Source of the DNA: a virus
Taxonomy: Duplodnaviria; Caudoviricetes
Reading direction: 5' to 3' (one strand)
DNA length: 64,000 bases
IMG/VR virus record: IMGVR_UViG_3300013121_000036
Span: 1 to 64,000 of that record
Shown here: in pieces, positions 1 through 64,000 of the stretch
Layout: each line of letters starts with the position of its first letter
Numbering within the stretch: the stretch's first letter is position 1
Translations under genes and position numbers: made by a program
Notes under the pieces: model-generated
The model's database searches: none
Seen by the model: only the letters and a program-made list of their open reading frames with translations
Told to the model about the DNA's origin: nothing

Positions 1-435
1 CCCGCTGCCTCCCTGACCCGAGCCACCAGACGGAGAAGCTCCGCCGCCCTGATCTCCCGCATGGCCGGACTCTCCGCCCGCTGGAGAAGGGTCTCCGCCT
101 GTGGATGCCGACCCTCCTGTTCCGCCTTCCGAAGAATTTCCGCCAGAGCCGCCTCCGACATCCTCATGCCCTCCGCCGCCGCCAGTTCCTCCCGCGCCAG
201 ACCCAGCAGTTGCTCCGCCAGCTCCTGCCGTTCCTGAGCGGCCAGAGCCGCCCTGATGTGAGCCTCCAGCAGGGTGATGGACCGTGCCACCTCCTCCTGA
301 CACCTGGCTTGTCCCAGCCGATGATCCTCCAAGACCTGATCCAACGTCACGTCCAACATCACGTTCTCCTTCGCTGATACCAAAAGACTCGCCGCCGCAG
401 GCCGAAAGAATCATGACCAAGACAAGGTTTCTCAT
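1..435 (-). CDS. Gly/Ser-rich lipoprotein (3' end runs off the window)
   Basis: Not in the ORF track. Minus strand from ATG 435 reads MRNLVLVMILSAC-GGESFG... (signal peptide plus lipobox), then an open G/S-rich tract to position 1. ATGA overlap with the upstream gene's stop. Confidence 0.8.
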   Translation of the reverse strand, partial: MRNLVLVMILSACGGESFGISEGERDVGRDVGSGLGGSSAGTSQVSGGGGTVHHPAGGSHQGGSGRSGTAGAGGATAGSGAGGTGGGGGHEDVGGGSGGNSSEGGTGGSASTGGDPSPAGGESGHAGDQGGGASPSGGSGQGGSG

Positions 436-884
436 TTCTTTTCCTCTTGCGGAAGGTTGAGCACTTTCTTCTCCGCTGTCAACCTGGCGCCGACAACAAG
501 ATCGTGCATGAGCCGAAGATGAAGAATTAGGCAGGCGTTGGTGTGACCTACAACTCCTGGCCCAATGACAGCGAACCGTCGCAACCACTCGACGACCTGC
601 CTGGCCAACTCCGCTCCCTTGCCCAGCCCGCCGTATATCTTCGCGGCTCGGATGAGTCCTGGTGTGAAAGCCAGCGGAACGGCAAAGCTCCAGCGAACGC
701 CGGGGGCGACCTCTATGCCGTCTCCGATACCGTAGGCCGCGGTTGTCGTGAACATCATGCCTGCCTTGCACCCGTGCGCCCTGACACGGCTGGCGAAGCT
801 CAGCAGGATGCCCTTCTCGTCCTCGTTCATCGTCCCGTTGCACCCCTCCAGAACGGTCATGTAAGGGTGCACCTCGACAACCAT
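432..884 (-). CDS. hypothetical protein (start uncertain)
   Basis: Fills the gap between flanking minus-strand genes; stop overlaps the next ATG. Frame is open to 1040. Confidence 0.5.
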   Translation of the reverse strand: MVVEVHPYMTVLEGCNGTMNEDEKGILLSFASRVRAHGCKAGMMFTTTAAYGIGDGIEVAPGVRWSFAVPLAFTPGLIRAAKIYGGLGKGAELARQVVEWLRRFAVIGPGVVGHTNACLILHLRLMHDLVVGARLTAEKKVLNLPQEEKK

Positions 885-954
885 CCTCAGGGACCCGTCG
901 GGCCCGACGACCTTGATGGTGAACACGGTCGGCGGGTCAACGATGACGGCTGCC

Positions 955-1533
955 TCATGTGATGGTGCGCCAGATCGCGCTCGCCCACGCGCTGTTTCCC
1001 GCGATGGTTGGGTGGATTTGGTCAGGGCCTCGTTCAACATCGATCTCCGAGCTGTCGAAGATAGCTGCTCCGCTTTGCTCGACAGATGCCCTCACTGTAG
1101 CCACGTCTATGCGAGCGGGCATGGTTGGAGGAACCACCCAGAGAACCTTTGCCCCCATCGCCTGAGCCATGGCCACGAATGACGCCGCCCTGCCGGCAAA
1201 TGCTGGCATCAGGCTCGGCGCTGCCCCGTCGTTCGTTCCGAGAGAGACGATGACAAGCGTCGGCCTGTACTGGGAGATGGCCTCCTGAGCCCAGCCACCG
1301 TCGAGCCACTGGTCGAGCCTCGTACTCACCCGCCCGTCGCCCACGAACCAGATGCCGTCCGCCTCGGCGAGCTGAGACATTGGCCTCGAAAGGCCCTGAG
1401 CGAGCGAGTCACCCAGAAGCAAGACCCTGTCCTCCGGCCCCACTTTCAGCCTACTTCCCGCCCAGATCGGGATGGCGACGACGGTCACTGCCAGGGCGGC
1501 AGCGAGCAGATAGGCAAGCTCTTTGGAATTCAT
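955..1533 (-). CDS. SGNH/GDSL hydrolase with N-terminal TM anchor
   Basis: Blocks LLLGDSLA, SLGTNDG, DQIHP; hydrophobic N-terminus. Confidence 0.85.
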   Translation of the reverse strand: MNSKELAYLLAAALAVTVVAIPIWAGSRLKVGPEDRVLLLGDSLAQGLSRPMSQLAEADGIWFVGDGRVSTRLDQWLDGGWAQEAISQYRPTLVIVSLGTNDGAAPSLMPAFAGRAASFVAMAQAMGAKVLWVVPPTMPARIDVATVRASVEQSGAAIFDSSEIDVERGPDQIHPTIAGNSAWASAIWRTIT

Positions 1534-1557
1534 GGTCCGGTGAGGTAATTTAGCCAC

Positions 1558-2274
1558 ATGGCATCAGATTGGCGACAGGTCTGTCAAGGACCACGCTTTC
1601 GCTACCTCGACAACGGCCAGGTAGAGGTCGAGGGACAGGGCGTGATCCTTTCCAGCGACAACTACTGGGGAGACCTCGCCAACATCCCTCGCGTCCAGGC
1701 GGCCTTCGGTGACATGATCCAGGCGGCGTCGGAGAAGCACGGCGTGCCCCCGCTGTGGATGCGATCCATCGCTGTCGTCGAGGGTGGGTGGAAGTACCCT
1801 ACCTTCATCAACTCCGCGGGCGCCGGTGGAGTCATGGCCATGACTCCGGGGGCGTGGTTCGCAGGAACCGGCGTTCACCCGTCCTCCGACGACATCAAAG
1901 ACCCCGCCAAGAACATCGAGGCGAGCGCCGCCTTCTTGCGCACCCTCGTCGAAAAGCACGGTGACTTGCCCGCCGTGGCCGCGGCCTACAACGCCGGGGC
2001 CCCCAAGTGCTCTCCGACGACGAGGTGCAAGGACACCATAGGCGGGTCGTGGGACTTCGACGGCACCTCGGCCGAGAACAGCTTCGGGATGGTCGAGGAC
2101 TGCACAAACGGTAGAAGCAGCGCGTACTCCAGGCGCGCCGTGGAGATCAACAACACGCTCGTGGAAATGGGGTACGGGGGCACGTCATCCTCCGTGTCCG
2201 TCGAAAACGTGGTCGCCGCAGTCGTCGGGCTCGCTGCCGGGTTCGTCCTGTTTCGGAACTTTGTCAGGGGTTTA
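1558..2274 (+). CDS. lytic transglycosylase (SLT) with C-terminal TM anchor; ends at TTA
   Basis: AASEKHGVP..IAVVEGG, GAGGVM, NIEASAAFL, AAAYNAG motifs. TM plus basic tail, TTA at 2272, next ATG at 2277. Confidence 0.85.
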
Positions 2275-2276
2275 CG

Positions 2277-2519
2277 ATGCCAAGGGCTCTTGTTGGAATC
2301 ATCAAAAAGGCTTCGGAAAACGTGTTCCTGTCAACACATGCAAAAAGCATGAAGACGGATGCCTTTCCGAGCGAAACAAAAGCGAGAGAGCTGTTCTCTC
2401 GCGGGCAGATGGGCACAGCCAACCTCGTCTTCGAGAAGGCCGACGCCTACACAACGAACGTCTACTACGAATACGATGATAGGAGCACCCCTCCGAGCGA
2501 CGTTGTGCCGCCAGGATGA
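2277..2519 (+). CDS. hypothetical protein
   Basis: ATG with AGGGG upstream, directly after the TTA end of the SLT gene. Confidence 0.55.
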   Translation: MPRALVGIIKKASENVFLSTHAKSMKTDAFPSETKARELFSRGQMGTANLVFEKADAYTTNVYYEYDDRSTPPSDVVPPG

Positions 2520-2537
2520 CCATGCTATGGTCGATCT

Positions 2538-3317
2538 ATGACAACGATCGACCTCATCAACGCGAACAGCTACGACTACATGGCGGCCATGCCGGACAAG
2601 TGCGTGGACGTCACCATCTGTGACCCACCATACACGGAGCTTGTTCACAAGAACGCCAAGAGCTTTGACGGAAAGAGGGTGATGTACGCAGACATCAACT
2701 TCGACCCGCTGCAAAGCTACGACTTCGTTCGTCAGCTCCTTCGGGTGACAAAGAGGTGGGTAATCTGCTTCTGCGCACTTGAGCAGCTCGGCGACTACCA
2801 GAGGTCGTGCGGCAAGAAGGAATACGTCAGAAGCGGCGTGTACCGGAGGTGCCAGTCGACGCCGCAGATATCGGGAGACCGCCCTGGCCAGGCGTGTGAG
2901 GGCCTCGCCATCATGTCCTCCGAGCCCGACGACGAGCCCGAGGAGTACGGCGTGGCCATCATGCATCAGAAGGGCAAGAAGAAGTGGAACGGGCGCGGCT
3001 CCCATGCCTTCTGGCAGTTCGCCAGGGACCGAGGTCACAGGTTCCACCCGACGCAGAAGCCGATCCTGCTGATGGAGGACCTCGTCTACAACTTCTCGAA
3101 CGAGGGAGAGCTGGTCTTTGACCCGTTCATGGGCAGCGGCACGACGGGGGTGGCCGCTGCCCATCTGGGCCGCAACTTCCTCGGCATCGAGATTGACGAG
3201 AACATGTTCGGCGTGGCGAAGGCCCGCATCGACAACGAGCTTGGTGTCAGGATCCAGTACGCCTCTCGCGAGGATCAGGTCAAGAAGCAACTCCCACTCA
3301 TCGGAGTGCATACCTGA
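2538..3317 (+). CDS. N6-A/N4-C DNA methyltransferase (beta class)
   Basis: DPPY ... HPTQKP ... FDPFMGSGTTG ... GIEID. Confidence 0.92.
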   Translation: MTTIDLINANSYDYMAAMPDKCVDVTICDPPYTELVHKNAKSFDGKRVMYADINFDPLQSYDFVRQLLRVTKRWVICFCALEQLGDYQRSCGKKEYVRSGVYRRCQSTPQISGDRPGQACEGLAIMSSEPDDEPEEYGVAIMHQKGKKKWNGRGSHAFWQFARDRGHRFHPTQKPILLMEDLVYNFSNEGELVFDPFMGSGTTGVAAAHLGRNFLGIEIDENMFGVAKARIDNELGVRIQYASREDQVKKQLPLIGVHT

Positions 3318-4074
3318 AGAGCAGGAAGCCGGCGACGGCGCCCGCTGTCGCCGATGCCACCTTTCCCCATGGGAATCCAAGGGACAAGCTCCCGTCGAGG
3401 TACGGGACGAGGAACCCGTTCAGGATGCTAGGTCCGATCTTGTTGACGTGATCTCCGTGGGTGAAACGGCCACGGTAATCGAGGACGAAGAGTCCGCCGC
3501 TGTGGTAGTAAGCCTCTGGCGGCGGCACCCCATCGGGCACGTCCGATGGCGGCATGGGTTCTGGGGCAGCATCGGCCACGTTCGCCAAGACACACTCGTA
3601 TCCTGTCGAGTAGTCGGGCACGCCTGGACCGATGGCTGCACCAGACCCAGCTCCGCCACCGGCGGACGCGGTCAGCACGAAGAACTTCGATCCCGATGCC
3701 GCCATGTTCGCGAAGCGAACGTACCCAGGCTTCGTGAGAGCGCCTGGAGAAGAGAAGCACGAGTCCAGCGCCACCATGCCGTCGACAAGGTCTGCGTCAG
3801 TCTCCAGAAGCGCAGCGGCAAGGCCGTGGAAAGCGCTGAAGCCGGCGAGTACGACCTTGTCAAAGGAGTCTCTGCTGAGGCCATGAGCCGCGAGGAGAGA
3901 CGGCAAGATCCTCCCAGAGGAGTCTCTGTACGACGCGGCAAGGAGTCCGAACGAAGAAGACCCGATGCCTCCGTCAGGGCCCTGGTTGAGCACCAGCACC
4001 TGCGTGTCCTCGGGGAGCGCCACGGAGGCCAGGTTGCTCTTGTTGACGGGTCCACCCCAGATGAGGAGGTTCAT
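3298..4074 (-). CDS. alpha/beta-hydrolase-like protein with C-terminal TM anchor
   Basis: VVLAGFSA nucleophile-elbow-like motif, late His (FTHGDH), C-terminal TM. Confidence 0.6.
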   Translation of the reverse strand: MNLLIWGGPVNKSNLASVALPEDTQVLVLNQGPDGGIGSSSFGLLAASYRDSSGRILPSLLAAHGLSRDSFDKVVLAGFSAFHGLAAALLETDADLVDGMVALDSCFSSPGALTKPGYVRFANMAASGSKFFVLTASAGGGAGSGAAIGPGVPDYSTGYECVLANVADAAPEPMPPSDVPDGVPPPEAYYHSGGLFVLDYRGRFTHGDHVNKIGPSILNGFLVPYLDGSLSLGFPWGKVASATAGAVAGFLLFRYALR

Positions 4075-4430
4075 TGGTCAGGATCCAGTCCTTCGAGCTT
4101 CTCTGGAGAAGGTGAGTAGGCCCACATGATGAGAGCAAGATGTCGCCTTGTGGGGAGGCCATCGTACTTTCCAAAGGTCTCGTACTGGGCCTCTTTCCCG
4201 CCTTGCATTTGAGCCTTGTGCCTGGCGACGAAGTTGTTCCTCTTGTCCCACCACGTCTGACCGGACCTCGGATCAGTCATGTGCTTCAGCCTCTCCGGGT
4301 CACCGCCGGCAGCCTCGTAGGCCCTCATGAAGCCAAAGCTGCTCCTCGCCACCTCAGATACCCCCCTCTCGGCGGCAAGCCCCTCCCAAGCAAGGGCCTC
4401 TTCGAGTTCGAGAAACGGCGGTGCCCTCAT
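4071..4430 (-). CDS. hypothetical protein
   Basis: ATGA-coupled on both sides. Confidence 0.7.
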   Translation of the reverse strand: MRAPPFLELEEALAWEGLAAERGVSEVARSSFGFMRAYEAAGGDPERLKHMTDPRSGQTWWDKRNNFVARHKAQMQGGKEAQYETFGKYDGLPTRRHLALIMWAYSPSPEKLEGLDPDQ

Positions 4431-5116
4431 GGCTTCCTCGACGATGCGATAGATATGGTGGCCGCTCCAAGCGCGACGCCGGCCAAGAGAGCCAGGATCT
4501 GGGCTCCGGTCGGAGCGAACTCGCTATCGCCAGTCGGCACCTCTCCAGTGTTGAGAGCTGTCATGACAGCGGACGCTGCGATGGGAAAGACGACCCTGAC
4601 CTGAGCTTTGTGAGCCTCAGCGTCGTTGCCCTCGGCAGAGTAGACGATCAGCTTGCCAACACTGTGAACGGCCGGGTTGCTCGGTGGTCCGAACTTGTCG
4701 AGCACAAATCCTGTCAACCTCTCGGCCATCTCTGTCGTCGATGGAAACTGGACGCCTGGAACCTGAGAGTGCGTGATGGCCATCACGACTTGACCTGACC
4801 TGGCCATCTCCACGTACCTCTTCCACACGTCATAGCTGCCGTGGATGCCGTCACAGGCTATGATGGCAGCAGGTACCACGCCTCTCTGGAGCTGCACCCT
4901 GATGGCCTGGCACCCGGCGGACCATCCAACGAGGATGAGCCTCCCCGCCTGCGGCGGCGGAGAGACCTCGTTGGGGTCATGGTACGTGATGCCGGTCTCG
5001 TTGAAGATCGTGGCGTCGGGGAATGACGCCGCCAGCATCTGATCGAGAGGCTCCCCCATGTGGTACGCGATGACCACATCGGAAGAAGACCCTTGCTGCA
5101 CGACCCTCGGCGACAT
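4427..5116 (-). CDS. alpha/beta-hydrolase-like protein with C-terminal TM anchor
   Basis: LILVGWSAG (GxSxG), ACDGIH, AEAH; C-terminal TM; resembles 3298..4074. Confidence 0.65.
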   Translation of the reverse strand: MSPRVVQQGSSSDVVIAYHMGEPLDQMLAASFPDATIFNETGITYHDPNEVSPPPQAGRLILVGWSAGCQAIRVQLQRGVVPAAIIACDGIHGSYDVWKRYVEMARSGQVVMAITHSQVPGVQFPSTTEMAERLTGFVLDKFGPPSNPAVHSVGKLIVYSAEGNDAEAHKAQVRVVFPIAASAVMTALNTGEVPTGDSEFAPTGAQILALLAGVALGAATISIASSRKP

Positions 5117-5132
5117 CGCCTAAGAGTAGCAC

Positions 5133-5348
5133 TCACCCGTATTGTCGGGCGAAATCAAGCACCCTGGCGAGCGCCCTCCTCGGGTCGGAACACGGCCTGT
5201 CGAGCCTGTTCCCGGTCCTGGTGGAGATGACGTGGATGAACAGCCCGTTTGGCCTCGGCACGATGGCGAAGACGATGTACGGTGCATCGGCCACGACTCT
5301 CCACCCAAGATGAGGGTGCGTGGCCGGTGTTGGTGGCGTTTCGTTCAT
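5133..5348 (-). CDS. hypothetical protein
   Basis: ATG 5348 overlaps the upstream TGA. Confidence 0.5.
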   Translation of the reverse strand: MNETPPTPATHPHLGWRVVADAPYIVFAIVPRPNGLFIHVISTRTGNRLDRPCSDPRRALARVLDFARQYG

Positions 5349-5563
5349 CCCAGGAATGCTCCTGCTATGCGGCAGGCGCCTCGCCTGTCTGCGCCGCAAG
5401 AGTAGTGCAAGAGGCCGGCAAGGCCAAGGATGGCGGCTCCGCCCACCATGGCCACTCTCGCCCTCTCCCTTCCGTCCTCTGCGTCCATGAGGATGTTCCC
5501 AAGGTAGGCAGCGCCGAAGAGGATGGGGATCATGGCCAGAACGGTGGCGGAGTCTTCTGTCAT
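5345..5563 (-). CDS. small two-TM membrane protein
   Basis: MTEDSATVLAMIPILFGAAYL...; ATGA-coupled. Confidence 0.6.
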   Translation of the reverse strand: MTEDSATVLAMIPILFGAAYLGNILMDAEDGRERARVAMVGGAAILGLAGLLHYSCGADRRGACRIAGAFLG

Positions 5564-5772
5564 AGCCGCACCACAGAAACATTCTCTTTGATGTCCGGCG
5601 GCAGCTTCTCGAACTGCAAGAACGCCTCGACGACGTTGCCGAAGATGAGGCTCTGATGAGGCTCGTCGGACCACTCGACGGTGACGCGAGAAGCGACTCC
5701 GCCGACAGCGGCGTACTTGTTCTGCTTGGTGTCGTAGAAGGTGTATTTCATCTTGCCCAGCTCGAATACCAC
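5560..5772 (-). CDS. hypothetical protein
   Basis: Operon-packed ORF. Confidence 0.55.
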   Translation of the reverse strand: MVFELGKMKYTFYDTKQNKYAAVGGVASRVTVEWSDEPHQSLIFGNVVEAFLQFEKLPPDIKENVSVVRL

Positions 5773-5975
5773 GGCGCAGAGCTACTATCTACATCAAAGA
5801 TGGGGGCGCAAGACCTGTGAGTTCCCGTGTTCCCCCTGAGGGAGATTCGAGGGCCGTTCTCGTCCTCAAACTCAGGCAGATCGAGCCAAGCCAGGCCGGT
5901 GCACTGGCAGAAGTTGCACAGAATCCTGCCGCCAAGGCAGACAGGGCAAGTTGTCTGAACTATGGAACGCCTCAC
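5748..5975 (-). CDS. small Cys-rich (CxxC) protein
   Basis: CPVCLGG..CNFCQCTG. Confidence 0.45.
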   Translation of the reverse strand: MRRSIVQTTCPVCLGGRILCNFCQCTGLAWLDLPEFEDENGPRISLRGNTGTHRSCAPIFDVDSSSAPWYSSWAR

Positions 5976-5979
5976 GTCC

Positions 5980-6531
5980 TCACCTCAGCCCCTGTGGCCG
6001 CGGCCTCTGCCCTGAGCCTATCGTTTGCAGAAGGCAAGGCCCTGCGTACCCTATTTTGACTCCGAGAACGGTCTCAGCGATCGAGTCTGCTGCGCGCTCA
6101 ACGACGTCATCGTTTCGACAGCGCCACTCTTTCAGGATCCTCGTCGGCACGCCGTCGTTCGACGTTCTCCCAGCCGGCGTAAGGACCATTCCCGACTTCG
6201 ACGGCGACCACCTTCCTGGGTAGAGGAAGTCGGCGGCGTGGCCGAACTCGTGGGCTATGATGCCCATGGCCGTGGCCTCCGGCAGGTGCACCATGTGTGG
6301 GCTGATCATGAGCAGGCACCCATCAGTCCTGCAAGCAGCGAAGTGCCGGCCTCCGTCGTGAGCCTTCTCGCTGACCTCGACGCGACAAGATGCGATCTTG
6401 TCGAGGCCAGCACGAAGGAACGAAGCTCGCACCTCGGATACGTACGGCTCCAGCATCTTCGCGGCGGAACGCAGGTTGATGCTTGCATTCGCTGGGATGC
6501 ACTCCCACTTCTGCTTCCCGCCGCGAGACAT
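5980..6531 (-). CDS. zincin-like metallopeptidase
   Basis: IIAHEFGH (HExxH) and downstream E-R-A-A-D; TGATG coupling. Confidence 0.7.
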   Translation of the reverse strand: MSRGGKQKWECIPANASINLRSAAKMLEPYVSEVRASFLRAGLDKIASCRVEVSEKAHDGGRHFAACRTDGCLLMISPHMVHLPEATAMGIIAHEFGHAADFLYPGRWSPSKSGMVLTPAGRTSNDGVPTRILKEWRCRNDDVVERAADSIAETVLGVKIGYAGPCLLQTIGSGQRPRPQGLR

Positions 6532-6737
6532 CAGCCGTCTTCCTTGAGCCTCGTGATCTTCATGACCGCGGGCTTGTTGTTCTGCGGAGGGAAAAACATG
6601 AAGTGGTACTCGTCCAGCGCCGCATCGAGGGCAAAGCTGGCGTCTGGGATGCACATGTAGAACGGCTTCCCGTCGCGACCATCCTGCGTGCTGAAGGTGA
6701 GGGTGATCTCCGAGTTGGTGAACTTGCTGTCTTTCAT
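6531..6737 (-). CDS. hypothetical protein
   Basis: Coupled on both sides. Confidence 0.6.
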   Translation of the reverse strand: MKDSKFTNSEITLTFSTQDGRDGKPFYMCIPDASFALDAALDEYHFMFFPPQNNKPAVMKITRLKEDG

Positions 6738-7462
6738 TTTTCTTCTATCTCCCAGCCGAACGCGCAGTCGTCCGGCACCATGGCAGCCGCTTTCAGCGGC
6801 AGCTTTTCAAGGTTGACGTACCCGATCAGCTTCTTTCCCGTCGTCCTCCCAGCTCTCAGGAGGCACCCGTTCTTCTTGGTCCTGGCATAAACCAGAACGC
6901 ACTGGCCACCGCTGTCTACCTGGCCACCCTCGACACAGATGTGGCACTCGTTGCCCTCATCGTCAATGTACGTGTCGATGATGAACCCAACATGCTCGGC
7001 GCCGTCTTCTCCCTCCAGAAACGCATCGCCTGGCTTTCCGCTGTAGGACGGACCTTCCCACGCGCCAACGGCCTTCGCGCCATTTTGGAACATGGTAACG
7101 TTCCACCCCATCTTCCACGGGTGAAACGACGGTTCCTCGAACCACTCCTGGGTCGGCTGTTCCTTGTCGTCAGGGACACCGTCCCAGTCGTCGTCATCCC
7201 TGTTGATGAAGCGCTCGTCTCTGCACCCGGCGAGGCTGTAGATGGCGTTCGTGATGTCGGCGCAGGTGGAATACTTGCCGGACCACTTCGCCCGACCCTC
7301 GCACGCTTTCAGGAACAGGTCCACCTGTTCCTGAGTTCTTCCTCCCACGAGCCCAACGCCAGTCCCGATGAAGAGGCGTCCTATCTCCACGACGCCGTCG
7401 CGCCGTGCCGCTACGGCATCGGCATCTGGGCATCCGAGGTAGCTGAAGTAAACCCTCTTCAT
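6734..7462 (-). CDS. CHAP/NlpC-like cysteine amidase or peptidase
   Basis: YSTCAD ... KPGDAF ... EHVGFI ... VEGGQ (Cys-His pattern). Confidence 0.55.
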   Translation of the reverse strand: MKRVYFSYLGCPDADAVAARRDGVVEIGRLFIGTGVGLVGGRTQEQVDLFLKACEGRAKWSGKYSTCADITNAIYSLAGCRDERFINRDDDDWDGVPDDKEQPTQEWFEEPSFHPWKMGWNVTMFQNGAKAVGAWEGPSYSGKPGDAFLEGEDGAEHVGFIIDTYIDDEGNECHICVEGGQVDSGGQCVLVYARTKKNGCLLRAGRTTGKKLIGYVNLEKLPLKAAAMVPDDCAFGWEIEEK

Positions 7463-7917
7463 GCTTGGATGGGGGGCATCCCTGCCTTGGCCCGGAGGGT
7501 GTTGATGAGCCCAGCAGCCTGGCGCCAATTTGGGTCGGCGTGACACATGCCGCCCTGCATGGCTCGGCCGAGGAACGAGGCGCACTCAGATTTGGTCAAC
7601 CAACCGTCTGCGGCGTGACCACATGACATGCGCATCGAGGGACAGAACTCGGGGTCTGCCCCCTGCCGCTGCTGCCATGGAACGCCGATGGCGCTGGGGT
7701 TGACGCCGTGAGCCATCATGCAGACCTCACTCCACGGGGCCTCCCAGGAGTGGGCCATGCCGCACTGGCACACGTACGAGACCTGGACCCCGGTCTGGGC
7801 CATCTTCGTCGTCGCGCCAGCTCCCTGCTCGATGCCACCGTCGCCAAAGATGCCGCCCGTCGCCCCGAAAGCCTCGCGCTCGTAGCCGGCGAAGTGTCCA
7901 CGATCTTTGTTGTTCAC
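7459..7917 (-). CDS. hypothetical Cys-containing protein
   Basis: GGAG SD; coupled to the next gene. Confidence 0.65.
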   Translation of the reverse strand: MNNKDRGHFAGYEREAFGATGGIFGDGGIEQGAGATTKMAQTGVQVSYVCQCGMAHSWEAPWSEVCMMAHGVNPSAIGVPWQQRQGADPEFCPSMRMSCGHAADGWLTKSECASFLGRAMQGGMCHADPNWRQAAGLINTLRAKAGMPPIQA

Positions 7918-7918
7918 A

Positions 7919-8122
7919 TCAGTCTCCTTCGTTGGTCACGGAATCATACTCGCGCTTGCCATCCTTGGCAAGCCTGTCCGAGTCTGGGTCAACGCGCCTC
8001 AGCTTGGCCGTGGCTGCCCTTCGGGCGCCCTTGGCCCTCGCGTGCAACTCGTCAAGAGTCGCCAGGGCATCAGTCACGACTTGGAGCTGTGGAGCCTTGA
8101 TCGCTACGTTCGTCTTGCTCAT
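7919..8122 (-). CDS. hypothetical protein
   Basis: Operon-packed ORF. Confidence 0.6.
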   Translation of the reverse strand: MSKTNVAIKAPQLQVVTDALATLDELHARAKGARRAATAKLRRVDPDSDRLAKDGKREYDSVTNEGD

Positions 8123-8128
8123 GGCTCT

Positions 8129-8395
8129 TCACTTCGATGCCCTTTCGAGGCGGTCGATTGCGTCGGTGAGTTCTCGCTGGATGTCCAGCACTTTTCCTGT
8201 CACTGCCTGCGCGTCGGACACCCGAGCGTTGTTGATGCTGGCAAGCTCCGCATCTTTCTTTGCTATTGTGTCCATGAGGGCCTTCTCCCTCTCGCTGAAC
8301 CTCTGTTCGTCTCGGTACTTCAGCGCGACGACGAGGGCCAGCATGAGGCCAGGCAGACCATAGCTTGCGAGCGGTGCGACGATCTCGTTCGGCAT
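8129..8395 (-). CDS. single-TM coiled-coil protein (holin-like)
   Basis: YGLPGLMLALVVAL followed by a charged helix; TGATG coupling. Confidence 0.5.
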   Translation of the reverse strand: MPNEIVAPLASYGLPGLMLALVVALKYRDEQRFSEREKALMDTIAKKDAELASINNARVSDAQAVTGKVLDIQRELTDAIDRLERASK

Positions 8396-9366
8396 CAGCC
8401 GACCCCTGTCGAGATGTAAACGCCGAGTGCAGAGTTCTTGGTGTTGAACGGTATGGTCGTCGGCGACGATGTGTAGCCGGAGCGACCGAACAGGTAGCTC
8501 ATGAACCACTGGTCGGACGCAGCGTTGAAGTTGTACGTGGCGACCTCTGGGTCGACTCCTTCGCCAGGGGTCGGCATAACAGCGATGACAAGCTCATCGC
8601 CTTTGCACCTCGTCTCGTAGCACACGAAAGTTGTGGTGTGCGAGTCGGGGGTGCCCTGGTCGAGGATACCTTGCTCGTAGTACCCTTCGACAGCCGTCGA
8701 GTAGTCCGTGGGGGACTCGAAATTCCTGATCAGTGGACCCCGCAGCCTGGTTGTTCCGTTCAGATCGGCCCCCCACTCGGTGTGGGTCTTGATGGCGACA
8801 GGCCACAGGTTCTGCTTCGCGTCGCCGTAGTAGTTCGTTGCGCTCCCCACGCCAGGCTCTGCTTGCTGAAAGGCGATGGTCTCTCGGCAGCTCGGCACAA
8901 GGCGACGAAGCCTCGCGTTGTTGGCGTACAGCGCCGGGTCACCGCTGTCGTAGCCACGGTCAGAGACGAGGTGGAACGGCTTTCGAAGCTGGCGATACGT
9001 AGACGCCGAGCGAAGCCTCCAGATGAGGCTGTATTGGAACTCAGACCCGAGAGTCTGCTGATCTGGACCGTAGAACGGGAGCCACAGAAGGCACCTGGCT
9101 CCGAGTGGAACTGGTACCCCTGCGCACAGGTAAGGGTCAAACCCCGTGGTGTTGTTCGCGTAGCCACCAGGCGGAGGCACTCCGCCGTTCTCGCGAGCCT
9201 CGTTCGAGAGCTTTCCCCACGCCTGGGTCGAGATCGGGTCTAGCCCATCTGGCGTTTGGCTCTGATCGACGAGCACCAGTGGGTAGTTGATCGTCTTCCC
9301 CTGGTACCAGTCTTCGAAATTCTTGGGGCCCCTGAGGACCTTGGTCGTGCTGAAAGCGACATCCAT
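8395..9366 (-). CDS. hypothetical, probable virion protein
   Basis: 323 aa, rich in Y/G/P/T, in the fibre operon. Confidence 0.7.
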   Translation of the reverse strand: MDVAFSTTKVLRGPKNFEDWYQGKTINYPLVLVDQSQTPDGLDPISTQAWGKLSNEARENGGVPPPGGYANNTTGFDPYLCAGVPVPLGARCLLWLPFYGPDQQTLGSEFQYSLIWRLRSASTYRQLRKPFHLVSDRGYDSGDPALYANNARLRRLVPSCRETIAFQQAEPGVGSATNYYGDAKQNLWPVAIKTHTEWGADLNGTTRLRGPLIRNFESPTDYSTAVEGYYEQGILDQGTPDSHTTTFVCYETRCKGDELVIAVMPTPGEGVDPEVATYNFNAASDQWFMSYLFGRSGYTSSPTTIPFNTKNSALGVYISTGVG

Positions 9367-9369
9367 GCG

Positions 9370-9816
9370 TCATTCCTTGGCAAACAGCTCGTAGGCCATC
9401 CAGGCTGCCAGTCCAAAGCCTACCACGGCGGCTACGCCAGAAGAAACTCGCTCTTCCGCGGCCACATCCGTGGAAAGTGCCCTGTTGCCGTTGAAGACCG
9501 CCCCGCCGAGCGCCAGGCCGCCAACAGCCCCCTTCCATCCGTACCTGGCCATCCCGTACGAGGAGAGCGCCACGCTGCCCAAGACGCTCGCGTAAGCCCT
9601 GGATGGAGTGCCAGGCCGCTGGAGAAGGGGCGGCGGAGAGAGGGCCACCACGGGAGGAGGGGGCGAGTAGGAAGGCAGCGGTTGGCCACCTTGACCAGGA
9701 GCAGGGATGGCGCTCGCCTGTGCGGACTGAGCCGTGTACTGCTCCGGCGGCGCCATGGGCGCCGAAGGGATCTCGGCGGACAGGTCCGGTAGGTCACCGA
9801 CGAGGAGGTCGTTCAT
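9370..9816 (-). CDS. Pro-rich multi-TM membrane protein
   Basis: Pro-rich N-half, three hydrophobic segments. Confidence 0.7.
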   Translation of the reverse strand: MNDLLVGDLPDLSAEIPSAPMAPPEQYTAQSAQASAIPAPGQGGQPLPSYSPPPPVVALSPPPLLQRPGTPSRAYASVLGSVALSSYGMARYGWKGAVGGLALGGAVFNGNRALSTDVAAEERVSSGVAAVVGFGLAAWMAYELFAKE

Positions 9817-9988
9817 TGGGGCACCACTTGGGTGAACACTGCGATGTTGCGCCCGTCAGAGACATCCTTGGTGACCACGTAGACCCAGGTGTTGTTGCCA
9901 GCATCCACCTTCTTGATCTCGTCGCCGACAGAGACCTGGGTCACGACTTCACCGCCGAACTCGCCGCCTGATAGTATAGCGTCTACCA

Positions 9989-9989
<1 letters not shown>
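9813..9989 (-). CDS. hypothetical protein (58 aa)
   Basis: ATG overlaps the upstream TTA (TTATG); MVDAILSGGEFGG... Confidence 0.6.
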
Positions 9990-12019
<2,030 letters not shown>

Positions 12020-12196
12020 TAAAATGCTAACCCAAACGCCGCCGACGAGCTTCTGGGGAGTTCCCACCTTCCTCGTCCTTACTCTACCCCATACGATGTA
12101 GAACGTGTCAGGAGGAGCGCCTCCGTTGGCAAGAGGAGGGATCTCGACCTCGGACACGTTCAAGTACACTGGGTTAGGTGGTTTCGTCTCACTCAT
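12020..12196 (-). CDS. hypothetical protein (58 aa); ends at TTA
   Basis: In the standard code it runs 254 aa, out of frame across the collagen gene. TTA at 12022-12020 ends it 31 nt before that gene. Confidence 0.6.
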
Positions 12197-13122
12197 GGCA
12201 CCGGAGTCCCTGTGGCATCAACCCATCCTCCGGCACCATCGTACCATATGGGGAAAGGGGGCGGGTGAGAGGCGCCGGAAGTCTCGAAGAACGTGCATCC
12301 GGTAGATAGCTGCGAAGGCGGCCCAAACGGCGCGATTGGGCGGAAAGACGAGGCTCCGCTGCCTCCGCAAGTACCAAACGGAGCGTTGATGATGGCGCCA
12401 GCAAAGGATGGCATTGCGAAGGGGAAGGCTATGCCTCCGTCATGTTCGAGTATGAGCGCCGTTCCAACAGCCAAGGCGGGCGTCTGAACCATGGCTGGGT
12501 CGAGAGGTTGCGACGGGTTGATCTGGTCAAAGACGACGAGCAGAGTGAACCCGAACGCCGCTGCCGTGGTGCCACACATGATAAAAGGCTGCCCCGAGTC
12601 TGATCTGAACGAGCCTCCCGCAAGAGCGATGACTGCCATCCCAGAGTCAGGCGTCTGTACGATGGGGGCAGTCCCAGCCGCCGCAACGACAGCGTTCACG
12701 CCGACTCGATACACCGGAGGCTGAGTAACCTCGATAGGGTCGTTGACCCAAGCGTTTGGGCTGGAGTTGTTGAACTCAAGAACGAGAGGGCCGGTGGGGA
12801 GCCACAGGTTCCTCAGCACAGCGCCATCCTGAATCTGGATGGTGTTGATAGTCGGATCCCCATTCTTCGGGGCAACGATGATGGCGCCGTCTTCTCCCAG
12901 GTAGTGAGTCCCCGCAGGGATCACCAGAGGCGGGTCTCCCGTCTGCTGGGAGACCTCGATAACAGAAGCTCCCGAGCGCTCGTTGCTGCGAACAGCAGCC
13001 ATGACCTCCGACCATGTTCGTGCCGTGCCCCTGCCGGCGGGAGACCAGTAGATCGGCCTCTCCGCCGTCTTGCCAAAGATCGGAACCCAGCCAGGGTTGG
13101 ACACATACAGAACGGAGGACAC
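12193..13122 (-). CDS. probable fibre/spike protein (start uncertain)
   Basis: C-terminal part of the 1124-aa track ORF. Begins with VSSxxYVxxPGWVPIF, which is shared with the collagen protein's N-terminus. Confidence 0.65.
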   Translation of the reverse strand: MSSVLYVSNPGWVPIFGKTAERPIYWSPAGRGTARTWSEVMAAVRSNERSGASVIEVSQQTGDPPLVIPAGTHYLGEDGAIIVAPKNGDPTINTIQIQDGAVLRNLWLPTGPLVLEFNNSSPNAWVNDPIEVTQPPVYRVGVNAVVAAAGTAPIVQTPDSGMAVIALAGGSFRSDSGQPFIMCGTTAAAFGFTLLVVFDQINPSQPLDPAMVQTPALAVGTALILEHDGGIAFPFAMPSFAGAIINAPFGTCGGSGASSFRPIAPFGPPSQLSTGCTFFETSGASHPPPFPIWYDGAGGWVDATGTPVP

Positions 13123-13200
13123 ACTTTGATGGATGCCATGCGCAACCAGACCGAGCCAAAAGCGAACTTGGTCTGACCAGTTCGTTGCGCAAGGATTGCG

Positions 13201-15567
13201 TAACGATGCCTTGACGGCGTCCCACACCTCGGCCATCCACTGCTCGGCGGCGGCCATGTCCCATGGGCCATCCTTGGAAACGACCTGCGCGATCAGGCAC
13301 GCATTCGTCGCGTCGACCCACTCGATGACCTTCTTCGCGGTGTCGCCAGCGACCTCCACGAACTTGGCCGCGAAGTCCTTTGGACTGGCACCAGAGCTGT
13401 AGGCGGCCTCCGCATTCGTCACGAAGGTGACGAGGAACTCTTGCGGGAACGGCATCTGCCCGTTGACCTTGATGCGAGCAAGGAGTGCGCGCCGCCGCTC
13501 CGCTTCCTCTGGCGGGATCTCTCCCTGCACAGGAGGCTCCGGCGGGGGGGCAGCCTCAGCGGGAGGAGATGGCTGCGGAGCCGGCGATGGGTTTTGCTGC
13601 ATCGGCGCCTGCTGAGACTGGGGCCTGCCAGGGTATGACCTTTGCTTGGCCTGAGGCGCCTCGGGCTGTGGCTGGGGCTGGGGAGCCCTTGGCGGGGCTG
13701 ATGGCAAGGCCGGCGCCTGGCCAGGCATCTTCGGCATGGCCCCGCCGAGCCCCCCCAGCAGGAGCGGAGCGAGGGCCGGAGCGAGCTTGGGGAGGGCGTC
13801 CGCCAGACCCTTGGCGATCATCTGCTTCGCGCTCGGCTCGCTGGGCTCTTCAGAGCCCTTCGCGTACCCGAGGAGAGATGCCTTCGCGTCCAGCTCTTGA
13901 AGCTGATCGAGGAACGGCTTGTTGACCTCGGCGTTGAGCCGGTCGACCTTGTCTGAGAGCGTCGAGTTCTCGGCCCTCAGGCGGTTCAGTTCCATGTTGA
14001 GCTGCTCGACGACGAGCTGGTGAGAGCGCTCCAGCGCTCTCATGTCGCGCTCGTGCTCTTTCCTGGCAGCCTCCATGTCGCGCTCGCGATCGGCCTTGAT
14101 CGACGCGATCTCCCTGGCCGCATCACCCTTCGCGGTGGCAAGGTCGCGCTCACGTCGCTCCTCGGCGTCCTTGACACGACGCTCCGAAGTGTCGGTCAGG
14201 AAGCGCTCCCGGCGTTCCATGTCGCCGCGCAGCATCGACTCTCTCTCGGTGAACGACTTTCGCTCGTTCTCCAGACGCATCTCGAACGTTCGTGACATCT
14301 CGGAGACGTCAGCCCGGTGCCTCGCCTCGGCTCGCTCCAATGCGTCTCGGTGAGCCGAGTCGGTGCGCTCCATGCGCCTCTCGTAGTCGTCCCTCAGCCT
14401 CGCCAGCTCGTTCTCCTTCGCGGAGAGCCTCGTCTCGAAGTCGGCCCTCATACGAACGACATCTTCCGAGCTTCCCTTCTGCTCCACCAGAGCCTGGACG
14501 ATGCGAGACGTGGGGCTCTCGTCGGCCAGCTTCGACAGCCTGGCCTCGATCTCCCTCCGCGCCTCTCGCTCGTCTTGGAGCTGCCGCTGAAGGATCTCGA
14601 CCTGACTCCTGGCACCCTCCTTTGCGGAGTCGATGGCGGCCGTCGACATGTCGCTCAAGAGCTTGACGGTGACGTTGTCGGTTGCCGCCGAAGATGGCTG
14701 CCTTGACGAGGTGTCTATCATCTTCGTGATGATGGGAGCGAACGCCTTGACGACCTCGCTGTCCGCCTTTGCCGACGCCACGGCAGCGGGCCACCCGCTC
14801 GGTTGTGGCATCCCGTAGTTGGGCATGTACGACTGGCTCATCTGTTCCTCTTGCTGCACAGGGATGCCAAGGTTTGGAGGCCCTGGGAATCGGAGTTGGA
14901 CGGTTGCATGTTTGACCACGCGAGGCATCCCGTTGATGTCGAGCGGACCCCTCGTTGCAGGACCGTACACGAGTATCTCATACGCGGAGCCGCCGTACCT
15001 GATGGCGAATTCCTCGTCGCTCATCCACCCGGTCGTGCCGAGGAAGCCGCCGACGTCGATGCCTCCCATCTTCGTCGGCTGAGTGCGCCTCACGTGCAGG
15101 TACCACCCGGAGGCAGGCTGCTTCAGGTCAGGAAAAGCGGTGGCCAAGTCGGCCATCGACTCGACCTTCGCCCTTCCCTTCTGCAACGCCTTCTGCTGCG
15201 CCCTCTGCTTCCACTCGTTGGCGCCCTGCTCTTCGTCGTAGACTTGAGCGGCCATCGGGTTCGGAGTGGCAGAAAATGCCCTCAGAATGTCGTCCGCCTC
15301 GTCCTCTGAGGCAAGCAGTGGAGCGGTGTTGGCAATCACCTCAGGCTCGACGACTGGAGCCGCGGCTACATTTGGAATTTGTGGCGGCGGCTCGCTCGTG
15401 TCGGCGGGGAGTGGTGCGTCTGACTCGGTGGACGACACGGCCTCCACCACGGTGGGCTGCTCCTGCTGAGCGCCTCGCCGCTTCAACCGCACCATCTTCT
15501 GCTTCGGCTGAGGCACCTCTTCAAGCAGATCGCCAGCCTCGGCAAGATGGTCGCTGAGCGTGCTCAC
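13201..15567 (-). CDS. large coiled-coil/Pro-rich protein (788 aa); ends at TTA
   Basis: Long E/R-rich coiled coil and Pro/Gln linker; TTA at 13203-13201 separates it from a compositionally unrelated gene. Confidence 0.75.
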
Positions 15568-16043
15568 CCCTCGTCCTCTTCGTCGTCCTCGTCCTCGTCT
15601 CCTCCCAGGTCGGCGAGGCGTTGCTGGGCAGAGACGATCTTGTCCATGACAGATCGGAGTGCCTCCACGCTCTCGGGAGGCGCGTCCTTCGCCTGATCGA
15701 TGCCGGACTGGATCACCATGGCGGCAGAGGAAAGGGCGTCACCGATCATGTTGTAGCTCTCGACGTCGATGCCACCGTCGCCATCGTCGTTGTCCATGAG
15801 AGCGGCCACTTGCGCCTCAAGCAACTCGAACTTGACGGCTGATGCCTTGACGAAGCCGCACAGCAAAGGGATCAGGCTGTCAGCCACACGCCCTTGGAGC
15901 TTGCTGGAGTCCGCCGAACGGATCTTGTCGCGCTCGTCAGAAAGGCGGCCAAAGACCTTCGTCAGGGCCTTCTGGTCGTCCATCGGCAGTTCGTCTGAGA
16001 TGCCGTCTTCGGGGAGATTCCACTTTGGTGCAACCATGTTCAC
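15564..16043 (-). CDS. acidic helical hypothetical protein
   Basis: GGAG SD, GTGA coupling, D/E tail. Confidence 0.75.
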   Translation of the reverse strand: MNMVAPKWNLPEDGISDELPMDDQKALTKVFGRLSDERDKIRSADSSKLQGRVADSLIPLLCGFVKASAVKFELLEAQVAALMDNDDGDGGIDVESYNMIGDALSSAAMVIQSGIDQAKDAPPESVEALRSVMDKIVSAQQRLADLGGDEDEDDEEDEG

Positions 16044-16837
16044 TTCTCCTTGCTGTCTTCGATCTCGACAAGGGGCACACCCTGTCGCTCTCTGCCCTGT
16101 TGCTTCTTCGCTTCGTCCTTCAGCTCAAGCATTTCGATGCCCCTCGGATCAGGCGGCATCCTTGACTCGCAAGCCACGATGGCTTCGTCTGTCAGAGACA
16201 TCCTGGCCCCGCCGACGCTCTTGTAGGCGCCGCAGAACCTCATCATGGGAGTGGCCGGCTTTCCGGCGTTGTCGATCGTCGCGTCGATGAGCGCGAACCT
16301 TGAATAGTGGATGCACTTCGGTCGCACGGGACGAACGGGGCACAAGATCGCGCCGGCAGCTCCAACAGCCCATCGCGTTCCCCACTTGACCACGGTCTGA
16401 TCGATGGAGAACGAGCGACGGGTGCACTCGACGCCGTCTTTGTCGAAGCGACTCCTCGTGCTCTGCTCGACGACGTGCTTGGGGGGTGCGACGTCTTTCC
16501 TGAGGAACTTTGCCATGTCTCGCAGGGCGTCCACGTACAGGGTCTCGTCACGGAACACCTCGACCCACTTCCTCCTGTCCTCCATACAGACGAGGGTGTC
16601 CTCGTTGAGAGGCTGGTTGTCCTCTCGATACGGCACGTCGGCCGGACGAGGGAGGTTGTCGTTCGGGTCGACGACGATCGGCGTGGCCTGCCCAGGGAAG
16701 GCGTCAAAATGGTGGTCGGCCGTCTCGAACCCGATCTCGTCGTTGCCTGCCTCAGAAACGGGGAAGGCGATCTCTTGGGTCGTGGCCGCGACCCTCTTCT
16801 CATCCTCTCCGAGGAGGTCGTCATCTTTCTCCGACAT
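16040..16837 (-). CDS. hypothetical protein
   Basis: MSEKDDDLL...; the upstream part of the track ORF is antisense to the helicase. Confidence 0.7.
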   Translation of the reverse strand: MSEKDDDLLGEDEKRVAATTQEIAFPVSEAGNDEIGFETADHHFDAFPGQATPIVVDPNDNLPRPADVPYREDNQPLNEDTLVCMEDRRKWVEVFRDETLYVDALRDMAKFLRKDVAPPKHVVEQSTRSRFDKDGVECTRRSFSIDQTVVKWGTRWAVGAAGAILCPVRPVRPKCIHYSRFALIDATIDNAGKPATPMMRFCGAYKSVGGARMSLTDEAIVACESRMPPDPRGIEMLELKDEAKKQQGRERQGVPLVEIEDSKEK

Positions 16838-16912
16838 GTCGGGCAACGTAGCCCGACTGGCCACATGTTGCAAGACCCCCATGAACCGCCTACAGTAGAG
16901 CTTGGACAAAAG

Positions 16913-18268
16913 ATGAAACTCGTGCCTCGCGACTATCAGCAGGCGTGCCTTGAAGCGTGCCGAAATTCGGTCGTCCAGCAGCGAAGGAAGGGACACAGGA
17001 CCCAGAGCGTGTGCATCGTCTCGCCCACCGGCTCGGGAAAGAGCCTCATGGGCGCTATGTTCGCTCACGGCGCTGTCACGAAGGGCAAGAGGGTGCTGTG
17101 GAACGCCAACCGTAGGGAGTTGATAGGGCAGGCGTACGAAACCATCACGACGGTGAGCCCGTTCGATGTGGGGGTCATCTGTCCAGGCACCAAGAGGAGC
17201 AACGCCGAGGCAAGCATCCAGGTGGCATCGTTCGACACCCTGCGCGCCCGTAACCTCACGCCTCCCGCCGACATCATCATCTGGGATGAGTGCCACCACG
17301 TGGCTGCCAAGACGTGGGAGACCTTCGCCGCCAAGTACCCAGACGCCATCCACCTGGGGCTGACTGCGACTCCAGAGAGGGCGGACGGAAAACCGCTCAA
17401 GACGTTCAACGACCTCGTCGTGGCCGCCACGATCGGAGACCTCACGGCGCGAGGGTACCTCGTCCCGTGCGAGGTCGTTGGACCTCCGTCGACCATCAAG
17501 TCCGGCTCTGTTGCGTGGGACGAGGTAGACGCCTGGAAGAGCTACGCAGGGGGGCAGCAGACCGTCGTGTTTTGCTCGAACGTGAACCACGCGAAGAACC
17601 TTTCGGCGCGCTTCATGGAGGCTGGCATCAGCTCTGGCTACGTCCACGGTGCCATGGGTATCAACGAGCGAGCCAAGGTGGTCGATGCGTTCAAGCGCGG
17701 ATCCATCACCGTGCTCTGCAACGTGTTCTGCCTGACCGAGGGCTTCGACCACAGGGCCACGGCTGTCTGCATGATAGCAAGAACATGTGGCAGTGAGGGC
17801 ATGTACCTTCAGATGGTAGGCCGCGCCCTGCGTCCAGAGCAGGGCAAGGACAAGGCCGTTCTCATCGACCTGCACGGTGTAGTGCACAAGTTCGGGCTCC
17901 CAGACGAGGATCGAGAGTTCTCGCTTGACAATGGCATACAGAGGAAGAAGGATGCCTCCTCTGTGGCCCTGAAGACGTGCCCCAACTCATGGTGCTGCGC
18001 CGTCCTGCCCCCGAGCACACCAAAGTGCCCGAGGTGCGGACATGTGTTTGCCTCGGAGGCTCCGCCACTTCCATCAAACGCCGAGGTTGGCATCTCCATG
18101 GCCGTCGAGATCGTTGACTCGCCAGACAGGCGTAGGAAGTACAACGACCTGCTCGTGTCTGCCGCAAGCCGCGGGTACAAGCCAGGATGGGCCGCGCACA
18201 TGTTCAAGTCACAGTACGGTCACTGGCCGCTTCGCTCGTGGGCAGAACCATCACTGGTGAGGGTATGA
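16913..18268 (+). CDS. superfamily 2 (DExH) helicase with C-terminal Zn ribbon
   Basis: SPTGSGKS, DECHH, GLTATP, LTEGFD, QMVGRALR, CPxxxC..CPRCG. Confidence 0.95.
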   Translation: MKLVPRDYQQACLEACRNSVVQQRRKGHRTQSVCIVSPTGSGKSLMGAMFAHGAVTKGKRVLWNANRRELIGQAYETITTVSPFDVGVICPGTKRSNAEASIQVASFDTLRARNLTPPADIIIWDECHHVAAKTWETFAAKYPDAIHLGLTATPERADGKPLKTFNDLVVAATIGDLTARGYLVPCEVVGPPSTIKSGSVAWDEVDAWKSYAGGQQTVVFCSNVNHAKNLSARFMEAGISSGYVHGAMGINERAKVVDAFKRGSITVLCNVFCLTEGFDHRATAVCMIARTCGSEGMYLQMVGRALRPEQGKDKAVLIDLHGVVHKFGLPDEDREFSLDNGIQRKKDASSVALKTCPNSWCCAVLPPSTPKCPRCGHVFASEAPPLPSNAEVGISMAVEIVDSPDRRRKYNDLLVSAASRGYKPGWAAHMFKSQYGHWPLRSWAEPSLVRV

Positions 18269-18269
18269 C

Positions 18270-20981
18270 GTGAGCAACGAGAGCTGGCTGAGGAACGCCG
18301 TTTCCAACGGAACGGTTGAGATTCTGGTGGGAACCCCCGATACGGATGGCGGGCTCTCAGTGTGGTTTTCACCCAAAGTTGGGGCCAGAACGACAGCGCA
18401 CCACGCGGATACCTCCGCCCGGTTGGAGGTGCTGTACAACGGCAGCGTCGGACACCGCGGGTGGATACCGCCAAGGGATGGATACAAGGCGCTCGGGGAG
18501 ACGATATCTTTCCACGATGCCGTCAAAGTTCTGGCGTCCATGCAATCCCACATGGGCAGGATAGCTTCCTCTGTTCACGTGGACGGCGCTCTTCGAAGCC
18601 TTTCGAGCAGGGAACTTTCTCCTTTTAGTGAGGCTCTGGCGGACGGCATCTGCTCGATAACAGGCGCAATCCAACACAAGAACAATGACGCATCCACGTC
18701 TTTCGTCATCTTCGGTGAAGGCCGAATGATCGTCTATGAAGGTGGTTGCAAGATCCATGTTTTTCTACGCGGCGGCAACAACGGATTTCCAGAAGAGCTG
18801 TGCGTCTCGCTCAACGACGACACACCAATGCCAGTTGTCGACGCATTTGGAAGGGACATCCTTGGTTGGTCCAGATACATACCATACTGGGTCCGACAGT
18901 GCCTGAGGGAGTCTACAGATGGTCCAGTCTGTTGCTTCCGAGACAGCGTCAAGGTGTCGGCCCTTCTGGAGGGCAAGGATGGCAGCCTGGCCTCAGACAT
19001 ATGGGAAGGGCAAGCCGCGACAAGGAACAGAAAACGCACGATGACAGAGGTTGCAGACGCCGTGGAGATGATGTGCGGAGCCGTCGCGCATGGCAAGGAG
19101 CACGCATACGGCATCTTCAATGGCGACGGTCTGGTGATCGCCTCGAACTATGGCTACGTGATGCTCTTGTCCGGCTCCGTGGTGAAGGTTTTCTACGCCC
19201 CGCTGAGAGGCCGGTGGGCCGCCAGTGTCCCCACAGTAACATCATCAAAGTTTCAACCCGGTGCGGGCACCATCTTGCCTGCCTTGAACGCTCTTTCGTT
19301 GGCCGGCGTTGACTGTTCAGGATTTGTTGATAAGGTCATAGCAAAGTGCGTGGAAGGATCTGAAGTGCGCCACGTCTGCGAAACTTGGAAAACGTGGAAG
19401 GAGAACAACGTGTCGGAACTGACTCAGACGCAACTCAACTCGATCGCCAACCAGCTTGCTGCCAAGGTCGATGCCTCTATCGAGAAGAAGATGGCAGCGT
19501 TCGAGGAAAGGCTGCTCAAGGGCGCCAGGGACGCGGTCATGGACGCGGTCATGGACGCGGTCTTGATACAGGAAACGGCCGAAGATGAACCGGGGGCGGC
19601 CGAAGATGAACCGGAGGCGGCCGAAGATGAACCGGAGGCGGCCGAAGATGAACCGGATCCTGCGAGCCAGGAGATGTCAAGCGAAGAGCTTGCTGAAGCC
19701 GTCGCCGATGTCGTCGTGAGAAGGCTGCGCGCGAACAAGCAGCCCAGCGATGGGTCCAGGCCGGAGATGGAGGACCAAGGGTTCTTGGATACCAAGACCG
19801 CCTTGAGGGCGCTAGCCGCCAAGGACTCCCCGCCGTTCCCACAGTGGGCGGAATTCGTGGCTTCCAACGGCGTGCTCATTCAATATCCCCAAAAGGATAC
19901 GGATGCTCTTCGCAAGTGGGACGGTCAGCTTCTCGTCTCGGTCAAGAACATCACGCCAGGAACGGAGACGGTGACTTTCACCGGGTCTGTGCCCGGCCAT
20001 TTCCAGGTGTCATCGACAACGTCAGTGCGAGCGACGCGAAGGGGAGAGCTGTGGGGCGCAGGCCAGCCGGCCGTCATTCAAGAGGCCATCCTTGAGTTCC
20101 GAGACAGCGTCGACACTTCATTCTTCGAGCCAAGGCTGAGGGAACTAAGGGCGGCTTATGGGATGTCACATGTTGGAGACGTTGACGTCTTCTTCACCGC
20201 AGACCACAACCTGTGGGACGGAACGGTCTCCATGCGGAGGACGGAAGACGATCCTGTCTTCTTCATCTTCTCTGGCCCAGAACACAACCTGGCGAAGGTC
20301 TCGTTCAACGTCCTACTTGACAACATCAACGACAAGGATCTACCTTCGTGGGCGAGAGAGTGCCTCGGGAAAGTGATCAGGTGCTTGCCTCAAAAGCACC
20401 AATCCAAGGTAGCGATCGAGATGTGGAGCAAGGTCCACGGCCAAGGAAAAGGAAAGGACACGAACGTGAACATCACCGCCGGTAGCACCGTTGAGACGCC
20501 AGACAGCAAGAGCGTTGCCAGGACCATCGTCCAGGCAGCAAAGACCGAGGCCCAAGAGGCCGCCATGCGCACCGCCGTAAGCCAGCTCGTGAAGCTCAGC
20601 GGGGATGCGATCTCGGCGTCGCTCCATCGACACCTCGACCCAGGCGACCCGTCCATGAGGGTCAAGATCGCCGAGTTCATGAAGACGCCGATGGGCAACG
20701 CCATGCTCCGCGCCTTCATCGGAGGAGCCCTCACGGCAGTTCCACTCCCTCTGCCTGAGAAGCACAAGAGCGTCGCAGCAAGCATCGCCAGAGAGCTTCG
20801 CGTCTCTGCCATGAGCGTCGCCTCTGACGAGCTGGTCGACGTCGTCATGGGGCCTCTGCGAGACGTGATGTCCTTCTACCTCCAGGGTCTGGGAGACGAG
20901 GAGGCCGAGCCGAAGCAGCTCCCAAGCGGCTCTGTCGACGTCCCAGGCATCAGTGTCGCGGAGGCCGTGGCGGCCAAATGA
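18270..20981 (+). CDS. large multidomain hypothetical protein
   Basis: 903-aa open frame with AEDEPE repeats and internal SD+start sites. Confidence 0.65.
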   Translation: MSNESWLRNAVSNGTVEILVGTPDTDGGLSVWFSPKVGARTTAHHADTSARLEVLYNGSVGHRGWIPPRDGYKALGETISFHDAVKVLASMQSHMGRIASSVHVDGALRSLSSRELSPFSEALADGICSITGAIQHKNNDASTSFVIFGEGRMIVYEGGCKIHVFLRGGNNGFPEELCVSLNDDTPMPVVDAFGRDILGWSRYIPYWVRQCLRESTDGPVCCFRDSVKVSALLEGKDGSLASDIWEGQAATRNRKRTMTEVADAVEMMCGAVAHGKEHAYGIFNGDGLVIASNYGYVMLLSGSVVKVFYAPLRGRWAASVPTVTSSKFQPGAGTILPALNALSLAGVDCSGFVDKVIAKCVEGSEVRHVCETWKTWKENNVSELTQTQLNSIANQLAAKVDASIEKKMAAFEERLLKGARDAVMDAVMDAVLIQETAEDEPGAAEDEPEAAEDEPEAAEDEPDPASQEMSSEELAEAVADVVVRRLRANKQPSDGSRPEMEDQGFLDTKTALRALAAKDSPPFPQWAEFVASNGVLIQYPQKDTDALRKWDGQLLVSVKNITPGTETVTFTGSVPGHFQVSSTTSVRATRRGELWGAGQPAVIQEAILEFRDSVDTSFFEPRLRELRAAYGMSHVGDVDVFFTADHNLWDGTVSMRRTEDDPVFFIFSGPEHNLAKVSFNVLLDNINDKDLPSWARECLGKVIRCLPQKHQSKVAIEMWSKVHGQGKGKDTNVNITAGSTVETPDSKSVARTIVQAAKTEAQEAAMRTAVSQLVKLSGDAISASLHRHLDPGDPSMRVKIAEFMKTPMGNAMLRAFIGGALTAVPLPLPEKHKSVAASIARELRVSAMSVASDELVDVVMGPLRDVMSFYLQGLGDEEAEPKQLPSGSVDVPGISVAEAVAAK
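19576..19656 (+). repeat. 21-bp tandem repeat x4 (AAEDEPE)
   Basis: gcggccgaagatgaaccggag units. Confidence 0.9.
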
Positions 20982-21313
20982 GAGGCTTCGTCGACAAGAG
21001 CCGCAGCGTGGTGCGCAGGGTCGGCGAGATCATGGTCTGGATGAAGGACGGGTTCGCCCCCAGCCAGAACGACGTGGTCTACATCGCAGAGCTGTGCACC
21101 GGGAAACGCGGGGCTGGGCCTTGGTCGGAGGCTTTGAAGCGAGCCTCTGGCCACCTTTCCGTCGTCATCGACGCTTCGAGGCGAACGAACGGACAGTGGG
21201 CCGCAGACGACTCCGCGAGGGAGCACTGGAGGCAGGCCAGGGAAGAGATGGAGCGCTTCGCCTCCAAGGGAAGTCCGCTCGACAGCCCCGCCTTCAAGGT
21301 GCTCTGGTCATGA
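20978..21313 (+). CDS. hypothetical protein
   Basis: ATGA-coupled. Confidence 0.65.
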   Translation: MRGFVDKSRSVVRRVGEIMVWMKDGFAPSQNDVVYIAELCTGKRGAGPWSEALKRASGHLSVVIDASRRTNGQWAADDSAREHWRQAREEMERFASKGSPLDSPAFKVLWS

Positions 21314-21813
21314 GGAACATGTCGGCGAACCGGCTCTTCACCGAGCCGTTTCAGATGGAGTTCCTTATCTCCGGCGCTCCGCTCGTGACCAAGCAAGACA
21401 TGGAGAGCGTTCTCGAACACGAAGACCTCGTGAGGATCGCCGAGGAGCTTGCTGAGTGCCAAGATCCAGACATGGAGAAGGGCTTGGACCTTGTCAGAGC
21501 CATCTTCGTCAGGCGAGTTGCCGTGGCTGCTGGCAGAATGGCGAAGACGAACGCCACCTTTTCGCCTGCAAAGGTGAACGTGTCTTGCCTCGGTGACAAG
21601 AGGAGCCTTGGCAGGAGGATCAGGGCACTTCGCCTGGAAGAGTCGGACGTCGAGCTTTGCGGTGCCACGAAGTCCGTCTTGAGAGAGGCGCGCCGGGCTT
21701 TCAGGGCGGTGAGGAATTTGCAGATGTCGATTCCTAAAAACCTTCTCGTGATCGGTGGATTGCAGGTGTCTCTGCTTTTGGGAGCCTGTTACTTGTTCGG
21801 GAGGAGAACATGA
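21310..21813 (+). CDS. hypothetical protein with C-terminal TM
   Basis: ATGA-coupled. Confidence 0.6.
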   Translation: MRNMSANRLFTEPFQMEFLISGAPLVTKQDMESVLEHEDLVRIAEELAECQDPDMEKGLDLVRAIFVRRVAVAAGRMAKTNATFSPAKVNVSCLGDKRSLGRRIRALRLEESDVELCGATKSVLREARRAFRAVRNLQMSIPKNLLVIGGLQVSLLLGACYLFGRRT

Positions 21814-22010
21814 GCGACCCCAACAGCTTTGCATTCAACGACACCATCAAGGAGTTGCGAAAGAAGCTGGAGGACTCGGAAGCAACGGTCCTCAGCCTGG
21901 CGCTCTCCCTTGAGAGGAGCCAGGCAGAAGCCAAGCAGCTCAGGTCCACGGTTGTCGAGCTGACGACGCAGGTCAAGCACCTCCAAGTGTGCCTCAACAG
22001 GAAATCGTGA
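21810..22010 (+). CDS. small coiled-coil protein
   Basis: GGAGG SD, heptad pattern. Confidence 0.65.
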   Translation: MSDPNSFAFNDTIKELRKKLEDSEATVLSLALSLERSQAEAKQLRSTVVELTTQVKHLQVCLNRKS

Positions 22011-22099
22011 CGATACGTTGCCAGTCGTGACCTTACGCTCTGTGAGGGGTTGCGAATTCGGTTCTCCGGGGCCCTTGGGCGTGGAAAGATCAGGCGACC

Positions 22100-22441
22100 G
22101 TGACCGAGACAGACGTTCAGAACCTCATCCGGTTGCGTCTTGGCACTCGTCCAGACCTTCGCCTTTGGCGCAACAACGTTGGCGTTTTTCAGACGCTTGG
22201 AATGAGCCCTCGCAAGGTCAGGTGCGGACTTTGCGAGGGCTCTTCCGATTTGATCGGTGTTCTTCAGCCGGGCGGCAGATTTGTCGCCCTTGAGGTCAAG
22301 ATGCCTGGAAAGAAGCGCTCTCCCGCGCAAGAGGCGTGGCAGAAGGGTGTTCGTGACATGGGAGGGTTCGCCTGTGTTGTGCACAGCGCAGACGAGGCAG
22401 AGGAGGCCATCGAGCGAGCCAAGCAGGGGCTCTCGGAGTGA
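22100..22441 (+). CDS. VRR-NUC family (PD-(D/E)xK) nuclease
   Basis: ETDVQ..LWRNNVG..GSSDLIG..FVALEVK..Q. Confidence 0.9.
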   Translation: MTETDVQNLIRLRLGTRPDLRLWRNNVGVFQTLGMSPRKVRCGLCEGSSDLIGVLQPGGRFVALEVKMPGKKRSPAQEAWQKGVRDMGGFACVVHSADEAEEAIERAKQGLSE

Positions 22442-23544
22442 ACATGGACAACGAGAGAAGGGACCGGGTCAAGAGCGCTCTCTCCGACCCAATCAAGCTC
22501 TGTGAGAAGCTCGGCCTCATGGCCAAAGCAAGGAAGAACAACGGAGGTGTCTTCGTTCTGTGCCCGTGGCACGAAGACCGAAACCCATCGTGCTCTGTGC
22601 ACAGGGCCAAGGATGGGACCATCGCTGTCCGGTGCTGGTCGTGCGGTCAAACGTCGGACATCTTCGGTCTTGTCGAGAAGGTTCGCGGGCTGTCCGGCTT
22701 CTCCGACTCCCTCGCTGCTTGCGAGGCCATGATTGGGATACAGGCGCCAGAGCGGAAGGGTGGCTCGGTTCTCAACTTCAAGTCTGTCTCTTCGGACTCC
22801 TTCGACTCCATCGCAAGGGCCCTGCTCAAGCTGTGCCCTCTCGACTCCGATGGCGCCTCGTACCTGTCCAGGCGCGGGATCTTGGAGGAAGCTAGGCGTG
22901 CCATGTGGGGCTGCCTTCCGGCATGGAACGACCAAGAACGCATCGTGTCTCGCATGGTGAGCGAGTTCGGAGCAGAGACGCTGGTGGATGCTGGTCTTCT
23001 ATGGAAGTCGGATGAAGGCAAGATCGAGACGCGGCGCTTCGTGAGGGCCGACAACCGTCTTCTCATCCCATACTTCTCCTCTGGCGAGGGGTCCATGGTG
23101 CTGACGATCCAGCGTCGCCTTCTTCGTGGGGAGAGGGATGGCACGAACGACCAGAAGTACGTTTTCCCACGCGGTCGAACTGCGCCGGAGCCGTTCGGTG
23201 TCGAAGAAGCCATGGCTCACATGGGCAAGGACACGGTCGTCGTCTACTGCGAGGGAGCGACGGACAGCCTTGCTCTGCGCAGGGCATACGCTGAGGCGAG
23301 CGAAGACAGGGTTGTTCTTGGAATCCCTGGCGTCAAATCGTGGAACAAGTCATGGTCAAGATATGCTGTCGGCCACCTTGCCCTCCTTGCCTTCGACGCA
23401 GACGCGGCTGGGCAAGGGATTGTTCGTTCCGTCTGTGGCGACCTGATGGCGGCTGGTGCAAAGAAGGTTGCTTCTGTCAAGCCGAAGGGTGCCAAGGACT
23501 GGTGTGCCATGTTCGAGGGTGCCAAGAGGGCGGCAGCAGAGTGA
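22438..23544 (+). CDS. DNA primase (CHC2 Zn finger plus TOPRIM)
   Basis: CPWHEDRNPS..CWSCG; CEGATD; AFDADAAG; KDW. Confidence 0.9.
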   Translation: MNMDNERRDRVKSALSDPIKLCEKLGLMAKARKNNGGVFVLCPWHEDRNPSCSVHRAKDGTIAVRCWSCGQTSDIFGLVEKVRGLSGFSDSLAACEAMIGIQAPERKGGSVLNFKSVSSDSFDSIARALLKLCPLDSDGASYLSRRGILEEARRAMWGCLPAWNDQERIVSRMVSEFGAETLVDAGLLWKSDEGKIETRRFVRADNRLLIPYFSSGEGSMVLTIQRRLLRGERDGTNDQKYVFPRGRTAPEPFGVEEAMAHMGKDTVVVYCEGATDSLALRRAYAEASEDRVVLGIPGVKSWNKSWSRYAVGHLALLAFDADAAGQGIVRSVCGDLMAAGAKKVASVKPKGAKDWCAMFEGAKRAAAE

Positions 23545-23636
23545 AGATCCGAGAAGAGCACCTGGCTGCTTGGATCGTCTTCTGCGCAGTGGCGTCAGCC
23601 ATGCTGCTCGTGTACGAGATTCTGACAAGAGGTTGA
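23541..23636 (+). CDS. tiny membrane protein
   Basis: GTGA-coupled; single TM. Confidence 0.45.
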   Translation: MKIREEHLAAWIVFCAVASAMLLVYEILTRG

Positions 23637-23639
23637 AAG

Positions 23640-23915
23640 ATGGAACGAAGCAATGGTGCGGACCTTGCCTCTCATGTAGACGGCATGGTCATCAGGCAGT
23701 TGTGTTTCAGCACGGCGGTCGCCGTGGCCGCTTCGATGCTCGACAAGATCGAAGAGTTGCTCTTGGCCTCGATGGACATCACAAGAGACGAGTTGACGAA
23801 GGACAGGATGTCCATGCTCATCTCTGAGATGAGGGAAGTCAAAGAGCACGCTGTCAACCTGGCCGAGATCACCAACTCAAGGGCGAAGGCAAGCCTCGCT
23901 CACGATCTCCGATGA
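23640..23915 (+). CDS. hypothetical protein
   Basis: GAGG SD; helical. Confidence 0.65.
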   Translation: MERSNGADLASHVDGMVIRQLCFSTAVAVAASMLDKIEELLLASMDITRDELTKDRMSMLISEMREVKEHAVNLAEITNSRAKASLAHDLR

Positions 23916-25339
23916 CGTTTCGGCCTCTCCCTTTCGAGGATGACTTCCAAGTCCTCGCCAGGGGGGCCAACGACCAAGAAGAGGAGAAGCGCGTCGAAGT
24001 CCCTTCTCTGTCGTACGCAGAGACGGTCGAGCTGATCAGGGCGCTCGACCTGAGATACAGGGTCAAGTCGGAGGGCGAGTCCGTCTCGTGGAAGGTCCTT
24101 CCGAGCTTCGGGAACACGTGCAAGCTGCTCAGGTCGTGGTCTCCCTTCACGAACATGCTCAGGTACAACGAGATGACGTTGTTGCCAGAGTACGCTGGCA
24201 CTCCCATCTACGAACCCATGGTTGGTTCCATCAGAGAAGGGCTTGAGGCTACCTTCTTGGTGGACTGGCCGAAGGCCGTCGTGGAAGACGCCATCAGGAC
24301 AGTCAGCGACGAGAAGAGATATCACCCCGTCAGGGAGTTCCTGACAAGCCTCCGGTGGGACGGGGAGCGTCGCGTTCACAGGGTCGCCGAAGAGATCCTT
24401 GGACTCGTTCCGCCAGACGAGGATGGCCCGTGGCTTGAGAGCGTCATGATCGAGAAGTGGTTCATCGCTACCGTGGCGAGGGCACTGGATCCTGGGTGCA
24501 AGGTCGACACGGCGCTCGTCCTTCAGGGGCCCGGCGGTCTCAAGAAGTCGCAGTTCTTCGCCGTGCTCGGCGGCAAGTGGTTCAGCGACACGCACATGAA
24601 CCTGGCGAACAAGGACTCCTATCAGCAGCTACATGCGGCCTGGATCTACGAGTGGGGAGAGATTGACAAGTACACGAGGGGTCGTGCAGGCGCGGAGTTG
24701 AAGGCGTTCCTGTCGAGCCCCGTCGACAACTTCCGAGCCCCCTACGACAGGGCGACGAAGATGCACCCACGCACCACGGTGGTGGTCGGCTCGACGAACG
24801 AGGAAGAGGTGGTCGAGGACACGACGGACGGCATGAGGCGCTACTGGATCATTCCCGTCCGCAAGCCCATCGACAAAGCCAAGCTCATCTCTTGGCGTGA
24901 CCAGCTATGGGCCGAGGCTGTCTTGCTCTACGAGCAGGCGCGTTCGACGATGGACGACAACTGGTGGTGGCTCTCCGCCAACGAGGACGACAAGAGGCGG
25001 GAGAACAACGAGAGGTACGAGGCTGTCGACGCCTGGGAGGCGCCGATCACGAGCTACCTTTCGAGCAGGCAGGTCACTCACGTGTCCGAGCTTCTTTCTG
25101 CGGCCTGCGGCCTGCACACCAAGGATCACCGAAAGCCTGAGCAGATGCGGGCCGCTTGTGTTCTCCGACGCCTTGGCTGGAAGAAGGGGTTTCGCACGAT
25201 GGTTGGCAAGGCCCGCATCGTCCCCTGGTTCAGACCTCAGGATGGTCTGGATCAGGGTCGCATGAACGACTTGCTCAGGGTCGAGTCTCGGGTCATGTTG
25301 AGCTATTTGGAGGACGAGCGTCAGCGATTTACGACCTTA
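23912..25339 (+). CDS. VapE/virulence-associated-E P-loop NTPase (replicative helicase-like); ends at TTA
   Basis: YHPVRE, PGCKVD, LQGPGGLKKS, WIYEWGE, FRAPY, GSTN, GMRRYW, RDQLWAEA. TTA at 25337 precedes a non-coding repeat region. Confidence 0.9.
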
Positions 25340-25375
25340 CCCCGACATAGCCCGACCTGGGCCCACCCCCACCCG

Positions 25376-25720
25376 AGGGGGCAAGTGTGGCAGGCGTGGC
25401 AGGTGTGGCAGAGAGCTACTGGACAAAAAGGCTCTCCTGCCAACCTGCCACACCTGCCACACCTTTTTCCAAGACCTAATAGAACCCACCACTCCAGAGA
25501 AGTCTCCAAAAAAGGTGTGGTAGGTGTGGTAGGTTGGCAGGAGAGCCAAAACGTCGAGCGGCGTGTGACACACCTACCACACCTGCCACACCCACCTCCT
25601 CATGACGCACCACCAGATCGCGAAACCGTTTCGTTTGCCGTGCTGCGTCATGACCAAAACTGTCGCTTTGTTTCGTGATTGTTTCGTGATTTGGCAGATT
25701 GTTTCGCGACCATCCTGTTC
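25376..25720. repeat. direct and inverted 9-mer repeats (GGTGTGGCA/TGCCACACC), origin-like
   Basis: Clusters in alternating orientation near 25385, 25444, 25513 and 25568; GTTTCGTGATT x2 near 25670. Confidence 0.65.
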
Positions 25721-25808
25721 GAGCGTGCTGCAAGAATCATTCCGACCAATAGATCGTACTTATCTGGATCTTCGAGACGAGAGGGGGGTGGCGTGATATG
25801 CAGTCGTC

Positions 25809-26135
25809 ATGGCGGCAGGTGAGTGCAGGCTGTCGGAGGCATCGCGAGAGGTGAGCAGGGTTGCCATGTCCGTGGTCGCGTCCCTCGACGACGTGGCCAG
25901 GCTTTCGTACGCAGAGAATGTCGATGGCCGTAAGAGTGGGGCCGCCCTTGCTGTGGCCAGGATGACCGCTGACATGGCTCGAAACGCCCATCTACTGTTG
26001 CCCGCAGAGGAGGAGAGCCTCGATGCTTGCGCGAGCACCGATGATGTCCTCCGTTGGTCTTTGAATTTCAAACAGAGGCTCTTCTCCGTGGTCTCTCAAC
26101 TGGAATCAATCCGTACCTCGTCGAGGTGGTTATGA
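25809..26135 (+). CDS. hypothetical protein (ends TTA-TGA)
   Basis: ORF ending TTATGA, overlapping the next ATG. Confidence 0.6.
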   Translation: MAAGECRLSEASREVSRVAMSVVASLDDVARLSYAENVDGRKSGAALAVARMTADMARNAHLLLPAEEESLDACASTDDVLRWSLNFKQRLFSVVSQLESIRTSSRWL

Positions 26136-26437
26136 ACGGCATGAGGTCTGTGGATTTTGAGATGAGTCCCCTGGAGACCCACATGAGGTCTGTGAGAAAC
26201 CTTGAGGAGGTCGCGAGAGAGGTCGTCCGAATCTCCGGTGTTGGCGCTTCCGCCGCCGACAGGTTCTTCGCCATCGTCAAGCTGGCCGAGAACATCTCGA
26301 AGCTGTGTGACGATGTAGGACTGGAGTACGACGTGAGCCCGCCTGATGAGGGGGCCTCGTACGAGAGTCGAGTGCTTTGGTTGCGCGAGGCGGCTGAGCA
26401 GATACTGGAGAAGATCAGACTCTTGTACTCTGTGTTA
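26132..26437 (+). CDS. hypothetical protein; ends at TTA
   Basis: GAGGT SD. TTA at 26435 is followed by a promoter; otherwise the frame would overrun the next gene out of frame. Confidence 0.65.
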
Positions 26438-26446
26438 CATGTGGTC

Positions 26447-26474
26447 TTGACACCCACAAGCCTGTGTGTACCAT
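26447..26474 (+). promoter_or_regulatory. sigma70-type promoter
   Basis: TTGACA-16-TACCAT with ATG 7 nt downstream. Confidence 0.6.
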
Positions 26475-26480
26475 CGCCCT

Positions 26481-26981
26481 ATGTCGAACAACTTGATCAA
26501 GAAGTACGAGAGGCGCGTCGAGGCTCTGTCGGCAGAGCTGGCGGACGCAAAGGAAAAGCTGAAGGGCATCAAGGCGGGCGATGGCGTGTCGCGACATCGC
26601 CCCGAGGGAGGCACGATGACGGCGCTCATCGTCAAGGCGCTCCTGAAGAAGCCTGGCATGACCAGCGACCAGATCGCCTCCAAGATCGGCGAGGCGTCGT
26701 TCCGAGTTCGAGCGCGCATCGGATACATGGTCCGAGAGGGCCTGATCGAGGCTGTCGATCGGGGCATGTACCAGGCCACGGCCTTCGGCTCAGAGAAGCT
26801 CGACGGCAACAGGCTGGCGAGGATCTCTCGCAGCGAGCCGAAGAAGAAGGCCAAGGCCGCTGCGCCCGCCAAGAAGGCGGCCACCAAGAAGGGGCGCAAG
26901 GTCAAGGCGCCGGCCAAAACCAAGCGCAAGGCCAAGTCCGAGCAGGCCGAGGCGGAGCCGCAGCAAGCCGCGGCAGAGTTA
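26481..26981 (+). CDS. winged-HTH protein with Lys/Ala-rich (histone H1-like) tail; ends at TTA
   Basis: PGMTSDQIASKIG..VRARIGYMVREGLIE..RGMY; KKAKAAAPAKK tail; TTA at 26979. Confidence 0.75.
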
Positions 26982-27024
26982 TCCTACATCAGGTACCGTC
27001 GTCTTACTTATCTTAGACATCTTG

Positions 27025-27053
27025 TTGACAAGGAAAGTTGCCATCGGCATACT
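27025..27053 (+). promoter_or_regulatory. sigma70-type promoter
   Basis: TTGACA-17-CATACT in an AT-rich spacer that lies inside the 676-aa track ORF. Confidence 0.7.
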
Positions 27054-27077
27054 TCTCTCCACCAAGGGAGAACGACG

Positions 27078-27989
27078 ATGGCAACTGACCTTTCGAAGCT
27101 GGGCGCCGCAAGCCGCGGCGATCTTTTCCGTTACCGCCCCGAGGATCTGACCCTCGTAGAGGACAAGGAGCACCCACTCTATGACCCGAGGGTCGAGTGG
27201 AAACCAGCGGAGTCGATGATCGACTCGATCATCAGGAGCGGGGTGGCTGAGCCGATCCTCGTCAGAAGGAACGGTGTCGTCAACGGCAAGCCTGTTGTCG
27301 AGGTTATCAACGGTCGGCAGCGCACCAAGGCCGCCATTGAGGCCAACGTCAGGCTGAGGGCAGAAGGAAAGGAACCAGTTCTGGTTCCCGCCCGCATCAT
27401 CCAGTGCGACGACGCAGAGGCTCAGGCGCTGATGTACCTGACCAACGAGCTTCGCACCAACGATGACGAAGTCATGCGCGCAGAGAAGATCAAGCGCTAC
27501 ATCGACATGGCGGGCGACGAAAGGAACGCGGCTGTCGTCTTCGGCGTGACCCAGAAGACCATCAAGACCTACCTCGTCCTGGCAAACTCGGAGCCTGCGG
27601 TGAAGAAGGCCGTCAAAGACGGCCTCCCGCTCAAGGACGTGAAGAGGCTCGATGACATGCCTCGCGAAAAGCAGCGCAAGGTCATCGAACAGCTTCGAGA
27701 GAAGGGCATGATCGGCAGCGGCGACGGGTCTCTCCTCATCGAGAGGGAAGCCAAGGTTCACGAGCCTGCCGAGAAGAAGCCCAAGAAGCAGTACGCCAGG
27801 TCGTCGAAGCTGATCAAGCACGTTGCCAATCTTCTCTCTGGAGCCGGCGACCTCGTTCCGGTCAGCGTTCTCGCTGATGCACTCTTGTGGGCCGCCGGTG
27901 ACAAGTCCGACTTCGCCAAGTCCATGAAGAGCCTCGGCATCGACGTTCCTGGCGACGACTGGAAGCCTGGCAAGAAAGACGAGGGTTTA
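27078..27989 (+). CDS. ParB/Srx-like N-terminal domain protein with HTH; ends at TTA
   Basis: HPLYDPR..SIIRSGVAEPILV..VINGRQRTKAA..TNELR; AAGGGAG SD; TTA at 27987. Confidence 0.85.
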
Positions 27990-27992
27990 CAG

Positions 27993-28496
27993 GTGGCAGG
28001 GGCGTGCGACGAGTCTGAGAACGGCCTACTGATCGTCTACTGCGAGATAGGCCGTTTCTGCGACACTTTCGATCGCACGCTCTTGCCTGGAGACATGCCA
28101 CCTGTCGAAAGGAAGGTCATGAGAGGAACGCTGACGTGCGTTTCTCTTCACGATCCTTCGAGGCGCCGTGGTCTCTGGTTCCGCGTCGATGGCAGTCGGC
28201 AACTCCGCGACAGGGTCATCTCCCTCTTCGCCGGAAGAGAGGGTGACGACTCATGCGCTACCCTTCGAGAGGGTCACATTCTCCACCGAGTTGACGTGGA
28301 CATGCTTCTGGACCTTCTTGGTACAGCAAGGTACTCCTACAGCCTTGCCCACAACAGCGACGGCGACGAGTCTTCGCTGATGTCCAGGTTCTCACCTTGT
28401 CACGGTGGGTGGTGTCAGGACGAGACCCCACGATGCGCCATGATAAGCTGGTGCGACCCTGCTCGTGGTTCATCGTGCCGCAAGGGCCACACTTGA
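27993..28496 (+). CDS. hypothetical protein
   Basis: GTG 4 nt after TTA in the same frame; GAGGG SD. Confidence 0.45.
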   Translation: MAGACDESENGLLIVYCEIGRFCDTFDRTLLPGDMPPVERKVMRGTLTCVSLHDPSRRRGLWFRVDGSRQLRDRVISLFAGREGDDSCATLREGHILHRVDVDMLLDLLGTARYSYSLAHNSDGDESSLMSRFSPCHGGWCQDETPRCAMISWCDPARGSSCRKGHT

Positions 28497-28681
28497 CCAT
28501 CGAAAGGCGTAGGTGGCGCGGCTGGCTCTCTGACGGCTCGTCGGAAGAGGAGCGTCAGTGGGAGAGGGTCGTTGAAGGATCCATTCTCGGATGTGTGGCA
28601 ACTGAAAGCAACGAGGAAGGCTTCCCCGTGTTCGTCGGAAGAATTGCAGCGGCCGTGCTCGCCGCAGGAAATGGAGACTGA
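28493..28681 (+). CDS. hypothetical protein
   Basis: TTGA coupling. Confidence 0.4.
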   Translation: MTIERRRWRGWLSDGSSEEERQWERVVEGSILGCVATESNEEGFPVFVGRIAAAVLAAGNGD

Positions 28682-28683
28682 AG

Positions 28684-28962
28684 ATGGTTGTCGTATACCG
28701 ATGCGTCGTGTCCAGCGATAGGTGCAGCTCGTCGGAGGACTGCTACGACCACAACGAGTTCTGCGACAGGATAACGGCGCAAGACAGGTGCCTCGACAGG
28801 AGACGGAAGATAATGATGCAAGACAGGTGCTGCGACAGGAGGTGGGCAAGGAGAGGTGGAACGAGAGCTGTGCCGAGACTCATCGATAAAGGCCACCTTC
28901 TCTTCGCACGTATTGTGTGCACCTCATGGGGGGTCGAACGTCAGTCCGACGTTTGCAGATGA
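28684..28962 (+). CDS. Cys/Arg-rich hypothetical protein (DRC repeats)
   Basis: GGAG SD; CDR/QDRC repeats. Confidence 0.45.
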   Translation: MVVVYRCVVSSDRCSSSEDCYDHNEFCDRITAQDRCLDRRRKIMMQDRCCDRRWARRGGTRAVPRLIDKGHLLFARIVCTSWGVERQSDVCR

Positions 28963-29129
28963 TCATCGTCAGCCCGGTAGAGATGGTTGGCGCCATCGAA
29001 GCATACGTGTCGCAAAGGTATCGTGGACAGATGTCTCACTGCCGAGCATCGGTTCACGTCCGTGGTCCGCTTCGGAGAAAAGCAGAAAGGATTGAGAAGA
29101 ATGACAAGCGCCGGCCCGAAGCGGCGTGA
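28959..29129 (+). CDS. hypothetical protein
   Basis: ATGA coupling. Confidence 0.4.
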   Translation: MIIVSPVEMVGAIEAYVSQRYRGQMSHCRASVHVRGPLRRKAERIEKNDKRRPEAA

Positions 29130-29130
29130 A

Positions 29131-29466
29131 ATGCCCGCCGGGCACGTGAGATGGCGTGTGACTGCCGACGGCGAGTGGTCGGGCTCACACCACGAACACA
29201 GAGCCCCCGCCATGGAACACGCGAGGTCCCTGCGAAAGACGCGAAATGTGAAGGTCACTGTGACCCGCGTCATCACCGCTTCCCGCAGGTGGAAGCGTGG
29301 TGGGTGGAATTTCCAGGTGTGGCTGATTCACGAGGGTGAGTGTGGGTGGATTTGGTGTGTAAGTCATGGCGATCTCCAGAAGGAAGGAATCGCCGACTCC
29401 ATCGAAGAGGCCGTGGCGGCAGCAGAGAAGGCTGCCACCAGCACAACTGATGTGAAAATGGCGTAG
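29131..29466 (+). CDS. hypothetical protein
   Basis: Resembles 38295..38612 (WRVT..RRW..AxxAAE); TAG stop. Confidence 0.55.
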   Translation: MPAGHVRWRVTADGEWSGSHHEHRAPAMEHARSLRKTRNVKVTVTRVITASRRWKRGGWNFQVWLIHEGECGWIWCVSHGDLQKEGIADSIEEAVAAAEKAATSTTDVKMA

Positions 29467-29494
29467 TGGGTGTCCGCTGCGCCGGAGGGGTCCG

Positions 29495-30106
29495 ATGAAA
29501 AGTAGTATGACTCTCAAGGAATACGAGCAACAGGTTGAGCAAGAGATGTCTGTTGGCACCAACAAGCTCGTGTTCATGAATGGCGGGCAGGTTGCAAACG
29601 ACGGATGGTGGACCCTCAGGCAAGACCCTCGGTCGTCCAACTACGCGACGAAGGTCAAGTGCACAGAATGGGGTCACGTGGTGATGGTCGGCGACATCGT
29701 CGACATCGTCCTGCGAGGAAGACCGATGGACAGCCAGGAGGCCATCAGGTGGATCGCGACAAGCGACCTGTCCTACCTGGCATCCAAGTGCCAGATCAGG
29801 GAACAGGCTTATGAATACTCGAAACAGGTTGCAGTGAACTCCATCAAGTCGCACCTCGACGATGAGCGTGAGATCGACCCAGACGACGACATCGTCGATT
29901 CTCTCACGACAGTGCTGCTTATCGTCAGGAACGGCGAAACCAGATCATTCCCGAGAGAAGCCGAGGATCTGTGGTACGGGGAACTCCAGATGGAGCGCTG
30001 CCCTGGAGAGGTCCCATCAAGGGCTATGATCACTGCAAGGCTTATTGCGAGAAGAATGCTTGTCTTGTGGAACAGGATTGACAGGAGTGAGGAGGAGGCG
30101 ACATGA
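29495..30106 (+). CDS. hypothetical protein
   Basis: GGAGG SD, 203 aa. Confidence 0.75.
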   Translation: MKSSMTLKEYEQQVEQEMSVGTNKLVFMNGGQVANDGWWTLRQDPRSSNYATKVKCTEWGHVVMVGDIVDIVLRGRPMDSQEAIRWIATSDLSYLASKCQIREQAYEYSKQVAVNSIKSHLDDEREIDPDDDIVDSLTTVLLIVRNGETRSFPREAEDLWYGELQMERCPGEVPSRAMITARLIARRMLVLWNRIDRSEEEAT

Positions 30107-30906
30107 AGCTGAGCTACAACCACGGCACATTGACCACCACCGTCGAGGTCGAGGAGAAGAAGCCTCACGAGACCGAACCTGATGCAGCCTGGATCTTCAG
30201 GGTCCTTTGCCAGGCGGAGCCCTCCGTGGGAGACAAGGTCTCTTTCGGCTTCGTGAATTGGATGGGAGGCCCAGACGCAGACTTCTTGCCATCAGGATAC
30301 ACGAGGGTCAGAGTGCGCCGAGACGGAGTACACCAGACGACCCTCGAAGTGAAGTCGGAAAGGGCCGCCGCTCTGATGAGCGTCGCTGGCATGGCAAAGC
30401 ACCACCCGCAGTTTCATGACTGGGAGAATGACTGCGGCGTCGCCTTGGTTCTGCTCGACGACAAGAAGAATTTCTTCTTGACGATGAAGGACCACGAGCA
30501 CCCGAACGAGGCTTGCCGAGGAAGGTACTCCCTCATCAGCGGAGGAAGGGAGAAGCACGAGCCATCTCGGTGGGCCATCTGTCGCGAGACGTACGAAGAG
30601 GTCAGGTACGCAAGGATGGTGGACGAAATCTTCTCTGCCGACGAGGAGTACGAGCTTCGACGGCGTCTGCCAAGCGTCCAGTGGCCCGGCGACTACATGA
30701 TCACGACGACGGCCAGGCTGATCAGGAAGCCGGAAGCCTTCCGAAGGGCGTGGGACAGGCCAGACGTGCTGTCAGAGGGCATCCCCGTCGTCAAGAGCGC
30801 ATCTGAAGTGGAAGACCTCATCGGTGAAGAGGAGAAGAACCCAGGCAGCATGTTCGTGGCGAGCCACCACCTGTTGCTGGCTCACGCCATGAGATACTTC
30901 GGTTGA
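30103..30906 (+). CDS. Nudix hydrolase domain protein
   Basis: Nudix box G-GREKH-E-PSRWAIC-RETYEE. Confidence 0.8.
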   Translation: MKLSYNHGTLTTTVEVEEKKPHETEPDAAWIFRVLCQAEPSVGDKVSFGFVNWMGGPDADFLPSGYTRVRVRRDGVHQTTLEVKSERAAALMSVAGMAKHHPQFHDWENDCGVALVLLDDKKNFFLTMKDHEHPNEACRGRYSLISGGREKHEPSRWAICRETYEEVRYARMVDEIFSADEEYELRRRLPSVQWPGDYMITTTARLIRKPEAFRRAWDRPDVLSEGIPVVKSASEVEDLIGEEEKNPGSMFVASHHLLLAHAMRYFG

Positions 30907-30943
30907 CGACAGCGCTGCCGCGCAGTATGACTTTACCAGGGAG

Positions 30944-31432
30944 ATGACAACGATGAGGATATACGTTGCAAGTTCGTTCGAAAACGAGGTCCAGAGGGCC
31001 GCCGTGAGCGCCCTCCGCGAGGCCGGACACCGAGTATTCGACTTCAGGAGCCCGTTCGGCGAGGAAAGGCGGTGGAAGCCGAAGCTCTTCTCAGAGGGCC
31101 CAGCGTCGTCTGCTCAGCACAAGGCGGCCTTGGCCCACGATGAGGCTCAGCACTGGTTCTCCATCTTCATGGACGCGCTCATCCTGTCAGACGCCGTGGC
31201 GTTCGTTGGGCCGGCAGGGCCATCTTCGGGCATCGAGCTTGGCTTCGCCATCGGCAGAGGCAAGAGGACTGTCGCCTTGTTCACTGGCGATACGCCCGTG
31301 GACCTCATGTTTCTGTCATGCGACTACATCGCCACCGATCTCTACGAGATGGTGACATGGCTTGGCAGCGACAGCCTGCCGCGAAGGCACAAGCTCAAAA
31401 ACATCAACTGCGCGTTCGACCAATACAGGTGA
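30944..31432 (+). CDS. nucleoside 2-deoxyribosyltransferase-like protein
   Basis: IYVASS..LREAGHRVF..SDAV..GPSSGIELGFAIG. Confidence 0.75.
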   Translation: MTTMRIYVASSFENEVQRAAVSALREAGHRVFDFRSPFGEERRWKPKLFSEGPASSAQHKAALAHDEAQHWFSIFMDALILSDAVAFVGPAGPSSGIELGFAIGRGKRTVALFTGDTPVDLMFLSCDYIATDLYEMVTWLGSDSLPRRHKLKNINCAFDQYR

Positions 31433-31437
31433 AGAAC

Positions 31438-32046
31438 ATGGAAAACGACCGAAAAGGTAGCTGGATTCAGACGTACACGGGCAAGAAGTTTTGGCCCCTC
31501 TCGCCTCTCCCAGAGGACGTCGACTTCAGGGACGTTGCTCACGCTCTCTCCAACCTTTGCAGGTTCGGCGGCCACTGCCGAGAGTTCTACTCGGTGGCGG
31601 AGCACAGCATCAGAGCCTGCAACCTCATCGACTGGGACGAGCACCCAGTCACCGCTCTGGCAGCGCTGCTCCACGACGCAAGCGAGGCTTTCCTCGTGGA
31701 CCTTCCGAGACCGCTCAAGCACGGCACGGTTCTGGGAGCAGAGTACAGGGCCATCGAGCACGCCGTCCAATTGGCGATCAACAGCAAGATCGGGCTGCCT
31801 CCTATGTCTCACCACCTCGACAAGGTCGTCGCCGCAGACGAGGTGATGCTGGTTACCGAGGCCAGGGACCTCATGGGCCTCACGAGCTTCGAGAAGTGGT
31901 CGACCATCAAGAAGGGCGTCCTTCCACTGGAGGACACCATCATGCCGATGTCGCCCGCGGCGGCGAAGAGGCTGTTCCAGTCCGTTCTTGAGGACCTCGT
32001 CAAGAGGTGCGCCCCGTTTGGGGTTGCTCAGGTGGAAGTATGGTAG
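31438..32046 (+). CDS. HD-domain 5'-deoxynucleotidase (YfbR-like)
   Basis: IQTYTG..VAHALSNLCRFGGH..YSVAEHS..LLHDASEA..D. Confidence 0.9.
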   Translation: MENDRKGSWIQTYTGKKFWPLSPLPEDVDFRDVAHALSNLCRFGGHCREFYSVAEHSIRACNLIDWDEHPVTALAALLHDASEAFLVDLPRPLKHGTVLGAEYRAIEHAVQLAINSKIGLPPMSHHLDKVVAADEVMLVTEARDLMGLTSFEKWSTIKKGVLPLEDTIMPMSPAAAKRLFQSVLEDLVKRCAPFGVAQVEVW

Positions 32047-32360
32047 ATTTCGTCGCCAGGTGCTCTCACCCCAAGTGCACAGCAAGCATCCACACCAAGA
32101 GCAGGAGAGCCGCCAAGGAAAACTGCTGGGACGTACCCAAGGACGGCACGGCTAGCTGCCCCAGGCACTCCAAGAGAAGCCTTTACAGCAAGCTCGACAT
32201 GTCTCACGCCGAGGTCAAGAAGTTCATCAAGGTCATGGACGAGCTTCGCGTCTACCTCTGCCCAAGGTGCCAGAAGCTGAGGAGCTGGTCAGATGGCGCC
32301 GGTGACGACTACCCAGAGCTGTGCGACTCCTGCTACCGCAAGGTCAGCAAGAAGCCATGA
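32040..32360 (+). CDS. Zn-finger hypothetical protein
   Basis: CSHPKC, CPRH, CPRC, CDSC. Confidence 0.6.
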   Translation: MVDFVARCSHPKCTASIHTKSRRAAKENCWDVPKDGTASCPRHSKRSLYSKLDMSHAEVKKFIKVMDELRVYLCPRCQKLRSWSDGAGDDYPELCDSCYRKVSKKP

Positions 32361-32698
32361 GCTACAGGACGGCCGTCGAGAAGGACGAAAAGTTTCGCTT
32401 CGAGTGCCCGGAGTGCAAGAGGAGGAACTCCGTTCTTTTCGAGTTCTCGCAGGAAACATGCCCTTACTGCGGAGGACCTTGCGGGCACAGCGCGAGGTCG
32501 CTGTACGACTGTAGCAAAGAGAAGTACGTGTCAGTTTCATTGCCCTTCGTAAGGACGTGCAGCGGCGTGACTGGCAAGAGCTTCCTCGACAAATTGTTCC
32601 GAGAGCACGAGTGTCGCCTGGATGTTGGAATCCACATCCACAGGGTCTGCCACCATTGCAAGATGGAGTGGCCGTGCAAGCCGGCCGTGGAGAAGTAA
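32357..32698 (+). CDS. Zn-ribbon hypothetical protein
   Basis: CPEC..CPYC; ATGA-coupled. Confidence 0.6.
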   Translation: MSYRTAVEKDEKFRFECPECKRRNSVLFEFSQETCPYCGGPCGHSARSLYDCSKEKYVSVSLPFVRTCSGVTGKSFLDKLFREHECRLDVGIHIHRVCHHCKMEWPCKPAVEK

Positions 32699-32923
32699 AT
32701 GAGGATGTTCAAGAACCAAGAAGGTGACTTCGTCGTTGCCGAGAGCGCCGAAGACGCTCTGACGGCCTACTGCGACAGCATCGGTGAAAGCGCCGACGAC
32801 TATCGAGGTCTCGAACTCTTCCAGTTCTCTCCTGTGGACGACGACTACTTCCTGTGTGGCGCGACTGCGGCGCACTGGGCACGGAAGCTGGGGCGAGGGT
32901 ACTGGTTCTCAACCAACGAGTGA
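32699..32923 (+). CDS. hypothetical protein
   Basis: GGAG SD. Confidence 0.65.
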   Translation: MRMFKNQEGDFVVAESAEDALTAYCDSIGESADDYRGLELFQFSPVDDDYFLCGATAAHWARKLGRGYWFSTNE

Positions 32924-32934
32924 GGAGAGAGGTC

Positions 32935-33852
32935 ATGGCCGAAAACAGCAAGATTGCATGGACAACACACACGTGGAACCCGTGGATCGGCTGCACCAAG
33001 GTGTCAGCAGGGTGCAAGAACTGCTATGCGGAGGGCTTGCAGGGCAGGTTCGGAGGAGGTCTATGGGGGGCCGATGGCAGGCGCAGGATAGCTGCCCCCA
33101 GCTCGTGGAAAGAGCCCCTGTCATGGGACCGCAAGGCGAGAGATGCTGGCGAGAGGCATCGAGTCTTCTGCGCCTCTCTGGCAGATGTCTTCGAGGACAG
33201 GGCGGATCTTGCTGAGCCTAGGAAGCGCGTGTTTGGGGTCATCGAAGCGACCCCAAACCTGGACTGGCTACTGCTCACGAAGCGGCCTCAAGACATGGGA
33301 AGGCTAGCGAAGGACGCCGGATGGTCTGGGATGTGGCCCAGCAACGTGTGGGCGGGAACAACGGTAGAGGACCAGTCAGCGGCTGACTCGCGCATCCACT
33401 ATCTGCTTCGAGTGCCCGCACTCACACGCTTCCTTTCCTGCGAGCCCATGCTCAGCCCCATCCGGCTCACGTACAGGCTCGGATGCCACGCGGGCAAGGA
33501 CGGCGAATGCAACTGGCAGAACTGTCCGCAAATCCGCGACAATGAGCCCTATCGTAGTGGCAGGCACTGCCCGCTAGACTGGTCGTCGCAAGACGACTAC
33601 GAGAGCCCGCCGCGCATCGACTGGGTCATCGTGGGTGGCGAGAGCGGGCCAAATGCGCGACCGTTCGACTTGTTGCACGCAGGGTCGCTCATGCGTCAGT
33701 GCAAGCTGTCCGGCGTGCCAGTGTTCTTCAAGCAACTAGGTGCAAACCCGGTGTTTGGCGACAAGCCGTGGCCACTCGCACACGACAAGCGATCCGGCGC
33801 CGACAAGCGAGACTGGCCCGAGTGGTTGATGGTGCAGGAGTTCCCCACGTAG
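32935..33852 (+). CDS. phage Gp37/Gp68 (DUF5131) radical-SAM-like protein
   Basis: TWNPWIGCTKVSAGCKNCYA, LLTKRP, FLSCEP, WVIVGGESG, FFKQLG, EFP. Confidence 0.92.
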   Translation: MAENSKIAWTTHTWNPWIGCTKVSAGCKNCYAEGLQGRFGGGLWGADGRRRIAAPSSWKEPLSWDRKARDAGERHRVFCASLADVFEDRADLAEPRKRVFGVIEATPNLDWLLLTKRPQDMGRLAKDAGWSGMWPSNVWAGTTVEDQSAADSRIHYLLRVPALTRFLSCEPMLSPIRLTYRLGCHAGKDGECNWQNCPQIRDNEPYRSGRHCPLDWSSQDDYESPPRIDWVIVGGESGPNARPFDLLHAGSLMRQCKLSGVPVFFKQLGANPVFGDKPWPLAHDKRSGADKRDWPEWLMVQEFPT

Positions 33853-33929
33853 GGCACATGTGGGACAAGATGACACATGTTTTCTTCGCGGCGGTTGCAA
33901 CGGCTCCATGTCATGGTCATGCTTTGGAC

Positions 33930-34229
33930 ATGGCAAAGAAGTTGGACTACTCCTCCGCGAAGAAGGCTCAGAAGGTGTCCGAGGAAGCGTCCGCCCAGAG
34001 GGCCGCAAGGGGTGTCGTCAGGTCGTTCGACGACGAGCCCAAGAGGGTCGTTCGGGTGTCGACCAAGACCGTCAACATGAGGATGTTCAACCTCAAGAGG
34101 GTGAGGATGCTCTACGTCTTCGAGCTTGAGTGCGGGCACTCAGTGAATTTCGCGAGGATGCCTCACGAGAAACACGAGTACCTGCTCTGCTCAAGGTGCC
34201 ACTCAGACTCCTTGACACCTGGCATGTGA
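33930..34229 (+). CDS. hypothetical protein with C-terminal Zn ribbon
   Basis: LECGH..CSRC. Confidence 0.6.
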   Translation: MAKKLDYSSAKKAQKVSEEASAQRAARGVVRSFDDEPKRVVRVSTKTVNMRMFNLKRVRMLYVFELECGHSVNFARMPHEKHEYLLCSRCHSDSLTPGM

Positions 34230-34242
34230 GGTCGGATACTAT
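34212..34242 (+). promoter_or_regulatory. promoter of the ORF-amber-Pth2-tRNA cassette
   Basis: TTGACA-17-GATACT, overlapping TACTAT. Confidence 0.6.
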
Positions 34243-34329
34243 GGCAGCCATGCTCTAGCTGCCAAGAGGCCCGCCCTCCTCGAACAAAGCCAGTCCCGTG
34301 AACAGAAACGCTTGTCCGTGGAGGAAGAT

Positions 34330-34698
34330 ATGAACAACCATGTTTTGTTTCGGAACATCTCGCAACTGAAGAAGCGCAGCAGGCTCCAGCACCTCATCTA
34401 CAACTGGATGATCCAGACGCCGCGAGAGAAGGTGGAGCGTAGGGTGAGCGAGCAGAGCCTTGCCTTCATCAAGGGCGAGGCACGTCGCATGAGGAACATC
34501 CTGAGCGTTGACACCGCGCCAGATGGAGCTGAGCCTGGCCACCGAACGCTGACGGCGATGGCGGTACACGAGGTCGTGGACTTCGTCGAGTGGCTCAAGC
34601 TCGACTCGTACGAGGTCAAGGTCTGTGCTCCTGGTTCGGTTGCCGAGAGGAAGCTTAGGGCTGCTGAGCGCAGGGCGGCCAAGAGCGCCGAAGCGTAG
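34330..34698 (+). CDS. hypothetical protein, N-terminal partner of the amber read-through fusion
   Basis: GGAGGAA SD; ends EA-TAG, in frame with the Pth2 domain. Confidence 0.8.
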   Translation: MNNHVLFRNISQLKKRSRLQHLIYNWMIQTPREKVERRVSEQSLAFIKGEARRMRNILSVDTAPDGAEPGHRTLTAMAVHEVVDFVEWLKLDSYEVKVCAPGSVAERKLRAAERRAAKSAEA

Positions 34699-35007
34699 GG
34701 CAAGCTCTACATCGTGGTGAGGGAAGACCTGCCGCAGGGCGCAAGGGTAGCCCAGTCGGTTCACGCCGCCGTCGAGATGGCAGTGGAGCATCCACGCGAA
34801 TTCAGGGCGTGGTGGAAAAGCTCCAACACCGTCGTGGTGTTGCTGACCAAAGACGAGGAGCGCCTCACGTCGATCTTCGACGATGCCATCGAGAAGAACA
34901 TGACGACTGTCCTCTTCAGTGAGCCAGACATGGGCAACCGGCCCACGGCGATGGCCGTCATCGACCAAGGCGCCAAGCGCTTGCTTCGCAAGCTGAAGCT
35001 GGCATAA
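34699..35007 (+). CDS. peptidyl-tRNA hydrolase 2 (Pth2)-like domain, translated by TAG read-through
   Basis: KLYIVVREDL..GARVAQSVHAA..W..VVVL..EPD...TAMA. The first Pth2 strand (KLYIVVR) begins right after TAG and upstream of the only available GTG. Confidence 0.85.
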   Translation, partial: GKLYIVVREDLPQGARVAQSVHAAVEMAVEHPREFRAWWKSSNTVVVLLTKDEERLTSIFDDAIEKNMTTVLFSEPDMGNRPTAMAVIDQGAKRLLRKLKLA

Positions 35008-35045
35008 CATCGACACATGGCCAGGTCCACTTCGGGCCTGGCTTC

Positions 35046-35118
35046 GAGGCCATAGCTCAGCAGGTAGAGCGGCGGGTTCTAAACCTGCAAGTCGCCGGTT
35101 CGAGCCCGGCTGGTCTCA
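35046..35118 (+). tRNA. amber suppressor tRNA (anticodon CUA)
   Basis: Acceptor GAGGCCA/TGGTCTC, D arm GCTC/GAGC, anticodon arm GCGGG-TTCTAAA-CCTGC (CTA at 35079-81), T arm GCCGG-TTCGAGC-CCGGC, discriminator A, no encoded CCA. Confidence 0.92.
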
Positions 35119-35133
35119 CGAAGGAGAACGAAG

Positions 35134-35724
35134 ATGGCGAAGTTTGCTTGGTTCATTGAGAGCGACGGGTACCTGAAGAAGGAGTTTGACGACATCTGGG
35201 ATACCGTAGAGGATGCCGTGAAGTTCGGAGTGGAACAAGACATCCTCAAGAAGGTCGTCGTTGGATCGGTCGAGCCGATGATCCCGTGGGACGCGATCAC
35301 CGCTGTCGACGTTGCCATGCTGAGGGAAGACGAAGGACAACTGTCTCCGCAGTCGCTCCTGGGCATGGTCTACGGGATGTTGCCACCTCTCATCAACGAG
35401 ACTTTCGTGTTCCTGAAAGGCGGGGCAGAAGCTGCCTTTCAGGAAATCATGTCACGAGGTGGCAACGACGACGACTTCCTTGCTTGGTGCAAGCAGTACA
35501 TCGAGGCCGACCCAGAGACATGCGTCTTCGGTGTTCACCCACTACCGCTTGGCTTCAGAAACGGTCACTGGTGCATGGCATCGGATGAGGACGTCTGGGT
35601 TGACGTTCACATCGAGGACGACGGCTCGTTCGGAGGTTGGGACTGGTACGCAGGGGCCCCAGCATCGTGGGGCACATGCGACAGCCTACGAGAGGCGATG
35701 AGCCTTGCCAGCGGTCGTAAATGA
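35134..35724 (+). CDS. hypothetical protein
   Basis: AAGGAG SD. Confidence 0.75.
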   Translation: MAKFAWFIESDGYLKKEFDDIWDTVEDAVKFGVEQDILKKVVVGSVEPMIPWDAITAVDVAMLREDEGQLSPQSLLGMVYGMLPPLINETFVFLKGGAEAAFQEIMSRGGNDDDFLAWCKQYIEADPETCVFGVHPLPLGFRNGHWCMASDEDVWVDVHIEDDGSFGGWDWYAGAPASWGTCDSLREAMSLASGRK

Positions 35725-36257
35725 CGTTCGCGGTGAGCAACGAGAAGGATGTTCTTATCAAGCTCAGGAACCAGCTTCTGGAGCTGGAGTCGAAGTACCG
35801 TGAGCTGGCCAAGAAGGCAGAGGATGCGGAAGACTGGATGACCAAGTACGAAAGGCTGGCATCTTTTCGAGCTTACGAAATCTCAGGCAAGCTGGTGGCC
35901 AGCGCGATTTTGGCCATCGAACAGGTAGGAGCCGAAGTGAAAGCCGAAGTGAACTTCAAGTGGGAATGCCCCACGTGCGGAGCGGTGGCCGGCAAACATG
36001 GGGCTGGCGGAAAATCGAAGTGCATCTCAACCACAGCAGGATGCGATGGGTTGATCTGCGAGTGCGACCCTCGTGATCTTGGAAACGACTACAGTGCGAA
36101 GGACCACGGCGTCTCTCACTCGAATCCATGCCAGAACGCAAGCTGTTACCACTGCGGCTGGGGAGGACGACTGCCTCCAGTGCCGAAGAAGATGCAGCCG
36201 TGGGAGAAGAAGGCTATCAGTGCCGGGTGGACTCCGCCGGCTGGGTGGGGGCAGTGA
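35721..36257 (+). CDS. coiled-coil plus Cys-rich hypothetical protein
   Basis: ATGA-coupled; CPTC, CYHC. Confidence 0.7.
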   Translation: MTFAVSNEKDVLIKLRNQLLELESKYRELAKKAEDAEDWMTKYERLASFRAYEISGKLVASAILAIEQVGAEVKAEVNFKWECPTCGAVAGKHGAGGKSKCISTTAGCDGLICECDPRDLGNDYSAKDHGVSHSNPCQNASCYHCGWGGRLPPVPKKMQPWEKKAISAGWTPPAGWGQ

Positions 36258-36258
36258 C

Positions 36259-36411
36259 ATGGCACTTGTAGCCGTTCTCGTTTCGATGGCTTTTTCGGTG
36301 ACATGGTCGTATTGCATGTCCGTGGCAAGCAACCTCATCCATCGAGCGGCGCTCTTGATCCTGCTGTTCACCATCATGGGCCTTGGTGTTGCCGGCATGG
36401 TGTGCAAGTGA
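36259..36411 (+). CDS. small two-TM protein
   Basis: Hydrophobic 50-aa ORF. Confidence 0.5.
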   Translation: MALVAVLVSMAFSVTWSYCMSVASNLIHRAALLILLFTIMGLGVAGMVCK

Positions 36412-36674
36412 TCTGGGTCGTCGTAAGAGAAGAGGGGATCTACCTCTACTCGCTTGGCAGAGAGAGCGCGCTACACCCTTGGACCACGGTCTGGTCGGCA
36501 AGCGGATTCCACCTGATGTCCGAGGAGGAAGCGCGATCGTCAAGCAAGGTTATCTCGGACGGCGGCATCTCGTGCTCTGCTGTGGAGCTGAGAACGGCGC
36601 CAGACTGGAAGAAGAAAAGTGGTGACAAGCACATGCTTCTCCAGTACCTGGCCAGAAGCGAGGAGGCTGGATGA
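36408..36674 (+). CDS. hypothetical protein
   Basis: GTGA coupling. Confidence 0.5.
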   Translation: MIWVVVREEGIYLYSLGRESALHPWTTVWSASGFHLMSEEEARSSSKVISDGGISCSAVELRTAPDWKKKSGDKHMLLQYLARSEEAG

Positions 36675-36910
36675 TGGACATCTGGGGACCATGCATGACA
36701 GTCTCGACATGGTCTCTAACCGTTCCGAGGCCGGCTTTGACATCTGCCTCTACGGAAGGGGTCATAACGGTTACGCACGACCAGAGGTCTGTGTCGCACG
36801 CGATGACTGGTGTGCCATTCACTGCGACGAAGTCAGAGCCCAAGAAGCCGGCAAACAGGCACGAGAGGCGAGCTGCGGCGGCGATGGAGAGGAAAAGGAA
36901 GAAACGATGA
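36671..36910 (+). CDS. hypothetical protein
   Basis: GAGGAGG SD. Confidence 0.6.
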   Translation: MMDIWGPCMTVSTWSLTVPRPALTSASTEGVITVTHDQRSVSHAMTGVPFTATKSEPKKPANRHERRAAAAMERKRKKR

Positions 36911-37230
36911 ACTGGACACCCGTGGAGCTGTTTGATCCGAGGGCTTACCCATACAGGGAAGAGCTTGGTTCTCTTGACGAAGAGACGCCAGGAACAGGTC
37001 AAACGCTCATGATAATGAGCGCGTGGGGCAGTGAGCTGTCAAAGGCTGCCGACGATGGCCTGAGGGCAATTCTTGTCTTTCAGGCGGCGCAAAAGTTCGT
37101 CAACGAGGTTGCGTCTCTTGGTGTCGACGTCATCAGCCTGATGAGGTGGATGGTCGATGACCAGCGAGAAGACATCATGTGGCAGGTTTACGGCGACGGA
37201 AAAGGCGTCGTCGCAACGGTCGGCCGATGA
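36907..37230 (+). CDS. hypothetical protein
   Basis: ATGA-coupled. Confidence 0.6.
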   Translation: MNWTPVELFDPRAYPYREELGSLDEETPGTGQTLMIMSAWGSELSKAADDGLRAILVFQAAQKFVNEVASLGVDVISLMRWMVDDQREDIMWQVYGDGKGVVATVGR

Positions 37231-37544
37231 AACACATCCTCGTCAGATTCAAAGACGTTGGCAGAAAACGATTCGCCGTCGTACTGTGCGGCCCGGATGT
37301 GCCACTCGGCGAGACCGCGCACAGCTATGCTCGCGTCGACTGTCCAGAGTGTCGCAAGATCAAGCTCGAAGAGCTGCGCGGGAAGACCATGGGACTGGGG
37401 TGTGGCGACAGCGGTTGCGCGTGCAGGAGACCAGGAGGGCAGACCACCAACGGGGGATGTCGATGCGAGCGTTCCCAACTGCGCGAATCATCCGTTGTCT
37501 GGAGAAACTACGCCTTGTTGCTTGAGTCGGAGGTGAAGCGATGA
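37227..37544 (+). CDS. Cys-rich hypothetical protein
   Basis: GCGDSGCAC..GGQTTNGGCRC. Confidence 0.6.
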   Translation: MKHILVRFKDVGRKRFAVVLCGPDVPLGETAHSYARVDCPECRKIKLEELRGKTMGLGCGDSGCACRRPGGQTTNGGCRCERSQLRESSVVWRNYALLLESEVKR

Positions 37545-37894
37545 CGCTCAAGGAAGCAAAAGCGGCTCTCGCCGCCGCACAGGAAGCCTACAAGGCTGCT
37601 GACGAGGCATACAGTGCCGCCGGGGAGCGCGCTCGTGTCGCGAGGTCAGCGGTGTGGGAGGCAGAACGCTCCGTCGACCGTGCCAAACCGCTTGGCAAGC
37701 GGGCGAAGGACATGCTGACGAGGATGGCGAGCGCGCCTGTGTCGGTTGCCTACGACAGATACCGAACAAGCCAAGAAGAGCGCATCGCGCTGGCGCTTGT
37801 GGAACTGGGGTTTGCAACCAATAGGCGTCTTGGTGCGATGTTCGAGTTCACCATCACCGACGCCGGCCGCGCCAAGCTGGGGGGCAAGCCATGA
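37541..37894 (+). CDS. hypothetical protein (winged-helix-like C-terminus)
   Basis: LVELGFA..TITDAGRA; GGAGG SD. Confidence 0.65.
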   Translation: MTLKEAKAALAAAQEAYKAADEAYSAAGERARVARSAVWEAERSVDRAKPLGKRAKDMLTRMASAPVSVAYDRYRTSQEERIALALVELGFATNRRLGAMFEFTITDAGRAKLGGKP

Positions 37895-38298
37895 GCGGCT
37901 GCGACTTTCCCGTGATGACACAGGCAGACGTGGCGGCGCTGGGCGATATCGAGAGGGCGACCGCTCGCGCGGCAAATGGCTGCGATGCGGCGCTGTTGCG
38001 TGCCTTCAGCTACCGATGCTGGCAGCGCTTGCCCGACGGGTCGGGCCGACCGCGATTGCTGACTGGGCACAGCGGCGTGTGCGTCCCTAACCGCGCGCGG
38101 CACATGCCGCGGAAGTTGCTCAATAACCTGAGCATGTTTGCTGACGACTACTGGCGAGAAACTCTTTCACAGGGCCAAACGCATCTGATGTTCGCGGCAC
38201 GCGAGCGTTCGTTTGGTGCCGATCGACGGATATCATCTAGCCTGCGGCCTCGGCGCGTCACGAGCAACGGGCTCGTCATCGTGAGGGGGCGGCGATGA
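37891..38298 (+). CDS. hypothetical protein
   Basis: ATGA-coupled. Confidence 0.5.
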   Translation: MSGCDFPVMTQADVAALGDIERATARAANGCDAALLRAFSYRCWQRLPDGSGRPRLLTGHSGVCVPNRARHMPRKLLNNLSMFADDYWRETLSQGQTHLMFAARERSFGADRRISSSLRPRRVTSNGLVIVRGRR

Positions 38299-38612
38299 GC
38301 GACGGGGCTCCTGTGCGGTGGAGGGTGACCATCGAGGGCTGCCAGCCAGACCTCTACACATCGCGCCGCGAGGCCGTCGCCGCAGTAAACCGAGCCAGGC
38401 TGCTGGGCGACTCTGCGACACTCACGAGGGTCGAGACGGTCTCGAGGCGCTGGCGAGTCAGGGGCGTGACCTGTCGCGTCTGGCGATGCGTGTGGACCAA
38501 ACGCTGGTTCTGGGCTGCTGGCGAGGTTGACAACGTTTTCGATGACTACGGATCGTCCTCCTACGCCGCGGCCGTCGAGGCCGCAGAGCGATGCGCAAGG
38601 GGGCAGCGATGA
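38295..38612 (+). CDS. hypothetical protein
   Basis: ATGA-coupled. Confidence 0.55.
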   Translation: MSDGAPVRWRVTIEGCQPDLYTSRREAVAAVNRARLLGDSATLTRVETVSRRWRVRGVTCRVWRCVWTKRWFWAAGEVDNVFDDYGSSSYAAAVEAAERCARGQR

Positions 38613-38830
38613 AGCGCCTCCCTCGACGTCAATCAGGGTCATCCCCGGCCCGGTACGACTGCCGGGAGCGGTCGGACGGCCTGTGGACGATCGTCGTTTT
38701 CAGGGCCCCTCTGGGCGGCGTGTCGTGGCTGGCTCGGGGCCCGAGGGTCGGCGGGCCGCTGTACGGGACTGAAGCGATGATGGGGCAGGCGATGCGGGAA
38801 GCTCGGGATGCGGTCAGGGGGCAGAAATGA
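38609..38830 (+). CDS. hypothetical protein
   Basis: ATGA-coupled. Confidence 0.5.
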   Translation: MKRLPRRQSGSSPARYDCRERSDGLWTIVVFRAPLGGVSWLARGPRVGGPLYGTEAMMGQAMREARDAVRGQK

Positions 38831-39195
38831 CAGACGACGATGCTGCGCGGGCAAGGGAGATGCGCAAGGAGGCTTTGCGAAGGATGCTGTCTAGCATGGA
38901 GGAGCTGCCGACTTCGTGCCTTGGAGTCCCGCGGCTCAGGTTCTTGGGACGAGGCCACAAGAAGCGACTTTATGGCATAGCCAGGATTTGGCAGATGTCG
39001 CAAGACATTGCCCACGAGCTTCGGCGACTGAGCGGTTGGTTTCACGATTGTCGCCTCGACAGGGCGAGGGCTCTACACTGGGCGTCTTACTGCCGAGCCA
39101 CATCCATGGCGAGACATCCTTACGCCATCTCCACGCGCCGATTCACCGCTGACGGCACTGTGGTGGCCCTGTCGAGGGCAGCGAGGGTACGATGA
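38827..39195 (+). CDS. hypothetical protein
   Basis: ATGA-coupled. Confidence 0.55.
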   Translation: MTDDDAARAREMRKEALRRMLSSMEELPTSCLGVPRLRFLGRGHKKRLYGIARIWQMSQDIAHELRRLSGWFHDCRLDRARALHWASYCRATSMARHPYAISTRRFTADGTVVALSRAARVR

Positions 39196-39437
39196 GCGCC
39201 TCGACTTCGTCATCGAGAAGGATCCTTGGGTGCCCGTGCTGTGGTGGCAGCAAGTACCTGTCGAGCGGCGCCTCATCATGCTCTCAATGCGGCTGGAATG
39301 TCGAGGCGAGGGTGGCCAACAGATGGTCGAAGGATGCGCGAGAGTCATGGTCCGCCATGGCCACGTCCCTTCGTGAAGAGTACGGAGAGATGGCCGAAAG
39401 AGAAGCGTTCGAGAGGATGAGGTCAGAGCATGACTGA
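39192..39437 (+). CDS. Zn-ribbon hypothetical protein
   Basis: CPCCG..CSQCG. Confidence 0.55.
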   Translation: MSASTSSSRRILGCPCCGGSKYLSSGASSCSQCGWNVEARVANRWSKDARESWSAMATSLREEYGEMAEREAFERMRSEHD

Positions 39438-39765
39438 AGAAGAGTTCAAGCACATCGTCGTCGAGATCCTCAGGAGAAAGAGGGGCAACTTTGACCTTGC
39501 GGTTCTCGACAGAAAAGCAAGGTGGAGGCGACAGTTGTGGAGCCTGGCTGGAAGCATTGCCCACAATGCAAGGATGGTAGCGCCCGGATGGTGCTATGAC
39601 ATGGGCTCTACATACAAAGCCATCTGCGACCACGCCGTCTCTGCCGCTCGTCATGGGATGTCCCCTCAAAACACATCGTGGAAGACGGTTGTCGTGAGCG
39701 GGAAGGTCACGACGTTCTCCTTCCGTCGCAAGAGAAAAGAGGTGTACGGTCGAAGCGCAAGTTTA
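39430..39765 (+). CDS. hypothetical protein; ends at TTA
   Basis: TTA at 39763, then AAGGAG SD and ATG 39799 in the same frame. Confidence 0.6.
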
Positions 39766-39798
39766 CGGTTGTTGTCGCCAAGAAAAGGAGCAAGAAAG

Positions 39799-40269
39799 AT
39801 GAGCAGCAAGAGGCCAACGTACATCAACAGTGAAGAGGTTCGAGAGGCCGTTCTTTCGGAAGCGGTCAAGATCCTGATGGGGTGGGATAACAACCTCGAC
39901 GAGGAAGAGGCCAGGGACGCCATGGAAAGCGCCATCGACGCCGGGCTCAACCTCGACGGCTATCACCTCGCCAGGGAGCTTGAGCACGAATGGATCGACC
40001 CTGACGAGTCGCTCGTCGAGAGTCTGAGCCGACTCAAAGTAGTCTCGCGAAAGGCCGAGGTAGACGCCGTGAGGAAGTGGGTGACCGAGAACGGCATCAA
40101 GCCATCCAAGGCCGTCGGAGATCAGGTCATCAGGAATGGCATGAGTGGAGAGATCATCAGGGTCGACGAGAAGGACGCCGTGTACGTCGTCCACTTCCCT
40201 GATCTGGGCCACAAGAAGAGCAACGGCGTCCTCGGCCTACTCATCCCATTCGAGGAGGCAGGGGGTTGA
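39799..40269 (+). CDS. hypothetical protein
   Basis: AAGGAG SD; DGYHLARELE motif. Confidence 0.7.
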   Translation: MSSKRPTYINSEEVREAVLSEAVKILMGWDNNLDEEEARDAMESAIDAGLNLDGYHLARELEHEWIDPDESLVESLSRLKVVSRKAEVDAVRKWVTENGIKPSKAVGDQVIRNGMSGEIIRVDEKDAVYVVHFPDLGHKKSNGVLGLLIPFEEAGG

Positions 40270-40271
40270 CA

Positions 40272-40739
40272 ATGAAGCTGGTCTTCACTCACGAGAAACA
40301 CCCTGTCGGAAAGTCTGTGTTCCTCGCAGGACCGACTCCGAGGTCGGCGACGACGCAGAGCTGGAGGGTAGGTGCGATAAACCTGTTCGAGAGGCACGGC
40401 TTCGACGGGTTCTTGTACGTCCCAGAGTTCAGGGACGGAGCGCGAGACAACGTCGCCGACGACGAGTTCGATCGTCAATGCCTGTGGGAAGATCGGGCCC
40501 TTGAGAGAGCCACCGTCATCATGTTCTGGATCCCCAGGAGGATGCCGGACATGCCATCCCTCACCACCAACGACGAATGGGGGCGGTGGAAGGACAGCGG
40601 CAAGGTCACCTTCGGAGCGCCACCGTGGGCCGAGAACGTGAGGTATCAGTGGTGGTGGGCTTCACGCCTCGGCATCGAAACATCCACTGACCTTGAGTCT
40701 CTCGTGGAGAAGACCATCAACAAGGCGAGATTTTGGTGA
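40272..40739 (+). CDS. nucleoside 2-deoxyribosyltransferase-like protein
   Basis: SVFLAGPTPR..SWR..WE..IMFWIPR..TTNDEWG. Confidence 0.8.
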   Translation: MKLVFTHEKHPVGKSVFLAGPTPRSATTQSWRVGAINLFERHGFDGFLYVPEFRDGARDNVADDEFDRQCLWEDRALERATVIMFWIPRRMPDMPSLTTNDEWGRWKDSGKVTFGAPPWAENVRYQWWWASRLGIETSTDLESLVEKTINKARFW

Positions 40740-40751
40740 CGCCCCGCTGGC

Positions 40752-41369
40752 TAACCTCAAGCAAGCCAGCTCGCTAAGCTCGGCGAGGGCCTTCTCGTCG
40801 CCGGAGAAGACGTTCAGGTCGCAGGGGCCATCCACGCCGGTGGCCCTTCCCTCGTCTCCCTTGTATTGCCAGAAAGCCCAGCTCTTCCACGGCTTGGGGA
40901 GCATGGGTCGCGAGACACCGTAGTGGGCCACCCAGAGGCTCGCTCCAGATGTGTCGGTGGACTCGTCCCCGAAGGGACCCCACCATCCTGCGCCCGTGTA
41001 GACGATGACGTGGCCGAAGAGTGCCACCGCGCCGAGGATCATGCTGCGGCAGAACGCCCTCGTGTCACGACACCCCTTCTCCGTGAGCTGCTCGAAGTCG
41101 ATGGCGGGAGGAAGCCTCTTCTCGCCGCACAAGTCATGGGCGCAGGCAAGGGCATCGAGCTGCGCGTCCACGCTTTCTCTGCCGAGGGCGAAGACGTACG
41201 GGGCCACGTAGAGGCCAGCCTCGGCAGCCCCAGTGGCGTGCCTGACGAACATGTCGTCGGGAGAGGAGCCCCACCCGCACCTGGCAAAGACAAAGCTCTT
41301 TTCTCTGGCGACCTCTGGCCAGTTGACGCGCCGCTGACAGTAGGAAACGTCGATACCTTGGACTGACAT
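40752..41369 (-). CDS. GH25 muramidase (endolysin); ends at TTA
   Basis: GIDVSYCQ, IDFE, VYTG, LWVAHYG, FWQY, GVDGPCDLN. TTA lies 12 nt from the convergent gene's stop. Confidence 0.9.
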
Positions 41370-41413
41370 GTGCGCAATGTCCCACACGATGCCACTCATT
41401 TCAAGGCACAAGG

Positions 41414-41442
41414 TTGACCAGAACAACTACTCGGACTAGGTT
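41414..41442 (+). promoter_or_regulatory. putative promoter upstream of the TIGR locus
   Basis: TTGACC-17-TAGGTT with ATG 7 nt downstream. Confidence 0.45.
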
Positions 41443-41448
41443 GCCCAC

Positions 41449-42087
41449 ATGGACGCAGCGACAAGGCTGAAAGAAGCCGAGGCGAAGCTCAAGTCGACGG
41501 CGCTGACCGGAGACACGGCTTGGCTCAGGATCTCTGACATCATCGTTCCCATCATCGACGCCTGGTCTGACGAGTACACAGCCGCCTGCGGCCTTGACTC
41601 AAGCTCGTGGGCGGCGAGGGTGACCGGCAGGCCCAGGGCCGCCACGATGGCCAGAAAGAGGAAAGACGCCATGGAGAAGGTCGAGGCCGCGGTTCGAGCG
41701 GGGCCAAGGGACCGCGACGTCATCAGGTACAAGATGGGAGACAAGGTCATCATGTACCTTGCGTACACGATGCCTGGACCATCAATGGAGAAAGCCATCC
41801 TTGCCGTCATCCACGAGACGGTGGCAAGGGACGCCATCCTCGACTATGGGACGGCCAGGAGGATAGCTCGCATCGCAACTGGCATGAAGGACGGCCAGAG
41901 CGTGGCCAAGATCCGCCTCTCGCGACTTGAAGAGTGGCTCGATGGCGAGTTCGACAGGTGGATGTCGGACGCCATCAAGGCAGCAAAGTCCGGCAACGGA
42001 TTTGACAAGAAGCTCTCCGCCCCGCCAGGATGTCGCAAGCCATCGCTCAAGAAGACCATGTCGGCGCTTGGCTTCGACGCCGAATAA
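41449..42087 (+). CDS. hypothetical protein
   Basis: 212 aa; the array begins at its TAA stop. Confidence 0.75.
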   Translation: MDAATRLKEAEAKLKSTALTGDTAWLRISDIIVPIIDAWSDEYTAACGLDSSSWAARVTGRPRAATMARKRKDAMEKVEAAVRAGPRDRDVIRYKMGDKVIMYLAYTMPGPSMEKAILAVIHETVARDAILDYGTARRIARIATGMKDGQSVAKIRLSRLEEWLDGEFDRWMSDAIKAAKSGNGFDKKLSAPPGCRKPSLKKTMSALGFDAE

Positions 42088-52398: not shown

Positions 52399-52910
52399 TG
52401 TATACGCAACGAGGGCCGATGGGGTGGGTGAGCCCACCAAGCGCCAATCCTGGCTCTGTTCACTACAACCCTTACCCGCCGAACTTCCTTCCTCCAGTGC
52501 ACGTCGCCCCGACGGGCATGAGCGGCCTGAGTACCGCTGGAAAGGGAGTCGTGTTCGGAGCGGCCCTTGTTGCGTCTCTGGCGAACCCTATCGTCATGGG
52601 CGCGGGAGGCGTGGCTGCCGGCCTGGGGTACGTGTCCTCTTCCGAGGGAAAGGAAGTGCATCACGCCATCAAGTACGGTCTGATCACGTACGGCGTCGCC
52701 GCCTTCGTCCTCGCCGCCGGCATCACGTGGCTGGCCGACACCGTGGTTGACGCTGTCGAGTCGGCGCCAGAACCGGCTCCGGCGATCCCTCCGCCGCCCG
52801 TTCAGGGCGTTTCCCAGGGAGCCCCTGGCATGATCGGGACGCAGCAGACCTACAACGCGCCAGCCCAGTCTGGCATGGTGGGAACGTCTGTTTCGGGGTG
52901 GTGGTTATGA
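52398..52910 (+). CDS. multi-TM membrane protein (ends TTA-TGA)
   Basis: TGATG start; hydrophobic helices. Confidence 0.7.
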   Translation: MYTQRGPMGWVSPPSANPGSVHYNPYPPNFLPPVHVAPTGMSGLSTAGKGVVFGAALVASLANPIVMGAGGVAAGLGYVSSSEGKEVHHAIKYGLITYGVAAFVLAAGITWLADTVVDAVESAPEPAPAIPPPPVQGVSQGAPGMIGTQQTYNAPAQSGMVGTSVSGWWL

Positions 52911-53404
52911 TTCCATACACCATCCTCGCCATGGCAGGTCTCGGCGACGCTCCGCCGACCTGTCCCGACTGGTCGACGTACAGCCCCATGCTGGGCTCTT
53001 GCGTTCCCGACCCGTACTGGAAAGACAGGCAGCAGCCCGGCCTGCCAGGCTCGACTTGTCCTGATGGCAGCATCAAGGATCCGAACTACGGCATCTGCTT
53101 CCCAAGCACGATGCCCATTCCTGTGGCGACGAGCCCGACGCCGGTTGGGACGACGCCAAAGCTGCCAAGCATCGCAGACCCAGACTGGCAGGCCAGGAGG
53201 GTTGAGTGGTGCAAGTCTGACGATGCCAAGAGGCTCAAAGACGACCCTCTGACCAAGTCGCTGTGCTTTGACACGTTGCCCGTCAAGGCGGACACCCCGC
53301 CGGTGAAGCCGACAGAGAAGAGCGCTGGTGTTGGTACTGTCACCATCATCGGAGTGGGTCTTCTGGGAGCCGCCGCCGCCTACTACATCTTCAGCGGAAG
53401 GTGA
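52907..53404 (+). CDS. Cys/Pro-rich protein with C-terminal TM
   Basis: TCPD..C repeats; TM. Confidence 0.75.
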   Translation: MIPYTILAMAGLGDAPPTCPDWSTYSPMLGSCVPDPYWKDRQQPGLPGSTCPDGSIKDPNYGICFPSTMPIPVATSPTPVGTTPKLPSIADPDWQARRVEWCKSDDAKRLKDDPLTKSLCFDTLPVKADTPPVKPTEKSAGVGTVTIIGVGLLGAAAAYYIFSGR

Positions 53405-53408
53405 CGCC

Positions 53409-53936
53409 ATGCCGGAGAACAAAGTCATCGATCAGGACGTCATCAACCAGGCCCTCATCGGCATAGTCATTGGCGGCGTCCTCATCGGCATCTCCGCGTT
53501 CTTCGGCGGAGCCGCGTACCTGCACAGGAAGGTGAACAAGAAGGTCACCATCATGGTGCATGGCTCGCCACGGCTCGTGACACCCGAAATGGCTTACGAG
53601 CTTGGGATACCGAGCAAGTTCTGGGACCAGACACGTGGCATATGGGACTCAGCCACCACCGCCAGAAACGAGGAATACTGGGAGTCAAGGTGGACCGGAA
53701 AGAAGCCCATGCAAGTGTCAGACAGCGGCGAGTGGCCGGCGACGAACTTGGAAGGGCCGCTGGCGGACAGCGGCGAGTGGCCGGTCAGCGGACAGAACCA
53801 GGAATGGGCCGAGGCCGAGGTCAGGGACTGGGAGTACGGTGCATCTCCGCATAGCCTGGCGGAGTGGTCCACCGAGGCATATCGACTTCCTGCCGACGAC
53901 ACGGACCTTTCGGAGCTGCGTAGAGGAAGGTCCTAA
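53409..53936 (+). CDS. N-terminal TM protein
   Basis: QALIGIVIGG..FGGAAYL; DSGEWP x2. Confidence 0.7.
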   Translation: MPENKVIDQDVINQALIGIVIGGVLIGISAFFGGAAYLHRKVNKKVTIMVHGSPRLVTPEMAYELGIPSKFWDQTRGIWDSATTARNEEYWESRWTGKKPMQVSDSGEWPATNLEGPLADSGEWPVSGQNQEWAEAEVRDWEYGASPHSLAEWSTEAYRLPADDTDLSELRRGRS

Positions 53937-53937
53937 C

Positions 53938-54369
53938 ATGGAAACGACCCCCATCGCCATTGACCCAGAGATCGCCAGGCAAGCTCTTGTTGGCATCGTC
54001 TTGGGCGGCATCTTCATCGCGGCGGCAGCTTCGTTCGGCGGGGCGATGTATCTGGAACATGAAGCCGCGTCTCAGTGGAAGCGAAGCCGCCCCACTGCGC
54101 CGTCTCGATCTTGGCGCCACGAGCCATACGAAGCGCCTCCCACCACGGAGCGAGACCCTTGGGCTCAGTATCGCGGAGCCATCGTGAGGGCCAAGGAGAA
54201 GGCAGAGCGACGAGCCATGACCAAGCGGGCCCACAGCATCGCCGAGTACGGCGAGCTTGAGAGGCGCAAACGACTTGGGCCTTCTGGCGTCGATCTGCGA
54301 CACTACGAGGAAGAAGCGCCCTCCACAGACGAAGGATGGGCGCCGCCAACCCTCCGCTCACCGAGGTAA
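53938..54369 (+). CDS. N-terminal TM protein (paralog of the previous gene)
   Basis: QALVGIVLGG..FGGAMYL. Confidence 0.7.
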   Translation: METTPIAIDPEIARQALVGIVLGGIFIAAAASFGGAMYLEHEAASQWKRSRPTAPSRSWRHEPYEAPPTTERDPWAQYRGAIVRAKEKAERRAMTKRAHSIAEYGELERRKRLGPSGVDLRHYEEEAPSTDEGWAPPTLRSPR

Positions 54370-54370
54370 C

Positions 54371-54853
54371 ATGTCTCTGGGTATTTTCGACAACGTCGAT
54401 GCAATCGACGCCGGCTCCGATGGCGTCGACACGCCTGACGCCACCGAAGCGGGCAACATCGCGACCGCTGGAGTCCTTCCGCTCATCGCCATCCTTGGTG
54501 GGGCTGCCTACGTCAAGGAACAGTGCGAGACGACTCACGACATGCCAGACTTCGTCTGCGAGCAGATGGGGTGGAGCTTCATAGGGACGCTCCCGAAGGA
54601 CTTCTGCGCCCCCGGCTATCAGGTGTCTCCATCTGGCGGCTGTGTTCCGGCGACGGCACCTTCGACGCCGACCTCGTCGAAGCCCGCATCAACACCGACT
54701 TCGCCGAGGCCGACTTCGCCGAGGCCGATGCCGACCACGACGACGCCCGCCGTTCTTCCGCCACCGCCACAGAAGAGTGGAATCAGCACCCCCGTGATGG
54801 TCGCAGGTGGGCTGCTGCTGCTGGCTGGTGCTATCTATTTCCTGAAGAGGTTA
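54371..54853 (+). CDS. Pro/Thr-rich protein with C-terminal TM; ends at TTA
   Basis: TM plus LKR, TTA 54851, next ATG 54858. Confidence 0.75.
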
Positions 54854-54857
54854 CCTC

Positions 54858-55496
54858 ATGTCCATCGGTTCTCTCGCGGGCAAGGGCGGTCTCGGGTCTC
54901 TTGGCTCGGCCGGCGCGCTCGGCATCTTCGACGATTTCGACTTCGGCGACTTCTTCGGCGGGTCGGCTCCCATCGACGCTGGCACCGAGGGTGCCGGCGG
55001 TGGCGACACGAGCGGCGGCGTCGACACGTCACCCCTCACGCCCCAGACGGGCGAGGCTCCCGTCAAGACGTCTCCAGGCGCCGTGCCGAAGTTCGACATC
55101 TGCGCCCCGCCGTACGTCCAAGACCCGCTCAACCCCAACTTCTGCATCCTCGACTCGAAGGTCAACACGACCTGCCCCAAGGGCCAGGTGTATGACCCTG
55201 TCAAGAAGGGGTGCGTCTCGTCGGCCGACTACTACGACTTCCTGGGTGGTCAGGGAACCCATGTGGACCCGACCAAGCAGAACTGCCCCTACGGCCAGAA
55301 GCTGGTCAACGGCAAGTGCGTGAACCTGGCGGCTCCGACTCCGACCGGGACCAGCACCGCGAAGCCCCCCCCGAAGCCAGTCGTCGCCGCCCCCCCGCCT
55401 GCTCCGGCCAAGAAGAGCATGATGGTTCCGCTGGTCGTCGGCGGCCTGGCGCTCCTCGCCGTCGGCGGCCTCGCCTACTACGCCAAGACCCACTGA
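54858..55496 (+). CDS. Cys-repeat protein with C-terminal TM
   Basis: CPKGQ..GCV, CPYGQ..KCV; TM. Confidence 0.8.
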   Translation: MSIGSLAGKGGLGSLGSAGALGIFDDFDFGDFFGGSAPIDAGTEGAGGGDTSGGVDTSPLTPQTGEAPVKTSPGAVPKFDICAPPYVQDPLNPNFCILDSKVNTTCPKGQVYDPVKKGCVSSADYYDFLGGQGTHVDPTKQNCPYGQKLVNGKCVNLAAPTPTGTSTAKPPPKPVVAAPPPAPAKKSMMVPLVVGGLALLAVGGLAYYAKTH

Positions 55497-55503
55497 GGGC
55501 AGC

Positions 55504-56349
55504 ATGGGCCTCGAACAGCTCGTCGGTGACGCCGTCGTGCCGCGCTTCGTCGGCTTCGCCGTTGCCGAGAGGCTTCAGGTCGGCTGGGCAGCGGCAGACG
55601 GCGCCTTGCGCAAATACGTGGACCTGGACGCCGTCGAGGTGGACTTCGACGTCGCCTCGACGACCCTGGATGCCGCTGGCGTGTGGCTCCGCGACAACCG
55701 AGCCACCGTCGAGCAGGCTCTCCAGAGCGGCGACGTGAGCAACGCTCTGCTCGCGATGCCGGCCAACGAGGCAGCCAACATGCTCGTGGCCCAATTCATA
55801 GTGGCGACGAGGGCCGCTGGCGCTCACCTGAGTGGCAGCCTGAGGGTCTCGGAGGCTGAGCAGGCCAAGGACGCCTACCGGCTGCTCCAGTTCTTCGAGG
55901 TGCTGCTCATCCTCGATGAGAAGGGGACTCTCACCTCGATATTCACCGGCGCCACCTCGGCCTCGGCACAGGTCAAAGGCAGCCTGGGGCGGCTCGCCGG
56001 TCTTGGCGGAGGAGCCGCTGCCGCCATCGCACCCATCATCACGGCTGTGCCGCCGTGGCTCATCGTCATCGTCATCGCCATCGCTCTGCTGGCGGTGGTG
56101 TGGGTCATCATGTACGCTCCGCAGATGACGGCTAAAGCCGTCGCGTACAATGATGCCTGCAAGGAAGCGCTTGAGTCGGCCAAGCAGGGGCAACGGAACA
56201 AGCTGGCTGAGGATCTGTGCCGGATGTTCAGTCGACAAGATCCGACGGCGGAGGCGCTCAACAACGCCGTTTGGGTCGTCGGCGGCGTCGCGGCGGCATA
56301 CCTATTCATGGTCTACGGTCTCCCCTCTCTGATCGCGAGGAGAGCATGA
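55504..56349 (+). CDS. membrane protein
   Basis: Two TM segments. Confidence 0.75.
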   Translation: MGLEQLVGDAVVPRFVGFAVAERLQVGWAAADGALRKYVDLDAVEVDFDVASTTLDAAGVWLRDNRATVEQALQSGDVSNALLAMPANEAANMLVAQFIVATRAAGAHLSGSLRVSEAEQAKDAYRLLQFFEVLLILDEKGTLTSIFTGATSASAQVKGSLGRLAGLGGGAAAAIAPIITAVPPWLIVIVIAIALLAVVWVIMYAPQMTAKAVAYNDACKEALESAKQGQRNKLAEDLCRMFSRQDPTAEALNNAVWVVGGVAAAYLFMVYGLPSLIARRA

Positions 56350-56768
56350 TGTTTGCAACGAGGAGCAGGGCTGGAGGTGCAAACCTGCCACCTCCGTCTC
56401 CAACGGAAGGGCAGGTCTACTCCGTCCCGAGACTGTCCGGCGGATACGACTATTTCCGCGGCAAGCCAGGCTCCTCGGTCCCGATCAACGACGACGTCGA
56501 TGTGCCCGTGGTGGCGCATCCCAACCCCATCGGGGTGAGCAGCCTGACCATCGGCTGCTCATTGCCCAACGGTGCCGTCTACATAGGCCGTGGCGATGTA
56601 GCCAGGGGGTGCGTCACTCCGATGCCAGGGGCTGGGTCCACGACGGAACTGCGGACGGGGCTCGGCTTCGTTGACGCAGACTCGGCCAACACCATGGCGG
56701 GCATCACCACGCTGGTCGTCGCAGGCGTCGCTTTCCTTGCCATAGGCTACTTCGTCACGAGGGACTGA
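56346..56768 (+). CDS. C-terminal TM protein
   Basis: YSV..GGYDYF; TGLG followed by TM. Confidence 0.75.
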   Translation: MMFATRSRAGGANLPPPSPTEGQVYSVPRLSGGYDYFRGKPGSSVPINDDVDVPVVAHPNPIGVSSLTIGCSLPNGAVYIGRGDVARGCVTPMPGAGSTTELRTGLGFVDADSANTMAGITTLVVAGVAFLAIGYFVTRD

Positions 56769-57274
56769 TGCCAAGGACAGTGCTCGACACCAAGCCCTAC
56801 GCCGCCAACCTCCGCAAGACCTTCACTGCGAAGCCGCTGCGCCGAGGAGAGTACGACGTGGGTGTCATGTGGCCCACATCCCTGGTGCACGTGGGCACGT
56901 GCGAGTCTGTCATGTACTCCTCGGACAAGTGGTACGAGGATGGAGAGTTCATCGACTACAAACACGTCGCTGAGGGCCCCCAGAAGCTGTACGTCAACAG
57001 CAACCTCGCTGGACACAAGTGGTCCGGCAAGAGGGTCAAGATGTGCGAGCCGCTCCCCAGTCACGTGGCCGAGCTGGCCCCTTGCCTTGGCATCCAAAGC
57101 GTCTTGCACGACGGCAAAGCCGTACAGATCAGCATTCCCAACTGCATCCTGTTCGGCACCAGGACCCCGGTGGGCAAGGTCCCATTTCTCGTCCTGGCTG
57201 TTCCTGGCGACATGGTGTGCGCCATCGTGACGGGCGAAGAGCTTGACGTGACCTCCGACGGCATTGTCGGGTTA
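56768..57274 (+). CDS. hypothetical virion-operon protein; ends at TTA
   Basis: VMYSSDKW..IDYKH; ends DGIVG-TTA exactly on the convergent gene's TAA. Confidence 0.75.
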
Positions 57275-57556
57275 CCTCCCTGGCATGACGTAGCCAAGGA
57301 TCTCCTCAGGCTTGAAAGAGCCGAAGACGACCGACTTCAGGCGCGGCATGACGGGAATGCCTCGCCTGGACAAGAGAACGTTCGTGGCTGACCCGTCGTC
57401 GTCTGGGCAGACGTTCTTCCAGTCCCACGTCGTCTCACCCGCCCTATTCTCGTAGACGCCGAGAATACGGACTGCCTCTCCTCGCCTCAGCGCTTTCCTT
57501 GCTCTTGCAAGCGTTGAGGTAGACAAGGGCCTGCGCTTCATCTCGGAGGGAGGCAT
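57272..57556 (-). CDS. hypothetical protein (start uncertain)
   Basis: Convergent ORF ending in TAA at 57274-57272. Confidence 0.45.
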   Translation of the reverse strand: MPPSEMKRRPLSTSTLARARKALRRGEAVRILGVYENRAGETTWDWKNVCPDDDGSATNVLLSRRGIPVMPRLKSVVFGSFKPEEILGYVMPGR

Positions 57557-57974
57557 ACGAGCACAGGATACCGCAGTCGACGGCGATACAGAAGGCTTGG
57601 TACGTGGAGAAGGTGGGACACCAGGCGGCCTGTAGGAAAAGGGCCCTCACTTCCCACCCCCTGGCCTGTGACTCCTCGGCCTTGCCTATCATGACCCTGT
57701 TGCGGAAGTGAGCCTCTCCCTGGCCCTCGCACCACCTCTCTGGGACATCTGACCAAGAGCGCTCGACGACACCGCTGCACTGGTACTTGGTCCACTTCAG
57801 CCGTGAGGCCGTCGCGATCTCGATCGCCAGCGCCTCTGGACCGCGAGAACCTCCGGCGAGCAGATGGTCTGGATCGAAGTCCGCCATGACCGACGAGATC
57901 ATGGAGTCAGACCACTTCACGGACCACGCCGCGTCTTCGAGCGCGGAAGAACCGATGACAACGAGGAGCTTCAT
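57444..57974 (-). CDS. SLOG/YspA-like nucleotide-binding protein
   Basis: LLVVIGS..AGGSRGPEALA..A..GEAHFRNRVM. Confidence 0.6.
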   Translation of the reverse strand: MKLLVVIGSSALEDAAWSVKWSDSMISSVMADFDPDHLLAGGSRGPEALAIEIATASRLKWTKYQCSGVVERSWSDVPERWCEGQGEAHFRNRVMIGKAEESQARGWEVRALFLQAAWCPTFSTYQAFCIAVDCGILCSYASLRDEAQALVYLNACKSKESAEARRGSPYSRRLRE

Positions 57975-57978
57975 GTGT

Positions 57979-58269
57979 TCACCATACTCCAATGCTGAGC
58001 GCTGCGATCTGCGCGTCAGCCTTTTCCTGGTCCGAATAGCCTATCCTGGCTGCCATCATGCGACTGTTCCAGACCCGAACAATCGCCGCCACGGCCTCCT
58101 CATCTTTCATATGCAAGGCAACGATCTCTTTCTTGAGGCCCTTCTTGGGCAGTCTCTTGGCAACGATGCGAGTCCTGCCCGTCAGCTTCTCGACGCTCCT
58201 GGTGAGCTTCCACCACTTTGCGACCATCATCTCCGCCGTGCCGAAGTCAGGATTGGTCCCCGCCAGCAT
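57979..58269 (-). CDS. hypothetical protein
   Basis: GAAGGA SD. Confidence 0.5.
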   Translation of the reverse strand: MLAGTNPDFGTAEMMVAKWWKLTRSVEKLTGRTRIVAKRLPKKGLKKEIVALHMKDEEAVAAIVRVWNSRMMAARIGYSDQEKADAQIAALSIGVW

Positions 58270-58432
58270 CTTTCCTTCTCCTCTCTATCTCCATCTTGCA
58301 CACGTGCCTTATCCAGGCGGAGGCGGGCCTGTCATCCTGCTTCGCAGCGAGGACTATCTGCTCCCTCAGCCCCCTCGTCATGCCCACGTGGACGGTGACG
58401 ACGGCGTTTTCATCGGTCTTCTTCTTGGCCAT
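58247..58432 (-). CDS. ribbon-helix-helix DNA-binding protein
   Basis: VTVHVGM-TRGLREQIVLAAKQDDRPASAWIR. Confidence 0.65.
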   Translation of the reverse strand: MAKKKTDENAVVTVHVGMTRGLREQIVLAAKQDDRPASAWIRHVCKMEIERRRKDAGGDQS

Positions 58433-58579
58433 GTACTACTCGTGTACTTCTTTCTGAGGGGGGCCGCAAGAGAAATTTGTCACTTCGCCATGCCGGCGAG
58501 AACAATGAGTCCCTGAACGGCTTTGGCCCCGCGTGTCGAGCGTGGGAGGCGGTCTGAGCCCTCTTCTCTCAGGAGAGGT

Positions 58580-61036
58580 GTGTCTTTGGCTACCGCCCAC
58601 GTGACCGCTGTGACCATGAAGCAGGTCAAGAGCTACGACAAACCCAAGGGGTTGGCCGCGAACAAGTACGCGGCCAACGGCCTCGGCGTCGTCGCTCTGG
58701 CTGCCGTCAATGGTCGTGGCGCGGCAAAGGCTTGGCGGCCGAAGACGAAGGCCCAGCGCTCTTGGGTCAGCGACAAGATTTCGTACCTCATCAAGCACGA
58801 TGGGATGGGCCAGCGACAGGCCATCGCGGTTGCCCACTCGATGGGCAAGCGTGAGTTCTCCAAGTCGAAGCCCTCCAACAAGAGGAGCAGCCTCACAACC
58901 GGCATCAGCAAGGCGAGGCTGTCAAAGGGCAAGGTACTTGTCGGCGGAAAGAAAGTAGACGCCCACAAGTTCGACAAAGCCTACTCGGTACACGTCTCCC
59001 CAGACGGCAAGAAGACTTCGCTCTACTGGTCGGGCACCAAGGCTGGCGACGGCAAACTGGCTCGGCTGAAGGTCAAAGAGCTGGTTCGGGTGAAGTGGGG
59101 CAAGCCGGCGGAGCTTCGCTTTTGGGGCAAGGGCGGCAAGGACGTCAAGCTCAAGGCGAGCAGCGTTGACGTCAACCCCAAGAAAAAGACCATCAAGGTC
59201 GGCAAGAAGACGTTCAAGTTCAGCGACTTCCAAGGTGGAGCCGGCTTGGAATACTTCGCCGACGACTTCCTTTCTGACTACCACAGCGGGAAGAGAGAAA
59301 AGGGATTCAGCGGCTTCGTCGCCAACTCGAAAGACGCCACGCAGGGTGGCGCGAAGGGACCCATGACCATCTACGAAGCAAACGGTAGCCGCAAGAGCAA
59401 GAAGGGCGGCGGCAAGCTCTCGAAGGCAGAGCGTCGCAAGATCGCTCTGCGCAACCTGGCGAAGGCTCGCAGGGCCCTCGGCAAGAAGGGCGGCGGCAAG
59501 AAGGGCGGCGGCAAGCGCGGCAAGAAGAGCGGCAACAGCCAGTTCGTCACCAAGACGGTGAAGGTGCGCGAGCGCGTCGCGTATGGCCCGTACCGTCTCG
59601 CTCGCGACTCGAAGGGCCGCCCCATCCCGTTCGCCTACCGAGAAGGCAAGGGCAAAGGCAAGTCGCTGAAGCGAGTGCCTCAGTGGGCCCTCTTCGGATT
59701 CAAGTCCGAGGAAGCCTTCGAGAAGGCCAAGCAGGACGAGAAGCAGTCGGCTCGCATCTGGGAGCAAACGGCAAAGGCCGTCGAAGAGCGTGGCAAGGCC
59801 ATCGAGGCTCTTCAGCGCCGCGCCGCCAAGTCGATCGAAGCGGCGAAAGCCAAGGCCGACCGCGCCGCCAAGGCGTTCGAGGCCGAAGAAGAGCGTGTCA
59901 GGAAGGGAGAGTCTTTCTACGTCATGAACTCCAAGAAGAGCAGCAAACGAGGCAAGCGCGGCGGCAAGCTCTCGAAGGCAGAGCGTCGCAAGATCGCTCT
60001 GCGCAACCTGGCGAAGGCTCGCAGGGCCCTCGGCAAGAAGGGCGGCGGCAAGAAGAGCGCTGCCAAGCGTGGCAAGAAGGGCGCTGCCAAGCGCGGCAAG
60101 AAGAACTACGCGAAGTACGGTCCTCGTGACTCGAAGGGCCGTCTCCTGAAGAAGGGCGCTGCCAAGCGCAGCAGCAAGCGCAGCAGCAAGCGCAGCAGCA
60201 AGCGCAGCAGCAAGAGGATGCGCCGCAACGGCGAGGGCGCGGTCGTGCAGACGATGGCCGCGAACCGCCGCCATGGCCGCCGCCGCAAGATGCGCCGCAA
60301 CGACTTCATGGCGATGCTCCGCCCCGCGCTGACGACCGGCGCCTCCGTTCTCGGTGGCTTCCTGGTCCACCGTGCGGCCTCGAACGTGGTCTCCGAGAAG
60401 GTGCTGACCATGGTGGGGTACCTCGCGGACTCGCCCTTCCGCAGCTCGATCGCGGGCGTCCTCGTGGCCCTCGCGGGCGTTCCCCTCGCCCAGAAGTTCA
60501 TGCCCTCGAACGCTCTTGCGGTCGGCGCCGGCATGGTTACGTCTGCGCTGCACACCGCCGTCCTCGCGGTCCTCAAGGCCGCCGGTCAGGACGCCGCCGC
60601 CAACTACCTCGCTGGCGTCGGCGACATCCCCGCGGTCAACACGACCGGCTGGGCTGGCATCGGGGCCTACGAGCTGGCCGGCATGGGCGCTCCGTACGCT
60701 CAGGCCGCCGCTGGCATGGGTGCCTACCCTGTCCAGGCTGCCGCTGGCATGGGCGCCTACGAGCTGGCCGGCATGGGCGCTCCGTACGCTCAGGCCGCCG
60801 CTGGCATGGGTGCCTACCCTGTCCAGGCGGCCGCCGGGTACGGCGCCTACGAGCTGTCGGGCATGGGCGTCATCGCTGACGGGATCCGCCCCGACGGTGC
60901 CAGCATCGAGCAGGCCCTCAACGAGGCCGATCAGATGGCCGGCGGCGATGGCCCCATCCCCTCGCGCGACATCAACGTCCCGACCTACGCTGACCGCGAG
61001 ATGGCGCTCAGCGGCGGGATCTTCCGCGGCTACTGA
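58580..61036 (+). CDS. very basic core-like polyprotein with membrane helices and GMGAY repeats
   Basis: AGGAG SD; K/R-rich repeats, hydrophobic hairpins, (A)GMGAY/P repeats; directly upstream of the capsid candidate. Confidence 0.8.
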   Translation: MSLATAHVTAVTMKQVKSYDKPKGLAANKYAANGLGVVALAAVNGRGAAKAWRPKTKAQRSWVSDKISYLIKHDGMGQRQAIAVAHSMGKREFSKSKPSNKRSSLTTGISKARLSKGKVLVGGKKVDAHKFDKAYSVHVSPDGKKTSLYWSGTKAGDGKLARLKVKELVRVKWGKPAELRFWGKGGKDVKLKASSVDVNPKKKTIKVGKKTFKFSDFQGGAGLEYFADDFLSDYHSGKREKGFSGFVANSKDATQGGAKGPMTIYEANGSRKSKKGGGKLSKAERRKIALRNLAKARRALGKKGGGKKGGGKRGKKSGNSQFVTKTVKVRERVAYGPYRLARDSKGRPIPFAYREGKGKGKSLKRVPQWALFGFKSEEAFEKAKQDEKQSARIWEQTAKAVEERGKAIEALQRRAAKSIEAAKAKADRAAKAFEAEEERVRKGESFYVMNSKKSSKRGKRGGKLSKAERRKIALRNLAKARRALGKKGGGKKSAAKRGKKGAAKRGKKNYAKYGPRDSKGRLLKKGAAKRSSKRSSKRSSKRSSKRMRRNGEGAVVQTMAANRRHGRRRKMRRNDFMAMLRPALTTGASVLGGFLVHRAASNVVSEKVLTMVGYLADSPFRSSIAGVLVALAGVPLAQKFMPSNALAVGAGMVTSALHTAVLAVLKAAGQDAAANYLAGVGDIPAVNTTGWAGIGAYELAGMGAPYAQAAAGMGAYPVQAAAGMGAYELAGMGAPYAQAAAGMGAYPVQAAAGYGAYELSGMGVIADGIRPDGASIEQALNEADQMAGGDGPIPSRDINVPTYADREMALSGGIFRGY
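59406..60055 (+). repeat. dispersed exact repeat of about 98 bp (59406-59503 and 59958-60055)
   Basis: GGKLSKAERRKIALRNLAKARRALGKKGGGKK x2. Confidence 0.9.
60665..60870 (+). repeat. 90-bp tandem duplication encoding GMGAY repeats
   Basis: AYELAGMGAPYAQAAAGMGAYPVQAAAG x2. Confidence 0.9.
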
Positions 61037-61039
61037 CCG

Positions 61040-61071
61040 AAGAGCCCCCCGGTTCGCGCCGGGGGTCTTTC
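61040..61071 (+). terminator. GC hairpin after the core gene (weak terminator or processing site)
   Basis: AAGAGCCCCCCGG-TTCGCG-CCGGGGGTCTTT. Confidence 0.55.
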
Positions 61072-61142
61072 CCCAAAGACTTCACCCTCTCGGGTGAGCC
61101 GGAGCGACCGGCAAAACAACGCTAACAACCGGAGAGAATACC

Positions 61143-61868
61143 ATGGCCAAGCTGACCAACATCCGTGAGCGCGTTCAACAGCCCTTCCGCGATGCGCTCG
61201 TGCGCACCTCGGGCCTCTATGCCGGCACCCTTCAGGACAGGACCAACCTGTTCTCGAACGGCACCAACAAGGACGTCGGGTCCACCAACTTGCCCTCGGG
61301 CAACCAGCTCCCCAGCGACAACAGCATGATCGTGCTGGCGCTGCGCGTGTTCACGTGGTTCCGCCAGAGCATCCTGCGCGGCGAAGCCAACAACGGCGAC
61401 GTGAGCGACTTCCCCAACGGCGCCGGCGAGATCGGTGAGAACAACGTCCTCGGCGCCACCGAGGACGTGTACCGCCTCTACTGGCAGAGCCAGGAGCAGC
61501 TTTTCTGGACCTTCGGCGCTGGCGGCAAGCCCAGCATCGAGCTGATGCCCTCGGCCTACTTCCCCTACGGCGGCGGCCTCCCCGGCGACCTGGGTGGGGC
61601 GTCGGACATCATCAACCTCTACAACGGCGACGCCGGGCACGATCACGTGCTGAAGCTCGCTCGCGCCATCCTCCTGGTGCCGCGCCAGTCGATCAAGTGC
61701 GAGGCCGTCATCCAGGCGCTCCCCGACGGTGGTCAGGCGACCACGTTCGGCACCACCCAGGGCAGCCGCAACATGCTGTCGCTGACCGCCAACCTCAACG
61801 CGGTCGACGCCATCCAGAAGGTGATCACGTTCACCTTCGACGGCCTCTTCTCGCGCGACGTGCAGTTA
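61143..61868 (+). CDS. major capsid protein candidate (single jelly-roll-like); ends at TTA
   Basis: Very strong codon bias, beta-rich, TNLPSGNQLP..LARAILLVPRQSI..FDGLFSRDVQ; TTA at 61866 followed by structured non-coding DNA. Confidence 0.6.
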
Positions 61869-61878
61869 CCTGCACTCA

Positions 61879-61975
61879 CCCCGCTTCGGCGGGAGCCCTC
61901 GACCAGCTCGGGGGCCCACTCAGCTCCGCCCTTTGACCGAGGGCTGGCGGCGCCGAGTGGGTCTTCGAGCTGGTC
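61879..61975 (+). other. structured intergenic RNA (UUCG hairpin plus 21-bp stem)
   Basis: CCCGC-TTCG-GCGGG; 61901-61921 pairs with 61955-61975 including 3 G-U pairs. Confidence 0.7.
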
Positions 61976-62011
61976 TCGTTTCTGGGACCCCAGCTCAGGA
62001 GTACGAGCACC

Positions 62012-63187
62012 ATGATGCAAGATCCGAACATCCAAGCCCTGATCAACAACGTCAACCGTCAGAACGCATTCCTGCGGCAGCTCAGCGACAAGACCGTGGC
62101 CAGCGAGGAGGCCGCGAAGCGAGCACTGAACCAGCTCGAAGGCATGAAGAGCGTCATGTCGCGACTGAGCATCGGTGGCGGCGGTGGCGTGAGCCGGTTC
62201 GGCTCGAACGCCCCCATGGGCAAGGGACCGAGCGGCAAGTGGGTGTCGCTCGACGAGATCCCCGGCCGCCGCATCCCCTACGACTTCCACGTCAGCATCC
62301 TCATCCGAAACGGTGAGGCGAGCGAGACGAGCGGAACGCTGTACGTCACCCCCGACGGCCCGTTCGTGGCGACGGCGCGGTACGCCATCTTCCAGTCGGC
62401 GCACCAGTTCCGCTACTCGTCGGAGAGCGGCGTGTCGACCTTCAGCGGTCGCTCGTATGGCCGTTTCCGCCCCATCCACTCTGCCAACGACATCATGGAC
62501 GCGCAGAGGGCCTTCGAGCAGCTCTCGATGTACCAGCCCTCGTACGTCGGAGCCACGCTCAATCCGGCCGGCAACGCAATCGTCCCCGTCCCCAACCCCG
62601 CTGCCGTTCATGTCGGCAACGGTGGCGGCGCCGGCACCGCGACGTCGGACCAGTCGAACCTGCTCCCCAACTTCCCCGGCAACGGCGCTCCGATCTACAC
62701 GTCGCCGCTGTCCATGGCAGCTTTCCGCACGATGCAGTTCGACGGCCGGTTCGTCGTCGCGGTGAAAGGGTCGCAGTTCCAACGTGCGGAGGACCCGAGC
62801 GGCGTCCCTTCGACGTTCTGGGCAACCAGGGGCAGCGATCCGTTCCCCCTGGCGTGCGAGGACATCTTCGACCCGGGCGAGACCATCGAGATCAAGGTTC
62901 GCCCGAACCATCCGAACAACCCCCAGTTCGGCAACATCTCTGGCCTGATGTATCAGGGCAACGACTTCACGTTCACTCCCGCCACGGCATCGTCTGCCAA
63001 CAACCCCGCCCCCGTCGGCCCGTTCCCCTTCCTGTCGGGCCAGTTTGACGGGCACGAGGGCATCAACGACCGATCTGTTCAGGGGGACTCGACCAGCACG
63101 ACGGATCGGGTGAGCCGCGCCGAAGACGGAATCCTGATCATCGGGTTCCTCGGCTACCGCATCCTGCCCCCGCCTGGCGTCTACTGA
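62012..63187 (+). CDS. second capsid/vertex protein candidate
   Basis: AGGAG SD; N-terminal coiled coil, beta-rich body, DGPFV..., ends IGFLGYRI. Confidence 0.65.
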   Translation: MMQDPNIQALINNVNRQNAFLRQLSDKTVASEEAAKRALNQLEGMKSVMSRLSIGGGGGVSRFGSNAPMGKGPSGKWVSLDEIPGRRIPYDFHVSILIRNGEASETSGTLYVTPDGPFVATARYAIFQSAHQFRYSSESGVSTFSGRSYGRFRPIHSANDIMDAQRAFEQLSMYQPSYVGATLNPAGNAIVPVPNPAAVHVGNGGGAGTATSDQSNLLPNFPGNGAPIYTSPLSMAAFRTMQFDGRFVVAVKGSQFQRAEDPSGVPSTFWATRGSDPFPLACEDIFDPGETIEIKVRPNHPNNPQFGNISGLMYQGNDFTFTPATASSANNPAPVGPFPFLSGQFDGHEGINDRSVQGDSTSTTDRVSRAEDGILIIGFLGYRILPPPGVY

Positions 63188-63231
63188 GCCAGAAGTTTAC
63201 CGCTCTTCGCGGTGGCAAGGTAGAGTAAGGC

Positions 63232-63966
63232 ATGACGCAGAGTGCAGCGTGGCCTCCGAACCGAACCCCACCTCAGGTGGCTGGCGCTGGCGGAAGCGTC
63301 GCCGGGAAGGTTGTCCTCCCCGGCGGCGCTCTGTATCAGATATCACAGCACCCTGCCGTGGAGACGTTCGAGCGCCAGTACAGGGTGCTCGCCGAGGACT
63401 CCATGTTCTCGCCAGAGCTGAGCCCGCAGAGGCCGTTCACGTTTGAAATAGGATCGTACAGAGTGCCCAACAGCATGGCGCTCGCTCTGTACGATTACGA
63501 GTTCACGGCTGGGGCTTTCAGCGGCGTTTCGGCTGGCAACACCGTGCCGCTCGAAGAGGGCTCGTTCTCGACGGTGTGGGGATTTGATATCACCATCAAC
63601 GAGTCTCGCAACGTGAACGCCACGTACGAGCTGGATCCTGTTCCCATCGTTGGGGGCAAGCGAGCCTACCAGGAGCCGACCGTCACGACGACGAGGTCTC
63701 CTGTCCAGCAGTTCGACATCGACGCTTCGAACTCTTTCGCGGCTGCTGGTGCTTCGGCAAGGGCAACTCTGCCGTTTCGAACGAACAGGTCTGGGCCTCG
63801 GCAAGGGCCGTGGACGCAGGTCGCCCCGCAGGGGTCTTCAGTCAGCGTCAAGTGCATCATCTTCCAGCCTCTCCCGCAGCCCATCCCGTATGTCCAGGCG
63901 TGCATCAGGGGCTACCTGATGCCGGTGACTGTTCTGGACATCTTCATGAAGAACATCCAGCCCTGA
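63232..63966 (+). CDS. third capsid-like beta-rich protein
   Basis: IGSYRVP..., ends IRGYL. Confidence 0.6.
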   Translation: MTQSAAWPPNRTPPQVAGAGGSVAGKVVLPGGALYQISQHPAVETFERQYRVLAEDSMFSPELSPQRPFTFEIGSYRVPNSMALALYDYEFTAGAFSGVSAGNTVPLEEGSFSTVWGFDITINESRNVNATYELDPVPIVGGKRAYQEPTVTTTRSPVQQFDIDASNSFAAAGASARATLPFRTNRSGPRQGPWTQVAPQGSSVSVKCIIFQPLPQPIPYVQACIRGYLMPVTVLDIFMKNIQP

Positions 63967-64000
63967 AGCGAACTCCCGTGGCCAAGACGCCTCACGACTC

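Follow-up and report, generated by a model that had tools for sequence, protein, structure and literature searches.

Does TTA, a leucine codon in the standard code, end genes in the phage genome IMGVR_UViG_3300013121_000036 (110.8 kb, 61 % GC)? The original prediction was made from positions 1–64,000 of this record, the whole stretch of DNA analysed (hereafter the window). It claimed that TTA acts as a stop, 19 apparent genes ending at an in-frame TTA and none containing one. We followed the claim over the whole genome using a simple self-trained gene caller, which was made for the analysis and is not an established program. The TTA triplet is scarce: it occurs 64 and 63 times on the plus and minus strands of the window, and 117 and 116 times, respectively, in the whole genome. 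With code 11, 20 in-frame TTA codons were found genome-wide (15 within the window), and all 20 lay at the point where the coding score collapses or at the start of the next gene. When TTA was called as a stop, 25 genes (14 % of all genes) ended with it. The 19 of these that lie within the window were identical to the sites originally listed, all of which are real. Coding-region interiors contained no in-frame TTA anywhere in the genome, and the earlier by-eye impression was thus confirmed by a computed count. On the sense strand, TTA occurred 31 times in frame 1, 64 times in frame 2 and 25 times in frame 0, in every case terminally, while TAA occurred 34 and 32 times in frames 1 and 2 and 10 times terminally. 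In its frame distribution TTA resembles TAA, and as a terminator it was the commoner of the two (25 vs 10 genes).

Reading TTA as a stop added 347 to the total gene-call score and brought the number of genes from 164 to 178, as the prediction would have it. When ten other rare codons were used as stops as a control, the score fell by 127–443, and it also fell when TAG, TAA or TGA was read as sense. The mean coding log-odds per codon fell from +0.29 over the 20 codons preceding TTA to -0.11 beyond it; no comparable drop was seen with seven other rare codons. The downstream score was negative at 12 of 16 TTA sites vs 102 of 635 control sites (Fisher, 5e-7), and the drop in coding signal at TTA is not due to chance. 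Coding signal was present on both sides of TTA only at 27987 and 103731, where the next gene, in the same frame, begins after 3 or 12 nt. The junctions that follow TTA resemble those following TAA (TTAcATG vs TAAcATG) or lead into promoter-like sites. The fourth base after terminal TTA was C in 17 cases, T in 6 and G in 2, matching the genome-wide TTAN distribution.

The individual boundaries in the window differ in how much they tell. On the plus strand, the TTA at 2272..2274 ends an SLT-domain gene (1558–2274, 238 aa). The next ATG is at 2277, and read-through would add 25 codons that overlap the next gene and score -10.6. Five consecutive genes at 23912–27989 all end with TTA (clustering P ~0.006). 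The first of them, a VapE-like gene (23912–25339, 475 aa), ends at 25337..25339 and is followed by a repeat-rich tail of 112 codons scoring -22. In the second (25809–26132, TTA 26130..26132) a TGA follows directly, as is also the case at 43846..43848 (gene 42601–43848) and 52905..52907 (gene 52419–52907); we agree with the original prediction that these three TTA-TGA sites are uninformative taken alone. The third and fourth genes (26132–26437, 101 aa, TTA 26435..26437; 26481–26981, 166 aa, TTA 26979..26981) were said to end just before TTGACA promoters, and promoter-like sites were indeed located there. The first, TTGACA-N16-TACCAT at 26447–26474, precedes the ATG at 26481, and the second, TTGACA-N17-CATACT at 27025–27053, precedes a ribosome-binding site and the start of a ParB-like gene at 27078. 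The record of Burkholderia phage phi644-2 annotates the ParB-like gene as a CDS by itself, with a start of its own. The ParB-like gene itself (27078–27989, 303 aa), ending at 27987..27989, has the least clear boundary of the 19: no canonical stop occurs for 168 codons after the TTA, and a weak coding signal fades within ~25 codons.

Further along the plus strand, the TTA at 39763..39765 ends a 111-aa gene (39430–39765), and the next gene, in the same frame and with a ribosome-binding site, begins at 39799. The gene at 48421–49416 (331 aa; TTA 49414..49416) is followed by an ATG 4 nt downstream, and its read-through tail of 42 codons scores -15. A GAGG ribosome-binding site and an ATG at 49909 come after the gene that stops at 49894 (TTA 49892..49894). 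At 51815..51817 the A of the TTA that ends gene 51494–51817 is also the A of the next ATG, the TTATG overlap that had been described. The gene at 54371–54853 (160 aa; TTA 54851..54853) has the next ATG at 54858 and an in-frame downstream score of -14. The last two are a 168-aa gene (56768–57274; TTA 57272..57274) and a conserved 241-aa gene (61143–61868; TTA 61866..61868). On the minus strand, the TTA at 9989..9991 ends a 479-aa gene (9989–11428) in a TTATG overlap with the next start. This overlap parallels the TGATG overlaps used elsewhere, as had been noted, but the site reads TTA-TGG-TAG and does not stand as informative alone. The 58-aa gene at 12020–12196 (TTA 12020..12022) is the weakest of the 19; its read-through frame scores -39, and the next real gene is a collagen-like ORF from 11988. 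A plus-strand ORF at 11603–12022, for which 12020–12022 would be a TAA stop, was rejected as a spurious antisense of the collagen-like gene. The remaining minus-strand genes are a 788-aa gene (13201–15567; TTA 13201..13203), which read-through turns into a 1124-aa ORF, and a GH25 muramidase gene (40752–41399, 215 aa; TTA 40752..40754).

Homologous proteins end where TTA does. Of 119 homologs of the 61143 gene product, 89 end exactly at residue 241, one before the TTA, and 28 further metagenomic homologs have leucine at the stop column followed by unrelated tails; none of the tails past this column is conserved across 29 homologs. An exhaustive search with the 1124-aa ORF gave two disjoint, unrelated families which meet at the TTA, in line with the claim that this ORF is a fusion of unrelated proteins. 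The class-A homologs end at about query position 788–809, where TTA is codon 789, and none of the best 150 homologs spans both parts. Alignment of VapE and GH25 homologs had been proposed as a check, and the ends fell at or near the TTA column. The projected C-terminus of the VapE-like protein had a median of 448 over 119 homologs, 108 of which lie within 440–500. The ends of 10 of 12 GH25 homologs lie a few residues at most from the TTA column, and the 29-aa GH25 read-through tail was found in this phage alone. The gene ending at 57272 has an ortholog in a related contig, L086 (6092–6742), which stops with TGA, and the alignment covers the final residue of both proteins.

Other members of the family show the same trait or lack it according to lineage. 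The codon at the leucine-bearing stop column of the 61143 family was TTA in all five sequences fetched (L085, L086, L087, L124 and L082; some 69 % GC). In the tree of this family, 29 of 34 members of one clade (support 98) carry leucine at the stop column, vs 0 of 84 in the sister clade. In L086, TTA ends 13 of 31 genes and calling it as a stop raises the score by 220. Between orthologs of this phage and L086, TTA and TGA are exchanged at aligned C-termini in both directions. L085 and L124 also show the trait, while 19 IMG/VR loci and the complete sister phages G007 and G009 do not. The two sister phages have 31 and 11 in-frame TTA codons spread along their genes, and their gene-call scores fall when TTA is a stop. 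The TTA-stop trait, as judged from these comparisons, is inherited within one phage clade, sister lineages of the family keeping TTA as leucine. Clade members are uncultured phages, the longest contigs seen being ~100–136 kb. Searches for cultured relatives by megablast and tblastn against GenBank phages gave only distant ParB matches, and the 818-aa and 281-aa proteins had no matches in IMG/VR or JGI metagenomes.

The central claim of the original prediction, that the proteins of this phage really end at in-frame TTA, is supported by the gene-call scores with their codon controls, the homolog C-termini, the TTA/TGA exchanges, the clade-restricted recurrence and the standard-code sisters. Most likely, TTA serves as a fourth stop codon in the phage and its clade of relatives. 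As a whole, the explanation we prefer is that UUA would be used as a stop alongside TGA, TAG and TAA, in about 25 of 178 genes, as a clade-inherited trait and probably by way of a host release factor; we assign it a probability of about 85 %. In the favoured mechanism a bacterial class-I release factor whose specificity at the second base has widened would recognise UUA. This factor would most likely be the host RF2, as in organelles with a UUA stop, and no tRNA-Leu(UAA) would compete for UUA in the translating cell. In organelles, a UUA stop has been linked to mutated RF2 or RF1 of bacterial type (PMC12574857). The phage encodes only a tRNA-Asp and a tRNA(CUA), no tRNA-Leu(UAA) is encoded in its genome, and no RF-1-domain protein was found in it at E <= 1. 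The standard-code relative G007 carries its own tRNA-Leu(UAA), which hints that the hosts of the family may be poor in that tRNA.

Several other explanations were weighed. A sequencing, assembly or base-modification artefact converting TAA to TTA could be suspected, the two codons being one base apart and their junction contexts alike. It is scarcely credible, because an independent Logan assembly has the same TTA codons, as does a strain of 98.45 % identity, which retains TTA at 61866, 69236 and 70595. In addition, Logan assemblies of another run contain the same read-through proteins, contigs of NCBI, JGI and Logan samples have TTA at the corresponding site, and 10 genuine TAA stops remain in the genome. 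The bases being sound, TTA could still be an ordinary rare leucine codon, in which case the long ORFs, overlaps and fusions would be real proteins. The standard code is the default in bacteria and phages, and 20 in-frame TTA codons are close to the expectation for a rare leucine codon at 61 % GC, by a rough extrapolation from codon counts. This reading is nevertheless already strongly disfavoured and we consider it very improbable: every one of the 20 codons lies at a coding boundary, the tails are non-coding in composition and unconserved, homologs stop at the TTA column, and both the other-codon controls and the sister phages behave differently.

It is less easy to set aside, although still unlikely, that UUA is an unassigned or 'hungry' codon at which ribosomes stall, the host having no tRNA-Leu(UAA) or the phage inactivating it, with release by ArfA/ArfB-type rescue or by peptidyl-tRNA drop-off and hydrolysis by Pth or the phage's Pth2. 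The tRNA inventory of the phage and of its standard-code relative fits this, as do the Pth2 domain encoded at 34699–35004 and the tails after TTA, whose lengths appear random and in which backup stops are not enriched. Drop-off together with Pth has also been proposed for UUA in Streptomyces (PMC10732093). Pth2, however, is not tied to TTA ends, and its role as a TTA release device is weakened because it is also found in the two complete standard-code relatives. Stalling followed by rescue is slow and its products are usually tagged for degradation, whereas here TTA outnumbers TAA as a terminator, ends nearly half of the L086 genes called and closes replication and lysis genes. Each TTA end could be repaired by a single T-to-A change, and an ArfB-like gene with an RF-1 domain is absent from the phage. 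A conditional code, in which UUA is leucine when a regulated, bldA-like tRNA-Leu(UAA) is present and a terminator when it is not, would make the codon a sensor of host state or a timer. Streptomyces regulates UUA decoding, its phages usually avoid UUA, and Hau3 has been proposed to exploit it (PMC10732093); the clustering of the TTA ends would also suit such control. We regard it as quite improbable. There is no actinomycete-host signal, and the best matches of one conserved, Sak4-like protein are to Chloroflexota and cyanobacterial MAGs (~50 % identity), at which loci TTA is a sense codon. Read-through would give junk tails or fusions across promoters, and the tails of the 61143 homologs are not conserved. 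UUA-triggered bypassing of the Hau3 type was rejected, as what comes after TTA is non-coding DNA, a promoter-like site or another gene that has a start and ribosome-binding site of its own; coding does not resume within one gene, and the homologs stop at TTA.

To our knowledge, all published code changes in bacteria and phages are stop-to-sense or amino-acid swaps. No publications on TTA or UUA as a stop in a bacterial virus were found in literature searches, in agreement with the original prediction, which knew of no such case. Unassigned codons have reportedly been described in Micrococcus luteus (AGA, AUA) and Mycoplasma capricolum (CGG) by Kano et al. in 1993 and Oba et al. in 1991. There, as may be so here, a rare codon under GC pressure lost its tRNA and halted translation, but such codons are avoided and do not end genes, while in this phage TTA is a commoner terminator than TAA. 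Stop-codon-recoded phages are said to have been treated by Ivanova in 2014 and Borges in 2022. In these phages (crAss-like, Lak and others), TAG is read as Gln or TGA as Trp (PMC8346664). They share with the present phage genes that are mis-called under code 11 and a suppressor tRNA in the genome, but their change is stop-to-sense and breaks ORFs under code 11, whereas a sense-to-stop change lengthens or fuses them.

Only mitochondria and, since 2025, plastids are known to have turned sense codons into stops (PMC12574857). UUA is a stop in labyrinthulean (Thraustochytrium) mitochondria (NCBI table 23), UUA and UCA are stops in peDinoflagellate plastids, and an RF2 substitution at Ser204 has been implicated in these organelles (PMC12574857). 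As in the phage, a leucine codon became a terminator, is absent inside genes and lies at the stops of homologs, read-through gives apparent gene fusions, and the machinery is of bacterial type. The organellar genomes are tiny and their mutated, nucleus-encoded release factor is identified, in contrast to the phage genome of about 111 kb and 61 % GC; moreover, UCA is a normal serine codon in the phage, with 197 in frame. In mitochondria of Marsupiomonadales and Pseudoscourfieldia (Pycnococcus), UUA and UUG are stops, linked to an altered mtRF1a (PMC12574857). The likeness would lie in a leucine codon turned into a stop, its cognate tRNA gene being lost, and the difference in that both UUR codons are stops there, TTG being a common sense codon in the phage (137 in the training set). 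In Streptomyces, UUA is rare and under bldA regulation, and bypassing triggered by UUA has been proposed in phage Hau3 (PMC10732093). The special role of UUA in a high-GC system, the UUA in the adpA uORF a few nt before the downstream start and the purging of UUA by Streptomyces phages recall the present case; UUA nevertheless remains leucine there, in a few regulatory codons, while in this phage it replaces the stop in 14 % of genes.

A phage clade in which UUA ends genes would be evidence that a fourth stop can arise in bacterial-type translation outside organelles, and would point to a changed release factor or tRNA repertoire in the hosts. Such a clade would also let codon-capture theory under GC pressure be tested on a natural example, and might be a marker for linking these phages to hosts. 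For such genomes, annotation pipelines silently give wrong proteins: genes acquire junk at the C-terminus or are falsely fused, as in the 1124-aa and 671-aa ORFs, and short genes are missed. Whether the host itself, and hence all its phages, uses the four-stop code, having lost tRNA-Leu(UAA) and reading UUA with an RF2-type factor, is a possibility that we put forward tentatively and hold to be somewhat doubtful. We know of no sense-to-stop change reported for any bacterium, and a host using UUA as a stop would for this reason be unprecedented. If true, a sense codon reassigned to stop would be met for the first time in a cellular translation system outside organelles, and standard gene callers would have overlooked it, as ORFs are merely lengthened or fused. 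No close match to the phage tRNA-Asp was found in five test genomes. When the tRNA cluster of a relative was compared with 301 genomes each of Chloroflexota and Actinomycetota, nothing matched in the former and only two partial matches, of 73 % and 85 % identity, turned up in the latter.

The second phage tRNA gene, at 35046–35119, encodes a suppressor tRNA with the anticodon CUA. Genome-wide recoding of TAG by this amber suppressor was rejected, as the gene-call score falls if TAG is taken as sense, and the tRNA appears to serve a local cassette and not the whole genome. The TAG at 34696, in the arrangement ORF-TAG-Pth2, is the only TAG with a two-sided coding signal inside an apparent single gene; the TAG at 80694 also has coding signal on both sides, but appears to divide two genes in the same frame.

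TTA is scarce in this phage, with 64 copies on one strand of the window and 63 on the other, and under the standard bacterial code (code 11) it occurs in frame 20 times in the ~33,000 codons of the whole genome. After each of these 20 codons the rest of the reading frame either scored negatively or formed another gene of its own, still in frame. Genes were picked by dynamic programming with codon log-odds trained on the phage genome itself. When TTA was allowed as a stop, the summed gene-call score rose by 347, 178 genes were called compared to 164 without it, coverage increased from 90.4 to 91.6 % and overlap decreased. TGA ended 128 of the resulting genes, TTA 25, TAG 14 and TAA 10. The 19 TTA sites first noticed by eye were exactly the 19 TTA-ending genes of the window in these calls. 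The window makes up the opening 64 kb of an IMG/VR record (110,758 bp, 61.5 % GC, direct terminal repeats), which showed no DNA-level resemblance to a cultured phage in a GenBank search, and most of the proteins scanned from it had no PHROG or Pfam match.

Each of the ten next-rarest sense codons, treated in the same way, lowered the total score by 127 to 443, and the score also dropped when TAG, TAA or TGA was read as sense. The mean log-odds per codon was +0.29 before TTA and −0.11 after it, and no such drop was seen at seven other rare codons (Fisher 5e-7). Counted by frame, sense-strand TTA was distributed like TAA: copies lie in frames 1 and 2, and every frame-0 copy is a final codon. Among all TTA codons with an open upstream frame, none had coding signal on both sides except two, where the next same-frame gene begins 3 or 12 nt downstream.

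Spacing after TTA was as usual between neighbouring genes, with gaps of 2, 4, 4, 14, 31 and 33 nt or TTATG overlaps of one base, and the contexts matched those of TAA junctions (TTAcATG and TAAcATG). Promoter-like TTGACA sites, noted in the original prediction, do follow the TTA codons at 26435 and 26979, each directly before the next start. At genome positions 108510-108512 the same three bases form the TAA stop of a plus-strand gene (108054-108512) and the TTA end of a convergent minus-strand gene (108510-108887).

The ends of homologous proteins fall at or near the TTA column. The 241-aa protein encoded at 61143-61868 has more than 500 relatives at E ≤ 1e-5; of the 119 best listed (52-67 % identical), 89 have query residue 241 as their exact end, and their stop codon thus aligns with TTA. 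In another 28, Leu is followed by unrelated tails (8 to ~160 residues) rich in Pro, Arg and Ser, as expected when a gene with a TTA stop is called under code 11. The 1124-aa frame (12193-15567, minus strand) had been regarded as a fusion of unrelated proteins, and an exhaustive search bore this out with two disjoint sets of relatives meeting near TTA codon 789. Members of one set, 680-900 aa long, match residues 1 to ~790, and their own ends project to ~788-809; members of the other, 230-570 aa long, match from residue 818 or 835 to 1124; none of the best 150 relatives crosses the junction. With VapE, the projected C-termini of 119 homologs have a median of 448 and 108 lie within 440-500, the TTA being codon 476 and the read-through end 588, and for GH25, 10 of 12 homologs stop no more than a few residues away from the TTA column. 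The record of a Burkholderia phage lists the homologous ParB-like gene as a CDS by itself, with a start of its own, which is consistent with a start at 27078, downstream of TTA 26979.

The bases themselves appear in independent data. The exact read-through proteins were also found in Logan assemblies from a different run, and in a 98.45 %-identical strain, a 12.4-kb contig kept all three TTA ends that it covers, with 141 of 193 differences at third codon positions of the gene calls.

The trait is inherited within one lineage. Contigs that carry a homolog of the 241-aa gene show synteny with the phage, and ...SRDVQ is followed by TTA in L085 (an NCBI MAG contig, 68.7 % GC), L086 and L087 (JGI and Logan), L124 (69.2 % GC) and L082, a near-identical strain. 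In the 20.9-kb locus L086, TTA as stop raised the score by 220 and ended 13 of 31 genes. The phage gene 56768-57274 ends with TTA and its L086 ortholog (6092-6742) with TGA, no residue being left over on either side; the reverse applies to L086 13378-14082 (TTA) and phage 63277-63966 (TGA), and two further ortholog pairs swap TTA and canonical stops alike at aligned ends. Two TnpB/Cas12f-like (IS605 OrfB) genes of L086 (12111-13280 and 15113-16372, minus strand) are both TTA-ended, indicating that mobile elements resident in that phage obey the same rule. In a maximum-likelihood tree of 118 homologs of the 241-aa protein, all 29 sequences with a Leu tail were inside one clade of 34 (SH-aLRT 98), together with five having canonical stops, compared to 0 of 84 in the sister clade (Fisher 9e-23).

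Outside this group, TTA as stop gained little or nothing in 19 IMG/VR relatives, and TAG, TGA or TAA followed the conserved C-terminus in all 12 where it could be located. Two complete sister phages served as negative controls: G007 (179 kb) has 31 in-frame TTA codons, evenly spread, and lost 94 score units with TTA as stop, and G009 (144 kb) has 11 and lost 26. The 31 tRNA genes of G007 (12700-18400 of its locus L115) include tRNA-Leu(UAA), and a tmRNA with the tag ANDNSTALPIAA lies at ~5355-5693 of the same locus. This tRNA set and the tmRNA are an opposite way of handling rare codons within the same phage family.

Judged from sequence, UUA behaves as expected of a stop codon, being absent inside genes, aligned with the stops of homologs and restricted to a lineage. 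We consider it highly probable (about 0.85) that TTA is a terminator in this phage, as originally proposed. Stop-to-sense recoding and Hau3-type bypassing were rejected as classes for the TTA pattern, and a literature search turned up no paper on a sense-to-stop change in phages or bacteria.

The data show where the proteins end, and from them we infer how they may be released. Neither an RF-1-domain protein nor a tRNA-Leu(UAA) was found in the phage genome, whose two tRNA genes are tRNA-Asp(GUC) and a tRNA with the anticodon CUA. Since amino-acid replacements in an RF2 or RF1 of bacterial type have been linked to the organellar UUA stop (PMC12574857), the most economical model would be that UUA is recognised by a release factor. 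The main rival is slow stalling at UUA followed by rescue; however, TTA is more frequent than TAA as a terminator in this genome, which argues against a slow process. Conditional reading of UUA in the manner of bldA (PMC10732093) is possible but unsupported. Pth2 (peptidyl-tRNA hydrolase 2) was set aside as a TTA-linked device, as it is also present in both G007 and G009, which use the standard code, and is thus not tied to TTA.

At 34212-35119 a 122-aa reading frame ending with TAG continues in frame into the Pth2 domain, and the adjoining CUA-anticodon tRNA begins 38 nt after the Pth2 stop. No other TAG of this genome is flanked on both sides by coding signal inside an apparent single gene. 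In G007 and G009 Pth2 also adjoins an odd tRNA, called Ile-AAU by ARAGORN. The tetranucleotide TTAA is absent from both strands of the 110.8-kb genome, with ~150 copies expected from base composition and ~5 from trinucleotide counts, both being our estimates. Its absence may be due to avoidance of a restriction site, or just to TTA and TAA both being rare.

Five successive genes at 23912-27989 (VapE-like, 107 aa, 101 aa, 166 aa and ParB-like) end with TTA (P ~0.006 under random placement), and in the minus-strand block at 75-99 kb TTA ends only 2 of 33 genes. The 469 nt after the VapE-like gene (25340-25808) have no coding signal, and their repetitive read-through translation, with WQ and HLPH repeats, points to repeats in the DNA, which may be replication-origin iterons. 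At 42087-43848 a 513-nt non-coding stretch is followed by a 415-aa protein with a weak match to a transposase family (phrog_4285). Between a 58-aa gene and a 479-aa lectin-like gene, the minus strand at 11425-11988 encodes a collagen-like protein (187 aa, ~20 G-X-Y repeats), which is probably a tail-fibre component.

What the first reader, a model, noticed from the sequence alone, without database searches (positions are those of the whole stretch)
34212..35118. Translation cassette: ORF-amber-Pth2 followed by its own amber suppressor tRNA
Seen in sequence: promoter at 34212; a 122-aa ORF ending ...KSAEA-TAG, continuing in frame as GKLYIVVREDL...AQSVHAA...EPD; a hairpin (about 35020-35042); then a canonical tRNA with CUA anticodon 38 nt after the Pth2 stop. 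Established: K-x-x-I-V-V-R-x-D-L is the first strand of the Pth2 fold, and Pth enzymes release peptides from peptidyl-tRNA. The domain has no start codon ahead of that strand, so it can only be made by read-through. Inference: the tRNA gates production of a fusion of about 225 aa, while the 122-aa form is made otherwise. This is the only translation machinery in the window and the best candidate for the UUA-termination mechanism (for example, the N-domain engages UUA-stalled ribosomes or tRNA-Leu(UAA) and Pth2 frees the chain). That link is hypothesis only.
Basis: partly seen in the sequence, partly recalled or inferred. Interest (0 to 1): 0.88.

Follow-up and report, generated by a model that had tools for sequence, protein, structure and literature searches.

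The report
Amber-gated phage Pth2 cassette with suppressor tRNA
A 111-kb phage that otherwise uses the normal genetic code puts a UAG stop directly in front of a tRNA-hydrolase-like domain and encodes its own UAG-reading tRNA 38 bases downstream, a layout shared by dozens of distant phages, so the enzyme is probably made only while that tRNA overrides the stop.

Summary
The cassette holds a promoter-like site at 34212-34240 and a 122-codon ORF (34330-34695) ending in TAG. An in-frame Pfam PTH2 domain follows (34699-35004), then a strong hairpin, then a canonical tRNA-CUA (35046-35119).

The window is the first 64 kb of a 110,758-bp phage with standard code. No other gene is amber-interrupted.

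The decisive evidence is comparative. Among 77 non-redundant phage Pth2-like loci, 49 have an in-frame stop just ahead of the first strand and no ATG/GTG/TTG after it. Of these, 45 are TAG, usually as ATG-NNN-TAG. The base after the stop is a purine in 48 of 49. Thirty-four of the 45 TAG-gated loci carry a tRNA-CUA within 8 kb. The one TAA-gated locus sits beside a tRNA-UUA. One of the three TGA-gated loci, plus a further M-E-S-TGA locus that also has later starts, sits beside a tRNA-UCA.

The read-through reading is therefore supported. Unusually, the "leader" here is a whole 122-aa orphan ORF, giving a predicted 225-aa fusion. One distant locus, L112, has a comparable long upstream ORF. A second amber (ATG-CTC-TAG) with an RGPP motif lies in an upstream mini-leader.

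The proposed link to TTA termination is not supported: 36 of 77 relatives use TTA as a sense codon inside this gene.

This scan has noted the same module in at least 85 other genomes. I found no published description.

The parts
34212..34240 (+). Sigma-70-like promoter TTGACA-17-GATACT. The predicted transcript start lies 2-4 nt before ATG 34250.
   Evidence: 10 of 12 matches; 3 sites in the region against 0.2 expected from shuffles.
34250..34333 (+). Amber-containing mini-leader. ATG 34250, CTC, TAG 34256-34258, then L-P-R-G-P-P (RGPP codons 34265-34276) and 18 more codons to TGA 34331-34333, which overlaps ATG 34330 (ATGA). The ATG and TAG sit in the loop of a GGCAGC/GCUGCC hairpin. CCUCC at 34275-34279 can pair with the SD of the next ORF.
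   Evidence: Sequence. Leader scan: ATG-(0-4 codons)-TAG...R[AG]PP found 9 times on the + strand and 0 times on the - strand of the Pth2 loci, including L112, L101, L186, L153 and L201. Fold: z -1.6, not significant.
34320..34325 (+). Shine-Dalgarno GGAGGA of the 122-aa ORF.
   Evidence: Sequence. Pairs with 34275-34279 in the minimum-energy fold.
34330..34695 (+). 122-codon orphan ORF (N-part of the predicted fusion) with an Ala/Arg/Glu-rich C-terminal helix.
   Evidence: Codon score +0.31 per codon and GC3 0.74. The variant L003 differs by an in-frame 3-nt deletion. No Pfam or PHROG match. An exhaustive search of 1.84 billion proteins found only itself.
34696..34698 (+). Gating amber codon TAG, followed by G at +4. 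It lies 8 codons before the family's invariant Arg.
34699..35007 (+). Pth2-like domain (102 aa) plus TAA stop. It has no canonical start codon ahead of strand 1.
   Evidence: Pfam PF01981 at 5.7e-10. phrog_1866 at 5.5e-18. The family profile hits solved Pth2 2zv3 at 2.9e-9. Closest cultured relatives are cluster C mycobacteriophage 'peptidyl tRNA hydrolase' genes at 46% identity.
35019..35043 (+). Stable hairpin between the Pth2 stop and the tRNA, with no U tail. Probably a processing or stabilising element rather than an intrinsic terminator.
   Evidence: -19.4 kcal/mol, z -4.86, 0 of 200 shuffles as stable; not called as a terminator.
35046..35119 (+). tRNA with anticodon CUA (amber suppressor type). 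It has U33, A37, a short variable loop, discriminator A73 and no encoded CCA.
   Evidence: ARAGORN. Rfam RF00005, 64.2 bits, E 4.7e-13. Nearest phage tRNAs by BLAST are Lys, Asn and other CUA tRNAs.
35134..35724 (+). Next ORF (196 aa, unknown function), with its SD (AAGGAG) placed directly after the tRNA. The tRNA therefore lies inside a same-strand gene array.

Best explanation
This is a phage cassette in which translation is gated by a suppressor tRNA. The phage uses the standard code but encodes a UAG-reading tRNA. It places UAG (a) as codon 3 of a near-leaderless mini-leader that then encodes an RGPP motif, and (b) directly in front of the first strand of a Pth2-like (peptidyl-tRNA-hydrolase fold) domain.

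Without the charged tRNA, ribosomes stop at both UAGs. Only a dipeptide and the 122-aa protein are then made. With it, a fraction of ribosomes reads through. The fraction is set by competition between the tRNA and release factor 1. In the leader, read-through takes ribosomes to RGPP, which lies over a CCUCC that can mask the SD of the 122-aa ORF. At the second UAG, read-through yields a 225-aa fusion carrying the Pth2-like domain. The amount of the enzyme domain thus reports and follows suppressor activity.

Shown: the parts, their order, and the conservation of the gate across the family, including its covariation with the suppressor's anticodon.

Inferred: read-through itself, the fusion product and the role of the leader. 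The enzyme's job is the least certain inference. Most likely it acts on peptidyl- or N-blocked aminoacyl-tRNA to buffer the cost of suppression or of tRNA-directed host attack. Alternatively it feeds back on the suppressor tRNA.
For: Anatomy. There is no genome-wide TAG recoding. A scan for coding-TAG-coding junctions gives only 34696 and 80694, and the latter has its own promoter-like site and an ATG 12 codons on. No other short-leader amber-gated gene was found. TGA ends 84 of 98 confident ORFs and TAG at most 9.

Family evidence. In cultured phages the Pth2-like gene reads start, 1-3 codons, TAG, then the domain with no later start: GAP32, Serratia BF, Arash, ME3, RsoM2USA, Kaldavass, pT24, XacN1 and RAS14. 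Xoo-sp13 has the same M-K-K-TAG leader but also a later ATG. A tRNA-CUA was confirmed in every one of the eight of these ten that were tested (all but Kaldavass and Xoo-sp13), and also in the uncultured LR756511, Cane17 and Phabba.

IMG/VR scans gave 77 non-redundant loci. Forty-nine are stop-gated without a later start: 45 TAG, 3 TGA and 1 TAA. Thirty-four of the 45 TAG-gated loci have tRNA-CUA within 8 kb on the same strand. L116 pairs TAA with tRNA-UUA at +332 nt. L157 (TGA-gated) and L146 (M-E-S-TGA, but with later GTG/TTG starts) each have a tRNA-UCA nearby.

The base after the gate is a purine in 48 of 49. An ATG lies exactly 2 codons before the gate in 24 of 49. An aromatic residue sits four positions before the invariant Arg in 77 of 77, and a start at GTG 34714 would remove it.

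L112 has a comparable long-ORF order: amber+RGPP leader, 164-aa ORF, TAG, Pth2-like domain, tRNA-CUA. Unlike the window it keeps an ATG after the TAG. The variant L003 keeps the whole cassette.
Against: Nothing here is experimental.

The N-ORF has no relatives and folds poorly (pLDDT 40), so the fusion has no precedent of the same sequence. Gene callers split the locus into 121/122-aa and 97-aa genes.

L103 and L131 (TGA-gated, complete genomes) have no tRNA-UCA that I could find. Eleven of the 45 TAG-gated loci show no tRNA-CUA within 8 kb; many of these are fragments. Seventeen relatives have an ordinary start, several still next to a tRNA-CUA, so gating is not obligatory for the family.

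The canonical Pth2 'GK' lysine is absent, and the catalytic Asp position holds Glu, so the substrate is uncertain. The leader's SD-masking fold is not statistically distinguishable from shuffles (z -1.6).
Confidence: 0.62

Rival explanations
1. Two ordinary genes. The 122-aa ORF simply ends at TAG, and a 97-aa Pth2 is made from GTG 34714 by termination-reinitiation. The tRNA is a neighbour only because translation genes cluster.
For: GTG lies 15 nt after the stop, within reinitiation range. Automatic gene calls do exactly this (97-aa product). Pth2-like genes sit among tRNA genes in cluster C mycobacteriophages, where they have a start of their own.
Against: A start at 34714 deletes K-L-Y-I of strand 1, including the aromatic residue kept in 77 of 77 relatives. 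None of the 77 begins that late. There is no SD ahead of the GTG. Forty-nine relatives have no start at all after the stop, and the stop type tracks the neighbouring suppressor's anticodon.
Confidence: 0.13
2. The tRNA's main task lies elsewhere, such as extending host proteins that end in UAG during takeover, or replacing or decoying a host tRNA attacked by a defence system. The two UAGs are only sensors that switch on an accessory enzyme. This is compatible with gating but reverses which part is the 'client'.
For: The phage itself rarely uses TAG as a stop (at most 9 of 98 ORFs), so a suppressor would hit the host harder than the phage. Eleven of 17 relatives with an ordinary start still keep a suppressor tRNA within 8 kb of the gene, CUA in nine of them. 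The authors of the XacN1 paper could find no read-through targets for its two CUA tRNAs (PMC5852040).
Against: No host is known for this phage and no effect on a host was tested. The tight and conserved pairing of gate and tRNA argues that the Pth2-like gene is at least one true client.
Confidence: 0.15
3. Decaying gene. The Pth2 gene lost its start by deletion and is a remnant, and the TAG is just the stop of the upstream gene.
For: Compared with Cane17 (TAG-GTG-ACA-AAC-CCT-CAG-AGC-CCC-GGC-AAG) and L112 (TAG-GGC-...-ATG-...-AAG), the window reads TAG-GGC-AAG, as if the start-bearing codons had been deleted.
Against: The 102-codon frame is intact, with the best codon score in the region (+0.43). 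All family-invariant residues are kept: R8, D10, Q19, H22, E75-P76-D77 and T83. The independent variant L003 has one substitution and no frame damage. Lack of a start is the family norm.
Confidence: 0.05
4. The N-domain takes the Pth2 domain to ribosomes stalled at UUA, so that UUA works as a gene end in this phage.
For: In this genome, TTA after confident coding sequence is followed by non-coding sequence in 9 of 13 cases. The figure is 14% for other sense codons and 90% for TGA. Junctions such as TTAcgATG (2272), TTAccATG (69236) and TTA-SD-ATG (39763, 103731) are seen. The N-domain is unique to this phage.
Against: The module is common in phages that use TTA as Leu, including inside this gene (36 of 77). 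Nothing in the N-domain suggests binding to ribosomes or tRNA-Leu. Pth enzymes act on peptidyl-tRNA that has left the ribosome (established knowledge), not on ribosome-bound chains.
Confidence: 0.04
5. TAG is a sense codon throughout this phage (code-15-like recoding).
For: A phage-encoded tRNA-CUA is the hallmark of such phages.
Against: Only one coding-TAG-coding junction lacks a start of its own in the whole 110.7-kb genome. TAG ends real genes such as the DUF5131 gene at 33850.
Confidence: 0.02

Closest known systems
Stop-codon recoding in phages with their own suppressor tRNAs (TAG read as Gln, 'code 15': crAss-like, Lak and other gut phages)
   Same: A phage-encoded tRNA-CUA overrides UAG in phage genes while the host keeps the standard code. 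It is thought to time gene expression.
   Different: There, in-frame TAGs pervade many (late) genes. Here the genome uses the standard code, and only two sites in one small cassette carry the UAG.
prfB (release factor 2) autoregulation through an early in-frame UGA
   Same: An early in-frame stop codon acts as a sensor of how well that stop is being decoded, and so sets the output of a translation factor.
   Different: prfB needs a +1 frameshift and senses a release factor. Here the frame is unchanged and the sensed molecule would be a suppressor tRNA.
Programmed read-through giving two products (Qbeta A1 coat extension; retroviral gag-pol UAG)
   Same: One ORF yields a short major product and a C-terminally extended minor product by stop-codon read-through.
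   Different: Those cases rely on host near-cognate tRNAs and on RNA context. Here a dedicated cognate suppressor tRNA is encoded 38 nt downstream.
Archaeal/eukaryotic Pth2 (PF01981; solved 2zv3, 1rlk, 1q7s) and the 'peptidyl tRNA hydrolase' of cluster C mycobacteriophages (Bxz1 gp154, Cane17 gp148)
   Same: Same fold family by profile. 46% identity to Cane17 gp148. In Cane17 and Phabba a tRNA-CUA also follows the gene within 130-250 nt, and a TAG immediately precedes the start.
   Different: The phage subfamily has E-P-D where Pth2 has D-A-G, and it lacks the GK lysine. The cluster C genes have a GTG start after the TAG, and the window has none.
RAPP/RGPP ribosome-arrest leader peptides (ApdA, ApdP; SecM-type regulation)
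   Same: A short upstream ORF encodes R-G-P-P just before a sequence that can pair with the SD of the next gene.
   Different: Here the motif is reached only after an amber codon at position 3. Arrest was not shown, and the masking fold is not significant.

Membership tests
PTH2 (PF01981) peptidyl-tRNA hydrolase fold | Profile match above the curated cut-off, covering the domain from strand 1 | tested here: met
   39.9 bits against a cut-off of 23, E 5.7e-10, profile 2-82 of 115. The family profile hits PDB 2zv3 at 2.9e-9.
PTH2 (PF01981) peptidyl-tRNA hydrolase fold | V-R-x-D-L strand and Q-x-x-H-A helix motif | tested here: met
   VVREDL and AQSVHAA are present. R, D, Q and H are invariant or nearly so in 16- and 43-sequence alignments.
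PTH2 (PF01981) peptidyl-tRNA hydrolase fold | Catalytic Asp of the D-A-G motif and Lys of the G-K motif (from memory of the Sulfolobus Pth2 mutational work) | tested here: inconclusive
   The invariant Glu of E-P-D aligns with the Asp, so an acidic residue is kept. The Lys position reads G-A-R here and is not conserved in the phage subfamily.
PTH2 (PF01981) peptidyl-tRNA hydrolase fold | Hydrolysis of peptidyl-tRNA | not testable with these tools
   Needs an enzyme assay.
Amber suppressor tRNA | Canonical cloverleaf with anticodon CUA, U33 and a purine at position 37 | tested here: met
   ARAGORN. Rfam tRNA, 64.2 bits against a cut-off of 29. The anticodon loop reads U-U-C-U-A-A-A.
Amber suppressor tRNA | Expressed, CCA-tailed, aminoacylated, and competes with RF1 at UAG | not testable with these tools
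   CCA is not encoded. Amino-acid identity is undetermined; the body is most like Lys/Asn-type phage tRNAs.
Genome-wide TAG recoding (code 15-like phage) | Many genes interrupted by in-frame TAG | tested here: not met
   The only junction of this kind in 110.7 kb is 34696.
Suppressor-gated phage Pth2-like module (recurrent in this scan; no paper found) | In-frame stop 8-22 codons before the invariant Arg, with no canonical start after it | tested here: met
   TAG lies 8 codons before the Arg. 49 of 77 non-redundant relatives share the state.
Suppressor-gated phage Pth2-like module (recurrent in this scan; no paper found) | Short leader, typically ATG-NNN-stop | tested here: not met
   The ORF upstream of the gate has 122 codons, and the nearest in-frame ATG is 46 codons away. 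The typical form has ATG 2 codons before the gate (24 of 49). Only L112 has a comparable long upstream ORF. The typical ATG-CTC-TAG form is present in the separate mini-leader at 34250.
Suppressor-gated phage Pth2-like module (recurrent in this scan; no paper found) | Purine after the stop, and a cognate suppressor tRNA nearby on the same strand | tested here: met
   G at +4, with tRNA-CUA 38 nt after the gene. In the family: 48 of 49 have a purine, and 34 of 45 have a CUA tRNA within 8 kb.
RAPP/RGPP arrest-peptide leaders | R-[AG]-P-P in a short upstream ORF that controls access to the next SD | tested here: inconclusive
   The motif and the CCUCC/GGAGG pairing are present. The fold has z -1.6, and arrest was not tested.

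The most novel reading that the evidence does not exclude
The cassette is a natural two-lock translational switch. A phage-encoded suppressor tRNA is the key, and UAG at the start of a stalling leader and in front of a Pth2-like domain are the locks. In this phage the second lock also converts a free 122-aa protein into a 225-aa enzyme fusion, so the ratio of tRNA to release factor 1 sets both the amount and the form of the product. Because the tRNA lies downstream on the same strand, with no terminator between, read-through may also protect its own transcription and so give positive feedback. The boldest add-on is that the orphan N-domain adapts the hydrolase to the TTA-ended genes of this genome.
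Probability: 0.4. Interest if true: 0.85.

Novelty: new variant of a known kind. Interest (0 to 1): 0.74.

Why it matters
Why phages that use the standard code carry suppressor tRNAs is an open question. The authors of the XacN1 genome paper looked for read-through targets of its two CUA tRNAs and found none (PMC5852040). In the family survey here, XacN1's ORF364 is one of the gated genes, with a leader reading M-K-TAG.

A conserved client gene, whose gating stop matches the suppressor's anticodon, makes the question testable in cultured phages such as cluster C mycobacteriophages, GAP32, ME3 and XacN1. It also shows that many database records mis-annotate or omit this gene.

If confirmed, it is a natural counterpart of the orthogonal tRNA/amber-codon gates used in synthetic biology. 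The window adds a variant in which the gate joins a whole protein to the enzyme domain.

Tried and rejected
- Word-index protein searches with the fusion and with the Pth2 part found only the window's own proteins.
- DNA-pattern scans of viral contigs with single proteins found nothing. The 16-sequence alignment was too diverse to scan with, so I split it into two sub-alignments, which worked.
- An exhaustive search with the N-ORF found only itself and two repeat-protein chance hits. The Atlas gave no usable look-alike.
- A single-sequence AlphaFold model of the fusion was useless (pLDDT 40).
- The second coding-TAG-coding junction, at genome position 80694 on the minus strand, was rejected as read-through. 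A TTGCCA...TATAAT site and an ATG follow within 12 codons.
- BLASTP of the window's N-ORF against the 164-aa ORF of L112 shows no similarity, so their likeness is architectural only.
- The suppressor tRNAs next to Pth2-like genes are only 49-68% alike and do not form one obvious lineage. The inserted amino acid could not be inferred.
- Non-canonical initiation at ATT directly after the stop was considered. It fits 18 of 49 loci (ATH codons), but not the 16 with GTH, the 7 with AAY, or the window (GGC).
Full report
WHAT IS THERE

The window is the first 64 kb of an IMG/VR virus record of 110,758 bp. The record has a 141-bp terminal repeat and 61.5% G+C. The whole genome has two tRNA genes: Asp-GTC at 528-602 on the minus strand, and a CUA tRNA at 35046-35119.

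- A promoter-like site, TTGACA-17-GATACT, at 34212-34240.
- An ORF from ATG 34330, with GGAGGA five bases upstream, to TAG 34696-34698. It encodes 122 aa.
- An in-frame continuation of 102 codons to TAA 35005-35007. It is Pfam PTH2 (E 5.7e-10, above the curated cut-off, aligned from profile position 2) and phrog_1866.
- A hairpin at 35019-35043, at -19.4 kcal/mol and z -4.9, without a U tail.
- The tRNA, 38 nt after the stop (Rfam 64 bits).

The next ORF has its SD directly after the tRNA, so the tRNA lies inside a same-strand gene array. The first in-frame canonical start after the TAG is GTG 34714, which lies inside strand 1.

A strain-level variant from an independent sample (L003) keeps the TAG, the frame and the tRNA. 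It differs in the N-ORF by an in-frame 3-nt deletion.

IS TAG A SENSE CODON IN THIS PHAGE? NO.

I trained a codon-usage score on the long ORFs and scanned both strands for TAGs with coding-like sequence of at least 50 codons on both sides. Two sites stand out: 34696 and 80694 on the minus strand. At 80694 a promoter-like site and an ATG follow within 12 codons, so those are two genes.

A second scan looked for short leaders (a start, up to 8 codons, TAG, then a coding frame without an early start). It found nothing convincing elsewhere. TGA ends 84 of 98 confident ORFs and TAG at most 9.

THE N-ORF IS AN ORPHAN

It has no Pfam or PHROG match. No relative turned up among 1.84 billion representative proteins, apart from its own near-identical copy. 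The Atlas gave no usable look-alike, and the single-sequence fold was poor. Its codon score (+0.31 per codon), its SD and the in-frame indel in L003 argue that it is translated.

THE COMPARATIVE RESULT THAT DECIDES THE READING

tblastn places the domain nearest to the "peptidyl tRNA hydrolase" of cluster C mycobacteriophages (46% identity). Further relatives are unannotated or oddly annotated stretches of many jumbo phages.

Reading those loci in the frame of the match shows the same thing again and again: a start codon, one to three codons, TAG, then the domain with no start of its own.
- GAP32: M-A-Q-TAG-NEKTW...
- Serratia BF: M-T-H-TAG
- Arash: M-L-TAG
- ME3: M-T-TAG
- RsoM2USA: M-L-TAG
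- Kaldavass: M-A-H-TAG
- pT24: M-K-TAG
- The uncultured 595-kb phage LR756511: M-T-H-TAG
- The long forms of XacN1, Xoo-sp13 and RAS14: M-K-(K)-TAG. XacN1 and Xoo-sp13 have an ATG a few codons after the TAG; in RAS14 the only candidate is a Leu codon whose spelling was not checked.

The database records truncate, split or omit these genes.

ARAGORN finds a tRNA-CUA in every one of these genomes that I tested, often within 0.5-3 kb. Kaldavass and Xoo-sp13 were searched by pattern, but their candidate loci were not run through ARAGORN. In Cane17 and Phabba a TAG immediately precedes the annotated GTG start, and a tRNA-CUA follows the gene by 250 and 130 nt.

Two profile-guided scans of IMG/VR gave 104 more loci. 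After removing near-duplicates, 77 loci including the window remain.
- 49 have an in-frame stop 8-22 codons before the invariant Arg and no ATG, GTG or TTG that would preserve strand 1. These are 45 TAG, 3 TGA and 1 TAA.
- 11 have a TAG leader plus a later start.
- 17 have an ordinary start.
- 34 of the 45 TAG-gated loci carry a tRNA-CUA within 8 kb, all on the same strand. None carries only a UCA or UUA suppressor.
- The single TAA-gated locus (L116, M-T-S-TAA) has a tRNA-UUA about 35 nt after the gene.
- Of the three TGA-gated loci, L157 has a tRNA-UCA. L146, which reads M-E-S-TGA but also has later GTG/TTG starts and so was classed as an ordinary start, has one as well. The other two TGA-gated loci (L103, L131) have none that I could find.

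Further regularities:
- The base after the gate is a purine in 48 of 49. From memory of the classical E. coli work, this is the context that favours suppression.
- An ATG lies exactly two codons before the gate in 24 of 49.
- The residue four positions before the invariant Arg is aromatic in 77 of 77. A start at GTG 34714 would delete it.

Together these results make read-through by the co-encoded suppressor the best explanation for the family, and so for the window.

WHAT IS SPECIAL HERE

The gate sits at the family's usual place (8 codons before the Arg, with G at +4). However, the frame upstream of it is a full ORF of 122 codons with its own SD, not a tripeptide. The predicted products are therefore a 122-aa protein and, by read-through, a 225-aa fusion.

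The only locus with a comparable layout is L112 (36% identity in the domain). There a 164-aa ORF with a similar Ala/Arg/Glu-rich end runs into TAG, then G-A-S-M-L-D, then the domain, and a tRNA-CUA lies about 50 nt after the stop. The two N-ORFs are not similar in sequence. L112 keeps an ATG after the TAG and the window does not. The junctions read TAG-GGC-...-AAG-CTC-TAC in L112 and TAG-GGC-AAG-CTC-TAC in the window.

A SECOND AMBER

A lead came from another first-reader note on this genome and from earlier follow-ups in this scan, so I checked the stretch between the promoter and the ORF. Two to four bases after the predicted transcript start lies ATG-CTC-TAG (34250-34258). The frame continues L-P-R-G-P-P and 18 more codons to a TGA that overlaps ATG 34330.

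The same kind of leader (ATG, 0-4 codons, TAG, then R-[AG]-P-P) occurs 9 times on the gene strand of the Pth2 loci and never on the other strand. Examples are L112 (M-R-P-F-W-TAG-LGC-RGPP-TGA), L101, L186, L153 and L201.

In the minimum-energy fold, CCUCC at 34275-34279 lies over the second Pro codon and the following Ser codon. It pairs with the SD GGAGG at 34320-34324. The fold is not better than shuffles (z -1.6), so I treat the arrest-and-unmasking idea as inference.

WHAT THE ENZYME IS

By profile it belongs to the Pth2 fold. The phage subfamily keeps R, D, Q and H, an E-P-D motif whose Glu aligns with the catalytic Asp of D-A-G, and a Thr. It lacks the G-K lysine. Its substrate is untested.

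It is established that Pth enzymes recycle peptidyl-tRNA that has left the ribosome. It is also established that bacterial Pth reverses tRNA acetylation by TacT-type toxins (PMC9241777). From this I infer a role in clearing blocked tRNAs, either those produced by suppression or those produced by host attack on tRNAs. A feedback role on the suppressor itself is an alternative.

THE TTA LINK

The module cannot be specific to TTA termination. Thirty-six of 77 relatives use TTA in frame inside this gene, six of them at a conserved Leu.

After 50 codons of confident coding sequence, the next 50 codons score as non-coding in 9 of 13 TTA cases. The figure is 14% for other sense codons, 23-28% for other rare codons and 90% for TGA. 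Junctions such as TTAcgATG and TTA-SD-ATG are seen. That belongs to another finding. Here it only keeps the link from being excluded for this one phage.

LITERATURE AND EARLIER NOTES

Full-text searches found PTH2 noted in jumbo phages (PMC7824862) and suppressor tRNAs without known targets (PMC5852040). They found no description of a stop-gated Pth2-like gene. This scan has noted the same module in at least 85 other genomes. My family survey was made independently of those notes and agrees with them.

VERDICT

The gating interpretation is supported by conservation and by stop/anticodon covariation. The fusion is plausible but unproven. The TTA link is unsupported. Everything rests on sequence, and no expression or protein data could be obtained.

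Noticed in passing
whole genome G000; e.g. window 2272, 26979, 39763, 61866; genome 69236, 103731: TTA behaves like a gene end in this genome. After 50 codons of confident coding sequence, the following 50 codons score as non-coding in 9 of 13 TTA cases. The figure is 14% for other sense codons and 90% for TGA. Junctions such as TTAcgATG, TTAccATG and TTA-SD-ATG occur, and 26979 is followed by an intergenic promoter-like stretch. No mechanism was tested.
   Followed up: partly
GenBank records behind L005-L011 and L004: Pth2-like genes are truncated, split or missing in the records of GAP32, Serratia BF, Arash, pT24, Kaldavass and RsoM2USA, because gene callers stop at the early TAG. In Phabba, the tRNA 130 nt after the Pth gene is annotated Arg(tct), but ARAGORN reads it as CUA.
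   Followed up: partly
L013, L014, L015 (Xoo-sp13, XacN1 ORF364, RAS14): These are long forms: an N-domain of about 175 aa containing an 'HDIGKP' motif (HD-like) is fused to a C-terminal Pth2-like domain. All have an M-K-(K)-TAG mini-leader in frame. XacN1 is the phage whose authors reported finding no targets for its two CUA tRNAs.
   Followed up: partly
L103:7646-7732: ARAGORN calls an odd tRNA-like gene ('tRNA-???', two-base anticodon) about 270 nt upstream of a TGA-gated Pth2-like gene, in a complete 191-kb phage in which I found no ordinary UCA suppressor.
   Followed up: no
genome 80101-81117, minus strand (outside the window): A 141-codon ORF ends in TAG, and the next gene follows in the same frame after 12 codons with its own TTGCCA...TATAAT site and ATG. 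It looks like read-through at first sight but is two genes.
   Followed up: yes
whole genome: Codon usage is unusual for 61.5% G+C. AGG is the commonest Arg codon (269 of 817 in long ORFs), and TGA ends 84 of 98 confident ORFs. Nine of ten large ORFs tested have no Pfam family; only a VapE-like domain was found, at 23912-25675. The host is unknown.
   Followed up: no
PDB entry 24bt chain A: A 127-residue 'peptidyl-tRNA hydrolase' is the second-best solved match to the phage family profile (E 2.6e-7). I could not tell what organism it comes from.
   Followed up: no
L016, L017 (RaK2, Hallingskeid): This is a paralogous subgroup with E-K-S or E-N-T in place of E-P-D. It has its own ATG (RaK2) or a long N-terminal extension without a gate (Hallingskeid). 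No tRNA-CUA was found in RaK2 by pattern search.
   Followed up: partly
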